64,000 nt of DNA from Chitinophagales bacterium. Its GTDB lineage: Bacteria; Bacteroidota; Bacteroidia; Chitinophagales; LD1. Both the position numbers and the translations under genes were made by a program. How positions within the stretch are numbered: position 1 is the first letter of the stretch; every line of letters starts with the position of its first letter. Below are positions 1 through 64,000 of the stretch, piece after piece. A model generated the notes under the pieces. The model did no database searches. It saw nothing but the letters and a program-made list of their open reading frames with translations, and was not told where the DNA came from. The stretch spans positions 4,891 to 68,890 of the forward strand of contig JAXLUJ010000017.1 of NCBI GenBank assembly GCA_046329575.1. Direction: 5' to 3'.

Positions 1-67
1 ATTTCCTGAAATTCTTTAACTGCGGACTTGAGAAAGTTTGCAATACCCGAAGTGCTGCCTGATCCAT
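1..67 (-). CDS. N-terminus of a hypothetical protein (runs off window start)
   Basis: ATG at 67 (minus) opens MDQAALRVLQTFSSPQLKNFRK with no stop before the edge; 26 nt downstream of the MFS gene. Confidence 0.35.
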   Translation of the reverse strand, partial: MDQAALRVLQTFSSPQLKNFRK

Positions 68-93
68 AAATAGCGAAATAAGGCTTTTTAAAG

Positions 94-1413
94 CTATTTG
101 TTAGAAGTAACTCCGGTAACTCCCGGAGCAACCAACAATGTAGAAATACCGGCCAGAAACATTAAAATACCGGCTAAAATCAACCCGTGAATGGCATTAG
201 GGCCCACAAAATGATGCGTCAAAAAATTCAACCCGCCTAATGATGCAATAATCTGGGGTATGCAAATGAACATGTTGAACAGCCCCATATAAACTCCCAT
301 TTTACGCGCAGGAATTGCCCCGGCAATAATAGAGAACGGCATACATAAAATGCTCGACCAGGCAATACCGATTAATGCAAAGGACGCATATAGAAAGTTG
401 GGATTGGTGATATAGTTAATAGAAAGTAACCCGATTCCACCTAAAATTAAACACATTCTATGGGTGCTGCGCTTTCCAATGCGCGCTGCAAACGCCGGTA
501 GCACAAAGCCCATAATGGTGGTCATTACATTGAAAACAGCCCAACAGCCATAAATGAAATCGGCCCCGTCGTTGTATGCTTTAGTAGTGGGGTCGGTTGC
601 ATGAAAGATGTGCGCAGTAATGGCTGGTGTGGCATTGGCCCACATCGCAAATAGGGCAAACCAGGTGAACAACTGAACCACCGCAATCTGCTTCATATGT
701 GCGGGCATAGCCTTTACTGATTTCACAATGTCGCCTAAGGCATGCCATAAACCTCCTTGCTCGCGCTCTCGGTCAAATGCATCCATATCAGCAGGTGGAT
801 ATTCTTTCGTAGTGAGATTGGTATAAAGTATGGCGGCAATAAAACAAACCCCACCCAAATAAAAGCTGTACTTCACATTGTCAGGAATCACGCCGGCTGC
901 GGCCGTATTCGAAATGCCTACCGCTTTGAATAAAAGAGGAGATAGGCTGGCCAGCAACGATCCCAGACCTATAAGAATACTTTGCATGGCAAACCCTTCT
1001 GTTTGCTGCTCTTCAGGAAGTTTGTCGGCAACCAATGCCCTAAAGGGTTCCATAGAAATATTGATGCTGGCATCCAATATACAAAGCATTCCGGCAGCCA
1101 TCCATAATGCTGAAACATGGGGCATGAATAATAACGCAATACTGCTGAGCACTGCTCCGGCAAAAAAGTAGGGTTTCCGTCGGCCCCACCGCGACCAGGT
1201 CCTATCGCTGAAATATCCGATCACCGGTTGAACCAACAAACCCGTGAGCGGTGCAGCCAACCATAATCCGGGAATCTGGTCTTCACTCGCCCCGAGGGTT
1301 TGAAAAATGCGGCTCATATTGGCTCCCTGTAATCCAAATCCAATTTGAATACCCAAAAAGCCAAAACTCATATTGAAAATGTCTAACGCACTTAACCGTG
1401 GTTTGCCGCTCAT
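94..1413 (-). CDS. MFS sugar transporter (SLC45/GPH-like, maltose/sucrose type)
   Basis: About 12 hydrophobic segments; motifs FGFLGIQIGFGLQ, GYFSDRTWSRWGRRKPY, MEPFRALVAD. Confidence 0.88.
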   Translation of the reverse strand: MSGKPRLSALDIFNMSFGFLGIQIGFGLQGANMSRIFQTLGASEDQIPGLWLAAPLTGLLVQPVIGYFSDRTWSRWGRRKPYFFAGAVLSSIALLFMPHVSALWMAAGMLCILDASINISMEPFRALVADKLPEEQQTEGFAMQSILIGLGSLLASLSPLLFKAVGISNTAAAGVIPDNVKYSFYLGGVCFIAAILYTNLTTKEYPPADMDAFDREREQGGLWHALGDIVKSVKAMPAHMKQIAVVQLFTWFALFAMWANATPAITAHIFHATDPTTKAYNDGADFIYGCWAVFNVMTTIMGFVLPAFAARIGKRSTHRMCLILGGIGLLSINYITNPNFLYASFALIGIAWSSILCMPFSIIAGAIPARKMGVYMGLFNMFICIPQIIASLGGLNFLTHHFVGPNAIHGLILAGILMFLAGISTLLVAPGVTGVTSNK

Positions 1414-1498
1414 AATTCAATTTTAAGGCAAGTTAAAAAATTAAGTAAAGTGTAATAATGACACTTAGTAAGAACGTTTTTAACGAAATGGATGACAT

Positions 1499-1530
1499 AA
1501 AAAAAGGCTTCCGAAGAAGCCTCTTTTTTT
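1499..1530. terminator. Intrinsic terminator downstream of pnp (bidirectional form)
   Basis: A-run, GGCTTC-CGAA-GAAGCC hairpin, T-run. Confidence 0.8.
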
Positions 1531-1552
1531 ATGCGTGAGTTGAAAATGAATC

Positions 1553-3670
1553 TTATTCGCCGTTGGTCAAAAGTACCTTGCGCGACAACCGGTATTTTCC
1601 GGTTTTTTTGTCGATGTCCAGCAACTTCACTTTAATTTGCTCGTTCTCTTTCAATACGCCATCCATGTTTTCCAAACGTTTGTTGGAAACCTCTGAAATG
1701 TGCAACAAACCTTGTTTGCCGGGCATGAACTCCACGAAAGCGCCGTATGGCATAATCGACTTCACCGTAGCGTCGTAAACTTCACCTATTTCTGGTGTAG
1801 CTACTATTCCTTTGATCTTGCGCAAAGCAGCATCTACACTGGCGGCATTCGGGCCGAAAACTTCTACGCGGCCTTTATTACCTTCTTCTGTAATGGTAAT
1901 AGTGGTTCCGGTAGTTTTTTGCATTTCCTGAATGATTTTTCCTCCGGGTCCAATGATAGCGCCAATGAACTCCCCATCAATGTAAAGCACTTCAATCTTA
2001 GGAGCGTGCGGCTTGTAAGTTGGATTGGGCTGCGACATGGTTTTCATCATTTCGCCCATGATGTGTGCGCGACCTTCTTTCGCCTGATTCAGCGCCTGCG
2101 TGAGCAATTCTTTCGACAAACCATCGATTTTGATATCCATCTGGCAGGCCGTAATACCTTTTGAAGTTCCGCATACTTTAAAGTCCATATCGCCCAGGTG
2201 ATCTTCATCGCCCAGAATATCGGAAAGAATAGCGTATTTACCGCTGGCATCAGTCACCAATCCCATCGCAATACCTGAAACCGGAGCCTTGATTTGCACG
2301 CCGGCATCCATCAGCGCCAAAGTTCCGGCACATACCGTGGCCATAGATGATGAACCGTTCGATTCCAGAATGTCGCTTACCACGCGAACTACATATGGGA
2401 TATCCGTTGGCATTACTTTTTGCAGCGCGCGGAAGGCCAGATTACCATGACCTACTTCACGACGGCTTTGCGCACGAGGTGTACGCGCTTCACCGGTGCT
2501 GAAAGGAGGGAAGTTGTAGTTTAGCATAAACTTCTTTTCGCCTGAAATCACTACACCATCTACTTCCTGTGAATCGAGAGAAGTGCCCAGAGTTACTGTG
2601 GTAAGCGATTGTGTTTCTCCACGAGTAAACAATGCCGATCCGTGTGGCGAAGGCAAATAGCCAACTTCGCTCCAAATCGGGCGCACTTCATTCATTTTGC
2701 GTCCGTCCAAACGGCTTTGCTTGTTCAGCATCACAAAACGCACCGCATCTTTTTCTACACCGTGGAAATACTGACCAATCAGGAACGCTTTTTCTTCCAA
2801 TTCCTCTGGAGTGTATTGCGCCTCAAATTCAGTTTGTACGGCTTCGAAAAGTTCACCGCGCTTGTGCTTGTCGGCTAAACCCTGCGAAGCAATGTCCACA
2901 TATTTGTCGTATGCAAAAGCTTTAATTTTTGCGCGCAGTTCTTCGTCATGCGTTTCATGCGAATAGGTGCGTTTTACTGTTTTGCCTGCAGCTTCTTGCA
3001 GTTCCATCATTACGGCTACTTGCTTTTTGATGGCTTCGTGTGCAAACACAATAGCTTCTATCATTTCAGCCTCACTCACTTCGTTCATTTCACCCTCTAC
3101 CATCACAATTGATTTTTCGGTAGCGGCAACAATCAAATCGAGTGTATTGGCATCGCTGAATACTTCTGATTTAGTTGGATTAATGGTAAGCACCCCGTTG
3201 ATTTTGGCAACGCGAACTTCAGAGATGGGGCCGCCGAACGGAATATCGGAAACGGCCAGTGCTGATCCGGCAGCTAAACAAGCCAGTGCATCAGGTAGTT
3301 CGTTATTGTCAGAAGAAATTAGTGTGATTTGTACCACTACATTGGCGTGAAAATCATCCGGGAAAAGCGGACGAAGCGCACGGTCAACCAGGCGGGAGAT
3401 CAGGATCTCGTTTTCGCTGGGACGGGTTTCGCGTTTAATAAAGCCACCGGGATATTTTCCTGCAGCAGCAAATTTCTCTTGATATTCCACGGTTAAAGGC
3501 ATGAAGTCAACGCCTTCTTTGGCCTCCTTATCGGCACAAACAGTAGCCAGCAACATGGTGTTGCCATACTTTACCACTACCGATCCGTCGGCTTGTTTGG
3601 CCAAACGGCCGGTTTCGATCTCAACGGTGCGGCCACCGCCAAGGTCAACAGTTTTTTTGATTACGTTCAT
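1553..3670 (-). CDS. pnp: Polyribonucleotide nucleotidyltransferase (PNPase)
   Basis: [39 protein letters not shown] and S1 domains; start reassigned to MNVIKK (ATG 3670); follows rpsO. Confidence 0.98.
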
Positions 3671-3760
3671 AATACTTGTTTTTGTTCCGCGGTTTGCGGA
3701 ACGGTTTATAATAATTGAATTGTTCCTTTTTCGGGGAATAGGGCAACCCGGTTGGGTTAT

Positions 3761-3791
3761 AAAAAAAAGGCCGGTGCGAAACACCAGCCTT
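3761..3791 (-). terminator. Hairpin/terminator between rpsO and pnp
   Basis: Minus strand AAGGCTGGTG-TTTCG-CACCGGCC followed by a T-run. Confidence 0.7.
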
Positions 3792-3796
3792 AAAGC

Positions 3797-4066
3797 TTAT
3801 TTACGGATATTGAGTTTTTCGATGAGGGCGCGATAGCCATTGAGATCTTGCTTGGCAAGATAGTTCAGCAACCGGCGGCGTTTACCTACCATGATCAGCA
3901 ACGAACGCGTGCTGCTATGGTCTTTACGATTGGTTTTCAGGTGTTCCGAAATATGATTGATACGCTCGGTAAACAATGCAATCTGACCTTCGGTAGAACC
4001 TGTGTTTTTAGCATTGCCACCGTAGGTTTTGAATAAGTTGTTTTTGCTTTCAGTAGTCAGTTTCAT
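3797..4066 (-). CDS. rpsO: 30S ribosomal protein S15
   Basis: 89 aa; NTGSTEGQIALFT, KDHSSTRSLLIMVGKRRRLLNYL. Confidence 0.98.
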   Translation of the reverse strand: MKLTTESKNNLFKTYGGNAKNTGSTEGQIALFTERINHISEHLKTNRKDHSSTRSLLIMVGKRRRLLNYLAKQDLNGYRALIEKLNIRK

Positions 4067-4099
4067 CTTAATCTTGACTTGTTTTTATTATTTGAGCGG

Positions 4100-4107
4100 C
4101 GAAGATA
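4100..4107 (-). promoter_or_regulatory. Putative Bacteroidota -7 promoter box (TATCTTCG) for rpsO
   Basis: Matches TAnnTT(T/C)G about 35 nt upstream of the rpsO ATG. Confidence 0.55.
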
Positions 4108-4145
4108 GTAAAGCCCCCCGAAATTGCAAAACAATTCTTTCGATA

Positions 4146-4194
4146 CACCCACCACACCCACCACACCCACCACACCCACCACACTCACCACACC
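4146..4194. repeat. 9-bp tandem repeat (CACCCACCA) x about 5.5
   Basis: Directly visible; abuts the stop codon at 4195. Confidence 0.95.
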
Positions 4195-4569
4195 TTATTC
4201 CTCCAGCCTTTCCGTTTCCAGCTTTTCCTTTTTCAGGTCAATCCGAAGCAAATTGTAGGCGCTCATGTAAACATTGGCAATCCAAACCAGAGCAAACCAA
4301 CCGATAAGCGCTCCCCGCCAGTCGGCAAACAGCAAGCGGAAGTGAGCTATATATATAAAGAAGAGCGCTACATAATGGCTAAAGCAGTATTCGCAGGTAA
4401 ATACGTAGAAGAACTTACGTGCCAGAAGAGAAGACCGGCTTTTGGTACAGGCAATGCAATATTCGCGGGGTTCCCTGAAAATTTCTTCGTGGGTTACCGT
4501 CCATGAGGCACAGGCTACGGGAAGCGCGAGCAGCAGGAGCGCACCGAATTGATTTAACAGGCTGTCCAT
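4195..4569 (-). CDS. Small membrane protein with two CxxC motifs (DUF1360-like)
   Basis: Start likely MDSLLNQFG (ATG 4569); TM segments, HEEIFREPREYC, FTCEYCFSHY. Confidence 0.65.
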   Translation of the reverse strand: MDSLLNQFGALLLLALPVACASWTVTHEEIFREPREYCIACTKSRSSLLARKFFYVFTCEYCFSHYVALFFIYIAHFRLLFADWRGALIGWFALVWIANVYMSAYNLLRIDLKKEKLETERLEE

Positions 4570-4628
4570 AATAATGGGAGAAAGCTTAAAAAGGAGTGCC
4601 TGCCAGATGGGACATTCCGGAATGATGG

Positions 4629-4790
4629 CCGTGGCAGTGATGGGAAGGGTGGCCGGGAACCGGCCAGTGTGGCGGCGGAGGAACGGAGCCGCCACACCGA
4701 AGCGGTAGCGGAGCCCTGTACAGCACGGGCCCCGGCAACGGTGGGGCTTTGAGCTTTGCGAAAAGCCCCACCGGAAGCCGGGGTGCCACC
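4629..4790 (+). repeat. Dispersed structured GC-rich repeat (REP/MITE-like), copy 1
   Basis: Terminal stem GTGGCA...TGCCAC; hairpins TGGCCGG-GAA-CCGGCCA and GTGTGGCGGC/GCCGCCACAC; core CACCGAAGCGGTAGCGGAGCC shared with other copies. Confidence 0.75.
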
Positions 4791-4854
4791 CTTATGAAAC
4801 CATATTGTGGATTACTTTCTGGAAAAATAATTTTAAAATCATGTGGATAAGTTT

Positions 4855-4862
4855 TATATTTG
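4855..4862 (+). promoter_or_regulatory. Putative -7 promoter box (TATATTTG) for the infA-rplQ operon
   Basis: Exact TAnnTTTG about 30 nt upstream of the infA ATG. Confidence 0.65.
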
Positions 4863-4893
4863 CAGTCCTTTTGAAAAAAGGGGTATCAAATTC

Positions 4894-5112
4894 ATGGCAA
4901 AACAAGATCTGATTGAGCAGGACGGCACCATCGTAGAAGCGTTGAGCAACGCCATGTTCCGCGTGAAGTTAGAGAATGCGCATGAGATCATTTGTCATAT
5001 TTCGGGCAAGATGCGAATGAACTATATTAAGATACTTCCGGGCGACCGGGTGAAGGTGGAGATGAGCCCTTATGATTTGAACAAAGGCAGAATTACATTC
5101 CGCTATAAATAA
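4894..5112 (+). CDS. infA: Translation initiation factor IF-1
   Basis: [11 protein letters not shown]...[28 protein letters not shown]; 72 aa from ATG 4894. Confidence 0.98.
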
Positions 5113-5120
5113 ACATAAAG

Positions 5121-5237
5121 ATGAAAGTTAGAGCATCAGTTAAGAAAAGAAGCGCCGACTGCAAAATTGTTCGCAGAAAGGGCGTGGTGTATGTTATTAA
5201 TAAGAAGAACCCAAAGTACAAACAACGTCAGGGTTAA
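5121..5237 (+). CDS. rpmJ: 50S ribosomal protein L36 (not in ORF track)
   Basis: Translated by hand: [38 protein letters not shown]; lies between infA and rpsM. Confidence 0.97.
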
Positions 5238-5266
5238 TTTCAAACTGTTAAAACCAAAGAATATAA

Positions 5267-5644
5267 ATGGCAAGGATTTCAGGGGTTGATCTACCTAAAA
5301 ACAAGCAAGGCGCTATCGGACTTACCTACATCTACGGTATCGGCCGCACTACCGCAAAGAAAATTCTGGCTTCAGCCGGAATCGAATTCGAAACGAAAGT
5401 GAAGGACTGGACCGATGAGCAGGTGAACGGTATCCTGAACTACATCGCTACCCATTTGAAAGTGGAGGGTGAATTGCGTGGTGAAGTTCAGTCGAACATC
5501 AAGCGTTTGCAGGACATTGGCTCGTACCGTGGTATCCGCCACCGTAAAGGCTTGCCGGTTCGCGGTCAGCGTACCATCACTAACGCCCGTACCCGTAAAG
5601 GTAAGCGTAAGACGGTTGCTAATAAGAAAATGGTGACCAAATAA
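5267..5644 (+). CDS. rpsM: 30S ribosomal protein S13
   Basis: [33 protein letters not shown]. Confidence 0.98.
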
Positions 5645-5670
5645 TAATTAAAGCATAGTATCTCTATAAA

Positions 5671-6084
5671 ATGGCAAAGCAACAACAATCGGCTGGCAAC
5701 AATGCCAAGGCTAAAGCTAAAAAGCGCGTAGTAAAAGTAGGCGCAGAAGGAAAAGTATTCCTCAACGCTACCTTCAATAATATCATCGTTACCTTTACCA
5801 ACCTGGATGGCCAAACCATCAGCTGGTCGAGCGCCGGTAAAGTAGGGTTCCGTGGTTCGAAGAAAAACACGCCTTATGCAGCTCAGTTGGCTTCTTCAGA
5901 AGCCGCCAAAGTGGCTCACGAGGCCGGTTTGCGCAAAGTGGAAGTTTTCGTGAAAGGCCCGGGTGCCGGTCGTGAATCAGCTATCCGCGCTATCTTTACT
6001 TCCGGAATCGAAGTAACGGTAATCAACGATACTACCCCAATTCCTCACAACGGTTGCCGCCCGCCGAAAACACGTCGCGTGTAG
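5671..6084 (+). CDS. rpsK: 30S ribosomal protein S11
   Basis: [36 protein letters not shown]. Confidence 0.98.
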
Positions 6085-6123
6085 TCATTTTTAAATTATA
6101 CTATAAATCGATCTTAAGAAGTT

Positions 6124-6729
6124 ATGGCAAGATATATTGGACCTACAACTAAAATAGCCCGCAAATTCGGCGAGGCCATTTACGGTGCTGATAAATATTT
6201 CGACAAGCGCAATTACGCTCCGGGCCAACATGGTCTGTCGAAAAAGCGGAAACAGCCTTCAGAATATGCGATTCAGCTGGCTGAAAAACAAAAAGCAAAA
6301 TATACTTACGGTTTATTGGAGCGCCAATTCCGCAATCTGTTCGAGAAAGCCGCACGCCGTAAAGGTGTTACCGGTGAAAACCTCTTGAAATTATTGGAAG
6401 CCCGGTTAGACAATGCCGTTTTCCGCATGGGTTTTGCCAAAAGCCGCGCTCAGGCGCGTCAGTTGGTAGGTCACAAACACGTTACCGTTAATGGTGAAGT
6501 GGTGAACGTTCCGTCGTTCTCCCTGCGCCCGGGCGATAAAGTGGCCATCCGCGAACGCTCTAAAAACCTGGATGTGGTAGCTACTTCTATCGGAGGCCGC
6601 GGACGTAAGTTTGGATGGCTGGCAATTGACGATAAGGCCGTTGAAGGTACTTTCGTTGATTTCCCTGAACGCGACCAAATTCCTGAAAACATCAACGAGC
6701 AGTTGATCGTGGAATTGTACTCGAAATAA
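6124..6729 (+). CDS. rpsD: 30S ribosomal protein S4
   Basis: [31 protein letters not shown]. Confidence 0.98.
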
Positions 6730-6763
6730 TCTTTTGTATCAAATTAATCAACTCAATAAAGCT

Positions 6764-7753
6764 ATGGCCATATTAAGTTTCCAAAAACCGGACAAAATAT
6801 CATTACAAAAAGCTACTGATTTCGAAGGTGTTTTCGAATTCAAACCTTTGGAACCGGGTTTTGGCGTAACTATCGGTAATGCCCTGCGCCGTGTGCTGCT
6901 TTCTTCTCTTGAAGGTTATGCTATCAGCGGTATTAAAATCAGCGGCGTTGACCACGAATTTTCTACCATCAAAGGCGTGATCGAAGACGTTACCGAAATC
7001 GTTCTGAACCTGAAACAGGTGCGCCTGAAAAAGGTAATGGACGACGACGCCGGCGCTGAAAAAATTTACATCTCGCTGAAAGGTCAGGATGCCTTCCGCG
7101 CAGAACATATCGAAAAGCACACCAACGTTTATCAGGTGATGAATCCGGATATGGTGATTTGCCATATGAGCGGAAACGTAAATCTGGAAATTGAACTCAC
7201 CATTACCAAAGGACGTGGTTACGTTCCGGCTGATGAGAATAATGCTCCGGTTCATGGCTACATCGCTATCGATGCGATTTATACGCCAATCAAAAACGTA
7301 AAATACGGAGTGGAAAACTTCCGTGTAGATCAGCGCGTTGACTTTGAAAAACTGATTCTTGAAATTACTACTGATGGAACCATCCATCCGGAAGAAGCCG
7401 TGAAAGAAGCTTCCCGCATCCTGATTCAGCACATGATGCTGATTACCGATGAGCATATCTCTTTCGACGCGCCACAGGCTGAATCTACTGAAATGGTTGA
7501 TGAGCACTTGTTACACTTGCGCAAAATGTTGAAAACGCCTTTGGAAGATCTCGATCTTTCAGTTCGCGCCTTCAACTGCCTGAAAGCAGCCAAAATCAAC
7601 TCGCTTGAAGAATTGGTTTCTTTCAACACCAACGATCTTTTGAAATTCCGCAACTTCGGTAAGAAATCGCTGGTAGAAATCGAAGCCTTGTTGCACGAAA
7701 AAGGACTGAGCTTCGGTATGGACCTTTCCAAACTGAAATTAGACGAAGCATAA
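6764..7753 (+). CDS. rpoA: RNA polymerase alpha subunit
   Basis: [21 protein letters not shown], alpha-[20 protein letters not shown]; start MAILSF at 6764. Confidence 0.98.
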
Positions 7754-7780
7754 TTAAAGAAACCGATCAAATAACCAGAG

Positions 7781-8278
7781 ATGAGACACGGAGATAAAGT
7801 AAATAATTTAGGACGCAAAACGGCTCACCGCCACGCGTTGATGATGAATATGGCCAATGCGCTGATCCGCTACAAGCGTATCTTCACTACTTTGGCCAAA
7901 GCCAAAGCACTGCGCGGCTATGTTGAACCACTGATCACTAAATCGAAGACCGATAGCACCCACAGCCGTCGTGTAGTGTTCAGCTACCTTCGCGATAAAG
8001 ATTCTATTAAAGAATTGTTTGGTTCCATTTCAGGTAAAGTGGCTGATCGTCCGGGTGGTTACACCCGCATCATCAAAACCGGATTCCGCGCCGGTGATGC
8101 TGCTGAAATGGCGATGATTGAGCTGGTTGACTTCAACGAAGTGTACACCCAGAACAAGAACACCGCAAAAGCTGCCGAGCCGAAGAAAAAGACCCGTCGC
8201 AGCGCAGGAACCGCCAAGAAAAAGGCCGCTCCAAAAACGGATAAGGCTGCTGATGCCGAAACTTCAGAAGAAGCATAA
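7781..8278 (+). CDS. rplQ: 50S ribosomal protein L17
   Basis: [22 protein letters not shown]; Lys/Ala-rich tail. Confidence 0.98.
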
Positions 8279-8298
8279 GCAACAGTTAGAATAAACGA

Positions 8299-8327
8299 TA
8301 AAGGCTACCATATTGGTAGCCTTTTTT
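8299..8327 (+). terminator. Intrinsic terminator of the infA-rplQ operon
   Basis: AAAGGCTACCA-TAT-TGGTAGCCTTT plus T-run. Confidence 0.88.
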
Positions 8328-8390
8328 GTTTTTATGGCGTTCCCCCTCACACCGCCGGGAACGGCACTAATTTTCCAAACTTGAGGGAAT

Positions 8391-8520
8391 GGCGGCGTTC
8401 GGGGTCGCGTGCTTTCGTGCTTCGCTAGCGCTACGGTGTTTGGTGCATTTCGTTTCACTACATGCCCAAACACAGCTCCCTACGGTCGCTCACTATCGCC
8501 CGCTAACGCCTGCGCCCGGG
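8391..8520 (-). repeat. Dispersed structured repeat, copy 2
   Basis: Minus strand contains GTGAAACG and CACCGTAGCGCTAGCGAAGCACGAAAGCACGCG, and ends CGCCGCC. Confidence 0.7.
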
Positions 8521-8604
8521 TTATGAAAAACCGCCTTAAGTTTTAAAGTTAGGATACGTATTGGAATACGTATGGTAATACGGCAAAATGCCATTCAGAA
8601 GGGA

Positions 8605-9978
8605 TTACACACCTACCGCTTCAGTCTTCGCCAACAAGTGCTTCACTTTCTCCCAAGGTTCCAGTTCAAAATGTTTGCGGTCTTTTACTTTTTCGGGGTA
8701 GCGGATATGGAATTCAAATTCATCGCGGAAATGGCGGATAGCGGCAGCCACGGGCCATGCCGCAGCATCGCCAAGCGGGCAAATGGTATTGCCCTCAATT
8801 TTGCGTTGAATATCCCATAGCAGTTCAATGTCTTCCATCCGGCCAAAGCCATGTTCAATGCGCCAGGTCACTTTTTCTAACCAACCTGTTCCTTCGCGGC
8901 AAGGCGAGCATTGTCCGCAACTTTCATGATGATAAAAGCGGGAGAAATTCCAGGTGTTGCGCACAATGCACTGGCGGTCGTCATACACAATAAAACCACC
9001 TGAACCGATCATGGAACCGGTAGCAAATCCGCCATCGCTCATACTTTCATAGGTCATCAAACGTGTTTCACCCTTGGCGGTACTGAACAATAAATTGGCA
9101 GGCAGTATTGGCACGGAACTGCCGCCCGGCACGCATGCTTTCAGCGGACGATCGGTTTGCATACCGCCGCACCATTCGTCGCTCATTACAAACTCTTCAA
9201 CTGATATACCCAATTCAATTTCATAAACACCCGGCTTGCGAATGTTGCCACTGGCGGAAATCAATTTAGTACCGGTGCTTTTGCCTACACCTATCTTCGC
9301 AAATTCATCGCCGCCATTATTTACAATGTATGGAATGTCCATGATGGTTTCCACATTGTTTACCACAGTTGGATTTCCATAAAGACCTACCACAGCCGGA
9401 AATGGCGGTTTAATGCGCGGATTGCCGCGCTTGCCTTCCAGCGATTCGATGAGTGCGGTTTCTTCGCCGCAGATGTAAGCGCCTGCACCGCAGGTAACGT
9501 GCAGGTCGAGATTATAGCCACTACCTTTAATGTTTTTGCCTAACCAGCCATTGGCATAGGCTTCGTTGATGGCGCGTTCCAGAATGCGGTACACCCACAT
9601 ATACTCGCCGCGGATGTAGATGTAGGAGAGATTAGCCTCCAACGCGATGCTGGAGCAAATCATTCCTTCTACCAAAAGATGCGGCAATTTTTCCATCAGG
9701 TAGCGATCTTTGAACGTTCCGGGTTCGCTTTCATCGGCATTGCAAACCAAGTGACGCGGACGACCACTTTTTTTGTCGATAAAGCTCCATTTCATACCGG
9801 TTGGGAAGCCGGCGCCGCCGCGGCCGCGCAGACCGCTTTTTTTCACTTCCTCTACAATATCGTTCGGAGCCATTTTCAGGGCTTTCTCCACAGCATTGTA
9901 GCCACCTTTCTGGCGATACACTTCGTAAGTATGAATGTTTGGAACATTCACATGTTCCAGCAAGATTTTTTTGCTCAT
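8605..9978 (-). CDS. nuoF: NADH-quinone oxidoreductase subunit F
   Basis: GLRGRGGAGFPTG, CNADESEPGTFKD, GAGAYICGEETALIESLEG, ESCGQCSPCREG, TICPLG. Confidence 0.97.
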   Translation of the reverse strand: MSKKILLEHVNVPNIHTYEVYRQKGGYNAVEKALKMAPNDIVEEVKKSGLRGRGGAGFPTGMKWSFIDKKSGRPRHLVCNADESEPGTFKDRYLMEKLPHLLVEGMICSSIALEANLSYIYIRGEYMWVYRILERAINEAYANGWLGKNIKGSGYNLDLHVTCGAGAYICGEETALIESLEGKRGNPRIKPPFPAVVGLYGNPTVVNNVETIMDIPYIVNNGGDEFAKIGVGKSTGTKLISASGNIRKPGVYEIELGISVEEFVMSDEWCGGMQTDRPLKACVPGGSSVPILPANLLFSTAKGETRLMTYESMSDGGFATGSMIGSGGFIVYDDRQCIVRNTWNFSRFYHHESCGQCSPCREGTGWLEKVTWRIEHGFGRMEDIELLWDIQRKIEGNTICPLGDAAAWPVAAAIRHFRDEFEFHIRYPEKVKDRKHFELEPWEKVKHLLAKTEAVGV

Positions 9979-10055
9979 AAGATCACCGGTTTGAACCGTA
10001 GTGCAATTTTACGCTTTCGGCAGGAAATTTTGGTAATGTTTTCAACACAGGGCAG

Positions 10056-10377
10056 GATGCAAGGAGAGAGCTGTGAGTTTCGAGCGGAGAGTTACGAGCT
10101 GAGAGTTGCGTGAGATTCAAGACGCAAGACGCAAGATGCAAGACGCAAGATGCAAGACGAAAGACGCAAGATGCAAGGAGAGAGCTATGAGTTACGAGCT
10201 ATGAGTTACGAGCTGTGAGTTACGTGAGATTCAAGACACAAGACACAAGACACAAGACGCAAGATGCAAGGAGAGAGCTATGAGTTACGAGCTGTGAGTT
10301 ACGTGAGATTCAAGACGCAAGACGCAAGATGCAAGACGCAAGATGCAAGATGCAAGACGCAGGACACAAGACGCAAG
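10056..10377. repeat. Higher-order heptamer tandem repeat: 3 super-units of (GAGCTRT/GAGTTAC)n-GTGAGATT-(CAAGAYR)n
   Basis: Directly visible 7-bp periodicity with alternating blocks. Confidence 0.92.
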
Positions 10378-10496
10378 TGGCGAAGTCCTATTTTTTGGTA
10401 GAATGATGTGGAGGCGTGAAGTGGAAAGCCGGGGGAGTGTGGCTAACCGCGGCAGCGATAGCAGGTACTATCATTAAAACAAGTAAAATTTAAAGT

Positions 10497-11639
10497 TTAT
10501 TTTAGCACTAACCGAGAGGCGTTGCTTGCCGATAACTGACGCAATTGACGACCTTCTGTAGCCTCCTTAGGGAGGCTACCTTTTTTTAGAGCGCCGATGG
10601 CGCTCAACCGAGAGGCAATTGCCGCCTCCTCCTCAGCAATTAATGGAATGTTCCGGAATGCCTGATCATTTTTATACAAGGCATAGATGATAACCAGTAA
10701 TTTCTTTTGTACGGCTACATAACTTTTCATTTTTTCATGATGCCGCTCGTACGTTCTCATAAACAGTTGAATAAATGGAGTTAACCGGTATCGTACTACG
10801 TTGAAAGCTGGCATATACAATGCTCTTCGGATCCGACTGTTTCCCCGCTTGGATATCTTTGTTTTCCCCACTCTTTTACCGGAACTATTCTCCACCACAT
10901 CATAACCACTATAACTTACTAGCTGGCGACTGTTATGAAATAAATCGAAGCCATTGGTTTCTGCTATAACTACAGCTACGGTGAGCATCCCTAGTCCTTT
11001 GATCGCGGCAATGCGTTCTACCTTTTCAAATACTTCCGCATTGGACATTAGCTGCTTTTTTATCAGTTCATCCACTTGCGCCACTTGCTTGTCGATATGA
11101 GCCAATGTAGCCTTCAACTGCTTTACTACGCTGTGGATAACGTACATCGCTGCTTCTAACGAAAGTAACTGATTGGATAATTCTGTGCGAATCTCCTGAA
11201 GGCGTTGATGTTGGCGGGTTAAAGTGCGTAAGTGAAAGAAGAACGGACTCATTGGCGTCCATTCCGGCAATGCCTGCTCACAAATCATTTGCGCCAGCCC
11301 CTGAGCATCTGATTTATCTGTTTTGGTTTTAATGCCGATTGCTTTTATGTAATCCTTGGCTCGATTAGCCAGAATTACAGATACCCGATATTTTTTCTGT
11401 GAAAAGAACAGCGCACAATTTTCATAGTACACCCCTGTAGCTTCCATCCCTATAGTGAGCCCTACATCCTTTTGTTTGTGATGTTTTGAAATCCAGCTTT
11501 CAAGGAACTGAAATCCGGCTAATGTGTTATTAAATTTTGTACTTGCCACCACTTTAACCCGTTGTGTGGCATCAATAGCGCTCATGCAGGCACGGCACTC
11601 TTTTGACCCAATGTCAATACCAACAGCATACTTCAACAT
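10497..11639 (-). CDS. IS110-family DEDD recombinase/transposase
   Basis: GIDIG, MEATG, KTDKSDA (DEDD RuvC-like); C-terminal IKGLG, NSSGK, GNSRIRRALY; ORF uninterrupted. Confidence 0.95.
   Translation of the reverse strand: MLKYAVGIDIGSKECRACMSAIDATQRVKVVASTKFNNTLAGFQFLESWISKHHKQKDVGLTIGMEATGVYYENCALFFSQKKYRVSVILANRAKDYIKAIGIKTKTDKSDAQGLAQMICEQALPEWTPMSPFFFHLRTLTRQHQRLQEIRTELSNQLLSLEAAMYVIHSVVKQLKATLAHIDKQVAQVDELIKKQLMSNAEVFEKVERIAAIKGLGMLTVAVVIAETNGFDLFHNSRQLVSYSGYDVVENSSGKRVGKTKISKRGNSRIRRALYMPAFNVVRYRLTPFIQLFMRTYERHHEKMKSYVAVQKKLLVIIYALYKNDQAFRNIPLIAEEEAAIASRLSAIGALKKGSLPKEATEGRQLRQLSASNASRLVLK
10558..10587 (+). terminator. Terminator-like hairpin antisense to the IS110 transposase 3' end
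   Basis: GTAGCCTCC-TTAG-GGAGGCTAC-C-TTTTTTT. Confidence 0.6.
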
Positions 11640-11689
11640 TTTGATGTTTTTTAAATGAACAAAAAGCCGCAGAAAACTCCCCTTTCATC

Positions 11690-11897
11690 TTCCTCACTCA
11701 TAGAATAGTTCGTATAGGCCAAAAACGCCTATCGATTAGGTACTATCGGGAATCCAAAAGAGAAAACAGGTGCAGATTAACCTGCCATAGAGCGTCAATG
11801 CGCGTGCGGAAAGCTCAAGTTGCTGCACCCGTTTTTCTACTCACACTAAGATAAAGAGATACTTCTAATGCGATTCAAAGCTCTTTTTTATCTATTG
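11690..11897 (-). ncRNA. Putative bridge/seek RNA of the IS110 element
   Basis: About 260-nt non-coding end; stem 11761-11775/11823-11838 encloses a 9-nt match to the target flank (11806-11814); 10-nt match to the element end (11738-11747) next to hairpin 11714-11732; -7 box TATCTTTG at 11902-11909. Boundaries are estimates. Confidence 0.72.
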
Positions 11898-11909
11898 CCT
11901 GCAAAGATA

Positions 11910-12128
11910 TGAGCGGAAAGCCCGGAAGGCCGCAGCAAAATAATTACGAATGAAAAATTACGAATTACGAAGCCTGGAAACGGCGATAACCAAATCCGGC
12001 TACTGTATAGAAAGGAGGCACACTTAATTCGTAATTTGAATTCGTAATTCGCCCAGAACGAAGACGCAGCAAAGCTTTTATGGCCACCCGCGGCCTGAGG
12101 ACTTGCAGCGGATAGCGCGGTTGCCGCC
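11910..12128 (+). repeat. Dispersed structured repeat, copy 3 (interrupted by IS110; 5' part at 10445-10460)
   Basis: GAGCGGAAAGCCCGGAAGGCCGCAGC...inverted AATTACG heptamers...GCGGCCTGAGGACTTGCAGCGGATAGCGCGGTTGCCGCC; ends nearly identical to 63759-63982. Confidence 0.9.
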
Positions 12129-12145
12129 ATAAAAATTGCCAAAAA

Positions 12146-13465
12146 TCAGAGTATTCCGGGAATCATTTTGTACGGCACATTCCGGCAATATGCTTCCCAG
12201 GCGGGGCCGTATTTATTGCGACATTTCATATCGTCGCGGAAGGCGCGGTGCACCAATAAGATAGTAAGGAAAACAACGTAGAAGAATGGCGCAAAAAATG
12301 CGAATCCGGTGGCACAGCTCCAGAAAAATGCGGAAAGCAATTCGGGGATATAATGAAAATGACGGCTTACACCCCAGAAACCGGAAGCGAGGAGTAAATT
12401 CTTTTTCTTTTTGCCGTCTTCAGTAGTGTATTCGGCTTCGATTAATACGGGAGATTTACCCCAAATGGTAGTGTTTCCATTGGTGCTGCGCACGATCTGC
12501 CGCTGATAATCGGCCCAATAGTTCATCCAAATGGCCACCAAACCGAGTGTAAAGATGACAGCGGCGGCCACAGCGCTTAATCCAACAGGGTGATGCACCA
12601 TGAACATTACCGGAGAAGTATAAATAGCGGGAACCCACACCAGGCAGCCCCAGCAGATGTAGTAACCGGCGCGATCAACCTGAATATCCATACTTTTCAT
12701 ATAGCCTTCTTCCCAGATGAAAAATTTTAGGAGATAGATCCAGATCAATGCGGCGGAAATGATAATGCTCCAATCCGCAGCGCCATAAATTTCTTTTTGT
12801 GCAAAAGCGAAGGAAACCACGGCTAAACTCCAGCCGATCATACCAAAGCGGCAATTCGTGAATTGCTTTACATCCCATCCCCATATTCGTGGAAACAGTT
12901 CGGTGCCCCAATAATAATCGAAAACAAAATTTCCGGTGCTGGAATTATCGGAAGACGATGGCGCGAAGCGGCCTTTGAAGTAGAGCAGCAAACAGAATAT
13001 CAAGGCTGTAAAATTGAGAGCGCCCAAAATATCGCCGAAGTGCGTGAAGATGATGCCCGGGCTGAACCATTTCAGGCCTAATGAACAACCAAAGTACAGC
13101 GCAAAAGTGAGCAGATAAGCGGCCAGACCGTTATCGGTATACACCGGTACATTTCCTTTTGGTGTAATCGTACCTTCGTATTTGCGGCCGGGCAGCAAAC
13201 GCATGAACAGCAGTTGCAGTGCGGCAAAGCTTCCTATCATCTTCCAGGCGGTTAAGGATCCGAAAAAGCGCGACAGCCAAACCTCAGAAAGAACCGTGAG
13301 AAATCCTTTTGATGTGAGTTCATTAAGCAGGGCCGTAAGACTACCATCAAGTTCCACATTGGTATGCCAGAACAGCATGGCGAAGGGCGGCGTTACCAGC
13401 ATTAACGACAGCGGAACAAACGTTCGGGTAAAGAAGTTTTCGGGGGTAGAAGCGAAACCTGACAT
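12146..13465 (-). CDS. 7-dehydrocholesterol (sterol delta-7) reductase-like, ERG4/ERG24 family
   Basis: TPKGNVPVY, DYYWGTELFPR, DVKQFTNCRFGM, DRAGYYICWGCLVWVP, LLASGFWGVSRHFHY, HRAFRDDMKCRNKYG; start likely MSGFAS at 13465. Confidence 0.9.
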   Translation of the reverse strand: MSGFASTPENFFTRTFVPLSLMLVTPPFAMLFWHTNVELDGSLTALLNELTSKGFLTVLSEVWLSRFFGSLTAWKMIGSFAALQLLFMRLLPGRKYEGTITPKGNVPVYTDNGLAAYLLTFALYFGCSLGLKWFSPGIIFTHFGDILGALNFTALIFCLLLYFKGRFAPSSSDNSSTGNFVFDYYWGTELFPRIWGWDVKQFTNCRFGMIGWSLAVVSFAFAQKEIYGAADWSIIISAALIWIYLLKFFIWEEGYMKSMDIQVDRAGYYICWGCLVWVPAIYTSPVMFMVHHPVGLSAVAAAVIFTLGLVAIWMNYWADYQRQIVRSTNGNTTIWGKSPVLIEAEYTTEDGKKKKNLLLASGFWGVSRHFHYIPELLSAFFWSCATGFAFFAPFFYVVFLTILLVHRAFRDDMKCRNKYGPAWEAYCRNVPYKMIPGIL

Positions 13466-13520
13466 GTAACCGTATTTGTTGCGAGTATAAACTAAATGAA
13501 CAGGATTTAATGTTTGAAAA

Positions 13521-14930
13521 TCAGCATTCAGGCAAACTGATAGGTACCTGACCGGCCAGTCCGCCATCGGCGGTTTCTTTGTATTTAGAATTCATATCGA
13601 GCGCGGTTTCCCACATGGTTTTAATAACGGCATCCAGCGATACTTTAGCCATGGCCGCATCGCCCTGAAGGGCGAGTTGGGAGGCTGTAATTGCCTTAAT
13701 AGCGCCCATAGTATTGCGTTCAATGCATGGGATTTGCACCAAACCGCCGATGGGGTCGCAGGTCATACCCAAATGATGTTCCATAGCAATTTCGGCAGCT
13801 TGCATTACTTGATTGGGGTCGCCGCCGGCGCATTCGGTGAGCGCACCTGCAGCCATTGCGCTGGAAACGCCGATTTCGGCCTGGCAACCACCCATAGCGG
13901 CGGAAATGGTGGCGCCGCGTTTAAAGAGCGCACCAATTTCTGATGCCGTAGCCATGAACCTGACTACATCAACGGGTTTGCCACCGGCAAAAAGTTGCTG
14001 ATAGAGCAAGGCAGCGGGAATCACACCGGCCGCGCCATTAGTGGGCGCGGTAACTACACGGCCAAATGCGGCATTTTCTTCGTTTACTGCCAGTGCGAAG
14101 CAACTCACCCAATTCAATACATCGTGGAAGGTAGAGGAGGTGCGAATTACATTCAGCCATTCTTCCCGGTTAGTATAAGTTTTTCCACGAAGTAACTTTT
14201 GGTTCATAGCCGCTGCCCGGCGCGCCACGTGAAGGCCACCGGGTAGCGTGCCGGAAGCATGACAGCCGCGGTAGATACAATCGAGCATGGTTTCCCAGAT
14301 TTGCTCAATTCCGCTCAGGGTCTGGGTTTCAGGGCGCCAGGCTTTTTCGTTTTCCAGAACCAGTTCGGAAATACTGATGCCCGCGCCCATGCAGTTTTGG
14401 AGCAACGTATCGGCATCATAAACTTCGTAACGAAGTGGAACGGCATGTTTGGAAGCGCCTTCTTCGCCTTCTTTCACTACAAAACCGCCGCCTATGCTGT
14501 AAAACGTTTCTTCATGAATATGATCGGCAAAAAATGCTTTAAAAGTTACTGCATTTGGATGATAGGGAAGTGATTGTTGTTTTAAGAACAGCAGGTCTTT
14601 TTCGTAAGAAAAGGGAATACGGTGGGTTCCGGCCAAAAAAATCTGATTGTTGTTCTTGATATCGTCGATAAATGCGGTAAGCCGGGTAGTATCGAAGGTT
14701 ACGGGGTCCTGACCAGAAAGCCCCATCAGAATAGCGATGTCTGTTCCGTGGCCTTTGCCGGTTTTTGCCAGTGAGCCAAACAACTGAACTTCCACTCGAA
14801 TAATGCCGCCAAGGTTAGCGGTTTCGCGCAGGAACCGTTCGGCGGCGCGCCAAGGGCCCAGGGTGTGAGAACTGCTGGGGCCAACACCAATTTTAAAAAT
14901 ATCGAATATGGAAAGAGGTTCGTGCTGCAT
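13521..14930 (-). CDS. sdaA: L-serine ammonia-lyase (Fe-S type)
   Basis: [54 protein letters not shown]. Confidence 0.96.
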
Positions 14931-15424
14931 TATCGTAAGCGGAAACCGAGTTTTGGAAAATGGTTGAGGATCAGATCAACAACAACTTTATCAATAGGTA
15001 AGTTCAGATCGGCTTCATGCTTTAGGTCGGTGATGTCCACCCATCGGAAGGCTACGGCATCTTTTCCCGGAGGCGGCATTTCAAAATCGAAGCGGGTGCC
15101 GCTGGTTTGCACCTGATGCCATTGTGGCGATTGCACCAGGTAATAAATGCTAATCAGCTGACTGTTATTATCGAATGCTGAAGGCTGGAAGAAATCGGTA
15201 GTATAAAAATGGTCGGTTACGATAACATCAATACCGGTTTCTTCTTTGAATTCGCGAATCAGGCAATCGATAGGTCCTTCACCAAGTTCCAAACCACCGC
15301 CCGGAAATTTGGTGGCTTTTCGACCATTGGTAAACACTTCATCGGAAACCAGAATCTGATCATTTTCGTTCATCAGTAGTCCGTAAACGCGTACATTAAA
15401 CCGTGTAAGTGAAGCACCATCCAT
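14930..15424 (-). CDS. NUDIX hydrolase
   Basis: NUDIX box [23 protein letters not shown]. Confidence 0.92.
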
Positions 15425-15478
15425 ATTTCAAATAAGGTTCGATTTTCGGGGATTTACAAATAGGAACTATATAAAAAG

Positions 15479-15507
15479 AAAAAGCCTCACCGAAGTGAGG
15501 CTTTTTC
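15479..15507. terminator. Bidirectional intrinsic terminator
   Basis: AAAAAGCCTCAC-CGAA-GTGAGGCTTTTT. Confidence 0.88.
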
Positions 15508-15524
15508 TGATTCTTTGGAACGAA

Positions 15525-16775
15525 TTATTCTACAATGAATTTTTTCACTGCACTGTTCTTAACACCATTCACGCGGGCGAAATAAACGCCTTTGGTAAGG
15601 TCGTTCACCGAAATGCTGATGTTTGTTTTTTCTTCAGCCATCACGGTTTTTACTTTACGACCTAATTGGTCGAGAATATCTACTGATTTCATTTCTTTTC
15701 CGGAAGTAATGTGGAGCATTGAAGCTGTTGGATTTGGAGAAAGGGTAAGGTCGGCAGTTTCAATTTCAGCGATACCGCTTACGTAAGCAGGATTGCAGAG
15801 GATGCGAGTGTAGAGGAAAGCTGCGGTTTCATCACGAATTTCAGTAAGCGCTGCTAAACCTGCGGCACCGGAGGCGGCAAAAGGCGGGTGGCTGCTACCG
15901 GCGTACTGATGGTAGAAATTGTATGTTCCTACGGCATCGGCATAAGGGTGCATTACACGGCCACCGCTGAGGTTAGGAAGGTAAGAGATACCCAGCGGGC
16001 TGCCCGTGCTATCCGGAACAGTTCCGTCGTCATGCGAATGCCATTCGGCAAAAGGCACATCATTGCTTCCGATCCAGGTTACATCGCCAATAGCGCCTGC
16101 GTAGGAAACCACAGCTTTAACGGTTGAAGGATAGCCGGGATTTCCGCTACTTCCTTCAAAGCCGCCGGTTTGGCCGGCCCATGTACGCCAGTCGGTTGGA
16201 ATCACATCGTTCGAATCGAGATAAGCTAAGTGAATACCAAGAACCGCGCCGGCAGAGGTGCCGCCAAAGAAGATTTGATTCGGATCAATCTTATAAGTAT
16301 CGGAAGTAGCCGCATCTTTACGGAAGAAACGCACTGCAGCCTTTCCATCCTGAGCGGCGGCGATTACTTCTTTCACCATTTTTTCTTTAGCCGTAGCGGC
16401 ATTCGCAAGGGCCAAAGCGCTTTGCAGACGGTATGAAATTGAAGCGCAAACATAACCACGCGCCGCCATTTCGCTACAATAGTAAATCATATCATCATCT
16501 CTTTTTGTTCCGCCGATGAACGAGCCGCCGTGGGCATAAACGATAAGCGGACGATGGGCCATAGTATCATTTTTAGGCACATAAATGTCCATTACCAAAT
16601 TGATCATGGTAGTGCCGTCCTGCGTGCTGAGGTTGGAGCCATATTGCACATCTTTGATGGTATCTACCTGAAATTGAGCGGTAGTGTAACGGCCGCTCGG
16701 GCATTGTGCCGAGGCCGTTTGCATTTGAGCCACGAAGGCTACGCATGCTAAAACTGTAGTGTAAATTTTATGCAT
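15525..16775 (-). CDS. Secreted alpha/beta-hydrolase (carboxylesterase) with T9SS type-A sorting domain
   Basis: Signal peptide; HGGSF oxyanion motif, GTSAG nucleophile, DGTVP; C-terminal SPNP...DQLGRKV...KGVYF...KKFIVE. Confidence 0.88.
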   Translation of the reverse strand: MHKIYTTVLACVAFVAQMQTASAQCPSGRYTTAQFQVDTIKDVQYGSNLSTQDGTTMINLVMDIYVPKNDTMAHRPLIVYAHGGSFIGGTKRDDDMIYYCSEMAARGYVCASISYRLQSALALANAATAKEKMVKEVIAAAQDGKAAVRFFRKDAATSDTYKIDPNQIFFGGTSAGAVLGIHLAYLDSNDVIPTDWRTWAGQTGGFEGSSGNPGYPSTVKAVVSYAGAIGDVTWIGSNDVPFAEWHSHDDGTVPDSTGSPLGISYLPNLSGGRVMHPYADAVGTYNFYHQYAGSSHPPFAASGAAGLAALTEIRDETAAFLYTRILCNPAYVSGIAEIETADLTLSPNPTASMLHITSGKEMKSVDILDQLGRKVKTVMAEEKTNISISVNDLTKGVYFARVNGVKNSAVKKFIVE

Positions 16776-16811
16776 CTGTTAATTTTAAATTTTTTCGAAG
16801 TTACATTTTTC

Positions 16812-18854
16812 TTAACGGATACTACTGCCGTTTACCGTTAAATTTTCAGGTTTAACGAATATTAATTTGCCTTCGCTTTCGGCAAGAAGTATCATACCTT
16901 TTGATTCGATACCGCGGATTTTTCGCGGAGCAAGATTGGCCACTACGCAAACTTGTTTCCCCAGTACTTCTTCCGGTTGGAAATGCTGTGCAATGCCGGA
17001 AAGAATAGTTCTGGTTTCGAAGCCTAAATCAACTGTAAATTTGAGCAGTTTGTCGGCTTTTTCCACGCGTTCGGCAGTGAGGATGGTTCCCACTCGCAAA
17101 TCCAGTTTCGCAAAATCATCGATGCCTATTTCAGGTGTGTGATTTGCTGCTGCTGCCGGAGTTTCCGCGGCCGGATTTGTTGATTTTGCCGTTTGGGCAT
17201 GCAATTTTTCCAGTTGATGGTCCATTTGTTCGTCTTCAATTTTTTGGTACAATAAAACGGCCTTGCCAAGCTGGTGGCCCGGCTGCAACAAGGTTTGTTT
17301 TCCGGCATCGTTCCACTCCAGTTGTTTTTCTTTTAACTGTAACATATCCCGAAGTTTTTCGGCCGTGAAAGGCAAAAAGGGCTCACAAAGAATAGCCAGA
17401 TTGGCAATGATCTGCAGGCAATCGTAGAGTACAATTGCGGTTTGTACACGATCGGTTTTAATCAGTTTCCAGGGTTCTTTTTCGCTTAGCATTTGATTGC
17501 CATGCCGGGCGATATTCATTACCTCGGCCAATGCTTCGCGGAAACGATATGCTTCGATGGCAGTACTAATCTTTTCCTTCTGTTCTGAAATGAACTTTTC
17601 AAGATCGCTGCATGGCGAAGCCGGAGGAACTTTATTTTCAAAATACTTCTCAGTAAGCACCATCACGCGGTTCACGAAATTGCCGAATATGCTTACCAAT
17701 TCGTTGTTCACTCGTGCCTGATAGTCTTTCCAGGTAAATTCGCTGTCTTTGGTTTCGGGTGCTATAGAAGTAAGTACGTACCGAAGTTCATCCTGCTTAT
17801 TGGGAAAATCCTGAAGGTATTCGTGTAACCACACGGCCCAGTTTCTGGAGGTCGATATTTTCTTTCCTTCCAGATTTAAAAATTCGTTGGCAGGAACATT
17901 ATCGGCCACAATAAAACCGCCATGTTCCATGAGCATGGCCGGGAAAATGATGCAATGGAAAACGATATTGTCTTTCCCGATGAAATGCACTAGCCGAGTA
18001 TCTTCGTCGCACCAATATTTCTTCCAATCATTTGGCAGCAGTTCGATGGTGTTTGACAGGTAGCCGATAGGCGCATCGAACCAAACGTACAGTACTTTTC
18101 CTTCGGCTCCTTTTACCGGAACGGGAATACCCCAGTCGAGGTCGCGCGTCATGCTTCGGGGCTGTAGTCCATCGCCTTGTTCGAGCCAGCTTTTGCATTG
18201 GCCATACACATTTACTTTCCAATCGGTATGGCGGTTAAGGTATTTTTCGATTTGAGGTTGTAGTTTGTCGAGCGGCAGGAACCAATTTTTTGTTTTACGC
18301 AAAACCGGTGGCGTTCCGCTCAGTGTAGAATGCGGTTTAATGAGATCAGTAGGAGAAAGTGAAGTGCCGCAATTCTCACATTGATCGCCATACGCATTTT
18401 CGTTGCCACATTTCGGACATGTACCTACAATGTAGCGGTCAGCCAGAAATTGTTTAGCTTCTTCATCGTAATACTGATCGGTTTCCTGTTCAATGAATTT
18501 GCCATCATCATACATTTTCCGGAAAAAATCAGAGGCGGTTTTATGGTGAGTGGCGCTGGTAGTTCTGCCGTAAAAGCTAAAGTGAATACCGAAATCATGA
18601 AAGGCATTTTTCATGATATGATGGTATTTATCTACAATTTGCTGAGGACTGCAATTTTCTTTTCGGGCAGAGATCGTAATTGGCACGCCATGTTCATCAC
18701 TTCCGCAAATAAAGATCACATCGCGGTTATTGGCACGCAGGTAGCGCACATAAGTATCGGCCGGAAGGTAGCAACCGGCAATATGGCCGAGGTGCAGCGG
18801 TCCGTTTGCATAGGGCAATGCCGCAGTAACCGTATATCTTTTCCAATTCTTCAT
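16812..18854 (-). CDS. metG: Methionine-tRNA ligase
   Basis: [13 protein letters not shown], Zn knuckle, KISTS, C-terminal tRNA-binding OB domain. Confidence 0.97.
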
Positions 18855-18938
18855 TGGCGGTGAAAATGGTAAAAAACAGATGAAAGGGGAACTGATTCTC
18901 TTATTTTCTGTTGCGGAATTTTAATTCAGTTTTGCGAG

Positions 18939-19835
18939 ATGTTATTACGTCCGCCAGTTCTGCAAAAAGGGGATACTGTTTTATTCGTATCCACAGCACG
19001 AAAAATTTCTGAAGTTGAAATTGAACCCGCCAGGAAATTGATGGAAAGCTGGGGGCTGAAAGTAAAGCTGGGCTTAACCATTGGCCTGGAAGACCGTCAG
19101 TTTGCCGGTACCGATGCGGCGCGTTTAGCTGATTTTCAAAGCGGACTGGACAACGAAAATGTAAGGGCGATTATTTGTAGCCGTGGCGGATATGGTACGG
19201 TTAGAATGATGGACCAACTGGATTGGACTAAATTTATGTTGCAGCCCAAATGGATTTGCGGTTTCAGTGATGTGACTTATCTGCACGTTCACCTCAATCA
19301 AACCTTGGGCATTCAAACGCTTCATGCACCTATGCCGGCAACATTTGAAAGAACTACCACTGCAGCGCTGGAAAGCATGCGGTTGGCGTTATTTGAAGGG
19401 AAAACGGAGTTGCATTCGCCGGTTCACGCGCTGAACCGAATAGGAGTAGCAACCGGTACGCTTATTGGAGGGAATTTATCGATACTTTATAGCATCACCG
19501 GAACAAAATCAGGATTTAATACCGAGAATAAGATTTTAGTGTTGGAAGATTTGGATGAGTATTTGTATCACCTTGACCGCATGATGCTGAATTTAAAGCG
19601 ATCGGGCAAACTGGAACGTTTGGCGGGACTTATGGTAGGCGGATTGAGTGATATGCGCGATAATGCCGTACCATTTGGCAGAACAGCCGAGGAAATAGTG
19701 CTGGAAGCGGTAGCGGAATACAATTATCCGGTTGTTTTCGGAATGCCATTCGGTCATATTGCGGACAACCACGCCCTTATTTTGGGGCGGAAAATGACTT
19801 TACAAGTGGGAGCGACCGGAGGAGCGCTGGTGTAG
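18939..19835 (+). CDS. LD-carboxypeptidase (peptidase S66)
   Basis: RGGYG, GFSDVT, GGNL, LEDLDE, FGH. Confidence 0.92.
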   Translation: MLLRPPVLQKGDTVLFVSTARKISEVEIEPARKLMESWGLKVKLGLTIGLEDRQFAGTDAARLADFQSGLDNENVRAIICSRGGYGTVRMMDQLDWTKFMLQPKWICGFSDVTYLHVHLNQTLGIQTLHAPMPATFERTTTAALESMRLALFEGKTELHSPVHALNRIGVATGTLIGGNLSILYSITGTKSGFNTENKILVLEDLDEYLYHLDRMMLNLKRSGKLERLAGLMVGGLSDMRDNAVPFGRTAEEIVLEAVAEYNYPVVFGMPFGHIADNHALILGRKMTLQVGATGGALV

Positions 19836-19836
19836 A

Positions 19837-19899
19837 GGTGTGGTGGGTGTAGTAGGTGTGGTGGGTGTAGTAAGTGTGGTAAGTGTGGTAAGTGTGGTG
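19837..19899. repeat. Degenerate 9-bp tandem repeat (RGTGTRGTR) x about 7
   Basis: Directly visible, 1 nt after the LD-carboxypeptidase stop. Confidence 0.9.
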
Positions 19900-19987
19900 A
19901 GAGTGCTTACGTCTTGTGTCTTTTGTCTTTTTTTCTCGCTCCAGTTAAAGGTTGAGAGGGGTGTCGGTGTGTTCGAAGTTAGTTTGA

Positions 19988-21208
19988 TTACAAATTAGAA
20001 GCGAAGAGCAGTTCGAGGTTGGAGTTTTTCAGGTTAAAAAGTTTGGCCAGGTGTTCATTGGTGAGATTGCCTTTATAGAGATACACTCCGTTACGGATGC
20101 CGGCATCTTCATAAATCAATCCTTTAATGCCATTGAGTTCGCCGCAATGGAGGAGGATGGGGGTTAAAATGTTAGAAATAGCATACGAGGCTGTTCGGGA
20201 AACCCGGGAGGCGATGTTGGGAACGCAATAGTGGGTAACACCGTATTTTTGAAAAACGGGATCGGCATGGGAAGTAATACGTGATGTTTCGAAACAGCCG
20301 CCTTGGTCAACACTGATATCAATAATTACGGAACCGGCTTTCATACGCTGCACCATGTTTTCGGTAACAATCACGGGTGTGCGTCCTTTTTTGCTGTGAA
20401 TGGCGCCGAGGGCTACGTCGGCAGTTTGCAATTCTTCATATAGAATTTCAGGAGAAATAATGGAGGTGAAAACACGCGAATTAATTTTTTCCTGAAGGCG
20501 CTGCAGTTTATAAACGTTATTGTCGAAAACCGAAACCAGAGCACCAAGCCCAAGCGCAGCGCGAGCCGCATAAGTTCCTACCGCACCGGCCCCCAATATT
20601 ACCACTTTAGCAGGAGGTACGCCGGATATACCACCCATCAGAATACCTTTGCCCTTATGGGCATTGCTCAGGTATTCAGCGGCGATAAGAATGGCTGAAT
20701 TTCCTGCTATTTCGCTCATAGAGCGCACAAACGGAAAGAAACCGGCCTGGTCTTTAGTGTACTCGAATGCCAAACAGGTTACGCGTTTCGCAATCAGGCG
20801 GGTTAAATTTTCGCGTTTTACAGTGGGCAGATGTATGGGAGAAATAAGGGTTTGATTCATTTGCATCATCTCGATCTCATTAAGTTGCGGGGGCGCAATT
20901 TTGATGATGATGTCAGATTTATAAACTTCTTCAGCGGATTCGCAAATTTCGGCACCCGCTTCGGAATAATCAGTGTCGTAGAAATGGGAGTTGATGCCGG
21001 CGTTGCTTTCGATAACAATACGATGGCCATTTGCCACTAAGGTTCGAACGGCTTCGGGTGTAAGGCCAATGCGGTGTTCTTGAAAACTCTGTTCTACCGG
21101 AATACCGATGCTTAATTTTTGTGTTTTACCGGAAACCATAACCGGCATTTCCATTGGCTCGAGACCGAGTTTTGATACAATGCCTTCAAATTTTTTTCCT
21201 GTGCCCAT
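19988..21208 (-). CDS. ald: Alanine dehydrogenase family protein
   Basis: EHRIGLTP, MSEIAG, VVILGAGAVG, DISVDQGGCFET, HYCVPNI. Confidence 0.9.
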   Translation of the reverse strand: MGTGKKFEGIVSKLGLEPMEMPVMVSGKTQKLSIGIPVEQSFQEHRIGLTPEAVRTLVANGHRIVIESNAGINSHFYDTDYSEAGAEICESAEEVYKSDIIIKIAPPQLNEIEMMQMNQTLISPIHLPTVKRENLTRLIAKRVTCLAFEYTKDQAGFFPFVRSMSEIAGNSAILIAAEYLSNAHKGKGILMGGISGVPPAKVVILGAGAVGTYAARAALGLGALVSVFDNNVYKLQRLQEKINSRVFTSIISPEILYEELQTADVALGAIHSKKGRTPVIVTENMVQRMKAGSVIIDISVDQGGCFETSRITSHADPVFQKYGVTHYCVPNIASRVSRTASYAISNILTPILLHCGELNGIKGLIYEDAGIRNGVYLYKGNLTNEHLAKLFNLKNSNLELLFASNL

Positions 21209-21237
21209 GCTTCAGCCGGAGGGTTGCGTTAATGCCT

Positions 21238-21654
21238 CTAAATTAAGTCAATTTTTCTGGTTTCCTGATTTATAGAGGTGATTTTGACATGAATGAACTC
21301 ATTGGGCCGTAATAGAGGCAGGATGATCTCCGGCCATTCCACAAAACACCAGTTACCGCTAAGCAAGTAGTCTTCCATACCGGCATCAATGGCCTCATCG
21401 GTGGTTTTTAAGCGATAAAGGTCAACGTGATACAAAGTGCCCTGAATTCCGGCATATTCGTTTACTATCGCAAATGTGGGCGAACTTAATTTTGACACAC
21501 CACCCAGCTTAGTGACCAGCGCCTTGCTAAGCGTTGTTTTTCCCGTTCCCATATCGCCTGAAAAGAGAATAATTCTGCGATCGGCGCATTGCGCCAAAAG
21601 CCATTCAGCCGCCTCTGCAATATGTTGTAAGGAATATTCGAAACCAGAACCCAC
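21238..21654 (-). CDS. tsaE: tRNA threonylcarbamoyladenosine biosynthesis ATPase TsaE
   Basis: GDMGTGKTT, SSPTFAIVNEY, HVDLYR, FVEWPE; probable GTG start at 21654. Confidence 0.93.
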   Translation of the reverse strand: MGSGFEYSLQHIAEAAEWLLAQCADRRIILFSGDMGTGKTTLSKALVTKLGGVSKLSSPTFAIVNEYAGIQGTLYHVDLYRLKTTDEAIDAGMEDYLLSGNWCFVEWPEIILPLLRPNEFIHVKITSINQETRKIDLI

Positions 21655-21724
21655 AGCCGCAAAGATGGGAAATAAAAAAGTCTCCCTATGGGAGACCTTC
21701 CATTTTACCAAAACGAGTTGGATG

Positions 21725-22591
21725 TTATTTAATCGGATACGCTTCTAGTAGCGACACCGTGCTTCTTTTTTTCAATTGTTCGATACATTTTTCCTTGATC
21801 TGGCGAACGCGTTCGCGGGTCAAATCCAGTTTCTGCCCGATTTCTTCCAGTGTGTGCGCTTCATGGCCTTCCAGGCCGAAGTATAGCGTTACTACCATCT
21901 TTTCACGATCATTCAGATTGTTTACGAGATTCATCAGCATATTTTCCACTGATGTTTTCATTAACGTGTCTTCAGGGGTCAGATCATCCGGATCAGTAAG
22001 TGTTTCGGCCACCGACATTTCACCTTCTTTCCCCAAATGCATATCGGTAGAAACGGTGCGAACAATATTTTTAAGAAAGTCGTTCACATCATTTTCGGTC
22101 ATGCCCACCTTTTGCGCTACATCTTCTACTGAGGGGTCGCGCTGATATTCCTGTTCCAGGGTTTGAAAAGCACGACTGATGCGCGAATAATTTTGTGCTT
22201 TACCGGTGGGGATGCGAATAATTTTCGACTGTTCGATAATAGCCTGCGTCATCGACTGGCGAATCCACCAAACGGCATAGGAAATAAATTTAAAGCCTTT
22301 GGTTTCGTCAAATTTTTGAGCGGCGCGAATCAGTCCGAGATTGCCTTCGTTAATCAAATCGTTGAGGGAAAGGCCCTGACCTTGATATTGTTTGGCAACT
22401 GAAACTACAAAGCGAAGATTTGCTTTCACCAGCGTATCGAGTGCATCGGCATCGCCTTCGCGAATGCGTACGGCCAGTTCGGCTTCCTGCTGATTGGTTA
22501 GAAGTTCATTTTTGCCGATCTCATGTAAGTATCGGTCAACAGAATCGCTATCGCGATTAGTTATGGTGTTCGTTAGTCGAAGTTGGCGCAT
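21725..22591 (-). CDS. RNA polymerase sigma factor, RpoD/SigA family (Bacteroidota short type)
   Basis: MRQLRLT..TNR, NLRFVVSVAKQY, DLINEGNLGL, FISYAVWWIRQ, LTRERVRQI; lacks region 1.1. Confidence 0.93.
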   Translation of the reverse strand: MRQLRLTNTITNRDSDSVDRYLHEIGKNELLTNQQEAELAVRIREGDADALDTLVKANLRFVVSVAKQYQGQGLSLNDLINEGNLGLIRAAQKFDETKGFKFISYAVWWIRQSMTQAIIEQSKIIRIPTGKAQNYSRISRAFQTLEQEYQRDPSVEDVAQKVGMTENDVNDFLKNIVRTVSTDMHLGKEGEMSVAETLTDPDDLTPEDTLMKTSVENMLMNLVNNLNDREKMVVTLYFGLEGHEAHTLEEIGQKLDLTRERVRQIKEKCIEQLKKRSTVSLLEAYPIK

Positions 22592-22637
22592 GGAACGAGT
22601 TTTGAGTTTTTTACGCACAGATGGCCAAAAGGTTACA

Positions 22638-22737
22638 GGAGAGAGGAGAGATGAGAGAGGAGAGATGAAAGATGAGAGAGGAGAGATGAAAGTTGAGAGA
22701 TGAGAGATGAGAGATGAGAGATGAGAGATGAAAGATG
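22638..22737. repeat. Degenerate heptamer tandem repeat (GATGAGA/GAGGAGA)n
   Basis: Directly visible purine-rich 7-bp periodicity downstream of the plsC stop. Confidence 0.9.
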
Positions 22738-22745
22738 GGGAGCCG

Positions 22746-23483
22746 TTAGTGGTTTTGGATTTGTTGGATCATGAGTTGACGGACTTTTTCTGATAGGGCG
22801 TCGGTATCGGCATCGGTGAGGCCGGTAGTGGGGATGGCATCGAGGAGTTGCACCCGAATGGTGCCCGGATAAAAGCGATAGGTTCCCGATGGCTGTAGTT
22901 GGCGGGTGCCTAGCAGAACAAAAGGTTGAAGGGGAACCTGAGCGGCAATGGCAATCTTAAACGCACCTTTATGAAAGGGCAGTAATGGCTGTTCCGATTT
23001 ATTTCGGGTACCTTCGGGGAAAATGAGGAAGGAGAGTCCTTTATGGAGCAGGTGAATCATTTTTTGGGTGCTTTGCTGACGGCTTTGAGCGTTTTTCCGA
23101 TCTACAAAAACCGCTGCTATACTGAACAGAAACCCCAACACCGGCATATAAGCGAACTCCTTTTTTGCCAGCGATTTATAATAATGCTGAAGAAAATATC
23201 CGGCAATAGGAAGATCAAGCATGTTGCAGTGGTTGCCGGTGAAAACATAAACTTGAGAAGGATTTACTTTTTCCCAGCCTTCAATCACGATCTTATAACC
23301 GCAGATTTTGAACCAAAGGCTGCACAGGGCGCGATTGGCTTTGTAGGCGTTAAGGGTGCGTTGTTTATCGTTTTGGAAATACACGGCCGCGTAGGCAAAC
23401 AGCAGCAGGATGAGCACCAAACTAAAGGTGACGATGCACCAGACACTGTAGAAGAAAGTAAAAACACTACGCAGCAATCGCAT
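22746..23483 (-). CDS. 1-acyl-sn-glycerol-3-phosphate acyltransferase (PlsC family), paralog 1
   Basis: NHCNMLD, FVDR, FPEGTR, FHKGAF; start likely MRLLRS at 23483. Confidence 0.92.
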   Translation of the reverse strand: MRLLRSVFTFFYSVWCIVTFSLVLILLLFAYAAVYFQNDKQRTLNAYKANRALCSLWFKICGYKIVIEGWEKVNPSQVYVFTGNHCNMLDLPIAGYFLQHYYKSLAKKEFAYMPVLGFLFSIAAVFVDRKNAQSRQQSTQKMIHLLHKGLSFLIFPEGTRNKSEQPLLPFHKGAFKIAIAAQVPLQPFVLLGTRQLQPSGTYRFYPGTIRVQLLDAIPTTGLTDADTDALSEKVRQLMIQQIQNH

Positions 23484-23625
23484 GGTTGAATTTAAGGAAA
23501 ACCTGAAAAAAGAGAAAAGGAATTGGGTAAAAGGCACAAGCCGGGCGTTTTGCGCCAGCGGGCGACAGGGCTGCGCCGGAGGCTGTCTTGTCCTAAAATA
23601 GGTTTACACAAAATGTAAACTATAA

Positions 23626-24051
23626 ATGGACACAAAACAAGAACAAGATCCGAAACGACCTGCAGGCTCTTATTATTATTCACCAACATTTAAACAGCAA
23701 GTTATAGATGAATATCTTCAGACAGGTCAGCCCAAAGAGCACATTGAGCGCAAATATGGCCTGAGCGGCCATGGCATAATTTGCAAGTGGCTACGAAAAG
23801 CAGGTTATGCGGATCCTTATGCACCAAAAGTATTACGTAATTTTGCGGCACTAAACGATTTTCCTTTGTCTCAATCAAAAGATCCGCAAAAGCAGTCGCA
23901 GGCGTCTCTCAGTATATTGGAGGCTGAAATTGCTCGTTTAAAGAAACGTTTGGCAGACGAACAACTTCGTTCGGAGCTCTATGAGCGTATGATTACGCTG
24001 GCCGAAAAGGAATATAAGATTGCCATCCGAAAAAACTCCAACACCAAGTAA
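23626..24051 (+). CDS. IS3 OrfA (HTH DNA-binding)
   Basis: YSPTFKQQVIDEY...KYGL...KWLRK, coiled coil; ends with A6C slippery site at 24030-24036. Confidence 0.88.
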   Translation: MDTKQEQDPKRPAGSYYYSPTFKQQVIDEYLQTGQPKEHIERKYGLSGHGIICKWLRKAGYADPYAPKVLRNFAALNDFPLSQSKDPQKQSQASLSILEAEIARLKKRLADEQLRSELYERMITLAEKEYKIAIRKNSNTK

Positions 24052-24967
24052 TCCGTGAAACTAAAGACAGCCGACCCCAAACAAGTCTGGTTCGATGCTG
24101 TTGTTTACTTGGTATAACCAGACAGGCTTATTATCAACAACAGTGGCGACAGCAAACCAACTCTTTTGAAGAGGAACTGGTATTACAGCAAGTCCATCAA
24201 ATTCGGCGGCTTCAACCTGCCATTGGTGGCCGTAAACTGCTGTTGCTTTTGCAGCCATTTTTATTGGAACATCAAATCAAAATGGGACGCGATGCGCTAT
24301 TTGATCTATTGGCAGCTCACAAATTATTAATTAGAAAAAAACGTAGGAAAATGACTACCACACAATCTAACCACTGGTTCCGCAAATACCCCAATATCAT
24401 ACGCGGCTTTACGCCTACATCTTCTAATCAGTTATGGGTATCGGATATTACCTATTACAAAACCGCCTTGGGATTTAGATATATCAGCTTCATAACCGAT
24501 GCCTACAGCAGGAAAATCGTTGGGCATCATGTAGCGGATAGTCTTGAGGCAATACATACAATTAAAGCTTTGGAAATGGCTATTTCTATGAGCTATGGGC
24601 CGTTGTCCGGACTAATCCATCATTCTGACCGCGGCATACAGTATTGTTCGGCTGATTACGTAAAACTATTAGAAGCTAACCACATCAAAATCAGTATGAC
24701 TGAAAACGGGGACCCATTGAAAACGCTATCGCTGAACGTGTAAATGGGATTTTGAAAGAAGAATTTTTAAACCATTACCAGCCGACAGATGGGCAATTAA
24801 TGGAAATCCTAACACGTTCTGTTTTGATTTATAATGAAGTTCGACCCCATATGAGCTGCAACATGCTGACCCCTGAAGACGTTCATCGAAATAACCTTCC
24901 AATTCATAGGACATGGAAGAATTATTACCGGCCAAAAACTACATTTGTAAACTCCAATCAGGATTAA
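24030..24967 (+). pseudogene. IS3 OrfB DDE transposase with an extra 1-nt frameshift near 24719
   Basis: -1 frame from the slippery site reads KKLQHQ...LGITRQAYY...WVSDITY...HHSDRGIQY...ENGDPL; the expected ENAIAERVNGILKEE continues in another frame. Confidence 0.82.
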
Positions 24968-25032
24968 GCCTGAATTGTAAACCTATAACAGGACTTATTT
25001 TTTAACCTGTAAACTTTTTTTAGGACGATACA

Positions 25033-25130
25033 GGCGCAGGTGCGTAACGAAGTGGAGCACGGGAGGCGAAGCCGTACCCCGAAAGCACGCGGTGCCGCAC
25101 GGCCGAGGAACGAGGCCCGCGGCAGGCGCC
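25033..25130 (+). repeat. Dispersed structured repeat, copy 4 (interrupted by IS3; 5' part about 23539-23583)
   Basis: Rejoined site gives hairpin CTGCGCC-GGA-GGCGCAG then GTGCG...GCAC and GAAAGCACGCGGTG...GAGGAACGAG...CCGCGGCAG, matching rc of 36099-36259. Confidence 0.85.
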
Positions 25131-25136
25131 AAGAAA

Positions 25137-25227
25137 GATGAAAGATGAAAGATGAAAGATGAAAGATGAAAGATGAAAGATGAAAGATGAAAGATGAAAG
25201 ATGAAAGATGAAAGATGAAAGATGAGA
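25137..25227. repeat. Heptamer tandem repeat (GATGAAA) x12 perfect plus one variant
   Basis: Directly visible; ends 1 nt from the plsC paralog 2 stop. Confidence 0.97.
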
Positions 25228-25228
25228 G

Positions 25229-25987
25229 TTAGGGAGTGGATTTGAAAAGAACATCTTCTTTGGCCAGTACGTTGCCAATAAGTTGGCGGGTTCGTTCTTT
25301 GAGAGCGTGGGTATCATCGGCCGTCATGCCTTTGGTATCGATGGGATCGAGGAAGCGAACCGTAACGGTGCCCGGGAAAACAAAATTAGAATCAACGGGT
25401 TGGAGGTGGCGGATGTTGAGCAATACAAAGGGTGCAATATAGGCTTGTGCTTCAATGGCCACTTTAAAAGCCCCATCATAAAATTCTTTCACCGGTTCGG
25501 GGGTTCGGTTACGAGTTCCTTCAGGAAAAATGAGCAGCGAAAGTCCGCCTTTCATCCATTCGATCATTTTTTCGGTACTGCGTTTACGGCTTTCGGGGTC
25601 TTTGCGGTCAACGGGCAAGGAGGTCATGGAAAGCAATTGGCCAAAAACCGGCATTTTGAGCAATTCTTTTTTCACGAGCGGCTTGTAATAATGTTTGATT
25701 ACGGAAGCGGTAATAGGAATATCGAGCATATTGGAATGATTGCAAACGAAGGCATAGACCTTATCGTTCGAAATTTTTTCACGGCCTTCCACTTTCACCC
25801 AAATGCCTGAAAGGGGGCTCCAGATGCGGAGCAGGAAAAAATCGTTCAAAATGTAGATGATTCGCATGCGGGTGCGATCGTTGCGAATGAGCAGCAGTGG
25901 CACATACAGCAGCAGCATGGCTACCAGGCAGAGGAAAAATAACAGCCCCACATAAAAGCTATAAATGCCGCTTAATATTTTTTTCAT
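25229..25987 (-). CDS. 1-acyl-sn-glycerol-3-phosphate acyltransferase (PlsC family), paralog 2
   Basis: NHSNMLD, PVDR, FPEGTR, FYDGAF. Confidence 0.92.
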   Translation of the reverse strand: MKKILSGIYSFYVGLLFFLCLVAMLLLYVPLLLIRNDRTRMRIIYILNDFFLLRIWSPLSGIWVKVEGREKISNDKVYAFVCNHSNMLDIPITASVIKHYYKPLVKKELLKMPVFGQLLSMTSLPVDRKDPESRKRSTEKMIEWMKGGLSLLIFPEGTRNRTPEPVKEFYDGAFKVAIEAQAYIAPFVLLNIRHLQPVDSNFVFPGTVTVRFLDPIDTKGMTADDTHALKERTRQLIGNVLAKEDVLFKSTP

Positions 25988-26017
25988 GCAGCGAATATAG
26001 CAGGGAAGCGGGAAGGG

Positions 26018-29000
26018 TTAGAATAACTTTGTTTGTTCGTTCGATTCTATTTTTTTTCGATCGAAATAATCTCCGAATTTTTCTTTCCAATAAGAGTTGA
26101 GAATCTGTTGGCGAAGTTTTTTTTCAGAAGTAATTTCTGCGACGAGTTTTTCCAACTCTAGTGCAAATTTAGAGGTGTTTTTAGCAATGAATTTTCCATT
26201 GGAAAGCAGATATTTCAATTCTTCAAGGTAAACTTTTAGCTCCACTTTACCTCTGAGCGTTTTTACGCTTTTCAAACTTTGAGATTTTTTAATCCGGGAA
26301 TCAATAAGCTGGAATGTAGCTGAATACATGTCAAGCAGTATCTGTTCCCGCTCATTCCTGTCCTTGTATCCTAACTTTTCAAGAATCACATCATCCAGAT
26401 GAAGCCTGACCGGATTTACGGCGTTTAGCGAAGTGCCATCACCTAGTTCCTCGCGGTAGTTTTTCGTTTCTAACAATTCAATAGGTTCGTCAGTTAAATC
26501 AATATCGGCAATTAAAGATTGCGCCAAATGGAATGTTTCGATCCGGCCAGCCCCATCTCCTAAATTGGTTTTCATGATCAGTTGCTGATTGAGCCAAAAG
26601 AGCGTGCTGTTCAGGTAAAGGAATATACTTTTCGTATTTCCACTTGTATATATATTATAAAAATTGTTGCTGCTGTAAAACTCACCTTGAATGGTTTTTC
26701 CTACATCGTTTATGATATGGTTAAAAGAAAGTTGAGGAATTTTGCGGTGACCGATGTGAAACCAAGGCGTACGTGCGCTGCATGTAGATCGCAGATGAAT
26801 TTCCTTTTGCATACCGTGTTTGATATATTGGAACAGGAATGGATATTTTTTGCGAACCACGTCCTCTGCGATTTCATCTTTAGGGAGACATATGAAAAAG
26901 GTTTTTAGCGTACCGGAATTTATCGAATAGGTGTTAGCCGCTTTCGGGCTTACCAGAATTGGCTGCAACACAGCTTCTTCGAGTAACCATAGTTCGTTTA
27001 GGCCATTAAGCATAAGCCTAAGTCCCATTTTTTTTAATGAAAAGATGTCACCGACGTTATTCAATGTGGCTGCCAACAGTTCAGGAGTAGCGCTATCCGA
27101 TTGATCTTTTAAAATAAAGAACTCATTACATCCCGTTTTTATTCCAAATGATACATCTTCAACCAGTTCTGACAATGGTTTAAAGTGCGCTGCACATTTT
27201 TCCAAAACATTAATATAAACCTGCGGCGCTTTCAATAACTGGCCCCATTGCGTCACATGCTGCAGATTCTCTTGTGGAATGCAGTTGATTCTGAATAATG
27301 GGTTGGTTAATGATTCATCTATTTTTTGGAGATAATCATGTAGATGCATTGCATTTCCGAAATGCTGAATAGTTTCCTGAAGTGGTTTTGAAAAATAGAT
27401 GAAGCGAACTATGTTTTTATCGCGTTTTTCTTGGTTTTTCTGTTTCCTTAATATGACGATTGTGGTGTTGACCGATGCTGAAGGGAAAAAACGTTCCACT
27501 TCGCTGTCAACAATGGCAATAATCTCAAATGTTCGAAGCAGGAATTGCTGCATCCCTATGCCGTAGTCGGTATCCAACCAACTGTTTTGGCAGATGAAGG
27601 CGATATACCCCTCATCTTTTAAAAAGGCCGCAGCATGGTAAAAAAAGTAGGCGTAGATAGAAGTGCGTTGCGATGGGTAAAAATGGAATTCCTTATAAAT
27701 TAACGACTGGATCTGGGTCTTTGATTGGGTTCCAATCATTGTTCCTATATCCTCTTGGCGAGTGTAAGGTGGGTTTCCAATTATGGCATCAAATTTTGGC
27801 AGTTTGATCTTTTCCTTCCTCCCATTTGGATCGTGCATGATCACCTCACTGTTTGGAGAAATAGAAAAGAAATCGTGATTGGAAATACGAGGATAGCTTG
27901 GCCTTCTTGTATTACGTATGGCTAGATTTAGCATGCTCAGATAAGCGGGATATCCAGATAGGTCATTGCCGAAAATCTGAGTTAGCAGGATTTCATGTCT
28001 AAGGTCAATGTCTTGCTCAAAAGACAATTGTTTTTTTCGTTCGTATGCCCGAACCAAAAATGTACCTGAACCGCACGATGGATCAAATATTTTGTCGTTT
28101 GCATGATGAATGGCAAATGCATTCATGAAGTCGATTACATGCGGCGGTGTGAAGTATTGTCCAAGTTTATGGCGCTCGTCTTCCCTAATTAATTCCTCAA
28201 AAATCCTACCGATGATGTCATAAGGAATTTCACTGAAATTGTAGTGATCCCCTGTATCAATTACCTCTGAGATCAGGTCAACTACGGCATCGCTTGTGAA
28301 CGGGATTTTAAAGACAACATCACTTCTTTCACCTATCAGCAGTTCAAAATTTCCAGTGGCTTCGCGAAAGGCTTCAAAATAAGCCCAGATCTGATCTTCG
28401 GCATCAGCGGCATTTTTTACCGGATGCTTTAGTTTCATTTTTGATAGCTCGCTCCATGTTTGATTGTCTACATACGACTTATAGAAAATCAGTTTTGAGA
28501 TGAGCATCAAAATGGCGATGTGGGTGATCTTCTCAAGTTCTTCTGCCGAGGTTGGTTTGCTCCACAACTGGCTTTTTGCATATCGGCCAATGTCGCGATT
28601 GAAGTCTTTGTCATTCTGATACCGTTCGAACACTTTAGTGCTGATCGATATTCCATAGTATTCGATTAGTTTCCGGATCTTGAATATGAAAAGTTCGTCA
28701 GGCTGACTAAATTTTACCGGCTGATTGTTTAAAATTTCTTCAGCGCGGTCGAGATAAAAATTGCCGATACTCCGTAGGCGCTGACGGATATCGCGGGTTA
28801 CAAGAAAGTTGTTTCGGAGAACCGCAATTTCTGATAACGTGAAGAGGCCTTCGTGAATACTAACCTTTTCAAAAATTTTATCTTTATCAAAAAACGCGCA
28901 AGCAAGAAAGTTGCAGTTCCCAAAATACTTGATGTCAAGTTTTTGCGCCCTACCTACTTCTCGCATCAATATTTTGCTGTCAAAAACACTTCTGCCATCG

Positions 29001-29185
29001 CCTGCGGTCGGATCTTTCAGTTCCAGAAAAAAAATAGGCTTGCCGGAAGCCGACTTTAAAGTAATATCTGCCTTATGCTCCTCGGTAGTAGTGTAGGGTG
29101 ATATTTTACCTGAAAGACCACGTTCCTCTATAAGTTCTGAAAAGATGGTGTTTAAGCTTCCCTGAAGCTGACGCTCTATTCGCAT
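26018..29185 (-). CDS. Fused restriction endonuclease/N6-adenine methyltransferase (type IIG-like)
   Basis: N-terminal AD...ELK nuclease-like motif; GQYFTP, DPSCGSGTFL (motif I), IIGNPPY (motif IV); C-terminal TRD-like region (GIKTG). Confidence 0.82.
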   Translation of the reverse strand: MRIERQLQGSLNTIFSELIEERGLSGKISPYTTTEEHKADITLKSASGKPIFFLELKDPTAGDGRSVFDSKILMREVGRAQKLDIKYFGNCNFLACAFFDKDKIFEKVSIHEGLFTLSEIAVLRNNFLVTRDIRQRLRSIGNFYLDRAEEILNNQPVKFSQPDELFIFKIRKLIEYYGISISTKVFERYQNDKDFNRDIGRYAKSQLWSKPTSAEELEKITHIAILMLISKLIFYKSYVDNQTWSELSKMKLKHPVKNAADAEDQIWAYFEAFREATGNFELLIGERSDVVFKIPFTSDAVVDLISEVIDTGDHYNFSEIPYDIIGRIFEELIREDERHKLGQYFTPPHVIDFMNAFAIHHANDKIFDPSCGSGTFLVRAYERKKQLSFEQDIDLRHEILLTQIFGNDLSGYPAYLSMLNLAIRNTRRPSYPRISNHDFFSISPNSEVIMHDPNGRKEKIKLPKFDAIIGNPPYTRQEDIGTMIGTQSKTQIQSLIYKEFHFYPSQRTSIYAYFFYHAAAFLKDEGYIAFICQNSWLDTDYGIGMQQFLLRTFEIIAIVDSEVERFFPSASVNTTIVILRKQKNQEKRDKNIVRFIYFSKPLQETIQHFGNAMHLHDYLQKIDESLTNPLFRINCIPQENLQHVTQWGQLLKAPQVYINVLEKCAAHFKPLSELVEDVSFGIKTGCNEFFILKDQSDSATPELLAATLNNVGDIFSLKKMGLRLMLNGLNELWLLEEAVLQPILVSPKAANTYSINSGTLKTFFICLPKDEIAEDVVRKKYPFLFQYIKHGMQKEIHLRSTCSARTPWFHIGHRKIPQLSFNHIINDVGKTIQGEFYSSNNFYNIYTSGNTKSIFLYLNSTLFWLNQQLIMKTNLGDGAGRIETFHLAQSLIADIDLTDEPIELLETKNYREELGDGTSLNAVNPVRLHLDDVILEKLGYKDRNEREQILLDMYSATFQLIDSRIKKSQSLKSVKTLRGKVELKVYLEELKYLLSNGKFIAKNTSKFALELEKLVAEITSEKKLRQQILNSYWKEKFGDYFDRKKIESNEQTKLF

Positions 29186-29280
29186 TCGAAATTAACCGCA
29201 TGTGGCATACGGCTAAATTATCAAAATGATAATTAAAAAGAAAACGGGTGCATGAAAATTTACAATCAGTAATAACAGCT

Positions 29281-32200
29281 CTAAAATGCCCGGTTGATGC
29301 CCACCACCCAACGGAACTTAAATGGAGAAGGGTCAACAAAAGGGGTATTGCTTACAAAAAATGGCACATCAAAGCGAAGCGTAAGTGGCTTTATATCTTG
29401 AAGAAAGCCCCATCGTTTTATGGTTACTGCAATTCCGGCGCCGGCATCGGTACGGAAATGCGAAAGTTGCTGTTCACCTCGCGAATTGGTGTAGGCAATC
29501 ATTCCGGCATCGGCAAATAAATAGGTGTTAATACCGAAGAGCTCGCGGAGCTTTTGGTTACGAACCTTAATAATCCGGTTGAAGTCTAATTCGCCATTCA
29601 ATGAAAATCCGCTATTGCCTTTATAGGCCAAAACGGTGGCGCCATATCGATCAATTTCCGGTATCACATAACCGGCATACCCTCGCAGGTTTAGCCCACC
29701 GCCGTAATGCAGGTGATTGGTAGTTGGGCCAAACCCGCTCCACTGCTGCGGCGCAAAGCCTGCCGCGCGGTAGTACTTGTTGTCCATCATATCTTCCTCA
29801 TTGGCTCCGGCATAGTACAATGCCGATTCGGAGGGCAAATCATTTCCGGTACCTATACGCCCGTACAGCCGGGTGCGAAGGTCGAACCGCCAGAAACTGA
29901 CGCGGTTGGTGTGGGTGAGTTCCAGATAGTGATAGTTGAAACTGTTGAATAATGTGGCTGAACGCCAATGTGCGATGAGGTTTCCAACTGCCTTAGGTTT
30001 TGAATACGAATATCCTGCCGTGATATTAATCGAACTGTTGAAGGGTTTTTTTGTAGTCCAGTAGGTTGACCATTCCGAACGGTTTATCAGATAATTGGAA
30101 TACCACGTCCGATTTCGGGTGAATGCTTTTAAGTGAAAATCGACCCAGAAATTATTGGGAAGTGTTTTAACCAGCCCCACTTTGTACATTTCATAGCCAT
30201 CTAACCATCGCGATTGAAAATAGAAGGAGGTTTTCTTCAATACTTTATCAAGCGGTGTTTGATAACTGAACGCGTATTGGAACCAGCTCACCTTTGCTTT
30301 TTCGCCATCAGGGATGGCATAAAAACCACCTTGTGCCAGGCGTGTGGGAATCCAGAGTTGCAGCGAGAACACGTGCTTGGTGTACATATAACTTCCGCGT
30401 AATTGAAGCCCCAATTTGAAACCATCAAATGAATTGTACCAAACATCGGGCCGCAGCCAAAGGCGGTATTTTCGCCAGCTCATAGCCGGATAAATTTTAG
30501 AATCGAATCGAAATTCGGGATGGCGTTTCCATTCATTGTTGTAATTGTTCACATCGGCCAGACGGCCGCTTGGGTCAATCACCACATTTTTTATGCCTTC
30601 CGGAATTTGAACCACAGCCACGTAATCAGCACGAAGTTTATCCCAACCGTACCATTTTGATAAGAGTTGTGGTTGCGGATTTTTCGAAGCGGGAATGCGC
30701 GCCGAATAGAACCGATCGTGATTGTAGGTGGTGTCGGTCACCGCTTCATCGCTGTATAATTTTTCTGTTTTGGCAAACCAGGTGTTTGGAATCACATAAT
30801 CGTGGATGCTGTCATTTTTACCGATCACTCGTAAATCAATAGGCATTTGCATTCGCCCCGTTCGCTTTAGTTTAATGGCGTATTCGCCTGGTGCTTTTTG
30901 TTTTTTTACAGAAACTATTTTGTAATCAATCGTCTTCGTGGTTTCCAGCCACTCATCAAAGAACCAATTCAGATCGGCATGAGTAAATTGGGTGATGCTG
31001 TTTCTAAAATCTTCGGGATAGGGATGGCAGAATTTCCACTGCCAAACATAGTGTTGCATGGCGCGAAGGAACAGCGAATCGCCCAACACATATTGTAATT
31101 GGAAGAGCATAGTTGCCGTTTTCCCATACACATGGCGGTAGCCGCCTCCCTGCCCCAACGCACCATTGAACATATCGCTGTGGGTGTTGAGCGGTTCATC
31201 GCGGTACAAGGTAGCATCGGAAAGATAGCTATTAAAAATTCGGGTGTCGCGATGCGGGGCTTCTTCGCCAAAGCGGCGGAGATACTTGTTTTTAGGCGCC
31301 TCATCAACCGGATATTTGCCATCAAGATGTTCCAACGCCCATATATTAATGAATTGCGTAAAACCTTCGTCAAGCATAGCGCGATAGGTTTCATTGTTTC
31401 CTAACATGCCGTAAAACCAATTGTGACCGATTTCATGCGTAAGTAAGTGATGATACTCCGGTTCCCGGCCGGCGTCCATGGTAATCATCGGATATTCCAT
31501 TCCATCAGCAGCATCGGCCACCACCATTTTTGGATATTCATACATCCCAAACGACTGGGAATAGCAAGCAATGGTGCGGGCCGCAAAGCCGGCTGCGGTT
31601 TGCCAGCCTGAGGCATGCGGTTCCTGACAAATGGCCACGCAGCGAATGCCATTCCAGAAGGTATCGGCCAGGCGATAGGTAGGATCGGCAGTAAACGCGA
31701 AATCGTGAACATTTATAGCATGATACGTCCAGATTTTCCGTTCTCCTTTTTTGTAAGGCAATAGTACACTTGCCGGTTCGTCCCATTTTTTGGAAGCGAA
31801 GTTTCGGAGGTCTATCTTTTGCTTCAGCGTATCGGGCAAAACTTCCTTTTCATTTTTCAAAACTCCTGTTGCTTCTACAATGTAGTTTGAAGAAAAATCG
31901 AGCCACACATCAAAAGTTCCGTAATCGCCATAAAATTCCCGGTTCAGATGCTGATCGGTATTCCAACCGCTTTTGCGATCGTAAACACAAATTTTCGGAT
32001 ACCATTGACAACCGTTGTAATGCGGCCCCTGCGAAGTGCGATACTTCTTCATTCGCCTACGAACGGAACCATTGTCGTAGTAAGTTTTGAACTTCATTTC
32101 AAAAATGCACGACCGTTTTGGCAGCAGTGGTTTTTCCAGGCGCACTTTCAAAATGGTGTTGTCGGAAAATGTTTGCAGCGAATGGCCTTCTCCATCTTTT

Positions 32201-32568
32201 AATTCTGTAATTTGAATGCCAAGGCCCTGCGATTCATATTTTCCATAATGCGGTTTTTCATCATTGGCTATTTGTAAATCGTGCAGGTAAGAACCGGGAG
32301 TGAAAGCATTTTGGTATTGATGGAAATATACCACATAAAGGGTATCGGGCGAATTATTGAAGTATGTAAGTTGTTCTGCGCCATCGATGATATCTGTTTG
32401 CTCATCAATTCTGGCATGGATCTTATAATGAACATCCTGTTGCCAGTAACCGGCATACGGTTTTTTGTTCTTCCAATACAAGGGATTTTCTTCTGACCGA
32501 AAGCTGATCTGCGAAAAAGCGATCAGAAAATTCATAAAAAATGCAATAAAGAGTCCCGCTTTTTTCAT
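29281..32568 (-). CDS. M1-family metallo-aminopeptidase with long C-terminal extension
   Basis: Signal peptide, YWQQ, GMEYPM, HEIGHNWF...LDEG (HEXXH-18-E). Confidence 0.9.
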   Translation of the reverse strand: MKKAGLFIAFFMNFLIAFSQISFRSEENPLYWKNKKPYAGYWQQDVHYKIHARIDEQTDIIDGAEQLTYFNNSPDTLYVVYFHQYQNAFTPGSYLHDLQIANDEKPHYGKYESQGLGIQITELKDGEGHSLQTFSDNTILKVRLEKPLLPKRSCIFEMKFKTYYDNGSVRRRMKKYRTSQGPHYNGCQWYPKICVYDRKSGWNTDQHLNREFYGDYGTFDVWLDFSSNYIVEATGVLKNEKEVLPDTLKQKIDLRNFASKKWDEPASVLLPYKKGERKIWTYHAINVHDFAFTADPTYRLADTFWNGIRCVAICQEPHASGWQTAAGFAARTIACYSQSFGMYEYPKMVVADAADGMEYPMITMDAGREPEYHHLLTHEIGHNWFYGMLGNNETYRAMLDEGFTQFINIWALEHLDGKYPVDEAPKNKYLRRFGEEAPHRDTRIFNSYLSDATLYRDEPLNTHSDMFNGALGQGGGYRHVYGKTATMLFQLQYVLGDSLFLRAMQHYVWQWKFCHPYPEDFRNSITQFTHADLNWFFDEWLETTKTIDYKIVSVKKQKAPGEYAIKLKRTGRMQMPIDLRVIGKNDSIHDYVIPNTWFAKTEKLYSDEAVTDTTYNHDRFYSARIPASKNPQPQLLSKWYGWDKLRADYVAVVQIPEGIKNVVIDPSGRLADVNNYNNEWKRHPEFRFDSKIYPAMSWRKYRLWLRPDVWYNSFDGFKLGLQLRGSYMYTKHVFSLQLWIPTRLAQGGFYAIPDGEKAKVSWFQYAFSYQTPLDKVLKKTSFYFQSRWLDGYEMYKVGLVKTLPNNFWVDFHLKAFTRNRTWYSNYLINRSEWSTYWTTKKPFNSSINITAGYSYSKPKAVGNLIAHWRSATLFNSFNYHYLELTHTNRVSFWRFDLRTRLYGRIGTGNDLPSESALYYAGANEEDMMDNKYYRAAGFAPQQWSGFGPTTNHLHYGGGLNLRGYAGYVIPEIDRYGATVLAYKGNSGFSLNGELDFNRIIKVRNQKLRELFGINTYLFADAGMIAYTNSRGEQQLSHFRTDAGAGIAVTIKRWGFLQDIKPLTLRFDVPFFVSNTPFVDPSPFKFRWVVGINRAF

Positions 32569-32692
32569 CTGATAAACTTATAAAAATGTGGTCCTTTTCA
32601 GAATGATTTAGAGGTTAGTCTGGTAATTCAAAATGCTTTCATTAAGGCAACTCATTCATTTTTACAATCTCTAAATTTTTGAAATTTGCGGC

Positions 32693-33811
32693 ATGTCACC
32701 CTCCCTTGCCTCTCAGCGATTCTATCAAATCGCATTAAGCATGCTGCCTTCCATTGGCAGTGTGTTAGCCCAGAATCTTCTGGCTTACTGCGGTAGTTGC
32801 GAAAATGTTTTTAAGATGTCGAAGTCCAGATTACAGCGCGTGCCCGGCATTGGGGAAGATCGGGCTGCGCGAATTGTTTCCTCTGATGTTTTAAAACGCG
32901 CCGAAAAGGAATTAAAGTTTTTGGAGCGGGAAAATATTGTTCCGCTTTTCTTTACCGATGAGGCATTCCCACAGCGCCTGAAGCAGTGTGCCGATATGCC
33001 ATTGCTGTTATATTACAACGGTTGCGCCGATTTGAATGTAACTAAGGTGGTTAGCGTTATTGGCACGCGAAAGGTTTCGGAATATGGAAAGGAACAAACT
33101 CTGGCCATTGTAAAATCGCTGGCTGCAGCGCAGGTGTTGGTAGTTAGTGGATTAGCCTATGGTGTAGATATTCTGGCGCATAAAGCAGCACTTGACTGTG
33201 GCTTGAACACGGTGGGGGTGTTAGGGCATGGTTTGAATCAGCTTTATCCCGGCCAGCACAAAAGTACGGCAACAAAAATGTTGGAACAGGGGGGATTGCT
33301 CACCGAATTTTGTACGCAGGATGAATTTACGCCCCATAACTTTCCGCAGCGGAATAGAATTGTTGCCGGCATGTGCGATGCCGTAATTGTAGTAGAAAGT
33401 GCTGCTGCCGGAGGCGCCATGCTCACCTCCCGTAATGCCGGATCGTATCATCGCGATGTGTTTGCGGTTCCCGGTAGAATTACCGACAAAGCCAGCGCCG
33501 GATGCAATTTGCTGATTGCGCAAAATGAAGCCACAATTTTTACATCAGTAGAAAATTTTCTTGCTGCTATGAATTGGGATGGGGAAGAGCGTATTATAAT
33601 GCCTAAGGGCGGACAACTGCCCCTAATCATAGAAGAACCGATGGCATCAATAGTGGCTGTTTTACGTGGAAAGGAATCAGTAGAAATTGACGTGCTGGCA
33701 GGAACCATTGGCCTTTCGCCATCGGCCACGGCAACAGCTTTATTAGAAATGGAAATGAACAATTGGATTGTGGCGTTACCCGGTAAACGGTTCAGGTTAA
33801 TTGGTGGATAA
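32693..33811 (+). CDS. dprA: DNA-processing protein DprA
   Basis: VIGTRK, VVSGLAYGVD, FPQRNRIVAG, VVES, VFAVPG. Confidence 0.95.
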   Translation: MSPSLASQRFYQIALSMLPSIGSVLAQNLLAYCGSCENVFKMSKSRLQRVPGIGEDRAARIVSSDVLKRAEKELKFLERENIVPLFFTDEAFPQRLKQCADMPLLLYYNGCADLNVTKVVSVIGTRKVSEYGKEQTLAIVKSLAAAQVLVVSGLAYGVDILAHKAALDCGLNTVGVLGHGLNQLYPGQHKSTATKMLEQGGLLTEFCTQDEFTPHNFPQRNRIVAGMCDAVIVVESAAAGGAMLTSRNAGSYHRDVFAVPGRITDKASAGCNLLIAQNEATIFTSVENFLAAMNWDGEERIIMPKGGQLPLIIEEPMASIVAVLRGKESVEIDVLAGTIGLSPSATATALLEMEMNNWIVALPGKRFRLIGG

Positions 33812-36078
33812 TGCCGGTTTTGCAGTTCGATTTCTTCAGTATTTTACCGCCGAAAATTGACGCAGTGGCAACAAAACGACAACAACGCAACGAAGAAAAG
33901 AAAAAGGAAATGCCGCAGGCAGCACCGGTAACTTCGTCAAACGCGGTTTATCAAAGCAAATGGTTCCCTTACGCCATTATTGCTCTTTTTACGATTGGTA
34001 TTTATTTCAATACCATCTGGAATAAATATGCGATTGACGATACCATTGTTCTTACCGATAATAAGTTCACCTTACAAGGATTTCAGGGCATTAAAGACAT
34101 TATGACCCATGATGCCTTTGTGGGATTTTTTGGCGAACGGGGCAGTAAACTGGTAAGCGGCGGACGTTACAGGCCGCTCAGTATTGTTACCCTGGCCATC
34201 GAAGTACAGTTCTTCGGCCAAAATCCCGCAGTAAGCCATGCGGTGAATGTATTGTTGTTTGCGCTTTCCTGTGTTTTACTGTTTCACATCTTAAACATGT
34301 TGCTGCCGCCACGAAAAGAAACCGCCTTCTACCTCACCATTCCCTTTATTACTGCCATGTTGTATGCTGCTCATCCTATACATACCGAGGCCGTTTCTAA
34401 CATCAAAGGCCGTGATGAAATCATGGGTATGTTGTTGGCGCTGTTATCACTTTTTGCTGCGCTCAAATTTGTAAGAAGCGGTAAATTCTATCATTTGATT
34501 TATGGCATGCTGGTGTTTTTTCTGGCGCTGCTTTCCAAAGAAAATGCAATCACTTTTATGGCCGTAATTCCTTTGGCTTATTACTTTTTCACTAAAGCCA
34601 AAATTCGTGATTACGTTGCTGTAATTGGCCTATATCTGCTTCCGGTTATAGGTTTTATGGTTATGCGCACGTTTTTTACCGAATCTGGAATTACCAGCGA
34701 TTCACCCGAAATTCTAAACAATCCCTTTGCTTATACCCCCAATTTCATTGATCGCTATCCGGTCATCTTCTACACCTTTATTCTTTACTGGAAATTACTG
34801 CTTTTCCCGCATCCGCTTTCACACGATTATTACTACAATCAAATTCCTGTGATTGGCTGGAGCGATTGGCGCTTCTATGTTTCACTCATACTTAATGCGC
34901 TGCTGTTCTTGTATGCGGTGGTGAAATTGCGTCAAAAATCAATTGCATCCTTTGCCATACTGTTTTACTTTCTCACCTTTTCCATCGTTTCCAATCTGGT
35001 ATTTACAGTAGGTGTTTTGATGAACGAACGCTTCGTTTATATGTGTTCGTTAGGATTTTGTTTACTGCTTGCGTTTTTATTAGTAAATGGTATGGACCGC
35101 AAAATCATATCACCCAAAATTATGACGGCCATTTTTGGTGTGGTGCTGGTGCTGTATTCGGTAAAGACCATTGCGCGGAACACCGATTGGGTAGATAACC
35201 TCACGCTTTTTATTGTTGATTCTAAAACTTCTGAAAACAGTTCCAAGATACAGACCTCAGTTGGCGGCGATCTTACCAAATTGGCCGGTGAAAACTATGA
35301 AAGCGCTAAAAAAAGCGGCGATTTGCAACGGTATTGCGATTTGTTGAACATGGACATCAACACGGCTGCATTGCCCGATACTATTGTACAACAGAAATTG
35401 CTGGAGCAATCAATTGTTCACCTTCGAAAAGCCATTGCGATTTATAAAACGCATTCCAACGCCTGGTTGTTGTTGGGCAATGCGGAGTATAAACTCTATA
35501 AAAATCCACAACAGGCTATGGTAGATTACGAAAATGCCGCAGCCTACCGTGTGGGCGGATATTACGATGCCTGGTACAACATGGGCTGTGTTCAAATTGA
35601 GAACAATATGGCGGGTCCGGCAAAAGAGAATTTCCTGAAGGCTGTGGCTATAAAACCCGATGAGTTTGCATGTCGTTTTAATTTAGCTGAAGCGTATTCG
35701 CGTTTAGGGGTTGCCGATTCAGCCATTTACTGGTATGAAAAAACGCTGGAGTTAAAGGCTAACGACGCGGTTTGTTTTTATAAAATCGGTACCATTTATG
35801 GCAAGCAATTGAACGATTTGCCTAAAGCGGTAAACTATATCAACAAAGCTTTAAACATCAATCCGGAAGTGCCTTTATACTATGAAGATTTGGGGGTGGC
35901 TTACGGACTGATGAAAGAGTACGACAAAGCCATAGCGGTATCGCAACGTTGCATTGCTAAATTTCCAAAATACGGACCGGCTTATATGAACCTTGCCGTA
36001 AGCTACAGGAACAAGGGCGATATCGCTCAGGCTGATGCCTTCCAGGCAAAGGCCATGCAGTTGGGACGAGGCAACTAA
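33811..36078 (+). CDS. TMTC-like GT-C membrane glycosyltransferase with C-terminal TPR repeats
   Basis: DD motif, YRPL, HPIHTEAV, LLSKENA, NERFVY, multiple TM segments, then TPRs; true start may be slightly downstream. Confidence 0.8.
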   Translation: MPVLQFDFFSILPPKIDAVATKRQQRNEEKKKEMPQAAPVTSSNAVYQSKWFPYAIIALFTIGIYFNTIWNKYAIDDTIVLTDNKFTLQGFQGIKDIMTHDAFVGFFGERGSKLVSGGRYRPLSIVTLAIEVQFFGQNPAVSHAVNVLLFALSCVLLFHILNMLLPPRKETAFYLTIPFITAMLYAAHPIHTEAVSNIKGRDEIMGMLLALLSLFAALKFVRSGKFYHLIYGMLVFFLALLSKENAITFMAVIPLAYYFFTKAKIRDYVAVIGLYLLPVIGFMVMRTFFTESGITSDSPEILNNPFAYTPNFIDRYPVIFYTFILYWKLLLFPHPLSHDYYYNQIPVIGWSDWRFYVSLILNALLFLYAVVKLRQKSIASFAILFYFLTFSIVSNLVFTVGVLMNERFVYMCSLGFCLLLAFLLVNGMDRKIISPKIMTAIFGVVLVLYSVKTIARNTDWVDNLTLFIVDSKTSENSSKIQTSVGGDLTKLAGENYESAKKSGDLQRYCDLLNMDINTAALPDTIVQQKLLEQSIVHLRKAIAIYKTHSNAWLLLGNAEYKLYKNPQQAMVDYENAAAYRVGGYYDAWYNMGCVQIENNMAGPAKENFLKAVAIKPDEFACRFNLAEAYSRLGVADSAIYWYEKTLELKANDAVCFYKIGTIYGKQLNDLPKAVNYINKALNINPEVPLYYEDLGVAYGLMKEYDKAIAVSQRCIAKFPKYGPAYMNLAVSYRNKGDIAQADAFQAKAMQLGRGN

Positions 36079-36098
36079 GAACTGGCAACTTTCTGTTA

Positions 36099-36259
36099 GA
36101 TCTTTTTTGGCAGCTGCCGCGGCCCTGCTCGTTCCTCGCAGTTCCGCGTCACCGCGTGCTTTCAGGCTACGCTAACGCTCCGGTGCTACGGCTTCGCCTT
36201 CGCACGCCCGCCAAAGGCGGGCCCTTGCCGCCCGCTGCTGCATGCGCCCGGCCGCAGCC
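36099..36259 (-). repeat. Dispersed structured repeat, copy 5
   Basis: Hairpin GCCCGCC-AAA-GGCGGGC (36206-36222); minus-strand core GTAGCACCGGAGCGTTAGCGTAGCC and GAAAGCACGCGGTG; lies between convergent genes. Confidence 0.85.
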
Positions 36260-38605
36260 TTATTTCGTAAATACAGCCATCGACTTTGCTGCAATTGCCG
36301 TAGCCCCGCCGAAAACGGGATGGAAGCCTGCCGGTAGTGAACCGGAAATAAAAGCATCGGTATTAGAATTATTAATGGCCACAATCACTTCATCATCGAA
36401 GTAACTACGTTTGTAAACCAATAAACCATTACTGCTTTTCAGCAATTCAAAATCGCCATAAATCAACGCCAGATGCGAACGGCGCAGTGCAAAAATTTGA
36501 GCCACGGTTTCCCGTAGTTTTCTTTCGTTTTCATTTAGATTTTCAAAACGCATCATACGCCGGTTATCGGGGTCGCCCGCGCCTGGCATGGCAATTTCAT
36601 CGCCATAGTACAGCACTGGTATGCCGGGAATAGTTGCGATGAAAGTGAGTAACAACGTCATTTTTTTGTAAGCTATCGGATCGCCTACGCCTACATCCCG
36701 CTTCCAGCCTGCCAGGCGCGGATCTTCGCTTGATGCTAATGCCCCTCCGGCAAGAGAAGCAAATCGGGGCAAATCGTGATTGCCGCTGATATTTCCCATC
36801 AGATGATGAGAGCCATAATAGTTCAAACTTTGTTGTAATTGCGCGGCCAGCTTTTCAACGGGTTCCTCTTTCCCCGAAAAAACATCCCGAGCCGTGAAAT
36901 ACAAATTGAAATCAAATTGCCCGTCCATCATACCGCTGCCGATGTATGAGCCAATCAATTCTTTACTCCCATAAGTTTCGCCCAGTTGAAAAACTGAGGT
37001 ATGGGCAGGAAGTTCAATTTTTTCTTTAATCGCGGCGGTTAGCGATCTCCAAAAGGTTGTAGGAATATGTTTGGTGGCATCATGACGGAAACCATCAATA
37101 TGATATCGTTGCAGCCAAAAAACTGAAGAGTCAACTTCTAGCTGCACAACTTGCTTATTACTAAAATCGAGTGTTGGCAAAAAATTGTCGAACCAGGTCG
37201 TAAGGCGCTCTTCATCCCACAACCGTAAATTTTTTCTGCCATCGGCCAACAAAAATCGCGAACGCCACTCCGGATGTTTTTTGATTAAAAAATAATCTTC
37301 ATGAACATGATTGGCTACCAGGTCGAGAAACACATTGATATTCCTTTTATGCGCCGAATCAATCAATGCATGAAGTACCGGTTCGTTTCCAAAGCGATGA
37401 TCAATTCGGGTGAGCGAAACCGGCCAATAGCCGTGATAACCGCTATACCAGTCATGAGGCTCAGGAAATTCCTGATAGGCCTTTTCGGGATTCTCCACTA
37501 TAGGTGAAATCCAAAGCGAATTGAACCCTAAATTACTGAAATATCCATTTTGAATTTGTTTAGAAATGCCGGCCAAATCTCCTCCACAGTAGTTTGCCTT
37601 TTCTTTTATTTCCGGGTGAATTACTTTACGATCGTTGCTGCTATCGCCGTTGCAAAAGCGATCAACCAACACAAAGTAGATGGCATCGGCATGTTTATCA
37701 GTTCGCTTGATTTGTTTGGTTTCATGCAGCACTTTACCATCCTCAAGCGGAACGAGTAAATCGTTGCCTACACTTTGGTCGTCATAGGCATAAACGCGCA
37801 TGAAACTTCGCCTGAAGCGCGCTGCTTCGGCAGGGATTTTAATTTCTATTCTTGTTTCATCGGTAGCGTTTTTATCGGCTAATTCACCAGCAACATGCAT
37901 ATTGATAAAGCGTTTGCCCAATCTGAAATTCTGCCAATAAAAGGCGAGTGAAAAAGGATACCGGGGAAACTTACATGCAATGATGATTCCGGTATCGGAA
38001 TAGCTTACCAAACGTAATTTCGGCATATTATTATTCGCCAAAACCGTCTTCACTGAATTAAATCCTCCATTTCCATTTGAAGCGCTGTCGCTATTTTCTG
38101 GGTCGGTGTGCCACTTTCCGTCGGTGATCAGTTGATAGGCATAAGTGCCGGGGTTAAGCAACAATCGGGTTTGCCACTTTCCATTTTCGAACTTTAGTGA
38201 ATTGCCTTTAGGGTTCCAGCCATTCATTTCACCGGCCAGTTGAACTTGCTTGTAATTTTTATCAGTTACTGAAAAAATGACTTCGCGTTGCTGTGGGGCT
38301 TTGAGCAGAATGGAATAGGGGAAACCGCCGCACCATAGTTTCATTTCATACATGGGTTTTGCAGCAGTTACACTCTTTAAAAAGATGGTGTGATCGGCGT
38401 TCTGCTTCCAGTCCAGCCCTTTTGTGAATTGCACTGAATCAATTTTTTCAGGATGAATGAAATAGTCGCTCAGATAGATAGTGGTGGTGTCGTAATTCAG
38501 TTGCAATGGAATGGCTACGTTTTCCATTTGTGGAATAACCGGAAATTGCGCCCGGATGCCGTTACCACCTAAAAGCAAGGCCGTTAGAATAAAAATTGGT
38601 TTCAT
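36260..38605 (-). CDS. GH13 alpha-amylase-family glycosidase with CBM48-like domain, secreted
   Basis: Signal peptide; VQLAGEMNGW, DRFCNGD, YHGYWP, DLVANH, DGFRHDA, NHD, YYGDEI. Confidence 0.9.
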   Translation of the reverse strand: MKPIFILTALLLGGNGIRAQFPVIPQMENVAIPLQLNYDTTTIYLSDYFIHPEKIDSVQFTKGLDWKQNADHTIFLKSVTAAKPMYEMKLWCGGFPYSILLKAPQQREVIFSVTDKNYKQVQLAGEMNGWNPKGNSLKFENGKWQTRLLLNPGTYAYQLITDGKWHTDPENSDSASNGNGGFNSVKTVLANNNMPKLRLVSYSDTGIIIACKFPRYPFSLAFYWQNFRLGKRFINMHVAGELADKNATDETRIEIKIPAEAARFRRSFMRVYAYDDQSVGNDLLVPLEDGKVLHETKQIKRTDKHADAIYFVLVDRFCNGDSSNDRKVIHPEIKEKANYCGGDLAGISKQIQNGYFSNLGFNSLWISPIVENPEKAYQEFPEPHDWYSGYHGYWPVSLTRIDHRFGNEPVLHALIDSAHKRNINVFLDLVANHVHEDYFLIKKHPEWRSRFLLADGRKNLRLWDEERLTTWFDNFLPTLDFSNKQVVQLEVDSSVFWLQRYHIDGFRHDATKHIPTTFWRSLTAAIKEKIELPAHTSVFQLGETYGSKELIGSYIGSGMMDGQFDFNLYFTARDVFSGKEEPVEKLAAQLQQSLNYYGSHHLMGNISGNHDLPRFASLAGGALASSEDPRLAGWKRDVGVGDPIAYKKMTLLLTFIATIPGIPVLYYGDEIAMPGAGDPDNRRMMRFENLNENERKLRETVAQIFALRRSHLALIYGDFELLKSSNGLLVYKRSYFDDEVIVAINNSNTDAFISGSLPAGFHPVFGGATAIAAKSMAVFTK

Positions 38606-38608
38606 ATT

Positions 38609-41017
38609 CTATAAACGTGGAAGTTGGATGGATAGTACAGCCCTCGAAAATGGAAATTCAACCGTTTGAACATTTTTGCAAATCATATCGCCGGTGGCAG
38701 CCTTGTAGAAAGGATCGAAATTGGAAACCGGAGCAATAAAACAATAATCAGTTGATGCCACCTTCATTTTTTTTTCGGAAATTTCAATTGATTCTAACTT
38801 TTCGAAACCATGAAGCATCAATTTAACTGTTTCAAATTTTGAAGTGAACTGTCCTTCTACTGCTGAAAAAAGAATTCTGGCTGCTTCCGGTTCGAAGCGG
38901 ATGGTACGTTGGTAAAATTCCCCTTTCCCATAATTATAGGTTAGCCCATCGTCTTCATAATACATAAATTCTGAAGGCGTATTTCCGAAGTAAATATGAA
39001 GCTCTAAAACGCCATTGGTGTTTTCGCCTGTATGCTGAATACATTGTTGCATGGGCAATATAGCCGATGCTTTAACGAAAAGCGGATAGCGTTCTTTTCG
39101 AACTTCGGCAATTTGAATGCCTCCATTAATGTATTGATCGTTGTGGATATCATACCAGTAGCCTTTGGGCAAATACACTTTGGTTAGTTCGGGCGCACCT
39201 TCAAAAACCGGCACAAGAATATTTCCGCCAAAAAGATATTGGTTTTGGTATTTAGGATCATATACCCGACTTTCATGAGGGAAATCAACGGCCAGGGAAC
39301 GGACAACAGGCATACCGGTGTTGGCCGCCTCGTAGAAAAGCGAATAGATGTAGGGCAGTAGCCGGTAGCGCAGCGATATATAGTTTCTGGAAATTTCTTC
39401 CACCTCCTCACCAAAACTCCACGGCTCGGCATCTTTTGAGTTAATCATGCTGTGGCATCGAAACAGCGGTGAAAATGCACCCAGCACTATCCATTTGGCA
39501 AAAAGGGAAGGGGTAGCATCGCCGCAAAAACCGCCTACATCATAACCTGCGAAAGCCACACCGCTCAGGCCTAATGAATTTACTAAACGCACACCGCAAA
39601 TCAAGTTTTCATCACTTGCCACATTATCGCCAGTCCATGAAGCGGAATAGCGTTGAACACCCGAAAACCCGGCTCTGTTCAACAGAAATGGCCGTTTACC
39701 ATTCATTTGTTTTTTTGCCCCTTCATAGGTGCTTCTGGCCATTTGCATGCCATACACATTTCGGGCGCGCTTGTGTGTGGACGTTTCTCCATCATAATCA
39801 AACTCGATTATGTCAGGAGGCGACTGCCCCCACATCGCCGGTTCGTTCATATCGTTCCAAAATGCGTTAATACCTTTTGAAGTGTAGAACTGCATTTGAC
39901 CGGCCCACCACTGGCGCACCTCTTCACGGGTAAAATCTGGAAAATGACTTTTCCCTGGCCATACTTCACCCTCAAATGGTTGCCCATCCGGATATTTCAC
40001 AAAGTTATCGGCGCGCAAACCTTCATCATAAGGCTGGTAGCCGGGTTCAGTTTTAATTCCCGGGTCCAGAATTACCGCGGTATGAAAACCGGATTGCTGT
40101 AACTGCGCTACCATATTGGCCGGAACCGGAAAGCGTTCCTTATCGAAAGTGAAAACTTTGTATCCATCCATATAGTGGATATCGAGATAAATCATATCGC
40201 AGGGGATTCGCTTTTCACGAAAGGTACGAGCCACCTGAATTACTTCGGTATCGGGATAGTAAGAGTAGCGGCATTGTTGAAGGCCCAGACTCCATATTGG
40301 CGGCAATTCTATTTTTCCGGTAAGCCGCGTATAGTTCGAAATGATTGCTGCTACGTTCTCACCGCCAATGAAATAATAGTTCATTGCGCCATCGGCTGCG
40401 CCAAAAAAAGAGAACCGATCATTAGAAGCGCCAAAATTGAAATGGGTTTTGTAGGTATTGTCGAGAAAAATCCCATACTGCAATCCACTATGAATTCCGA
40501 TGTAAAATGGAATGCTCATATAAAGCGGATCCTGATCGGTGGCGTATGCGAATTTGTCAGTATTCCAATTCGTATAAGCGGTGCCTCTTCTGTCCAGATT
40601 GCCTGTTTTTTCTCCCAGACCAATAAAGCGTTCGTTGGGTTGAAGTTTTTTATAAGTGGTTACTTCTGTACCCATCCAGGAAGTGCCGAAGGCACTATCA
40701 TCTTCACATAAAACTTGACCGGCTTTGTTCAAAAACGAAAACCGCAACGGCGATTTTTGAATGCGCAGTTCAAGCGATTCGGTTTGAATGCTCATTTCGT
40801 GATTTGCATCCGTGAATTTCCATTCGCAACCATCGGCCTTGGCGTTTACAGCGTAAGAAAAGTCGCGTTCCACAACTTTGGAAACTTTGATCCTGATGAT
40901 GTTTCGATGATAAATTGAAATGGCTGCCAAGCCATTTGTAGCTGTTATTTCCAGCCCATTCTCTATATGTTGGAACGAAACAAAACTTCCCAACGATTCG
41001 TTGCGCGTAACCGGCAT
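38609..41017 (-). CDS. GH31 alpha-glucosidase
   Basis: GLGEK, LDIHYMDG, WNDMNEP nucleophile, WTGDN, GYDVGGF. Confidence 0.94.
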   Translation of the reverse strand: MPVTRNESLGSFVSFQHIENGLEITATNGLAAISIYHRNIIRIKVSKVVERDFSYAVNAKADGCEWKFTDANHEMSIQTESLELRIQKSPLRFSFLNKAGQVLCEDDSAFGTSWMGTEVTTYKKLQPNERFIGLGEKTGNLDRRGTAYTNWNTDKFAYATDQDPLYMSIPFYIGIHSGLQYGIFLDNTYKTHFNFGASNDRFSFFGAADGAMNYYFIGGENVAAIISNYTRLTGKIELPPIWSLGLQQCRYSYYPDTEVIQVARTFREKRIPCDMIYLDIHYMDGYKVFTFDKERFPVPANMVAQLQQSGFHTAVILDPGIKTEPGYQPYDEGLRADNFVKYPDGQPFEGEVWPGKSHFPDFTREEVRQWWAGQMQFYTSKGINAFWNDMNEPAMWGQSPPDIIEFDYDGETSTHKRARNVYGMQMARSTYEGAKKQMNGKRPFLLNRAGFSGVQRYSASWTGDNVASDENLICGVRLVNSLGLSGVAFAGYDVGGFCGDATPSLFAKWIVLGAFSPLFRCHSMINSKDAEPWSFGEEVEEISRNYISLRYRLLPYIYSLFYEAANTGMPVVRSLAVDFPHESRVYDPKYQNQYLFGGNILVPVFEGAPELTKVYLPKGYWYDIHNDQYINGGIQIAEVRKERYPLFVKASAILPMQQCIQHTGENTNGVLELHIYFGNTPSEFMYYEDDGLTYNYGKGEFYQRTIRFEPEAARILFSAVEGQFTSKFETVKLMLHGFEKLESIEISEKKMKVASTDYCFIAPVSNFDPFYKAATGDMICKNVQTVEFPFSRAVLSIQLPRL

Positions 41018-41034
41018 GCTATGTTGTTGAATGG

Positions 41035-43656
41035 TTAAGCCAATACTTTTTCCTCTTCTTCCTTGTACCGCATGATTTGATCCAGGGCATCCGGTATCAC
41101 ATCGCTGATGATGGTTATGAAAGACCCCTTTTCTGCGTTTTGCAAAGCAAAATCGATGGCTTCCTTTTCCGTCATAATCACGGTGATTTTTTTGTGAGGA
41201 TCCACTTCTTTAATGCCTTTAGTAATTAAGTCGATAATTTCCTGTTCGGTACGCCCGCGAAGATTTTTGTCTTGCCGGATGATAATTTCATCAAATACTT
41301 TCGCGGCTTCCATGCCCAGTGAAATGGTGTCCTCGTCTCGCCGGTCGCCCACGCCGGCAACAATGCCAATCTTTTTGGTGGCATCCTGTTTTTTTACAAA
41401 TTTCCCTACCGCATGCATGCCGTGGGTGTTGTGTGCATAATCAATTAGTACATTAAAGTTCTTGAACTGGAACAAATTCATTCTACCTGGAGTTTGTAAG
41501 GCAGATGGCACAAAGGTTTGAAGCGCTAGTTTAATATCTTCAATCTTGAAATTGCGGAGATAAGCTGCAAGAACTGCCGCCAGCGTATTGGCAATATTAA
41601 ACTCTGCCTTACCGCCAAAAGTAAGTGGAATATTAAGGGCCTTTTCAATTCGAATCTTCCAGCCGCCTTTCAAAATGGTTACATAACCGTTTTCATAAAT
41701 GCAGGCAATGCCGTGGGCGGCGCAATGTTCGGCTATACGCGGATTGTTTTCCTGCATGCTGAAGTACGCCACCTTACACGAAAGTTGTTCCTTCATTTTA
41801 TATACCAAATCGTCATCGGCGTTCAGTATGGCGTAACCTTCCGGCAAAACGGCGCGTGGTACCACAGCTTTTACACGCGCCAGTTGGTCAAGCGTATCAA
41901 TTCCTTGCAATCCCAAATGATCTTCAGCAATATTGGTTACTACGGCCATATCACAATTGTGGAAACCTAATCCTGCCCGCAGAATGCCGCCTCTGGCACA
42001 CTCTAGCACTGCGAAATCGACCGTAGGATCTTTCAAAACAAATTCGGCACTCACCGGCCCCGTACAATCGCCGCGCATCATCAGTTCGTTTTGGATGTAA
42101 ACGCCGTCGGTGGTGGTGTATCCTACTTTGTAACCAATCTGTTTCACAATATGCGCAAGCAAACGAGTGGTGGTAGTTTTTCCATTCGTTCCGCTTACGG
42201 CAATAATGGGAATGCGGGCGCTGCTGCCGGTTGGATAAAGCATGTCAATCACCGGCTCGGCCACATTTCTTCCGATACCATCAGTAGGGTCCAGGTGCAT
42301 GCGGAAACCGGGCGCTGCATTTACTTCCAGAATGGCACCGCCAATTTCGGCTATTGGTTCGGTAAGTGAATCGGCCATAATGTCGATACCGCAAATATCT
42401 AATCCAATAATTCGCGCAATTCGTTCAGCCATGAGTACATTTGAAGGGTGTACCAAATCGGTAACATCGGTGGCGGTGCCTCCAGTGCTAAGATTGGCCG
42501 TAGGTTTCAGCCATAGTTCTTCTCCTGATTTCAAGATGGTATCCAGCGTATATCCCTTCTTATCCAGCATGTTCATGGTTTGATCGTCGATCTTAATTGC
42601 GGTAAGCACTTTTTCATGCCCATAACCGCGCCGTGGGTCGCTGTTGGTAATATCAATAAGTTCGCGAACGGAATGCTTGCCATCGCCTTTTACCGCAGCC
42701 GGCGTTCGCAAAGCTGCAGCCACAAATTTGTAGTTGATCACCAAAACGCGATGGTCGAGCCCAGTGATATACTTTTCGCAAATTACAGCACGCGAATACT
42801 TTTTTGCCGCCAGCATTCCCGCCAATGCATCTTCCCAATTTCGAAGGTTGGTAGTAACCCCTTTGCCGTGATTGCCGTCTAACGGTTTAGTGATTACGGG
42901 AAAGCCGATCTTTTCAATGGCATTGCGCAAATCTTCTTCATCATAAATCACGCTTCCTTTGGGCACCGGAATTTCGGCGGCCTCTAACAGATTTTTGGTG
43001 TCTTCCTTGTCGCATGCAATTTCAACAGCAATTGAACTGGTGGTAGAAGCTATAGTTGCCTGAATTCGTTTTTGATTGATGCCATAGCCTAATTGCACTA
43101 ACGAGTTTTTGTTCAGCCGTATCCATGGTATTTTTCTTTTCGCAGCTTCCTCCACTATCGAACCGGTGGAAGGCCCTAAACGTTCATCCTCGCGAATCTC
43201 GCGGAGTTTCTGAATATCGGCTTCGGGCGAATAATCAGAACCCTCAGTGAGTGCTTCTGCAATGCGAACTGCCGCCTTTGCCGCATAAATTCCGGCCTTT
43301 TCTTCCCAATAACTGAATACAACGTTGTAAACACCTTTTACCGAAGTTTCCCGGGTTCTTCCAAAACCGCAGTCCATGCCAGCTAGCGTTTGAATTTCCA
43401 GCGCAATATGTTCGATTACATGGCCCATCCAGGTGCCACTTTTTACGCGTGAAAAAAAACCGCCATCACAGCCTTCGCTACAACGGTGGTAATACATGGT
43501 TGGGAACATTTTTTCAATCCGTTCTGAAAATCCGGGAATCGTATCGGTTGGCCGTTGTTCCATTTCGCCAAGGTCGAGGCGCATTACAATAAGTTTGTGC
43601 CGGTAATTGCTCCAATAATTGGGGCCTTTCATCACTTTAATATCCAGGATTTTCAT
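41035..43656 (-). CDS. cphA: Cyanophycin synthetase
   Basis: GPNYWS, GHVIEHIALE, LGPSTGSIV, ATP-grasp KPLDGNHGKG, Mur-ligase GTNGKTTT, DYAHN; 873 aa. Confidence 0.96.
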   Translation of the reverse strand: MKILDIKVMKGPNYWSNYRHKLIVMRLDLGEMEQRPTDTIPGFSERIEKMFPTMYYHRCSEGCDGGFFSRVKSGTWMGHVIEHIALEIQTLAGMDCGFGRTRETSVKGVYNVVFSYWEEKAGIYAAKAAVRIAEALTEGSDYSPEADIQKLREIREDERLGPSTGSIVEEAAKRKIPWIRLNKNSLVQLGYGINQKRIQATIASTTSSIAVEIACDKEDTKNLLEAAEIPVPKGSVIYDEEDLRNAIEKIGFPVITKPLDGNHGKGVTTNLRNWEDALAGMLAAKKYSRAVICEKYITGLDHRVLVINYKFVAAALRTPAAVKGDGKHSVRELIDITNSDPRRGYGHEKVLTAIKIDDQTMNMLDKKGYTLDTILKSGEELWLKPTANLSTGGTATDVTDLVHPSNVLMAERIARIIGLDICGIDIMADSLTEPIAEIGGAILEVNAAPGFRMHLDPTDGIGRNVAEPVIDMLYPTGSSARIPIIAVSGTNGKTTTTRLLAHIVKQIGYKVGYTTTDGVYIQNELMMRGDCTGPVSAEFVLKDPTVDFAVLECARGGILRAGLGFHNCDMAVVTNIAEDHLGLQGIDTLDQLARVKAVVPRAVLPEGYAILNADDDLVYKMKEQLSCKVAYFSMQENNPRIAEHCAAHGIACIYENGYVTILKGGWKIRIEKALNIPLTFGGKAEFNIANTLAAVLAAYLRNFKIEDIKLALQTFVPSALQTPGRMNLFQFKNFNVLIDYAHNTHGMHAVGKFVKKQDATKKIGIVAGVGDRRDEDTISLGMEAAKVFDEIIIRQDKNLRGRTEQEIIDLITKGIKEVDPHKKITVIMTEKEAIDFALQNAEKGSFITIISDVIPDALDQIMRYKEEEEKVLA

Positions 43657-43835
43657 GCGATTAGATTTGTGCGGAAGGTAATTTTTAATTCTGAATATCT
43701 AATAGCGGCGTGCTGTTCATTTCTATGATTTTCATTTCAGAAAACACAAATGGTTTTTATCAAAACCTGCGCTTTAAAAACTGGTTTTAAAAGGGAGAAG
43801 ATGAAAATAGAACGCGGAATGCCAGCTGAACGGTT

Positions 43836-44513
43836 TTAATTTTCTTTCCCAAACGTTTCAATGAAAATTTCAGAATAACGATTGCGAACCGCATTGAAAT
43901 CCATTATTCTGCCTAATTCCTGCTGCATTGAGGTGACCCCCATATTTTTGAGACCACAGGGAATGATATGATCAAAAAATGAAAGGTCGGTATTAATGTT
44001 GAGAGCTATACCGTGCATTGTACAATGCCGGCTTACGCGCAATCCAACAGCACAAATTTTCCGGGGTTGCCGTTCAATATCCAGCCAAACGCCTGAAGCC
44101 GTAGGAATACGTTTGCCTTGAAGTTCATATTCACTCAACAGTTTAATCACTATTTCTTCTAAAAGAAAAACGAATTCAGCGATACCGATTCCGAATTGAT
44201 CCAGATCAAAAATAGGATAGGCCACTAATTGTCCCGGCCCGTGAAAAGTAATGTCGCCACCGCGATTGATGGGCACAAAAGCTGCGCCTACCTTGGCTGG
44301 ATCAAATAACAGGTTTTCTTTCTTTCCTGATTTGCCTAGCGTATAAACGGGAAGATGCTCACACAAAATCAGCGTATTCTCAGTTTTGCCGCCAACGGCT
44401 TTGGCTTCCAGATTCTTCTGAAAAAGTTCTTCCTGGCGCGCGGCTACCTCCAAATAAGGTTCGGCTATTTGGCCAACAACGAATCTAATTTTGCCTCGAT
44501 CACCGGAATCCAT
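43836..44513 (-). CDS. lipB: Octanoyltransferase LipB
   Basis: CEHLPVYTLGK, RGGDITFHGPGQLV, KICAVG, HGIALN, IIPCG. Confidence 0.95.
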   Translation of the reverse strand: MDSGDRGKIRFVVGQIAEPYLEVAARQEELFQKNLEAKAVGGKTENTLILCEHLPVYTLGKSGKKENLLFDPAKVGAAFVPINRGGDITFHGPGQLVAYPIFDLDQFGIGIAEFVFLLEEIVIKLLSEYELQGKRIPTASGVWLDIERQPRKICAVGLRVSRHCTMHGIALNINTDLSFFDHIIPCGLKNMGVTSMQQELGRIMDFNAVRNRYSEIFIETFGKEN

Positions 44514-45301
44514 GAATAATATATTTTGTTGGAGTTCTTATGTTGCCAATACGCTTCCTTCGGGGCAGGGGAATCAATTCCCTTGCGTTTCATCATGCGA
44601 TTATAAAAACGAATAAGCTGATCATTCCAGGTTTGAACCGGAAGATCGAACTGATCGCGGCTAACCGGAATATCACCTTCCAGTTTGTCGAGATGATCCT
44701 TGTTCATTTTGGAAAAGAAATAAGACCACGATAAGTTGTAAAAAAACGGCAAGGGTTTGGTAAGCTGTCGCCCTTCGGCATCTTTCAACACTAACGCTTC
44801 TTCTACATCCACTGAACTCCCTTCAACTGTTTTGTTGATGTTGCGATAATTCCACTCATCAGCAGGAACGTTCGTCATCACGGCACCATAATCCATAAAG
44901 AAAAAAGTGTCGCTTCCGGTTTTAATTAAGGTATCGCTTCCGCTTAACAGATTTACCGCCAAAATGCTATCACGCGCAACTTTCGAAGAATTGGTATTCT
45001 TAATAAAATACAGCGGACAGAAATTCCAATTGCGGATTAATGCATGCATAATCCTTAAATTGATTACGGCTGTTTTTCGTTCTAATTCCTTCACCAGTTT
45101 CAAATTACCGGCATTGCGATAAGCATCAATCTGTTTTTGATTCGTACGCAAACGAACAATCACGCCGTATTTGCGCATGGCGCTCACATCACTGTAGCCC
45201 CGGATCCTGTCGGAACTCATGGAATCTACGTCAACCGGTTCAGGTTGGGCATTGCAGCAAAATGCTAGAAACAAGAATACGATCATCCATCCATTCCTCA
45301 T
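44465..45301 (-). CDS. Hypothetical exported protein
   Basis: 278-aa ORF with signal-peptide-like start, overlapping coaD by 4 nt and lipB by 49 nt. Confidence 0.7.
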   Translation of the reverse strand: MRNGWMIVFLFLAFCCNAQPEPVDVDSMSSDRIRGYSDVSAMRKYGVIVRLRTNQKQIDAYRNAGNLKLVKELERKTAVINLRIMHALIRNWNFCPLYFIKNTNSSKVARDSILAVNLLSGSDTLIKTGSDTFFFMDYGAVMTNVPADEWNYRNINKTVEGSSVDVEEALVLKDAEGRQLTKPLPFFYNLSWSYFFSKMNKDHLDKLEGDIPVSRDQFDLPVQTWNDQLIRFYNRMMKRKGIDSPAPKEAYWQHKNSNKIYYSWIPVIEAKLDSLLAK

Positions 45302-45762
45302 CGCAATTCCTTTACAATTTCTTTAGGTACAAATTTGTTCACCTTCCCATTTCCTCTTATGATTTCCCGTACAATGGTGCTGGAAATGCTGGATAGTTCC
45401 GGCTTCGATAAAATCAAAATTGTTTCCAAATCAGGAAGCATAGCATTGTTCAAATGGGCTATGGTTTTTTCATAATCAAAATCGGAGGCCGAACGAATGC
45501 CTCTGAGGATGTACCTGGCCTGTTGCTCCTTGCAAAATTTCACCGTAAGCCCTTCAAATGAGGCTACTCTTACTTTTTTTTCGCCATCAAATACTTTCTT
45601 AATCCACTTCAATCGCTGCTCTAAAGGATACAAACTCTGTTTTTGCGAATTCGCGCCAATTGCCACAATAATTTGATCGAAAAGGGGAAGCGCTCGCTTC
45701 ACAATATCCACGTGCCCAACCGTTATCGGATCGAATGAGCCCGGAAAAACTGCAATCTTCAT
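45298..45762 (-). CDS. coaD: Phosphopantetheine adenylyltransferase
   Basis: FPGSFDPITVGH, RGIR, DFDYE, ISSTIVRE. Confidence 0.97.
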   Translation of the reverse strand: MKIAVFPGSFDPITVGHVDIVKRALPLFDQIIVAIGANSQKQSLYPLEQRLKWIKKVFDGEKKVRVASFEGLTVKFCKEQQARYILRGIRSASDFDYEKTIAHLNNAMLPDLETILILSKPELSSISSTIVREIIRGNGKVNKFVPKEIVKELR

Positions 45763-45849
45763 ATGCGGAACTGACTTTGGTTACTTGCCACAAACATAAC
45801 GCTAATCAACATCATATCGTTTTAGTTTTGTCGGCTTTTTGTAAAAGTT

Positions 45850-45857
45850 TAGCTTTG
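45850..45857 (+). promoter_or_regulatory. Putative -7 promoter box (TAGCTTTG)
   Basis: TAnnTTTG immediately before the TTG start at 45863 (possibly leaderless). Confidence 0.5.
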
Positions 45858-45862
45858 CCGGG

Positions 45863-46228
45863 TTGAAAAAGGCCGTTGCCATATTACTTTTACCCATGTT
45901 GCTGCTGCAGCATTTTATGAGCATTGGTATGTGGTGCTATTACGAAGCCAATAAATCGTACTACATTCAGCAGCTTTGCGAAAATAAAAACAAGCCCGCC
46001 CTTCATTGCAATGGGAAATGTTATTTGGCCAAACAGATGAAGAAGGCAGAAGAAGGCAATCGTAAGGCATTTTCCTTTCTTAAAGGGGTTGAAGATGCCT
46101 TGCCGCTTCAACCTTTAGCGGTGCAAAAGCAGCACCATATTTCCCAAAAACATCCATTCCTTCCTTATCTTTTCGGTTCAGCCACTGCTGACCCTCTTGA
46201 TTTACTGAAGCCGCCCTGCAAAGCGTAA
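45863..46228 (+). CDS. Small Cys/His-motif protein (CENK..P..HCNGKCYL...PP)
   Basis: N-terminal TM, Cys cluster, C-terminal KPP; motif recognised from Bacteroidota small proteins preceding transporter genes. Confidence 0.75.
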   Translation: MKKAVAILLLPMLLLQHFMSIGMWCYYEANKSYYIQQLCENKNKPALHCNGKCYLAKQMKKAEEGNRKAFSFLKGVEDALPLQPLAVQKQHHISQKHPFLPYLFGSATADPLDLLKPPCKA

Positions 46229-46259
46229 TCGAACGCTTTTTTCAGTAAATTAATTCAAA

Positions 46260-47153
46260 ATGACACTAAAAATTTTGTGCAGTTGGTGGCTGTTGCTAGG
46301 CTTTTATGCAGCGCAGTCACAAAGTTGCTGTGCGATGGCCACTTGCGGCTCTTCGTCTATATTACCAGCCTGGAACCGACAACTGGCCGGCGTTCGGTAC
46401 AGCTTCCGGGAATTCCACATTCCCTATGAAAAGGAAGGTGATTATTCGGGTACGAAGTACACCGGCCGATACCAATTGCATACAACCGAATTGTTTGCCC
46501 GATTTAATTTGAGCGGCCGCCATTACCTGAGTGCGTCATTGCCTTATTCGGTGCTGCATTCGTCAGTTAAAGCGCAGCTTTCTAGCGGTATAGGCGATCC
46601 GGTATTGTTATATCAGTATCAATTGGTTCGGCCCAGGCGCAATAGCTTTCAAAAGTGGAGAAATGATCTGCGATTAGGCGCTGGTTTAAAGTTTCCATTA
46701 GGGAAGTTTGACCGTTCTAACGATCAGGCCATTCAGTTTGGCACGGGAAGTCTGGACTTTTTGTTCAATGCGTTTTATGCAGGGCGCGCTGAACATATCG
46801 GTTTGCTGCTTTCCGCTTCTTATAAGGCCAATACTTTTAATGCCGACAGAGTTAAACTGGGCAACAAGTTTCAGGCCGGGGCAAGTGTTTTTTACGAGTT
46901 CCGGATTGGAGCAGTTAAAATTTTGCCCGTAGCTGGTTGGTATTTCGAAAAGGTATTCTTCACAAAGGTTCAAAACAAATGGAAAACCTATACCGGTTCT
47001 CAAACCTTTTCTGCCGACGCTGGTTTCGATTTGGCATGGAAAAGAATAGCCTTTAGTTGCCGTTTCCAACCGGTAATTTACAACACCGTTAACCATTACA
47101 CCGTTCCTAAATCGGTATTCACCTTTGAAACAGGTATGTATTACACATTTTAA
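46260..47153 (+). CDS. Putative outer-membrane beta-barrel transporter with N-terminal CCxxxxC motif
   Basis: Signal peptide, SCCAMATCG, SGIGDP, GLKFPLG, QFGTGSLD, terminal YYTF. Confidence 0.7.
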   Translation: MTLKILCSWWLLLGFYAAQSQSCCAMATCGSSSILPAWNRQLAGVRYSFREFHIPYEKEGDYSGTKYTGRYQLHTTELFARFNLSGRHYLSASLPYSVLHSSVKAQLSSGIGDPVLLYQYQLVRPRRNSFQKWRNDLRLGAGLKFPLGKFDRSNDQAIQFGTGSLDFLFNAFYAGRAEHIGLLLSASYKANTFNADRVKLGNKFQAGASVFYEFRIGAVKILPVAGWYFEKVFFTKVQNKWKTYTGSQTFSADAGFDLAWKRIAFSCRFQPVIYNTVNHYTVPKSVFTFETGMYYTF

Positions 47154-47171
47154 AACAATAAAAAACAAACA

Positions 47172-47564
47172 ATGAAAAACAAAATGATTGCGGCCGCTGT
47201 AGCCGTTTTAGCCGGTGCTACAATTTTTTCTTCTTGCAAAAAAACAACCGATGAAGATAAAACTGCACCTACGCTTACTATTACGCATCCTGTGGCTAAC
47301 GATACGGTTAGCGCGTCCGGTTTCCACATCATGGCTACCATGGGCGATAATGATGACTTACACGAGGCTAGCGTTTCATTAACTTCGGGAACCGATACCT
47401 TCCTGATGGTAGCGCCCTATGTTCATGAACTGTCCACTTATACTTACGATACCATGATGATGGTTTCAGTAGCTGGCGTCCGTCAGGCAACTTTAAAAAT
47501 ACATGTTGAAGATCATCATGAAAATATGACCGATAAATCGGTATCGTTCTTCATAAAACCGTAA
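47172..47564 (+). CDS. His-containing lipoprotein (DUF4625-like Ig fold)
   Basis: Lipobox FSSC, DKTAPTLTI, several His (LHEA, VHEL, EDHH). Confidence 0.72.
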   Translation: MKNKMIAAAVAVLAGATIFSSCKKTTDEDKTAPTLTITHPVANDTVSASGFHIMATMGDNDDLHEASVSLTSGTDTFLMVAPYVHELSTYTYDTMMMVSVAGVRQATLKIHVEDHHENMTDKSVSFFIKP

Positions 47565-47574
47565 AAACAGTGAT

Positions 47575-47638
47575 AAGTTATTAGTTGAAAGTTATAAGTA
47601 GTAAACAGTTAGCTCTTATAACTTTCAACTGATAACTT
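47575..47638. terminator. 24-bp inverted repeat between convergent genes, built from degenerate heptamers
   Basis: AAGTTATTAGTTGAAAGTTATAAG / CTTATAACTTTCAACTGATAACTT, one mismatch. Confidence 0.7.
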
Positions 47639-47642
47639 CTAA

Positions 47643-48899
47643 CTATTTCATTAGAATTTGAATGGTATTTCGTGAGGACTGTCGCAACAGTATGTCCTTA
47701 CCTGCTGTGAGTTCTGCAACAATTTCGGGAGTATAATGCCGAATGGTGAGTAAGGTCAGTTGATCATTACTAGATATTCCAAAATCTTTCGACAGAATGG
47801 TTCGGATGCGTTCAATTTTTTCGTGTTTGAAATCTACCACTACCGAATAGCTGATGGCTGCATTCTGCATCAAATTCACCCGCAAATTATTCTCGCTGAA
47901 AACAGCAAAAATGGTACTGAGATGTTCTTCCGCTATGAAAGAAAAATCGCGTACTGAAAACGACAGCAACATCTGTTCGTTTTTCACAATGATTACCGGC
48001 GGAAGCGGGCCGTTGTTGGATTCGGCCGATATGACACTACCTTTTTTTTCGGGATGAACGAACGACCGTACTTCTAATGGAATGTTTTTATTCTGCAGCG
48101 GTTTAATCGTTTTCGGGTGAATGACGTTGGCGCCGTAGTAGGTCATTTCTATCGCCTCGTGATAGCTGATTTCGCTTAAAAAGACGGCCTTTGGAAACGC
48201 CTTCGGGTCGGCATTCATAATGCCTTCTACATCCTTCCAAACCGTCATTCGCGAAGCATTCAAACTAAATGACAGAATAGCCGCAGTATAATCAGAACCC
48301 TCACGCCCTAAAGTGGTGGTAAATCCTTCCTCACTGCTGCCAATAAAACCCTGAGTAATTACAAAGCCGGTTTTTAGCAATTCAGGAATTACCCGCTCCA
48401 CAGCATCAGGCGTACGTTCCCAGTTGATGCGTGCTTCGGTGTAAGCGTGGTCGGTAGCAATCACTTTTCGCGCATCCAACAGGTGGTTGTGGAGGCCGGT
48501 AGCATTACAATAGGCGCTCACAATGGCTGTAGAAAGAAATTCACCGGCAGAAACTACCTGATCATAAATGAATTGATAATGGGTAGAAGAGGTGTTGGTA
48601 AGAAAATCATTCGCCTTCGAAATAGGCGCATTCACTACCATCTCTATATCAGCCTGCGATGGGAACAACTCCTTCATGATGGCTTGATGCTTCATCCGTA
48701 TGGCTTCCAGCTTTTCCTTCCAAACACTATTGCCGGCTACAAATGCATTTACAACACCTTCCAGTTCATTGGTAGTTTTGCCCATGGCCGATATCACTAC
48801 CACTTTGTTTTCGGTGCCTTGTTGCTTTAAAATAGCAGCTACATTTTTGATAGCAGCCGCATCTTTTACCGAAGCTCCGCCAAATTTATACACTTCCAT
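47643..48899 (-). CDS. lysC: Aspartate kinase
   Basis: [38 protein letters not shown]; start MEVYKF at 48899. Confidence 0.94.
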   Translation of the reverse strand: MEVYKFGGASVKDAAAIKNVAAILKQQGTENKVVVISAMGKTTNELEGVVNAFVAGNSVWKEKLEAIRMKHQAIMKELFPSQADIEMVVNAPISKANDFLTNTSSTHYQFIYDQVVSAGEFLSTAIVSAYCNATGLHNHLLDARKVIATDHAYTEARINWERTPDAVERVIPELLKTGFVITQGFIGSSEEGFTTTLGREGSDYTAAILSFSLNASRMTVWKDVEGIMNADPKAFPKAVFLSEISYHEAIEMTYYGANVIHPKTIKPLQNKNIPLEVRSFVHPEKKGSVISAESNNGPLPPVIIVKNEQMLLSFSVRDFSFIAEEHLSTIFAVFSENNLRVNLMQNAAISYSVVVDFKHEKIERIRTILSKDFGISSNDQLTLLTIRHYTPEIVAELTAGKDILLRQSSRNTIQILMK

Positions 48900-49407
48900 C
48901 GCAGGTATTTCTTTCGTAAATAATGAAATCCATATCAAAACTATTTTTCTGGTCGCTAGCGTGAAAGGCTTTTGAAACCAGCCGCCATTCCACATCATTC
49001 AGTTCAGGTAAAAAAGTGTCGGCTTCAGGAAAGCGCGCGTGAACGCGCGTAAGACAAATCTTATTGCAGAAAGGAAACAGACATCGGTAGATTTCGCCGC
49101 CGCCTATTACCATTAATTCCTTTTCACCCAATTGCTCAGCCACTTTTATGGCGGCGGTAAGGTCGTTCACCACAATGGCGCCTTCTAGTGCGATTTGTTG
49201 GCGGGTAAGCACAATGTTGGTTCGCCCCGGAAGCGGCCGAAATTTTGGCGGTAGTGATTCATAGGTTTTTCTGCCCATGAGCACAGCATGGCCAAGCGTT
49301 GTTTCTTTGAAAAATTGCATATCGCGCGGCAAATGCCAAAGCAGATTTCCATTCGCCCCAATTTCATTGCCTTCACCGGCAGCAACCACAAAGGTGATGA
49401 TCATCAT
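48886..49407 (-). CDS. folA: Dihydrofolate reductase
   Basis: [35 protein letters not shown]. Confidence 0.95.
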
Positions 49408-49532
49408 ACGAAAAAAATGAAATTCGCGAAACGGCACACCAAACGCTATTCACTTCGTGGGCAAACATAATTTTCAAATCAGGGCATCTTCTTATATTCG
49501 CGCCGATTTTTCTAACCTCAAAAGAATGTAGT

Positions 49533-50690
49533 ATGAATTTTACGCCGAACGAAAATCAGCAGATGATCGCACAGATCTGTCGCGATTTTGCTGAAAAAGA
49601 AATCCGTCCGAACGTGATGAACTGGGATGAATCTCAGTATTTTCCAAAGGAACTGTTTCACAAAATGGGGGAACTGGGCCTGATGGGCGTGTACATTCCG
49701 CAGGAATACGGCGGCTCTGGATTCGGTTATTTTGAGTACGTGACTGGTATTGTGGAAATTACCAAAGTTTGCAGCAGCATTGGCCTTTCCATGGCAGCTC
49801 ATAATTCACTTTGCACTGGTCATATCTATTATCACGGAACAAAAGAACAAAAGGAAAAATACCTTCCACTATTGGCCAGTGGCAAATGGGTTGGCGCTTG
49901 GGGACTTACCGAACCAAACACCGGCAGCGATGCCATGCGTATGAAATGTACGGCTAAGAAAGTAGATGGTGGCTGGATACTTAATGGTACCAAGTGCTGG
50001 ATTACCCACGGTATTTCCAGCGATGTAGTGGTAGCCATCATTCGCACCGGCGAACTATTGGATACCAAGGGAATGACCGCATTTATAATTGAACGCGGCA
50101 CTCCGGGTTTGAAAGCGGGCAAAAAAGAGAATAAACTGGGCATGCGCGCTTCTGAAACTGCTGAAGTGATTTTTGAAGATTGTTTCGTTCCAGATGCGAA
50201 TGTGGTAGGTGGTGAGAAAGCCATCGGTCAGGGTTTTCAGCAAGCCATGCAAATTTTAGATGGTGGCCGTATTTCTATAGCGGCTTTGGGGCTTGGCATA
50301 GCCATTGGCTCTTACGAAGCTTCAGTGAAATATGCCAAAGAACGGCAGCAGTTCGGGCAGCCAATCGCTAACTTTCAGGCTATTGGATTTAAACTGGCCG
50401 ATATGGCTACTAAAATTGAAGCAGGTGAATTGCTAACTATGCAAGCCGCTTATTTAAAGAATGAAAAGAAAAAAGTGACCCGCGAGTCGGCCATCGCAAA
50501 ATATTATACCTCTGAAATTGCTGTAGAAATTTCTACCGATGCAATTCAAATCCACGGCGGCTATGGCTATACCAAAGATTTTCCTGTTGAAAAATTCTTC
50601 CGCGATAGCAAGTTGTGTACCATTGGCGAAGGTACTTCGGAGATTCAAAAGCTGGTGATCTCCCGCGAAATCATGAAAGGCAACCTGTAA
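49533..50690 (+). CDS. Acyl-CoA dehydrogenase
   Basis: [43 protein letters not shown]. Confidence 0.95.
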
Positions 50691-50713
50691 GTTTCTAACT
50701 ATTCACCCTAATT

Positions 50714-51064
50714 ATGGCGCAACACAACGACGTAGGTCGGCTGGGTGAGGAATTGGCTCGCGCCTTCCTCATTGGCAAAGGACATCAACTGCTGCATTCC
50801 AATTTCAGGATGGGCCATGCCGAAGTAGATTTGATCACCATTCACAACAATCGCCTGGTTTTTACCGAGGTAAAAACCCGCGAAGCAAAAAGTTATTACT
50901 ATCCCGAAGAATCGGTTGATGCACACAAGGAGAAGATGCTGATCGATACCATGGAACTGTTCCTGGAAGATAATGGCATTGATCTGGAGCCACGGTTCGA
51001 TATTATAGCGGTGCGAATAAACGGCCCCGATCATGAAATCTATCATTTTGAAGATGCTTTTTAG
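50714..51064 (+). CDS. YraN family (UPF0102) nuclease-like protein
   Basis: [25 protein letters not shown]. Confidence 0.9.
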
Positions 51065-51120
51065 CAGTTCGCCAATCGGTTTTTAGCACCTGTTATTTTT
51101 TTTGCAAATTGCGCCGCAAT

Positions 51121-52362
51121 ATGATTGAACTGAAAATTCCCGCAGTAGCAGAATCCATCACCGAAGTAACTCTTTCCCGCTTTTTGGTGAAAGATGGTGA
51201 TTATGTTGAAATTGATCAGCCGATATGTGAAGTGGAAACCGACAAAGCTTCTCAGGAACTTCCTGCTCCTGCAGCCGGTGTTATCAAACTGATAGCAAAA
51301 GAAGGCGAAGATTTGAAAGTGGGCGCTGTGGTGGCCAACATCGACGAAAAAGCGGCCGCACCTGCCAAAAAAGATACGCCTAAGGAAGTAGAAAAAGCTC
51401 CTGAGAAGAAGGCCCCGGCTAAAGAAGAAAAACCGGCTGCTAAGGAAACGGTTAAAAGCGCCTCAACTTCTTATGCCGCCAGCCATGCCGCACCCGCCGC
51501 TCAGAAAATTTTAAATGAGGGCAATGTGGCCAACAAAGAAGTAAAAGGCAGTGGCATCGGAGGCCGAATTACGAAAGAAGACGCCATCAATGCCGTTCGC
51601 AGCCGCGCCGGCAAAGGGGAGAAGAAGGCCTTCAGCCGCGAAGAGCGCTCTGAAAAAATGAGCCGCCTGCGCAAAACGATTTCTGACCGTTTGGTGTATT
51701 CCAAAAATTCAACTGCCATGCTCACTACTTTCAATGAAGTAGATATGAGCGCCGTGAACCGTATCCGCGAGAAATATGGCGATGCCTTTAAAAAGAAATA
51801 TGAGGTGAACTTGGGAATGATGAGCTTCTTTACCAAAGCAGTTTGTCTGGCACTTGAAAATTTCCCTGCCGTGAATGCCTATATTGAGGACGGAAATATT
51901 GTTTACCATGATTACTGCGATATCTCTATTGCGGTTTCTACGCCAAAGGGTCTGGTGGTACCGGTGATTCGCAACGCCGAATCGCTTTCACTTTTTGAAA
52001 TTGAAAAGACCGTAAAAGGTCTGGCTATCAAAGGTCGCGATGGCCAGTTAACGATGGAGGATATGACTGGCGGCACATTTACTATATCGAATGGCGGCGT
52101 TTTCGGTTCACTGATGAGCACGCCAATTATTAATCCGCCTCAATCTGCCATTCTCGGAATGCACAAAGTGCAAGACCGCCCGATGGTTATTGATGGTAAA
52201 ATTGAGATCCGCCCGATGATGTATGTGGCGCTTAGCTACGATCACCGCATTATTGATGGCAAAGAATCGGTAAGCTTTTTGGTGGCGGTAAAGGATTTCC
52301 TCGAAAATCCACACAAAATGTTACTAGGCGCCGATCCTGTTGATCTGCTTCTGGAATTATAA
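51121..52362 (+). CDS. sucB: 2-oxoglutarate dehydrogenase E2 (dihydrolipoyl succinyltransferase)
   Basis: Lipoyl [41 protein letters not shown]. Confidence 0.95.
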
Positions 52363-52363
52363 C

Positions 52364-53536
52364 TTAATTCCTGCGCATTAATTCGTCACTGATTAGATTC
52401 AATTCGCGGCCGGTTTGGCCGGCAACTGAAGTATTTTCCTGTGCTCTCCGAATCAGGTAGGGAATCACATCTTTTACAGGACCATACGGCAAATATTTAC
52501 AGGCATTGAAACCCAAAGCCGATAAATTGAAGGTGATGTTATCGCCCATACCATACAATTGCGCAAACTTGATATGAGGGTGCGATACGGGAATTCCTTT
52601 TTGCTGAATGGTAGTAATTGCCAACAAATTCGAAGGTTCGCTTTGCGAAGCAATGCAAACCGAAATCCGGTCAAGGTGTTCTAAACATAATTGCAATGCC
52701 TCATTGAAATCAGCATCCACCGCTTCTTTGTTTTCATGAATAGGAGAAGGATATCCTTTTTCAGCAGCGCGTTCCCGCTCTTTTTCCATATATGCGCCAC
52801 GTACAATTTTAGCGCCCAGATAAAAATTCCCCTGTTGTGCCTTTTCAAAACAGGTTTTCAGGTAAGGCAAACGGTCATGGCGATACAACTGGAACGTATT
52901 GAAAACAATAGGACGTTGCTTATTGAATATAGGCATGGCCTCATCAACCAAAGCATCCAGCGGATCTTGTATCCAGCTTTCCTCGGCATCAACATATAGC
53001 TCTACCTGCTCCTTCTCCGCGCTCTTGCACAAACGATGAAAACGCTCCCGCACCTGCTGAAATTCCTGCTGTTCGGCATCGTTAAGCGCTTCACCCGATT
53101 GGATTTTTTCAAACAAACCAAACCGCCCAAAACCGGTGAGTTTGATGCATAGTACTTTTACGTTTTTGTTCTTTCCTGCAAACGCAATGGCCTCCAGATT
53201 TTTTTCAATGGTCTTCTCAAAATCGGCCTCAGTTTCCTTTAACTCCACTCCGTAGTTGAGCATGGTAGAAACGCCTTTATCAGCCAGTTTGGCAATGGTT
53301 TGTTTACATTCCTCAAACGTTTCACCACCACAAAAATGATCGTAAACCGTGTATCGGAAAAGTGGTGAAACAGGGAGATGCAGTCTTAACGCCAACGTTG
53401 CTAAACCGCTTCCGATATTCACCAGTTGATTGCTGGCAATCAACTGGAAAAGCAATTTCGCCTTTTTTAATTCGCCGGTAGTTTTTGATGCAAAGGCTAC
53501 CTGAGTGTTGTCAAAAATATTTTGTGAAATATTCAT
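52364..53536 (-). CDS. Monofunctional proline dehydrogenase
   Basis: HFCGGE, VDAEES, KIVRGAY, AQLYGM, KYLPYG, YLIRRAQEN. Confidence 0.93.
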   Translation of the reverse strand: MNISQNIFDNTQVAFASKTTGELKKAKLLFQLIASNQLVNIGSGLATLALRLHLPVSPLFRYTVYDHFCGGETFEECKQTIAKLADKGVSTMLNYGVELKETEADFEKTIEKNLEAIAFAGKNKNVKVLCIKLTGFGRFGLFEKIQSGEALNDAEQQEFQQVRERFHRLCKSAEKEQVELYVDAEESWIQDPLDALVDEAMPIFNKQRPIVFNTFQLYRHDRLPYLKTCFEKAQQGNFYLGAKIVRGAYMEKERERAAEKGYPSPIHENKEAVDADFNEALQLCLEHLDRISVCIASQSEPSNLLAITTIQQKGIPVSHPHIKFAQLYGMGDNITFNLSALGFNACKYLPYGPVKDVIPYLIRRAQENTSVAGQTGRELNLISDELMRRN

Positions 53537-53618
53537 AGCGCAAAGATTAGAAGAATCCTTTTTACGGCAAGATTTATATTTTGCAAGGCTGAAAAATTTT
53601 GAACCCTAAACAATTTAT

Positions 53619-54944
53619 ATGCTATCGGAATTTGTTTTTCTACTTGTTGGAATCGGAATTGGCGCCGCCATGGTGTGGCTGTACTTCCGCTCGCGCCTGC
53701 AGGTGCCTGAAATGCTGCTGGCTGAAAAGAACACCCAAATAGACCGCGAAACAGCGCAATTTCGCTCAGAACTGACCAACCTGAAAACCGAATTGCTTAC
53801 GGAACGCAGCAAAAGCGAAAAATTGTTGGCCGACTTAGTAGCTTCAAAAAATGAGAACACTAATTTAGTACAACGTTTGGCCGAACAACGCTCGCAACTG
53901 GAAGAATTACAACAGCGCTTTACCAAAGAGTTTGAAAATCTGGCCAATCGCATTCTTGATGAAAAGAGTAAAAAGTTCACCGAACAGAATGAACTGCAAT
54001 TGCGGGGTATTCTCGACCCGTTAAAAGACCGTATCCGCGATTTTGAGAAACGCGTGAACGAAACGCATAATGAAAGCGAAAAAGAACGCAGTGCGCTGAA
54101 AGAACAATTACGCACCCTCAGCGACCTTAATCGCAGAATGAGCGAGGAAGCCCTGAACCTGACCCGCGCCTTGAAAGGCGATTCTAAAAAGCAAGGCAAC
54201 TGGGGCGAATTGATTCTTGAAAAGGTTTTGGAAAAATCAGGATTGGTGAAAGGGCGCGAGTATGAAGTGCAGCAAAGTTTTATTTCGGAAGAAGGCGCCC
54301 GTCAGCAGCCGGATGTGATTCTTCGTTTGCCCGATAATAAAGCCTTGATCATCGATTCTAAAGTGAGCCTAGTCGGCTACGAGCGCTATTCCTCTTGCGA
54401 TGAAAACGATGAAGTGCAACGTCAGCAATTTCTTAAAGAACACATTCAGTCGCTTCGGGCGCATATCAAAGGATTGAGTGCCAAAAATTATCACCAACTC
54501 TATAATATCGGCTCGCCAGATTTTGTGTTATTGTTCATTCCTATCGAACCAGCTTTCTCTCTGGCTATGCAACACGATCAGGAAATTTACAATGATGCTT
54601 TCGATAAAAATGTGGTGCTGGTGAGCCCAACAACATTGTTGGCTACTCTGAGAACCATCGCCAATGTTTGGAAACAGGAATATCAAAATCAGAATTCCTT
54701 TGAAATTGCAAGACAAGGTGCGGATATGTACGACAAGTTCGTAGCTTTTACCGACGATCTGATCAAAGTGGGAAAATTGATGGACGATAGCAAAAAAGCG
54801 TACGGTGAGGCTATGAATAAACTGGTAGATGGAAAGGGAAATCTGATTCGCCGTGCTGAAGCCATGAAAAAATTAGGATTAAAAGCCACCAAAAACCTGC
54901 CTCAGGCGTTGGTAGACCGAAGTTCCGATGCCGCCGAACCTTGA
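53619..54944 (+). CDS. rmuC: DNA recombination protein RmuC
   Basis: N-terminal TM, coiled coil, QGNWGE, QPDV...IIDSK, FIPIE, SPTTLLA. Confidence 0.93.
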   Translation: MLSEFVFLLVGIGIGAAMVWLYFRSRLQVPEMLLAEKNTQIDRETAQFRSELTNLKTELLTERSKSEKLLADLVASKNENTNLVQRLAEQRSQLEELQQRFTKEFENLANRILDEKSKKFTEQNELQLRGILDPLKDRIRDFEKRVNETHNESEKERSALKEQLRTLSDLNRRMSEEALNLTRALKGDSKKQGNWGELILEKVLEKSGLVKGREYEVQQSFISEEGARQQPDVILRLPDNKALIIDSKVSLVGYERYSSCDENDEVQRQQFLKEHIQSLRAHIKGLSAKNYHQLYNIGSPDFVLLFIPIEPAFSLAMQHDQEIYNDAFDKNVVLVSPTTLLATLRTIANVWKQEYQNQNSFEIARQGADMYDKFVAFTDDLIKVGKLMDDSKKAYGEAMNKLVDGKGNLIRRAEAMKKLGLKATKNLPQALVDRSSDAAEP

Positions 54945-55008
54945 TGCTTTACTTCGGAATCCCTGATCACTTACCTTCACCACCAGGCCAAAAAAAATTG
55001 AATTATAA

Positions 55009-55554
55009 GTGCTTTCTTTCTTTACATATATCGTTGTAGCGCTCATCGGGGTTATGATGGGCACTATTTATAAACGTTCGTTTACCAACATCGCGTTACT
55101 ACAGTTCAACCCCGCAACAATTCAGCGTATTTTCCTAACGATGGCGGTGATTGGTGTGCTGATTTGCGGTTTTCTGAGCTATAAGGCAGTTCTTGCCTTT
55201 AATGAAAAAACGTTGGCCGAAGACAAGATGAACATCTATAACGATTATGAAAGCATGTTGATCTACTTTCTTAACCTTGGCTTTATTGTATTGATTTTTG
55301 TGGCCAACCTGCATTCCTTTTCTTCCAAAAAAATACAGTACGCCTCTTACCTCATCACGTTTGGGATTTATGCCGCCTTCGCCGTAATCGATAATTTCTT
55401 TCTTGAAGATGTTTTCTTCCAATTCAAGAAGTTCAACCAACTCTGGCGCGGCGAATTTTCGTTTGCCAATATTGCCGGCTATTTTAGCCTGTTTCTCTCA
55501 GCCGTACTTACCGCCTTCAATGCCTACATGGTGCAATGGGGCTTGAAAAAGTAG
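55009..55554 (+). CDS. Hypothetical membrane protein
   Basis: 181-aa ORF with about 5 hydrophobic segments. Confidence 0.7.
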   Translation: MLSFFTYIVVALIGVMMGTIYKRSFTNIALLQFNPATIQRIFLTMAVIGVLICGFLSYKAVLAFNEKTLAEDKMNIYNDYESMLIYFLNLGFIVLIFVANLHSFSSKKIQYASYLITFGIYAAFAVIDNFFLEDVFFQFKKFNQLWRGEFSFANIAGYFSLFLSAVLTAFNAYMVQWGLKK

Positions 55555-55589
55555 TTTTGACTTCTTCCTGAAAAAGCAGAGAAGTGCTT

Positions 55590-55645
55590 CACCAACCACA
55601 CCCACCACACCCACCACACCCACCACACCCACCACACCTCCCACA
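55590..55645. repeat. 9-bp tandem repeat (CACCCACCA) x about 6
   Basis: Directly visible; abuts the stop codon at 55646. Confidence 0.93.
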
Positions 55646-56872
55646 CTATTTAAACACCACCTTCCGCACATTCTTGAATTCCGGAATCGGGTCTTTTTTA
55701 TCGCGGCGGTCAAACCCCGGCAACAAAATGCTTTCCATGTCCTTTTTTACAAACTGAATCACATTGCTCAGGCTATCAGAGGTAAATCGGCTAAACGGTT
55801 CATGCAGTTTTTCGCCATTCCGTTTGTTGAAGAAAAGTATAGAATCAGGCACAATCTCGAAGGTATAATAAGCATTCAAAGGCTTTCCGGTTTCGGCAGT
55901 TTCAGGAACATCCAATGGCATCGCTTTGATATCGGTGGTGCAACCTAAAGTGTCCTGATTGGGAACCAGCCAAGGCTCCAGTTTCGGACCAATATGGATG
56001 TAGCGCTTAAAAACATATCGGTAATCGGTAAAGTCCATTTCGCTGTTCCACCAAATGTCTTCATTTCGCTCAGTTTCCGGTTTTTTTAACTGCACAAAGC
56101 GGTCAACCTGATCATAGGCCATCGCGGCTTGTGGCTTGGTAGGCAAGGGTTCCAGCGCCGCTAATGCCTTTTGAATTTCTTCAGTGGCAATTATCCGATA
56201 AGGCTTTTCATCCAAATCTTTCAAGATGCGCAGCGCAATCCTCTTGCCAATAACCGTTCCCAAAAAATTAGAGTAAGTATCCTCTGGCGTAAATGCCGAA
56301 ACGCGCTCTGTAGTTACAAAATTCGGCGCCGTATAGTACCAACTTGCAGTCTCGTGCCACTCTAATCGTTCAAATGCAATTTTTTGCGCCATGGAGGTAA
56401 GGTCGTTTAACGACAACTCCTTCAAATTCCTGAAGCGCAGATGTAGCGCACCGCTTTCGGGTTTCAAATCAAAATCACGTTCAAAGGCTACGATTTTGAA
56501 GGCCAGATAAACCGTCCAATCGGCTGCTGCGCGCATATGCGAAACATCAATAAAACCTCCCCGGCAGGTATAAAGTGCCCCATTATGTTCTTTGTACGAC
56601 GGACGGCCATAACTGTGCACGCCTAAATGTTGAGGATCGGCAAAACTGGTAATAGGCATAAGCGGAAACGACAATAAGTACAATCCGTATCCGAATTGCG
56701 AAAAAGTGCGCCTCTTTTTCTTTTCAGGATAGCCGAATTGCCGGATAAAGTTCCGGGCAATATGGTTCACTGCCTTGGTGCGGTTTTGCGCATTCCAGGT
56801 GTTGGAGAAGGAGGGAAGCGACACAATAACAAGTAAAGCCACAATCCATAAACGACGCACCACTAACCACAT
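55646..56872 (-). CDS. DUF4056-like exported protein
   Basis: LGVHSY, LYTCRGGFIDVSHMR, WHE, SAFTPEDTYSNFLG; start uncertain (56872 or 56914). Confidence 0.7.
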   Translation of the reverse strand: MWLVVRRLWIVALLVIVSLPSFSNTWNAQNRTKAVNHIARNFIRQFGYPEKKKRRTFSQFGYGLYLLSFPLMPITSFADPQHLGVHSYGRPSYKEHNGALYTCRGGFIDVSHMRAAADWTVYLAFKIVAFERDFDLKPESGALHLRFRNLKELSLNDLTSMAQKIAFERLEWHETASWYYTAPNFVTTERVSAFTPEDTYSNFLGTVIGKRIALRILKDLDEKPYRIIATEEIQKALAALEPLPTKPQAAMAYDQVDRFVQLKKPETERNEDIWWNSEMDFTDYRYVFKRYIHIGPKLEPWLVPNQDTLGCTTDIKAMPLDVPETAETGKPLNAYYTFEIVPDSILFFNKRNGEKLHEPFSRFTSDSLSNVIQFVKKDMESILLPGFDRRDKKDPIPEFKNVRKVVFK

Positions 56873-56961
56873 AGATGAGTTTTCGGCTTGTTGCAAATGT
56901 TGTGCCTTCGCCATCAGCTCTTTGAGTAGAGCTTAATTCTTGAAATTATGAAATGGATAAT

Positions 56962-57068
56962 GGCGGCTATCCGGCTTTGCAGGGCTTCGCTATCGCTACG
57001 GTGCTGCGTTTCACTCCGCACCCGCGCCTGTGGCGCGGCCCTTCCAATCCGGGCCGCGCGCCTGGCCG
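56962..57068 (-). repeat. Dispersed structured repeat, copy 6
   Basis: Minus strand GGATTGGAAGGG-CCGCGCC-ACA-GGCGCGG-GTGCGGAGTGAAACGCAGCACCGTAGCGATAGCGAAGCC...AGCCGCC. Confidence 0.88.
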
Positions 57069-57312
57069 TTTTCTTATTTTCTTAACTCAGGAAATTATTA
57101 AAAGGATAATTATAAACCAAGTGCGATATTTTGCGGAAAACGCATTTTTATTTGTTTATAAACGTAATAGCAATAAGGGTTTCGGTATACATATAAAGCC
57201 TATTAAATATATAAACAGGAAATATGTTTTTCGAAGGCGTTATTAATTTGACAATTGATGATGTGCAAGTTATATTCGAACAACAAATGTTCACCATTCT
57301 AAATGGAATACC

Positions 57313-57406
57313 AAAAAAAAGGCCCTGTGCGCTAACACAGGGCCGGAGCTGCAGGGCCTGGCGGGCCAACTGCAAGCCCTTATCTGAACATTTTAAAACC
57401 AAACTA
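57313..57406 (-). ncRNA. Candidate stand-alone small RNA (about 95 nt)
   Basis: -7 box TATCTTCG (57412-57419), internal stem GGGCTTGCAG/CTGCAGCTCC, terminator GGCCCTGTG-TTAGCG-CACAGGGCC-T8; no convincing ORF. Confidence 0.5.
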
Positions 57407-57541
57407 CGCCGCGAAGATACAAAATGATGTGATGATTAGTAAAAGTACTAATTCTCACAGGTAATGGCAGAAACCAAATCCGTGCCAAAACGCGTTTGCC
57501 GAAAAGCGGATAGAGTAGGCGTTAGTTAATCAGTTTATTTT

Positions 57542-58006
57542 ATGAAAAAGATAGTGTTCTTAAGTAGTTGCATTTTATTTTGTTCAGTTGCTTTTTGTTC
57601 CTCCAAAGTATTGCTGCCTTTTAAGCCCGATCCAAAGGTTTTGGAAGAGCTACTTGCCCCCAAACGATCAAACAAATGTACGGTTACCTATCATGGCGAT
57701 TCCAATTCTGAGATGTGCCAGCGGGGCGGAAGTTCCTGTACGGTAACCATTATCATCGACTGTAATCACACGCCATGGATCCAAAACATGCCGAAGGACG
57801 TGCCCGTGTTCAAAGATCTTAACGAAAATGCCGCATTGGGCTTTATAGATGCCAAAGAAAATCCATCGGGCAAAACGCGGCATGTAGATGCCTTCAAGGC
57901 AATAGATAGTGAAAAACTGCTTTTGATTTTTCCCGAGCAGGAAGCGCCGCTTTCAGAAGAAGAAATGGCCTATGTGCTTTACTACTATGTTGTAAAAATC
58001 GATTAA
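57542..58006 (+). CDS. Hypothetical exported protein with 4-Cys segment
   Basis: MKK signal peptide; CTVTY...MCQRGGSSCTVTIIIDC. Confidence 0.65.
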   Translation: MKKIVFLSSCILFCSVAFCSSKVLLPFKPDPKVLEELLAPKRSNKCTVTYHGDSNSEMCQRGGSSCTVTIIIDCNHTPWIQNMPKDVPVFKDLNENAALGFIDAKENPSGKTRHVDAFKAIDSEKLLLIFPEQEAPLSEEEMAYVLYYYVVKID

Positions 58007-58012
58007 AAAAGA

Positions 58013-58639
58013 ATGGCAGCACCTCAGGTGCTGCCTTTTTCTATGAAACGAAATTTACTTTGTCTGTTTTTGCTGGTGATGGCTGGGAGTAAGGCCCAGC
58101 CAATGGCTACTTCCGCGCAGTGGAATTCCGTTATACGCCATACCGAAATGTATTGCGATTCATCGCGAATCGCCGTGAAAGAACATGGCCAATTACCCCA
58201 ATTGCAATTGATAAACCATACTAAACTGCGCAGTAAATTAATGAAACAGCCGCTGAGTTTGGTTTTTGTATGGCATAGCTGGTGTAATCAGGCTATTACA
58301 CAACTGGAACTGCTGCGGCGGTTGTTGGTGGTTAAGAATTGCTCCTTTTTTTGGATAAGCGATGACCTTAACAACAAAAAACAACGCAAAATTGCTGCGG
58401 CGGTTCTACGGCATTGCGGTATTGATAATAACACGTACATCATCAGCGATAAAACGGACAATGGTGATTTTATGAACAGCAAAACCTCATTGCAATTTCG
58501 AAAAGGAATGGCTATGGACAGCGCTTCTTTGGCGGTTTTTCGCTACGAAAAAGTAGTGAAAACTTACAAAATACCCGAGAATGCGACAGATGTTGAGGTG
58601 TTAAGGCAATACCTCGAATCACTTTCCACAACCCCTTGA
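58013..58639 (+). CDS. Hypothetical exported protein, degenerate thioredoxin-like fold
   Basis: Signal-like MKRNLL; LVFVWHSWC resembles the FWxxWC motif with one Cys. Confidence 0.6.
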   Translation: MAAPQVLPFSMKRNLLCLFLLVMAGSKAQPMATSAQWNSVIRHTEMYCDSSRIAVKEHGQLPQLQLINHTKLRSKLMKQPLSLVFVWHSWCNQAITQLELLRRLLVVKNCSFFWISDDLNNKKQRKIAAAVLRHCGIDNNTYIISDKTDNGDFMNSKTSLQFRKGMAMDSASLAVFRYEKVVKTYKIPENATDVEVLRQYLESLSTTP

Positions 58640-58676
58640 TAGCCTAAGGGCGATGCGTGCGCCGGCTTTTATTACT

Positions 58677-58776
58677 AACCGCGGCAAGGATTGGAGTGGT
58701 GCCGCCTTCGGCGGCAGTGCGAAGTGAAACGTAGCACCGTAGCGATAGCGGAGCCACGAAAAGCCTGGTTGCCGCC
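58677..58776 (+). repeat. Dispersed structured repeat, copy 7
   Basis: AACCGCGGCAAGGATTGGAGTGG-TGCCGCC-TTC-GGCGGCA-GTGCGAAGTGAAACGTAGCACCGTAGCGATAGCGGAGCC...GGTTGCCGCC. Confidence 0.9.
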
Positions 58777-58948
58777 ATAAAAGATCTGGTAATCAATACA
58801 AGGGCGCCGCCAGGTGCGTTAAAAAATGAGAACGGCCAGTTTTCTTGTAAAATCGAGTGAAAATTTGTACATTCGCCCCTCCAATTTTGGAAAGTAATGC
58901 CAAATTCCCTTTCGGGTAGGCATTGTAAACAACTCAAATTTTTGCATA

Positions 58949-61900
58949 ATGGCGAAAAGACCAACGCAACAGCGTGTTGATTTCTCAAAAATCACTATCA
59001 CCCTGGCTGCTCCCGACACCATCCTCGGCCGTTCTCATGGCGAGATCAAAAAACCGGAAACTATTAACTACCGCACGTACAAGCCCGAAATGGAAGGCCT
59101 GTTTTGCGAACGCGTTTTCGGCCCAACAAAAGATTTTGAATGCTACTGCGGAAAGTACAAGCGCATTCGTTACAAAGGCATTGTGTGCGACCGCTGCGGT
59201 GTGGAAGTAACTGAAAAGAAAGTGCGCCGCGAACGCATGGGCCACATCAAGCTAACGGTGCCTATCGTTCACATCTGGTACTTCAAATCGCTGCCTAACA
59301 AAATTGGGTACCTGCTCGGTTCTTCCTCTAAAAAACTGGAATCGATCATCTACTACGAACGTTATGTAGTGGTGCAACCGGGTAAGGCTGCCAATGGCGT
59401 TACGGTAATGACCGAAAAAGGCGAGGAGGTGAAAAATCTGGCTTACCTCGACCTGATGACCGAAGAAGAATACCTTTCGGTATTCGATAACGAAGAATTT
59501 AAAAATAACCACCTTTTGGCCGATGAAGACCCTAATAAGTTCATCGCCAAAATGGGTGCCGAAGCGGTGAAAGATCTGTTGTCGCGCATTAATCTCGACG
59601 ACCTTTCTTTCCAACTGCGCCACTCTGCTGCCAACGAAACTTCACGCCAGCGCAAAGCCGAAGCGCTGAAGCGTTTGAGCGTTGTGGAAGCCTTCCGCGA
59701 AGCCAACGAGCATCACGAAAACCGTCCGGAATGGATGGTAGTGCAACACCTGCCTGTAATTCCGCCGGAATTGCGTCCGCTGGTGCCATTGGATGGCGGT
59801 CGTTTTGCGTCTTCTGACTTGAACGATCTGTATCGCCGCGTAGTTATCCGTAACAATCGTTTGAAGCGCCTGCTGGAAATCAAAGCGCCTGAAGTAATTC
59901 TGCGCAACGAAAAGCGCATGCTTCAGGAAGCCGTTGACTCGTTGTTCGATAACTCGCGCAAATCGAATGCGGTGAAAGCAGAAGGCGGTCGCGCGCTTAA
60001 ATCGCTTAGCGATGTACTGAAAGGAAAGCAAGGTCGTTTCCGTCAGAACTTGTTAGGTAAGCGTGTTGACTACTCCGGTCGTTCGGTTATCGTGGTAGGT
60101 CCTGATTTAAAATTGCATGAGTGCGGTTTGCCAAAAGATATGGCTGCCGAACTGTTCAAACCATTTATTATCCGCAAACTCATTGAAAGAGGTATTGTAA
60201 AAACGGTGAAGAGCGCGAAGAAATTGGTTGATAAAAAAGAAGCCGTGATCTGGGATATCCTGGAAAACATTCTGAAAGGTCACCCGGTATTGCTGAACCG
60301 TGCGCCAACATTGCACCGCTTGTCGATCCAGGCGTTCCTTCCAAAATTGATTGAAGGAAAAGCGATTCAGTTACACCCGTTGGTTTGTACGGCCTTCAAC
60401 GCCGACTTTGACGGTGACCAAATGGCCGTTCACGTGCCACTAAGCAACCCGGCCATTCTGGAAGCCCAATTGCTGATGCTGGCTTCTCACAATATCCTGA
60501 ACCCGCAAAACGGTACGCCGGTAACCCTGCCTTCGCAGGACATGGTGCTTGGTTTGTACTACATGACCAAAGAAAAACGCAGCACGCCAGAACATAAAAT
60601 GAAGGGCGAAGGCCGCACCTTCTACGGTCATGAAGAGGCCATCATCGCCTTAAATGAAGGTAAAGTAGAGCTGCACTCGGTGGTAAAATGCCGCGTGCGT
60701 GTGAAGAACGAAAATGGCGAATTGGTAAATAAAGTGATCGAAACTACTGTAGGTCGTATCATTTTGAACCAATTCATTCCTGAACAAGTGGGTTATGTGA
60801 ACAAACTTCTGGGTAAAAAACAATTGAAGGATGTAATTGGTCAGATTCTTGCTGAAACTAACATTCCTACTACTGCCAAATTCCTGGATGATATTAAAAA
60901 GTTAGGTTTTACCTATTCCTTCAAAGGTGGATTGTCGTTCAATTTGAAAGATGTGGTTACTCCGGCCAATAAAGAAAAACTGGTTGCGGAAGCACAAGGT
61001 AAGATCGACGAAATTCAGGAAAGCTATCAAATGGGCTTTATCACCGATAAAGAACGTTTTAATCAGGTGGTAGATATCTGGACTGCAACCGATAACCGCA
61101 TCACCAATACGCTGATGAAGCAAATTGCGGAAGACCGTCAGGGCTTCAACTCTATTTTCATGATGTTGGATTCCGGCGCACGTGGATCGAAAGCACAGAT
61201 TAAACAGCTTTCGGGTATGCGGGGTCTGATGGCCAAGCCTCGTAAGAGCGGCTCTCAGGGTAACGAGGTTATCGAGAACCCGGTACTTTCAAACTTTAAA
61301 GAAGGTTTGTCGGTATTGGAATACTTCATCTCTACGCACGGTGCCCGTAAAGGTCTTTCTGATACGGCCCTTAAAACAGCCGATGCGGGTTATCTGACCC
61401 GTCGTTTGGTTGACGTAGCACACGATGTGGTAGTTACAGAAGAAGATTGCGGAACACTTCGCGGTATCGTAGCTACTGCTCTGAAAGACGGCGATGAAGT
61501 GGTTGAACCATTGTACGACCGCATTTTGGGACGCACTTCGCTATTGGAAGTGTACCATCCTGAAACCGACGAATTGATCGTAGAATCAGGACATGAATTT
61601 ACAGAAGCCTCTGCCCGCAAGATACAGGAAGCCGGTTTGGAGCAAGTGGAAATCCGCTCGGTATTGACCTGCGAATCGAAGCGCGGTGTGTGTGTGAAGT
61701 GTTACGGACGTAACCTGGCTACCAACCGCACGGCTGAAGCCGGTGATTCGGTTGGCGTAATTGCTGCACAGTCGATCGGTGAACCGGGAACTCAGCTTAC
61801 ACTGCGTACCTTCCACGTGGGTGGTATCGCCAGCTTGAGCACTACCGAATCGCAATTAGCCGCGAAATTTGATGGCTATGTAATATTCGACGGTGTGCGC

Positions 61901-63295
61901 ACCATTACTTCAACTGATGAAAACGGTGAAAAAGTAAATGTGGTGATTGGCCGTACCGGTGAGGTTCGTATTGTGAAAGAAGATAATCACGATAAAGTAT
62001 TGGTAACCCACCACATCCCTTATGGTTCACAACTATTCATCAAAGATGGCAAGCACATCAAGAAAGGTGAAGTGATTTGTAAATGGGATCCGTTCAACAA
62101 CGTGATTATTTCAGAGGTTACCGGTAAGGCGAAATTCGAGCAAGTGATTGAGAACGTAACTTACCGCGATGAGATGGACGAACAAACCGGACACCGCGAA
62201 AAAGTGATCATCGAAACCAAGGACAAAACCAAAGTTCCTGCGGTATTGATCATGACCGGAAAAGAAGGAAAATCGTTCAGCATGCCGGTAGGCGCGCATA
62301 TTGTGATTGAAGACGGTGACAGCGTGGCTCAGGGCCAAATTATCGCCAAGATTCCAAGAGCAATGGGTAAAGTGAAGGATATCACGGGCGGTCTGCCACG
62401 TGTTACTGAACTTTTTGAAGCGCGTAACCCAAGCAATCCGGCAGTAGTATCTGAAATTGATGGTGTAGTTCGCTTTGGTGGTATCAAACGCGGTAACCGC
62501 GAGATTATCATTGAATCGCGCGAGGGCGATGTTCGCAAATATCTGGTGTCGTTATCGAAACACATTCTGGTTCAGGAGCAAGATTTCGTTCGCGCCGGAA
62601 CGGCACTTTCCGATGGCGCTATCACGCCTTCCGATATCCTCAGCATCAAAGGACCATTTGCTGTTCAGGAATATCTGGTGAACGAAATTCAGGAAGTTTA
62701 CCGCCTGCAAGGCATTAAGATCAACGACAAGCACATCGAAATCATTGTTCGTCAGATGATGAGCAAAATGATTATCGAGGATCCGGGCGATACCCGCTTC
62801 CTGGAAGGCGAATCGGTGAACAAATTCGAATTGCTGGGTGTAAATGATGAGATGTTCGATAAGAAAGTAATTGATCAGGCCGATGATTCTGAAACGCTGA
62901 AAGCGGGTCAGATCGTAAATCTGCGCCGTATCCGCGAAGAGAACTCGCTGTTGCGCCGCGCCGATAAGAAGCTGATTGAATACCGCGATGCGGTACCGGC
63001 CACTGCTACGCCGCAGTTGCAAGGTATTACCCGCGCCAGCTTGTCGACCGAATCATGGATTTCGGCTGCATCGTTCCAGGAAACTACGAAAGTACTTTCT
63101 ACGGCCTCGATTGCTGCGAAACAAGATTTCCTGGAAGGTTTGAAAGAGAACGTAATTGTTGGAAAACGCATTCCTGCAGGAACCGGCCAGCGCCGTTTCG
63201 AAGAGATGTTTGTGGCCAACAAAGAAGAAGTTCAGGAAAAACAGGTTTCAAACAACAAAAAGGAAAAAGAAAGCTCGATAGAATTGATCGGGTAA
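58949..63295 (+). CDS. rpoC: RNA polymerase beta-prime subunit
   Basis: KPETINYRT, Zn finger, NADFDGD catalytic motif, [22 protein letters not shown]. Confidence 0.99.
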
Positions 63296-63314
63296 TTTTT
63301 CAATACCAAAACAG

Positions 63315-63345
63315 AAAGCCGCTTCGTAAGAAGCGGCTTTTTTTT
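63315..63345 (+). terminator. Intrinsic terminator of rpoC
   Basis: AAAGCCGCTTC-GTAA-GAAGCGGCTTT plus T-run. Confidence 0.9.
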
Positions 63346-63373
63346 CGAGTGTTTTGATCAGGTTTAGCATGAT

Positions 63374-63485
63374 GGCGGCAACCGCGTGCTCCGCTATTAC
63401 TCCTCGCGCCGTTTCCCGGCTTTTGATGTAACGCCGGTGGTGAGTAAACGGCGCTGCGGGGTAGCCGCTGCGCCCGCTGCCGCGG
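63374..63485 (-). repeat. Dispersed structured repeat, copy 8 (divergent)
   Basis: Minus strand CCGCGGCAGCGGGCGCAGCGG...CGCAGCGCCG...CGGCGCGAGGAG...CACGCGGTTGCCGCC. Confidence 0.7.
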
Positions 63486-63524
63486 GAAGCCATAACAGCC
63501 GGGCAGTTCACATCGCCCAGAAAA

Positions 63525-63640
63525 GAATTACGAATTTTAATTTTGGCCGCGGCTACAACGAAAAAATTACGAATTACGAAAGAGGATGTCGGCAATTTAA
63601 ATACAAGGGTACTTCTATTTCGTAATTCGTAATTTGAAAT
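63525..63640. repeat. Inverted AATTACG/CGTAATT heptamer blocks
   Basis: AATTACGAATTACGAAA...TTTCGTAATTCGTAATT form a long imperfect hairpin. Confidence 0.75.
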
Positions 63641-63758
63641 GGCGTTGTTGCATGAATAATTCAGACGAGCCAGCGATAGCATTGCCTCAAGAGGTGATGA
63701 AATATTTAAGAAGGCCTGTGTAGGTTGTTCAAAATGTGCAAGGCTCTATATTTTGGCA

Positions 63759-63982
63759 AACCGCGGTAGCGATAGGAGCGGAAAGCCCGCAAGGCCGCAG
63801 CGAAAAAATTACGAATAAAAAATTACGAATTACGAGCAGGATAATGATTCTTGTTTGAGGTTCAACCACCTCTTTCGTAATTCGTAATTTGAAATTCGTA
63901 ATTCGCCCGAAACGACTACACAGCAATGGTTTTAGGCTTTCCGCGGCCTGAGGACTTGCAGCGGATAGCGCGGCATCCGCCA
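63759..63982 (+). repeat. Dispersed structured repeat, copy 9 (intact homolog of the IS110-interrupted copy)
   Basis: AACCGCGGTAGCGATAGGAGCGGAAAGCCCGCAAGGCCGCAGC...AATTACG inverted blocks...CCGCGGCCTGAGGACTTGCAGCGGATAGCGCGG. Confidence 0.92.
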
Positions 63983-64000
63983 TCATGACAATCCTGATTT

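Follow-up and report, generated by a model that had tools for sequence, protein, structure and literature searches.

The window, by which we mean the whole 64,000-nucleotide stretch of a Chitinophagales bacterium contig that was analysed, contains a dispersed intergenic repeat for which a sequence-only reading had listed about nine copies. This count was borne out, as the described sequence was present at each of the eleven coordinates checked and these resolve into nine elements, two of which are split, one by an IS110 element (10445/11910) and the other by an IS3-family element (23539/25033). The copies, assigned to the subtypes described below, and the features associated with them are as follows:

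4631–4789, plus strand: subtype A1 copy with a four-way junction interior, an extra 3' hairpin and GTGGCA...TGCCAC termini
8391–8510, minus strand: subtype A2 copy, flanked by convergent rplQ-like and nuoF-like genes
10445–10464, plus strand: subtype B left-arm fragment, severed by the IS110 element
10465–11911, minus strand: IS110 element, inserted at an AG (CT core in the IS orientation) of the left arm
10497–11639, minus strand: IS110 recombinase gene, 380 aa (DEDD_Tnp_IS110, Transposase_20, NF033542)
11697–11814, minus strand: predicted guide segments of a bridge RNA, within the non-coding end of the IS110
11912–12131, plus strand: rest of the IS110-split subtype B copy, whose interior hairpin is made of TTACGAA-type heptamer repeats
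23552–23583, plus strand: 5' part of a subtype A2 copy, with the break in the loop of the first hairpin
23584–25032, plus strand: IS3-family element with ORFs at 23626–24051 and 24243–24743 and terminal inverted repeats
25033–25130, plus strand: remaining 3' portion of the A2 copy split by the IS3 element
36109–36241, minus strand: subtype A2 copy with a 3' side hairpin and convergent genes on either side
56962–57057, minus strand: subtype A1 copy
58681–58776, plus strand: subtype A1 copy upstream of rpoC
63374–63483, minus strand: copy combining a B-like interior with a shell of A2 type, located downstream of the rpoC terminator
63641–63656, plus strand: left terminal inverted repeat of an IS5-type MITE
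63763–63981, plus strand: subtype B copy with a heptamer-repeat interior

Four of the five hairpins with a 7-bp stem and 3-nt loop that had been reported are intact, but the fifth (CTGCGCC) is the one split by the IS3 element; GC-rich perfect hairpins of this kind occur five times in the window compared to none in each of five base shuffles. The GTGGCA...TGCCAC termini of the first copy are paired in the predicted fold, as had been proposed. The copy at 58681–58776 was not present at the corresponding place in the five congeners examined.

All nine copies are members of a family of at least 178 elements in this genome (78 of subtype B, 44 of A1, 29 of A2 and 27 canonical copies, referred to as C), which is a lower bound because the window copy at 63374 was missed by the profiles. 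The genome-wide profile search produced 173 clusters with no matches in the reversed genome, and a stricter structure scan produced 162 matches, of which 126 overlap the profile-derived set (the reversed control gave five). Copy number ranges from zero to more than 100 among relatives. The family has a shell made up of an outer stem, a 3-bp stem, an A.G mismatch, a 2-bp stem and paired GNA/GNA loops, and this closes several different interiors. Identical left and right shells are common to subtypes A, B and C, and the interiors are therefore interchangeable, as the sequence-only reading had claimed. Its suggestion that selection acts on structure is also backed by compensatory pairing, both in A1 and in the B and C copies. 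Across the seven stem columns of the 30 A1 copies that could be parsed (from 44), 206 of 210 pairs were kept and only one of 206 was G–T; six columns vary on both sides, and in these no more than one in 2000 shuffles reached the observed value, a significance that is overstated because the copies are related to each other. Every pair combination listed for the 71 of 105 B and C copies that were parsed was Watson–Crick.

Flavo-1 is a Bacteroidota motif which has been listed since 2010 as an RNA without an assigned function. It was defined as an RNA motif by covariation in Weinberg et al. 2010 (PMC2864571). The 3-bp stem, A.G mismatch, 2-bp stem, GNA/GNA loop and next stem are common to the window copies and to copies that pass the Flavo-1 covariance model (RF01705), and profiles built from canonical copies match the arms of the window B copies. 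Fifteen of the 150 scored candidates from this genome pass the model at its cut-off of 42 bits; none of the window copies matches it at this cut-off and we therefore file them as relatives rather than as Rfam members (an Rfam scan of the window passed only DUF805b). Among the seed rows of the original alignment are interiors of the B type and one of the A type, as well as GAGGAACG-type loops and two copies from plasmids (PMC2864571). The window repeats are relatives of Flavo-1 in branched or lengthened form, having the same shell and the same Bacteroidota range, but differing in the four-way-junction interior of subtype A, the long heptamer hairpins of subtype B and an outer stem which extends beyond the model. 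The possible novelty of the family does not stand, as the shell had already been described as Flavo-1 and same-shell copies in this genome pass the model.

Two types of insertion sequence interrupt the repeat, and a MITE carries it. The window IS110 has three identical copies in the genome, all within the same repeat arm, and combines a DEDD recombinase and CT core with predicted guides matching both target and donor; these are ordered LTG (11805–11814), RTG (11782–11788), LDG (11738–11748) and RDG (11697–11703), with the predicted LTG and RTG matching the left arm of the repeat. Matching guide-like sequences were found within the non-coding ends of all eight IS110 copies located inside the repeat, while the loci of four IS110 relatives in other genomes (38–47% identity) gave no match to the Flavo-1 profiles. 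The IS3 element at 23584–25032 is associated with a 3-bp duplication (GGC), and five of its seven copies are situated inside the repeat. The insertion of IS110 with matching guides and of IS3 into a Flavo-1-type repeat, as seen for REPs, is new. Both elements were considered as mobilisers of the repeat and were rejected because they break copies apart. The terminal inverted repeat at 63641–63656 belongs to an IS5-type MITE which at other places in the genome has subtype B copies as cargo and accounts for only a minority of repeat copies. It resembles IS5-family MITEs in having a unit of about 281 bp when complete, a 16-bp inverted repeat also present on IS5 transposons and apparent 9-bp duplications (judged by eye amongst 14 paired units, perfect in three and 8/9 in five), and is unlike them in its Flavo-1-type cargo and in the lack of a transposase match in this genome (tblastn with eight such transposases against the 30-contig assembly). 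Neither the IS targeting nor the MITE carriage of some B copies had featured in the sequence-only reading.

The interiors of the repeat are built of DNA mini-hairpins, which is a new observation. GCGNAGC/GCGNNAGC mini-hairpins occur 174 times on the motif strand compared to twice on the opposite strand (shuffle mean of 15), and are present in 72 of 73 A copies. According to one source, such DNA mini-hairpins are less stable as RNA, bind SSB poorly and are nuclease-resistant, and are found at the G4/St-1/alpha3 complementary-strand origins and in RSF1010 ssiA (PMC13037366).

Relatives of the repeat in microviruses follow a strand rule, for which our prediction was set before the skew was computed. 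The element lies on the T-rich strand, as determined from fourfold sites, in 22 of 22 cases in a first set and at 47/47 and 45/45 loci in further sets, and when pooled these give 66 distinct loci from three capsid clades, all on the T-rich strand. The coding strand is T-rich in two of these clades (40 loci) and A-rich in the other (26 loci), and the strand of the element flips with clade polarity, being sense to the genes in the first two and antisense in the last. Both polarity groups contain one and the same 57-nt core, and six pairs differing by 2–3 changes also straddle them, always on the T-rich strand. This would be the packaged strand, a calibration that agrees with three of four reference phages, with phiMH2K the opposite. 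Carried by 22 of 103 microviruses, the element is optional and single-copy at a fixed site where interiors are exchanged in place; in one clade this site follows the capsid gene, the position of the annotated complementary-strand origin in the G4 record, and three interiors alternate there. The site is empty, and cleanly so, in four relatives, internal deletions are seen in two, and filled and empty sites compare cleanly without duplication.

Matches were also found in 83 of 72,556 plasmids, all from Bacteroidales genera. The element is opposite the relaxase gene in all six plasmids with a visible relaxase (in two of the eight plasmids the relaxase was not within the stretch retrieved), and judging from relaxase orientation this would be the transferred strand. 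One copy in pMMCAT adjoins a second relaxase on its own strand, and in viral contigs the element is opposite ArdC-like genes (seven loci) and DUF932 genes (three loci). The strand rule in microviruses and plasmids is new, and the independent units behind it are three clades by capsid and, on the plasmid side, about four backbones. As these relatives sit on the strand that probably travels single-stranded, the motif is likely to work as folded DNA. Two other readings were dropped: an oriT, as the p5482 copies are far from the mobilisation genes, and an attC-like site.

The shell may well be a host-recognised signal of the ssi type that starts second-strand synthesis, with the motif folding as single-stranded DNA and having been amplified as a chromosomal repeat, and we regard the case for this as evenly poised. 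On incoming phage and plasmid DNA the repeat would fold as single-stranded DNA, its mini-hairpins would exclude SSB, and a protein of the host, be it primase, PriA or RNA polymerase, would bind the fold, so that the shell triggers second-strand synthesis on the entering strand. In some chromosomes the element would then have been amplified to 100–200 intergenic copies, partly as IS5-type MITE cargo and otherwise by another route, and the amplified copies would have become landing sites for IS110 with matching guides and for IS3. The known ssi signals (the phiX174 primosome assembly hairpin, G4/St-1/alpha3 primase origins, RSF1010 ssiA and F-plasmid Frpo/ssi) are comparable in being folded elements with GNA mini-hairpins on a single strand of microviruses and conjugative plasmids, here assigned from T-richness and relaxase orientation, and in the post-capsid position in one microvirus clade. 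In contrast to these, the element has no sequence similarity to the phiX174 or G4 origin regions and reaches 100–200 chromosomal copies in some hosts, and its priming role is putative. Several points count against the ssi reading: strand and position are all that the function is drawn from, the element is not obligatory in microviruses and shows no replichore bias, and the viral contigs and plasmids searched yielded no copy of subtype A, which is the most frequent type in the window.

The main rival, which we consider unlikely, is a selfish non-autonomous element excised and inserted as folded single-stranded DNA by an HUH-type enzyme, following the logic of REPINs or IS200/IS605; by landing on whichever strand is exposed, this would produce the same strand rule without any priming role. 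REP/REPIN elements with their RAYTs provide the comparison (PMC3116915; PMC1525189), and the repeat is like them in being intergenic, multi-copy, folded and patchy between lineages, in its targeting by IS3 (cf. IS1397) and IS110 (cf. IS621), and in its enrichment between convergent genes (70 of 171 copies compared to 170 of 1145 spacers, p about 2e-20). The clean filled and empty microvirus sites and the retention of structure while sequence drifts also fit such an element. However, no RAYT or other transposase gene flanked by the repeat was found in the genome, in agreement with the earlier statement that no cognate mobiliser is visible in the window. The only Y1 transposase (Y1_Tnp) is flanked by its own unrelated repeats, no DUF559 or reverse transcriptase was detected in the genome, the two GIY-YIG matches are both in long ORFs, and the genes flanking repeats include no dedicated small-gene family except IS transposases. 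Copies are also mostly single rather than inverted doublets (20 pairs within 2.5 kb among 178 elements, few of these within 300 nt), and there is no replichore bias, with 71 copies on the lagging-strand template and 66 not in this genome, where the skew is weak, and 25 of 58 clusters on this template in a second genome (G148); in a third (G124) the skew was too noisy for a call. When sites were compared in congeners, copies were absent and the sequences too divergent for junctions, and among the matches listed for contigs of four DNA runs, with the IS110 region left out, no joint skipped a whole copy. The fixed single microvirus site with exchanged interiors fits a retained function better than repeated insertion.

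A structured RNA acting in transcripts, such as a 3' stabiliser, a terminator helper or an independent small RNA, is the reading implied by the covariation which defined Flavo-1 (PMC2864571), and we find it improbable. Of 171 copies, 125 have a gene's 3' end as their closest boundary, and the predicted RNA folds are stable, but 81 of those 125 copies are antisense to the gene. Between co-directional genes 31 copies are sense and 46 antisense, and according to a study of Flavobacterium psychrophilum, Flavo-1 matches there are sense or antisense with many outside transcribed regions (PMC9723704). The near absence of G–U-type pairs and the reversal of orientation in the third microvirus clade also count against an RNA. 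Folding energies calculated for DNA and RNA did not discriminate, and C-UUCG-G, which occurs 29 times on the opposite strand, is a typical RNA loop and also the complement of the CCGAAG mini-hairpin. The sequence-only reading had left a choice between ncRNA and an ssDNA-folding element, and the second of these is now favoured and the first weakened because copies occur in either gene orientation, G–T pairs are almost absent and phage and plasmid relatives keep to one strand.

There is only a slim chance that the fold merely shields DNA or pauses polymerases without priming: the nuclease resistance and poor SSB binding of mini-hairpins reported in PMC13037366 would suit this and the strand rule is compatible with any ssDNA role, but one fold of 60–100 nt shields little of a 6-kb or 35-kb strand and the way the internal A.G and GNA/GNA geometry is conserved points to contact with a specific protein.

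Returning to second-strand initiation, a broader statement that we advance tentatively, as possible but somewhat doubtful, is that Flavo-1 is not an RNA but a phylum-wide Bacteroidota single-strand initiation signal. It would be a modular fold of DNA that a priming enzyme of the host recognises; microviruses and conjugative plasmids would have borrowed and swapped it, chromosomes would hold it in hundreds of amplified copies, and bridge-RNA transposons would now use it as a programmed landing pad. The orientation of the signal would, in addition, reveal a microvirus clade packaging the non-coding strand. Flavo-1 is amongst the most abundant annotated small RNAs of the Bacteroidota and has been without a function since 2010; the strand rule makes the question of function directly testable and speaks against an RNA. 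If true, this would put a name to the signal used for converting the single-stranded DNA of phages and plasmids in gut and environmental Bacteroidota, supply a part for Bacteroidota vectors and predict microviruses of negative polarity.

It would also provide IS110 guides of natural origin whose target is intergenic and present in many copies. The bridge-RNA architecture of IS621 consists of an IS110 recombinase, guide segments and a host-repeat target (PMC11208160), and the elements described here share with it the recombinase, the CT core, the LTG–RTG–LDG–RDG order in the non-coding end and a host-repeat target. They differ from IS621 in that two IS110 subfamilies, with proteins 45% identical, each target a different AG site in the left arm of the Flavo-1-type repeat.

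All eleven coordinates at which the sequence-only reading had noted copies hold the sequence described. They correspond to nine elements, and insertion sequences have split two of these. Profiles made from the genome's own copies identified 173 clusters genome-wide and none in the reversed genome, and the profile search gave 178 elements of four subtypes; this is a lower bound, because a structure-based scan returned 162 matches (5 in the control) of which only 126 were common to the profile set. The host genome (3.5 Mb, 45% GC) is present in wastewater and sludge metagenomes, and the range over which the motif occurs suggests that it belongs to Bacteroidota.

All subtypes have a common shell consisting of an outer GCGG-type stem, a 3-bp stem, an A.G mismatch and a 2-bp stem, inside which lie opposed GNA/GNA triplets and then a further stem. 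Short hairpins arranged as a four-way junction form the interior of subtype A; that of B is a long hairpin often with heptamer repeats inside, and that of C a poly-T/poly-A stem. Identical arms were found with different interiors, as the claim of interchangeable interiors had proposed. Among the A1 copies (30 of 44 parsed), 206 of 210 pairs are kept at seven columns, with both-side changes in six of the seven and a single G-T pair, the 2-bp stem varying among TT/AA, TA/TA, TG/CA, CT/AG and CA/TG. Every listed pair combination in the B and C copies (71 of 105 parsed) is Watson-Crick. Shuffle counts are not to be read as probabilities because the copies are related. GCGNAGC and GCGNNAGC were found 174 times on the motif strand compared with twice on the opposite strand, and such words are present in 72 of 73 A copies. 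According to the available text of PMC13037366, the same mini-hairpin loops occur at RSF1010 ssiA (a single-strand initiation signal, ssi, for second-strand synthesis) and in the complementary-strand origins of phages, and are less stable as RNA. The element very probably folds as single-stranded DNA, in some role.

We note that heptamer arrays and hairpins in the window (10039-10384, 22622-22771, 25109-25272, 47565-47648 and 63554-63640) contain the same heptamers as the subtype B interiors and the flanks of the MITE considered below, and that a 9-nt CACCACACC-type unit forms arrays in both orientations (4128-4213, 19835-19904 and 55572-55666). The source genome also contains a ~47-nt repeat in ~45 copies, found among over-represented words, which resembles a CRISPR direct repeat.

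The Rfam scan gave no match in the window to Flavo-1 (RF01705), a Bacteroidota motif listed since 2010 as an RNA of function not assigned, and 15 of 150 candidates scored elsewhere in the genome passed its cut-off. The window copies are Flavo-1 relatives missed by the model, because their arms are common to the Rfam-passing copies and to rows of the 2010 seed alignment, which in its accessible part includes B-like rows, one A-like row and two plasmid rows (PMC2864571). The family itself is thus already known, and the branched variants, strand rule and bridge-RNA targeting are additions. Full-text search of the available literature using the term found no function assigned to Flavo-1, and its matches are described as sense or antisense to transcribed regions, with many outside them (PMC9723704, available text). 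Flavo-1 matches form tandem arrays with 230-330 nt spacing in contig C1 of another scanned genome, G148 (e.g. 3069838-3070654 and 2565316-2566401). A conserved non-coding block at 57356-57525 in the window has a DUF805b match (57489-57521) at its end, and it has a second copy at 265279 in contig C28 of the source genome, before which lie a similar A copy and an AT-rich spacer.

A B-type pattern matched 34 viral loci, with copies on the opposite strand to adjoining ArdC-like and DUF932 genes and copies inside microviruses. Retrieval by capsid gave 103 microvirus contigs, and 22 of them have the shell, on the non-coding strand in one capsid clade (17 of 73) and on the coding strand in another (5 of 30). 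Our prediction, made before computing skew, was that the element would track the packaged strand, which we took to be the T-rich one (for the deamination rationale, see the available text of PMC1087484). Coding-strand T-A skew at fourfold sites was -0.58 in the first group and +0.61 in the second, and calibration on the reference phages phiX174, G4, Chp2 and phiMH2K gave +0.65, +0.49, +0.38 and -0.25, respectively. The element was on the T-rich strand at 47 of 47 loci in a further scan. Among the matches listed in a second, 76 new loci had full flanks and 45 of these had a capsid, with the element on the T-rich strand at 45 of 45. Pooled and de-duplicated, the distinct loci are 40 from two capsid clades whose coding strand is T-rich and 26 from a third with an A-rich coding strand. 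Both polarity groups share an identical 57-nt core and six near-identical pairs, and therefore modules have moved between clades while staying on the T-rich strand.

Contigs L046, L085 and L534 and relatives in the 73-contig clade have an A-rich coding strand (mean fourfold T-A skew of about -0.55), opposite to phiX174, and this clade may package the non-coding strand; the mostly open-access literature available had nothing on point for reversed microvirus polarity or the ssi reading. Three of the phage copies scored 30-40 bits with the Flavo-1 model and three D-type phage copies did not. A search of 50,697 phage records gave 19 matching rows, of which 18 were ≤7.2 kb and 10 were named microviruses. 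One clade has three interiors alternating at a single site 3' of the capsid gene. The G4 record has its complementary-strand origin annotated after the capsid, as is the element in this clade, and the phiX174 primosome hairpin is likewise post-capsid (PMC9865509, accessible part). The 9,169-bp viral contig L053, a fragment of a Mu-like prophage, carries three B-type copies that do not all have the same orientation.

Among plasmid records, 83 of 72,556 match, all from Bacteroidales. A relaxase is visible in six of eight plasmids examined, and the element is on the opposite strand in all six; we infer that this is the transferred strand, from the relaxase being in the lagging region (PMC11541004, available text). 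No subtype A copy was found in the viral contigs or plasmids scanned.

That the element is specifically a priming signal we judge to have an even chance. Against this, it is optional in phages, with one site occupied in three relatives by B, D or a minimal form and cleanly empty in four, internal deletions occur in two further relatives, and no similarity to known origins was found. Relatives lacking the element have other GC-rich hairpin modules, so a putative redundancy is possible. Mere insertion into exposed single strands, with no priming role, would give the same strand rule, and the independent cases behind the rule are few. Two further points against priming are that chromosomal copies show no replication-strand bias in the source genome or G148, and that subtype A was absent from the viral contigs and plasmids scanned.

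Using a custom gene caller, we found 70 of 171 chromosomal copies between convergent genes compared with 170 of 1145 spacers, and copies between co-directional genes were 31 sense and 46 antisense. Matches ranged from 0 to at least 104 per genome among 31 relatives and were present in at least 37 of 121 class-level genomes, and copies around rpoC are absent from five congeners. One B copy directly adjoins an ERG4/ERG24-family (sterol reductase-like) gene at 12146-13567 in the window.

A genome-wide search found no cognate mobiliser; a Y1 (RAYT-like) transposase (C28:4500-5340) has its own flanking repeated palindromes, unrelated to Flavo-1. B copies are enclosed in fourteen paired units of ~281 bp, two of which an IS110 has enlarged. 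The inverted repeats that bound these units also end IS5-family transposons, and the units have apparent 9-bp duplications; this IS5-type MITE accounts for only a minority of copies.

The element is also a target. REPs are known targets of both the IS110 and IS3 families (PMC1525189, available text), and here a junction falls within the loop of an A-type hairpin for five of seven IS3 copies, while the other two lie just past a copy's 3' end. No Flavo-1-type target was found at the loci of four IS110 relatives in other genomes. All eight IS110 copies in the source genome are within the left arm of B copies, where the AG site used differs between two subfamilies; a degenerate IS110 at C28:25538-26912 has the left end of one subfamily and the right end of the other. 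The non-coding end of each copy has, around a CT core, guide-like segments that match first the left and then the right target, followed by the left and then the right donor, which is the layout of the IS621 bridge-RNA recombinase system as given in the accessible part of PMC11208160.
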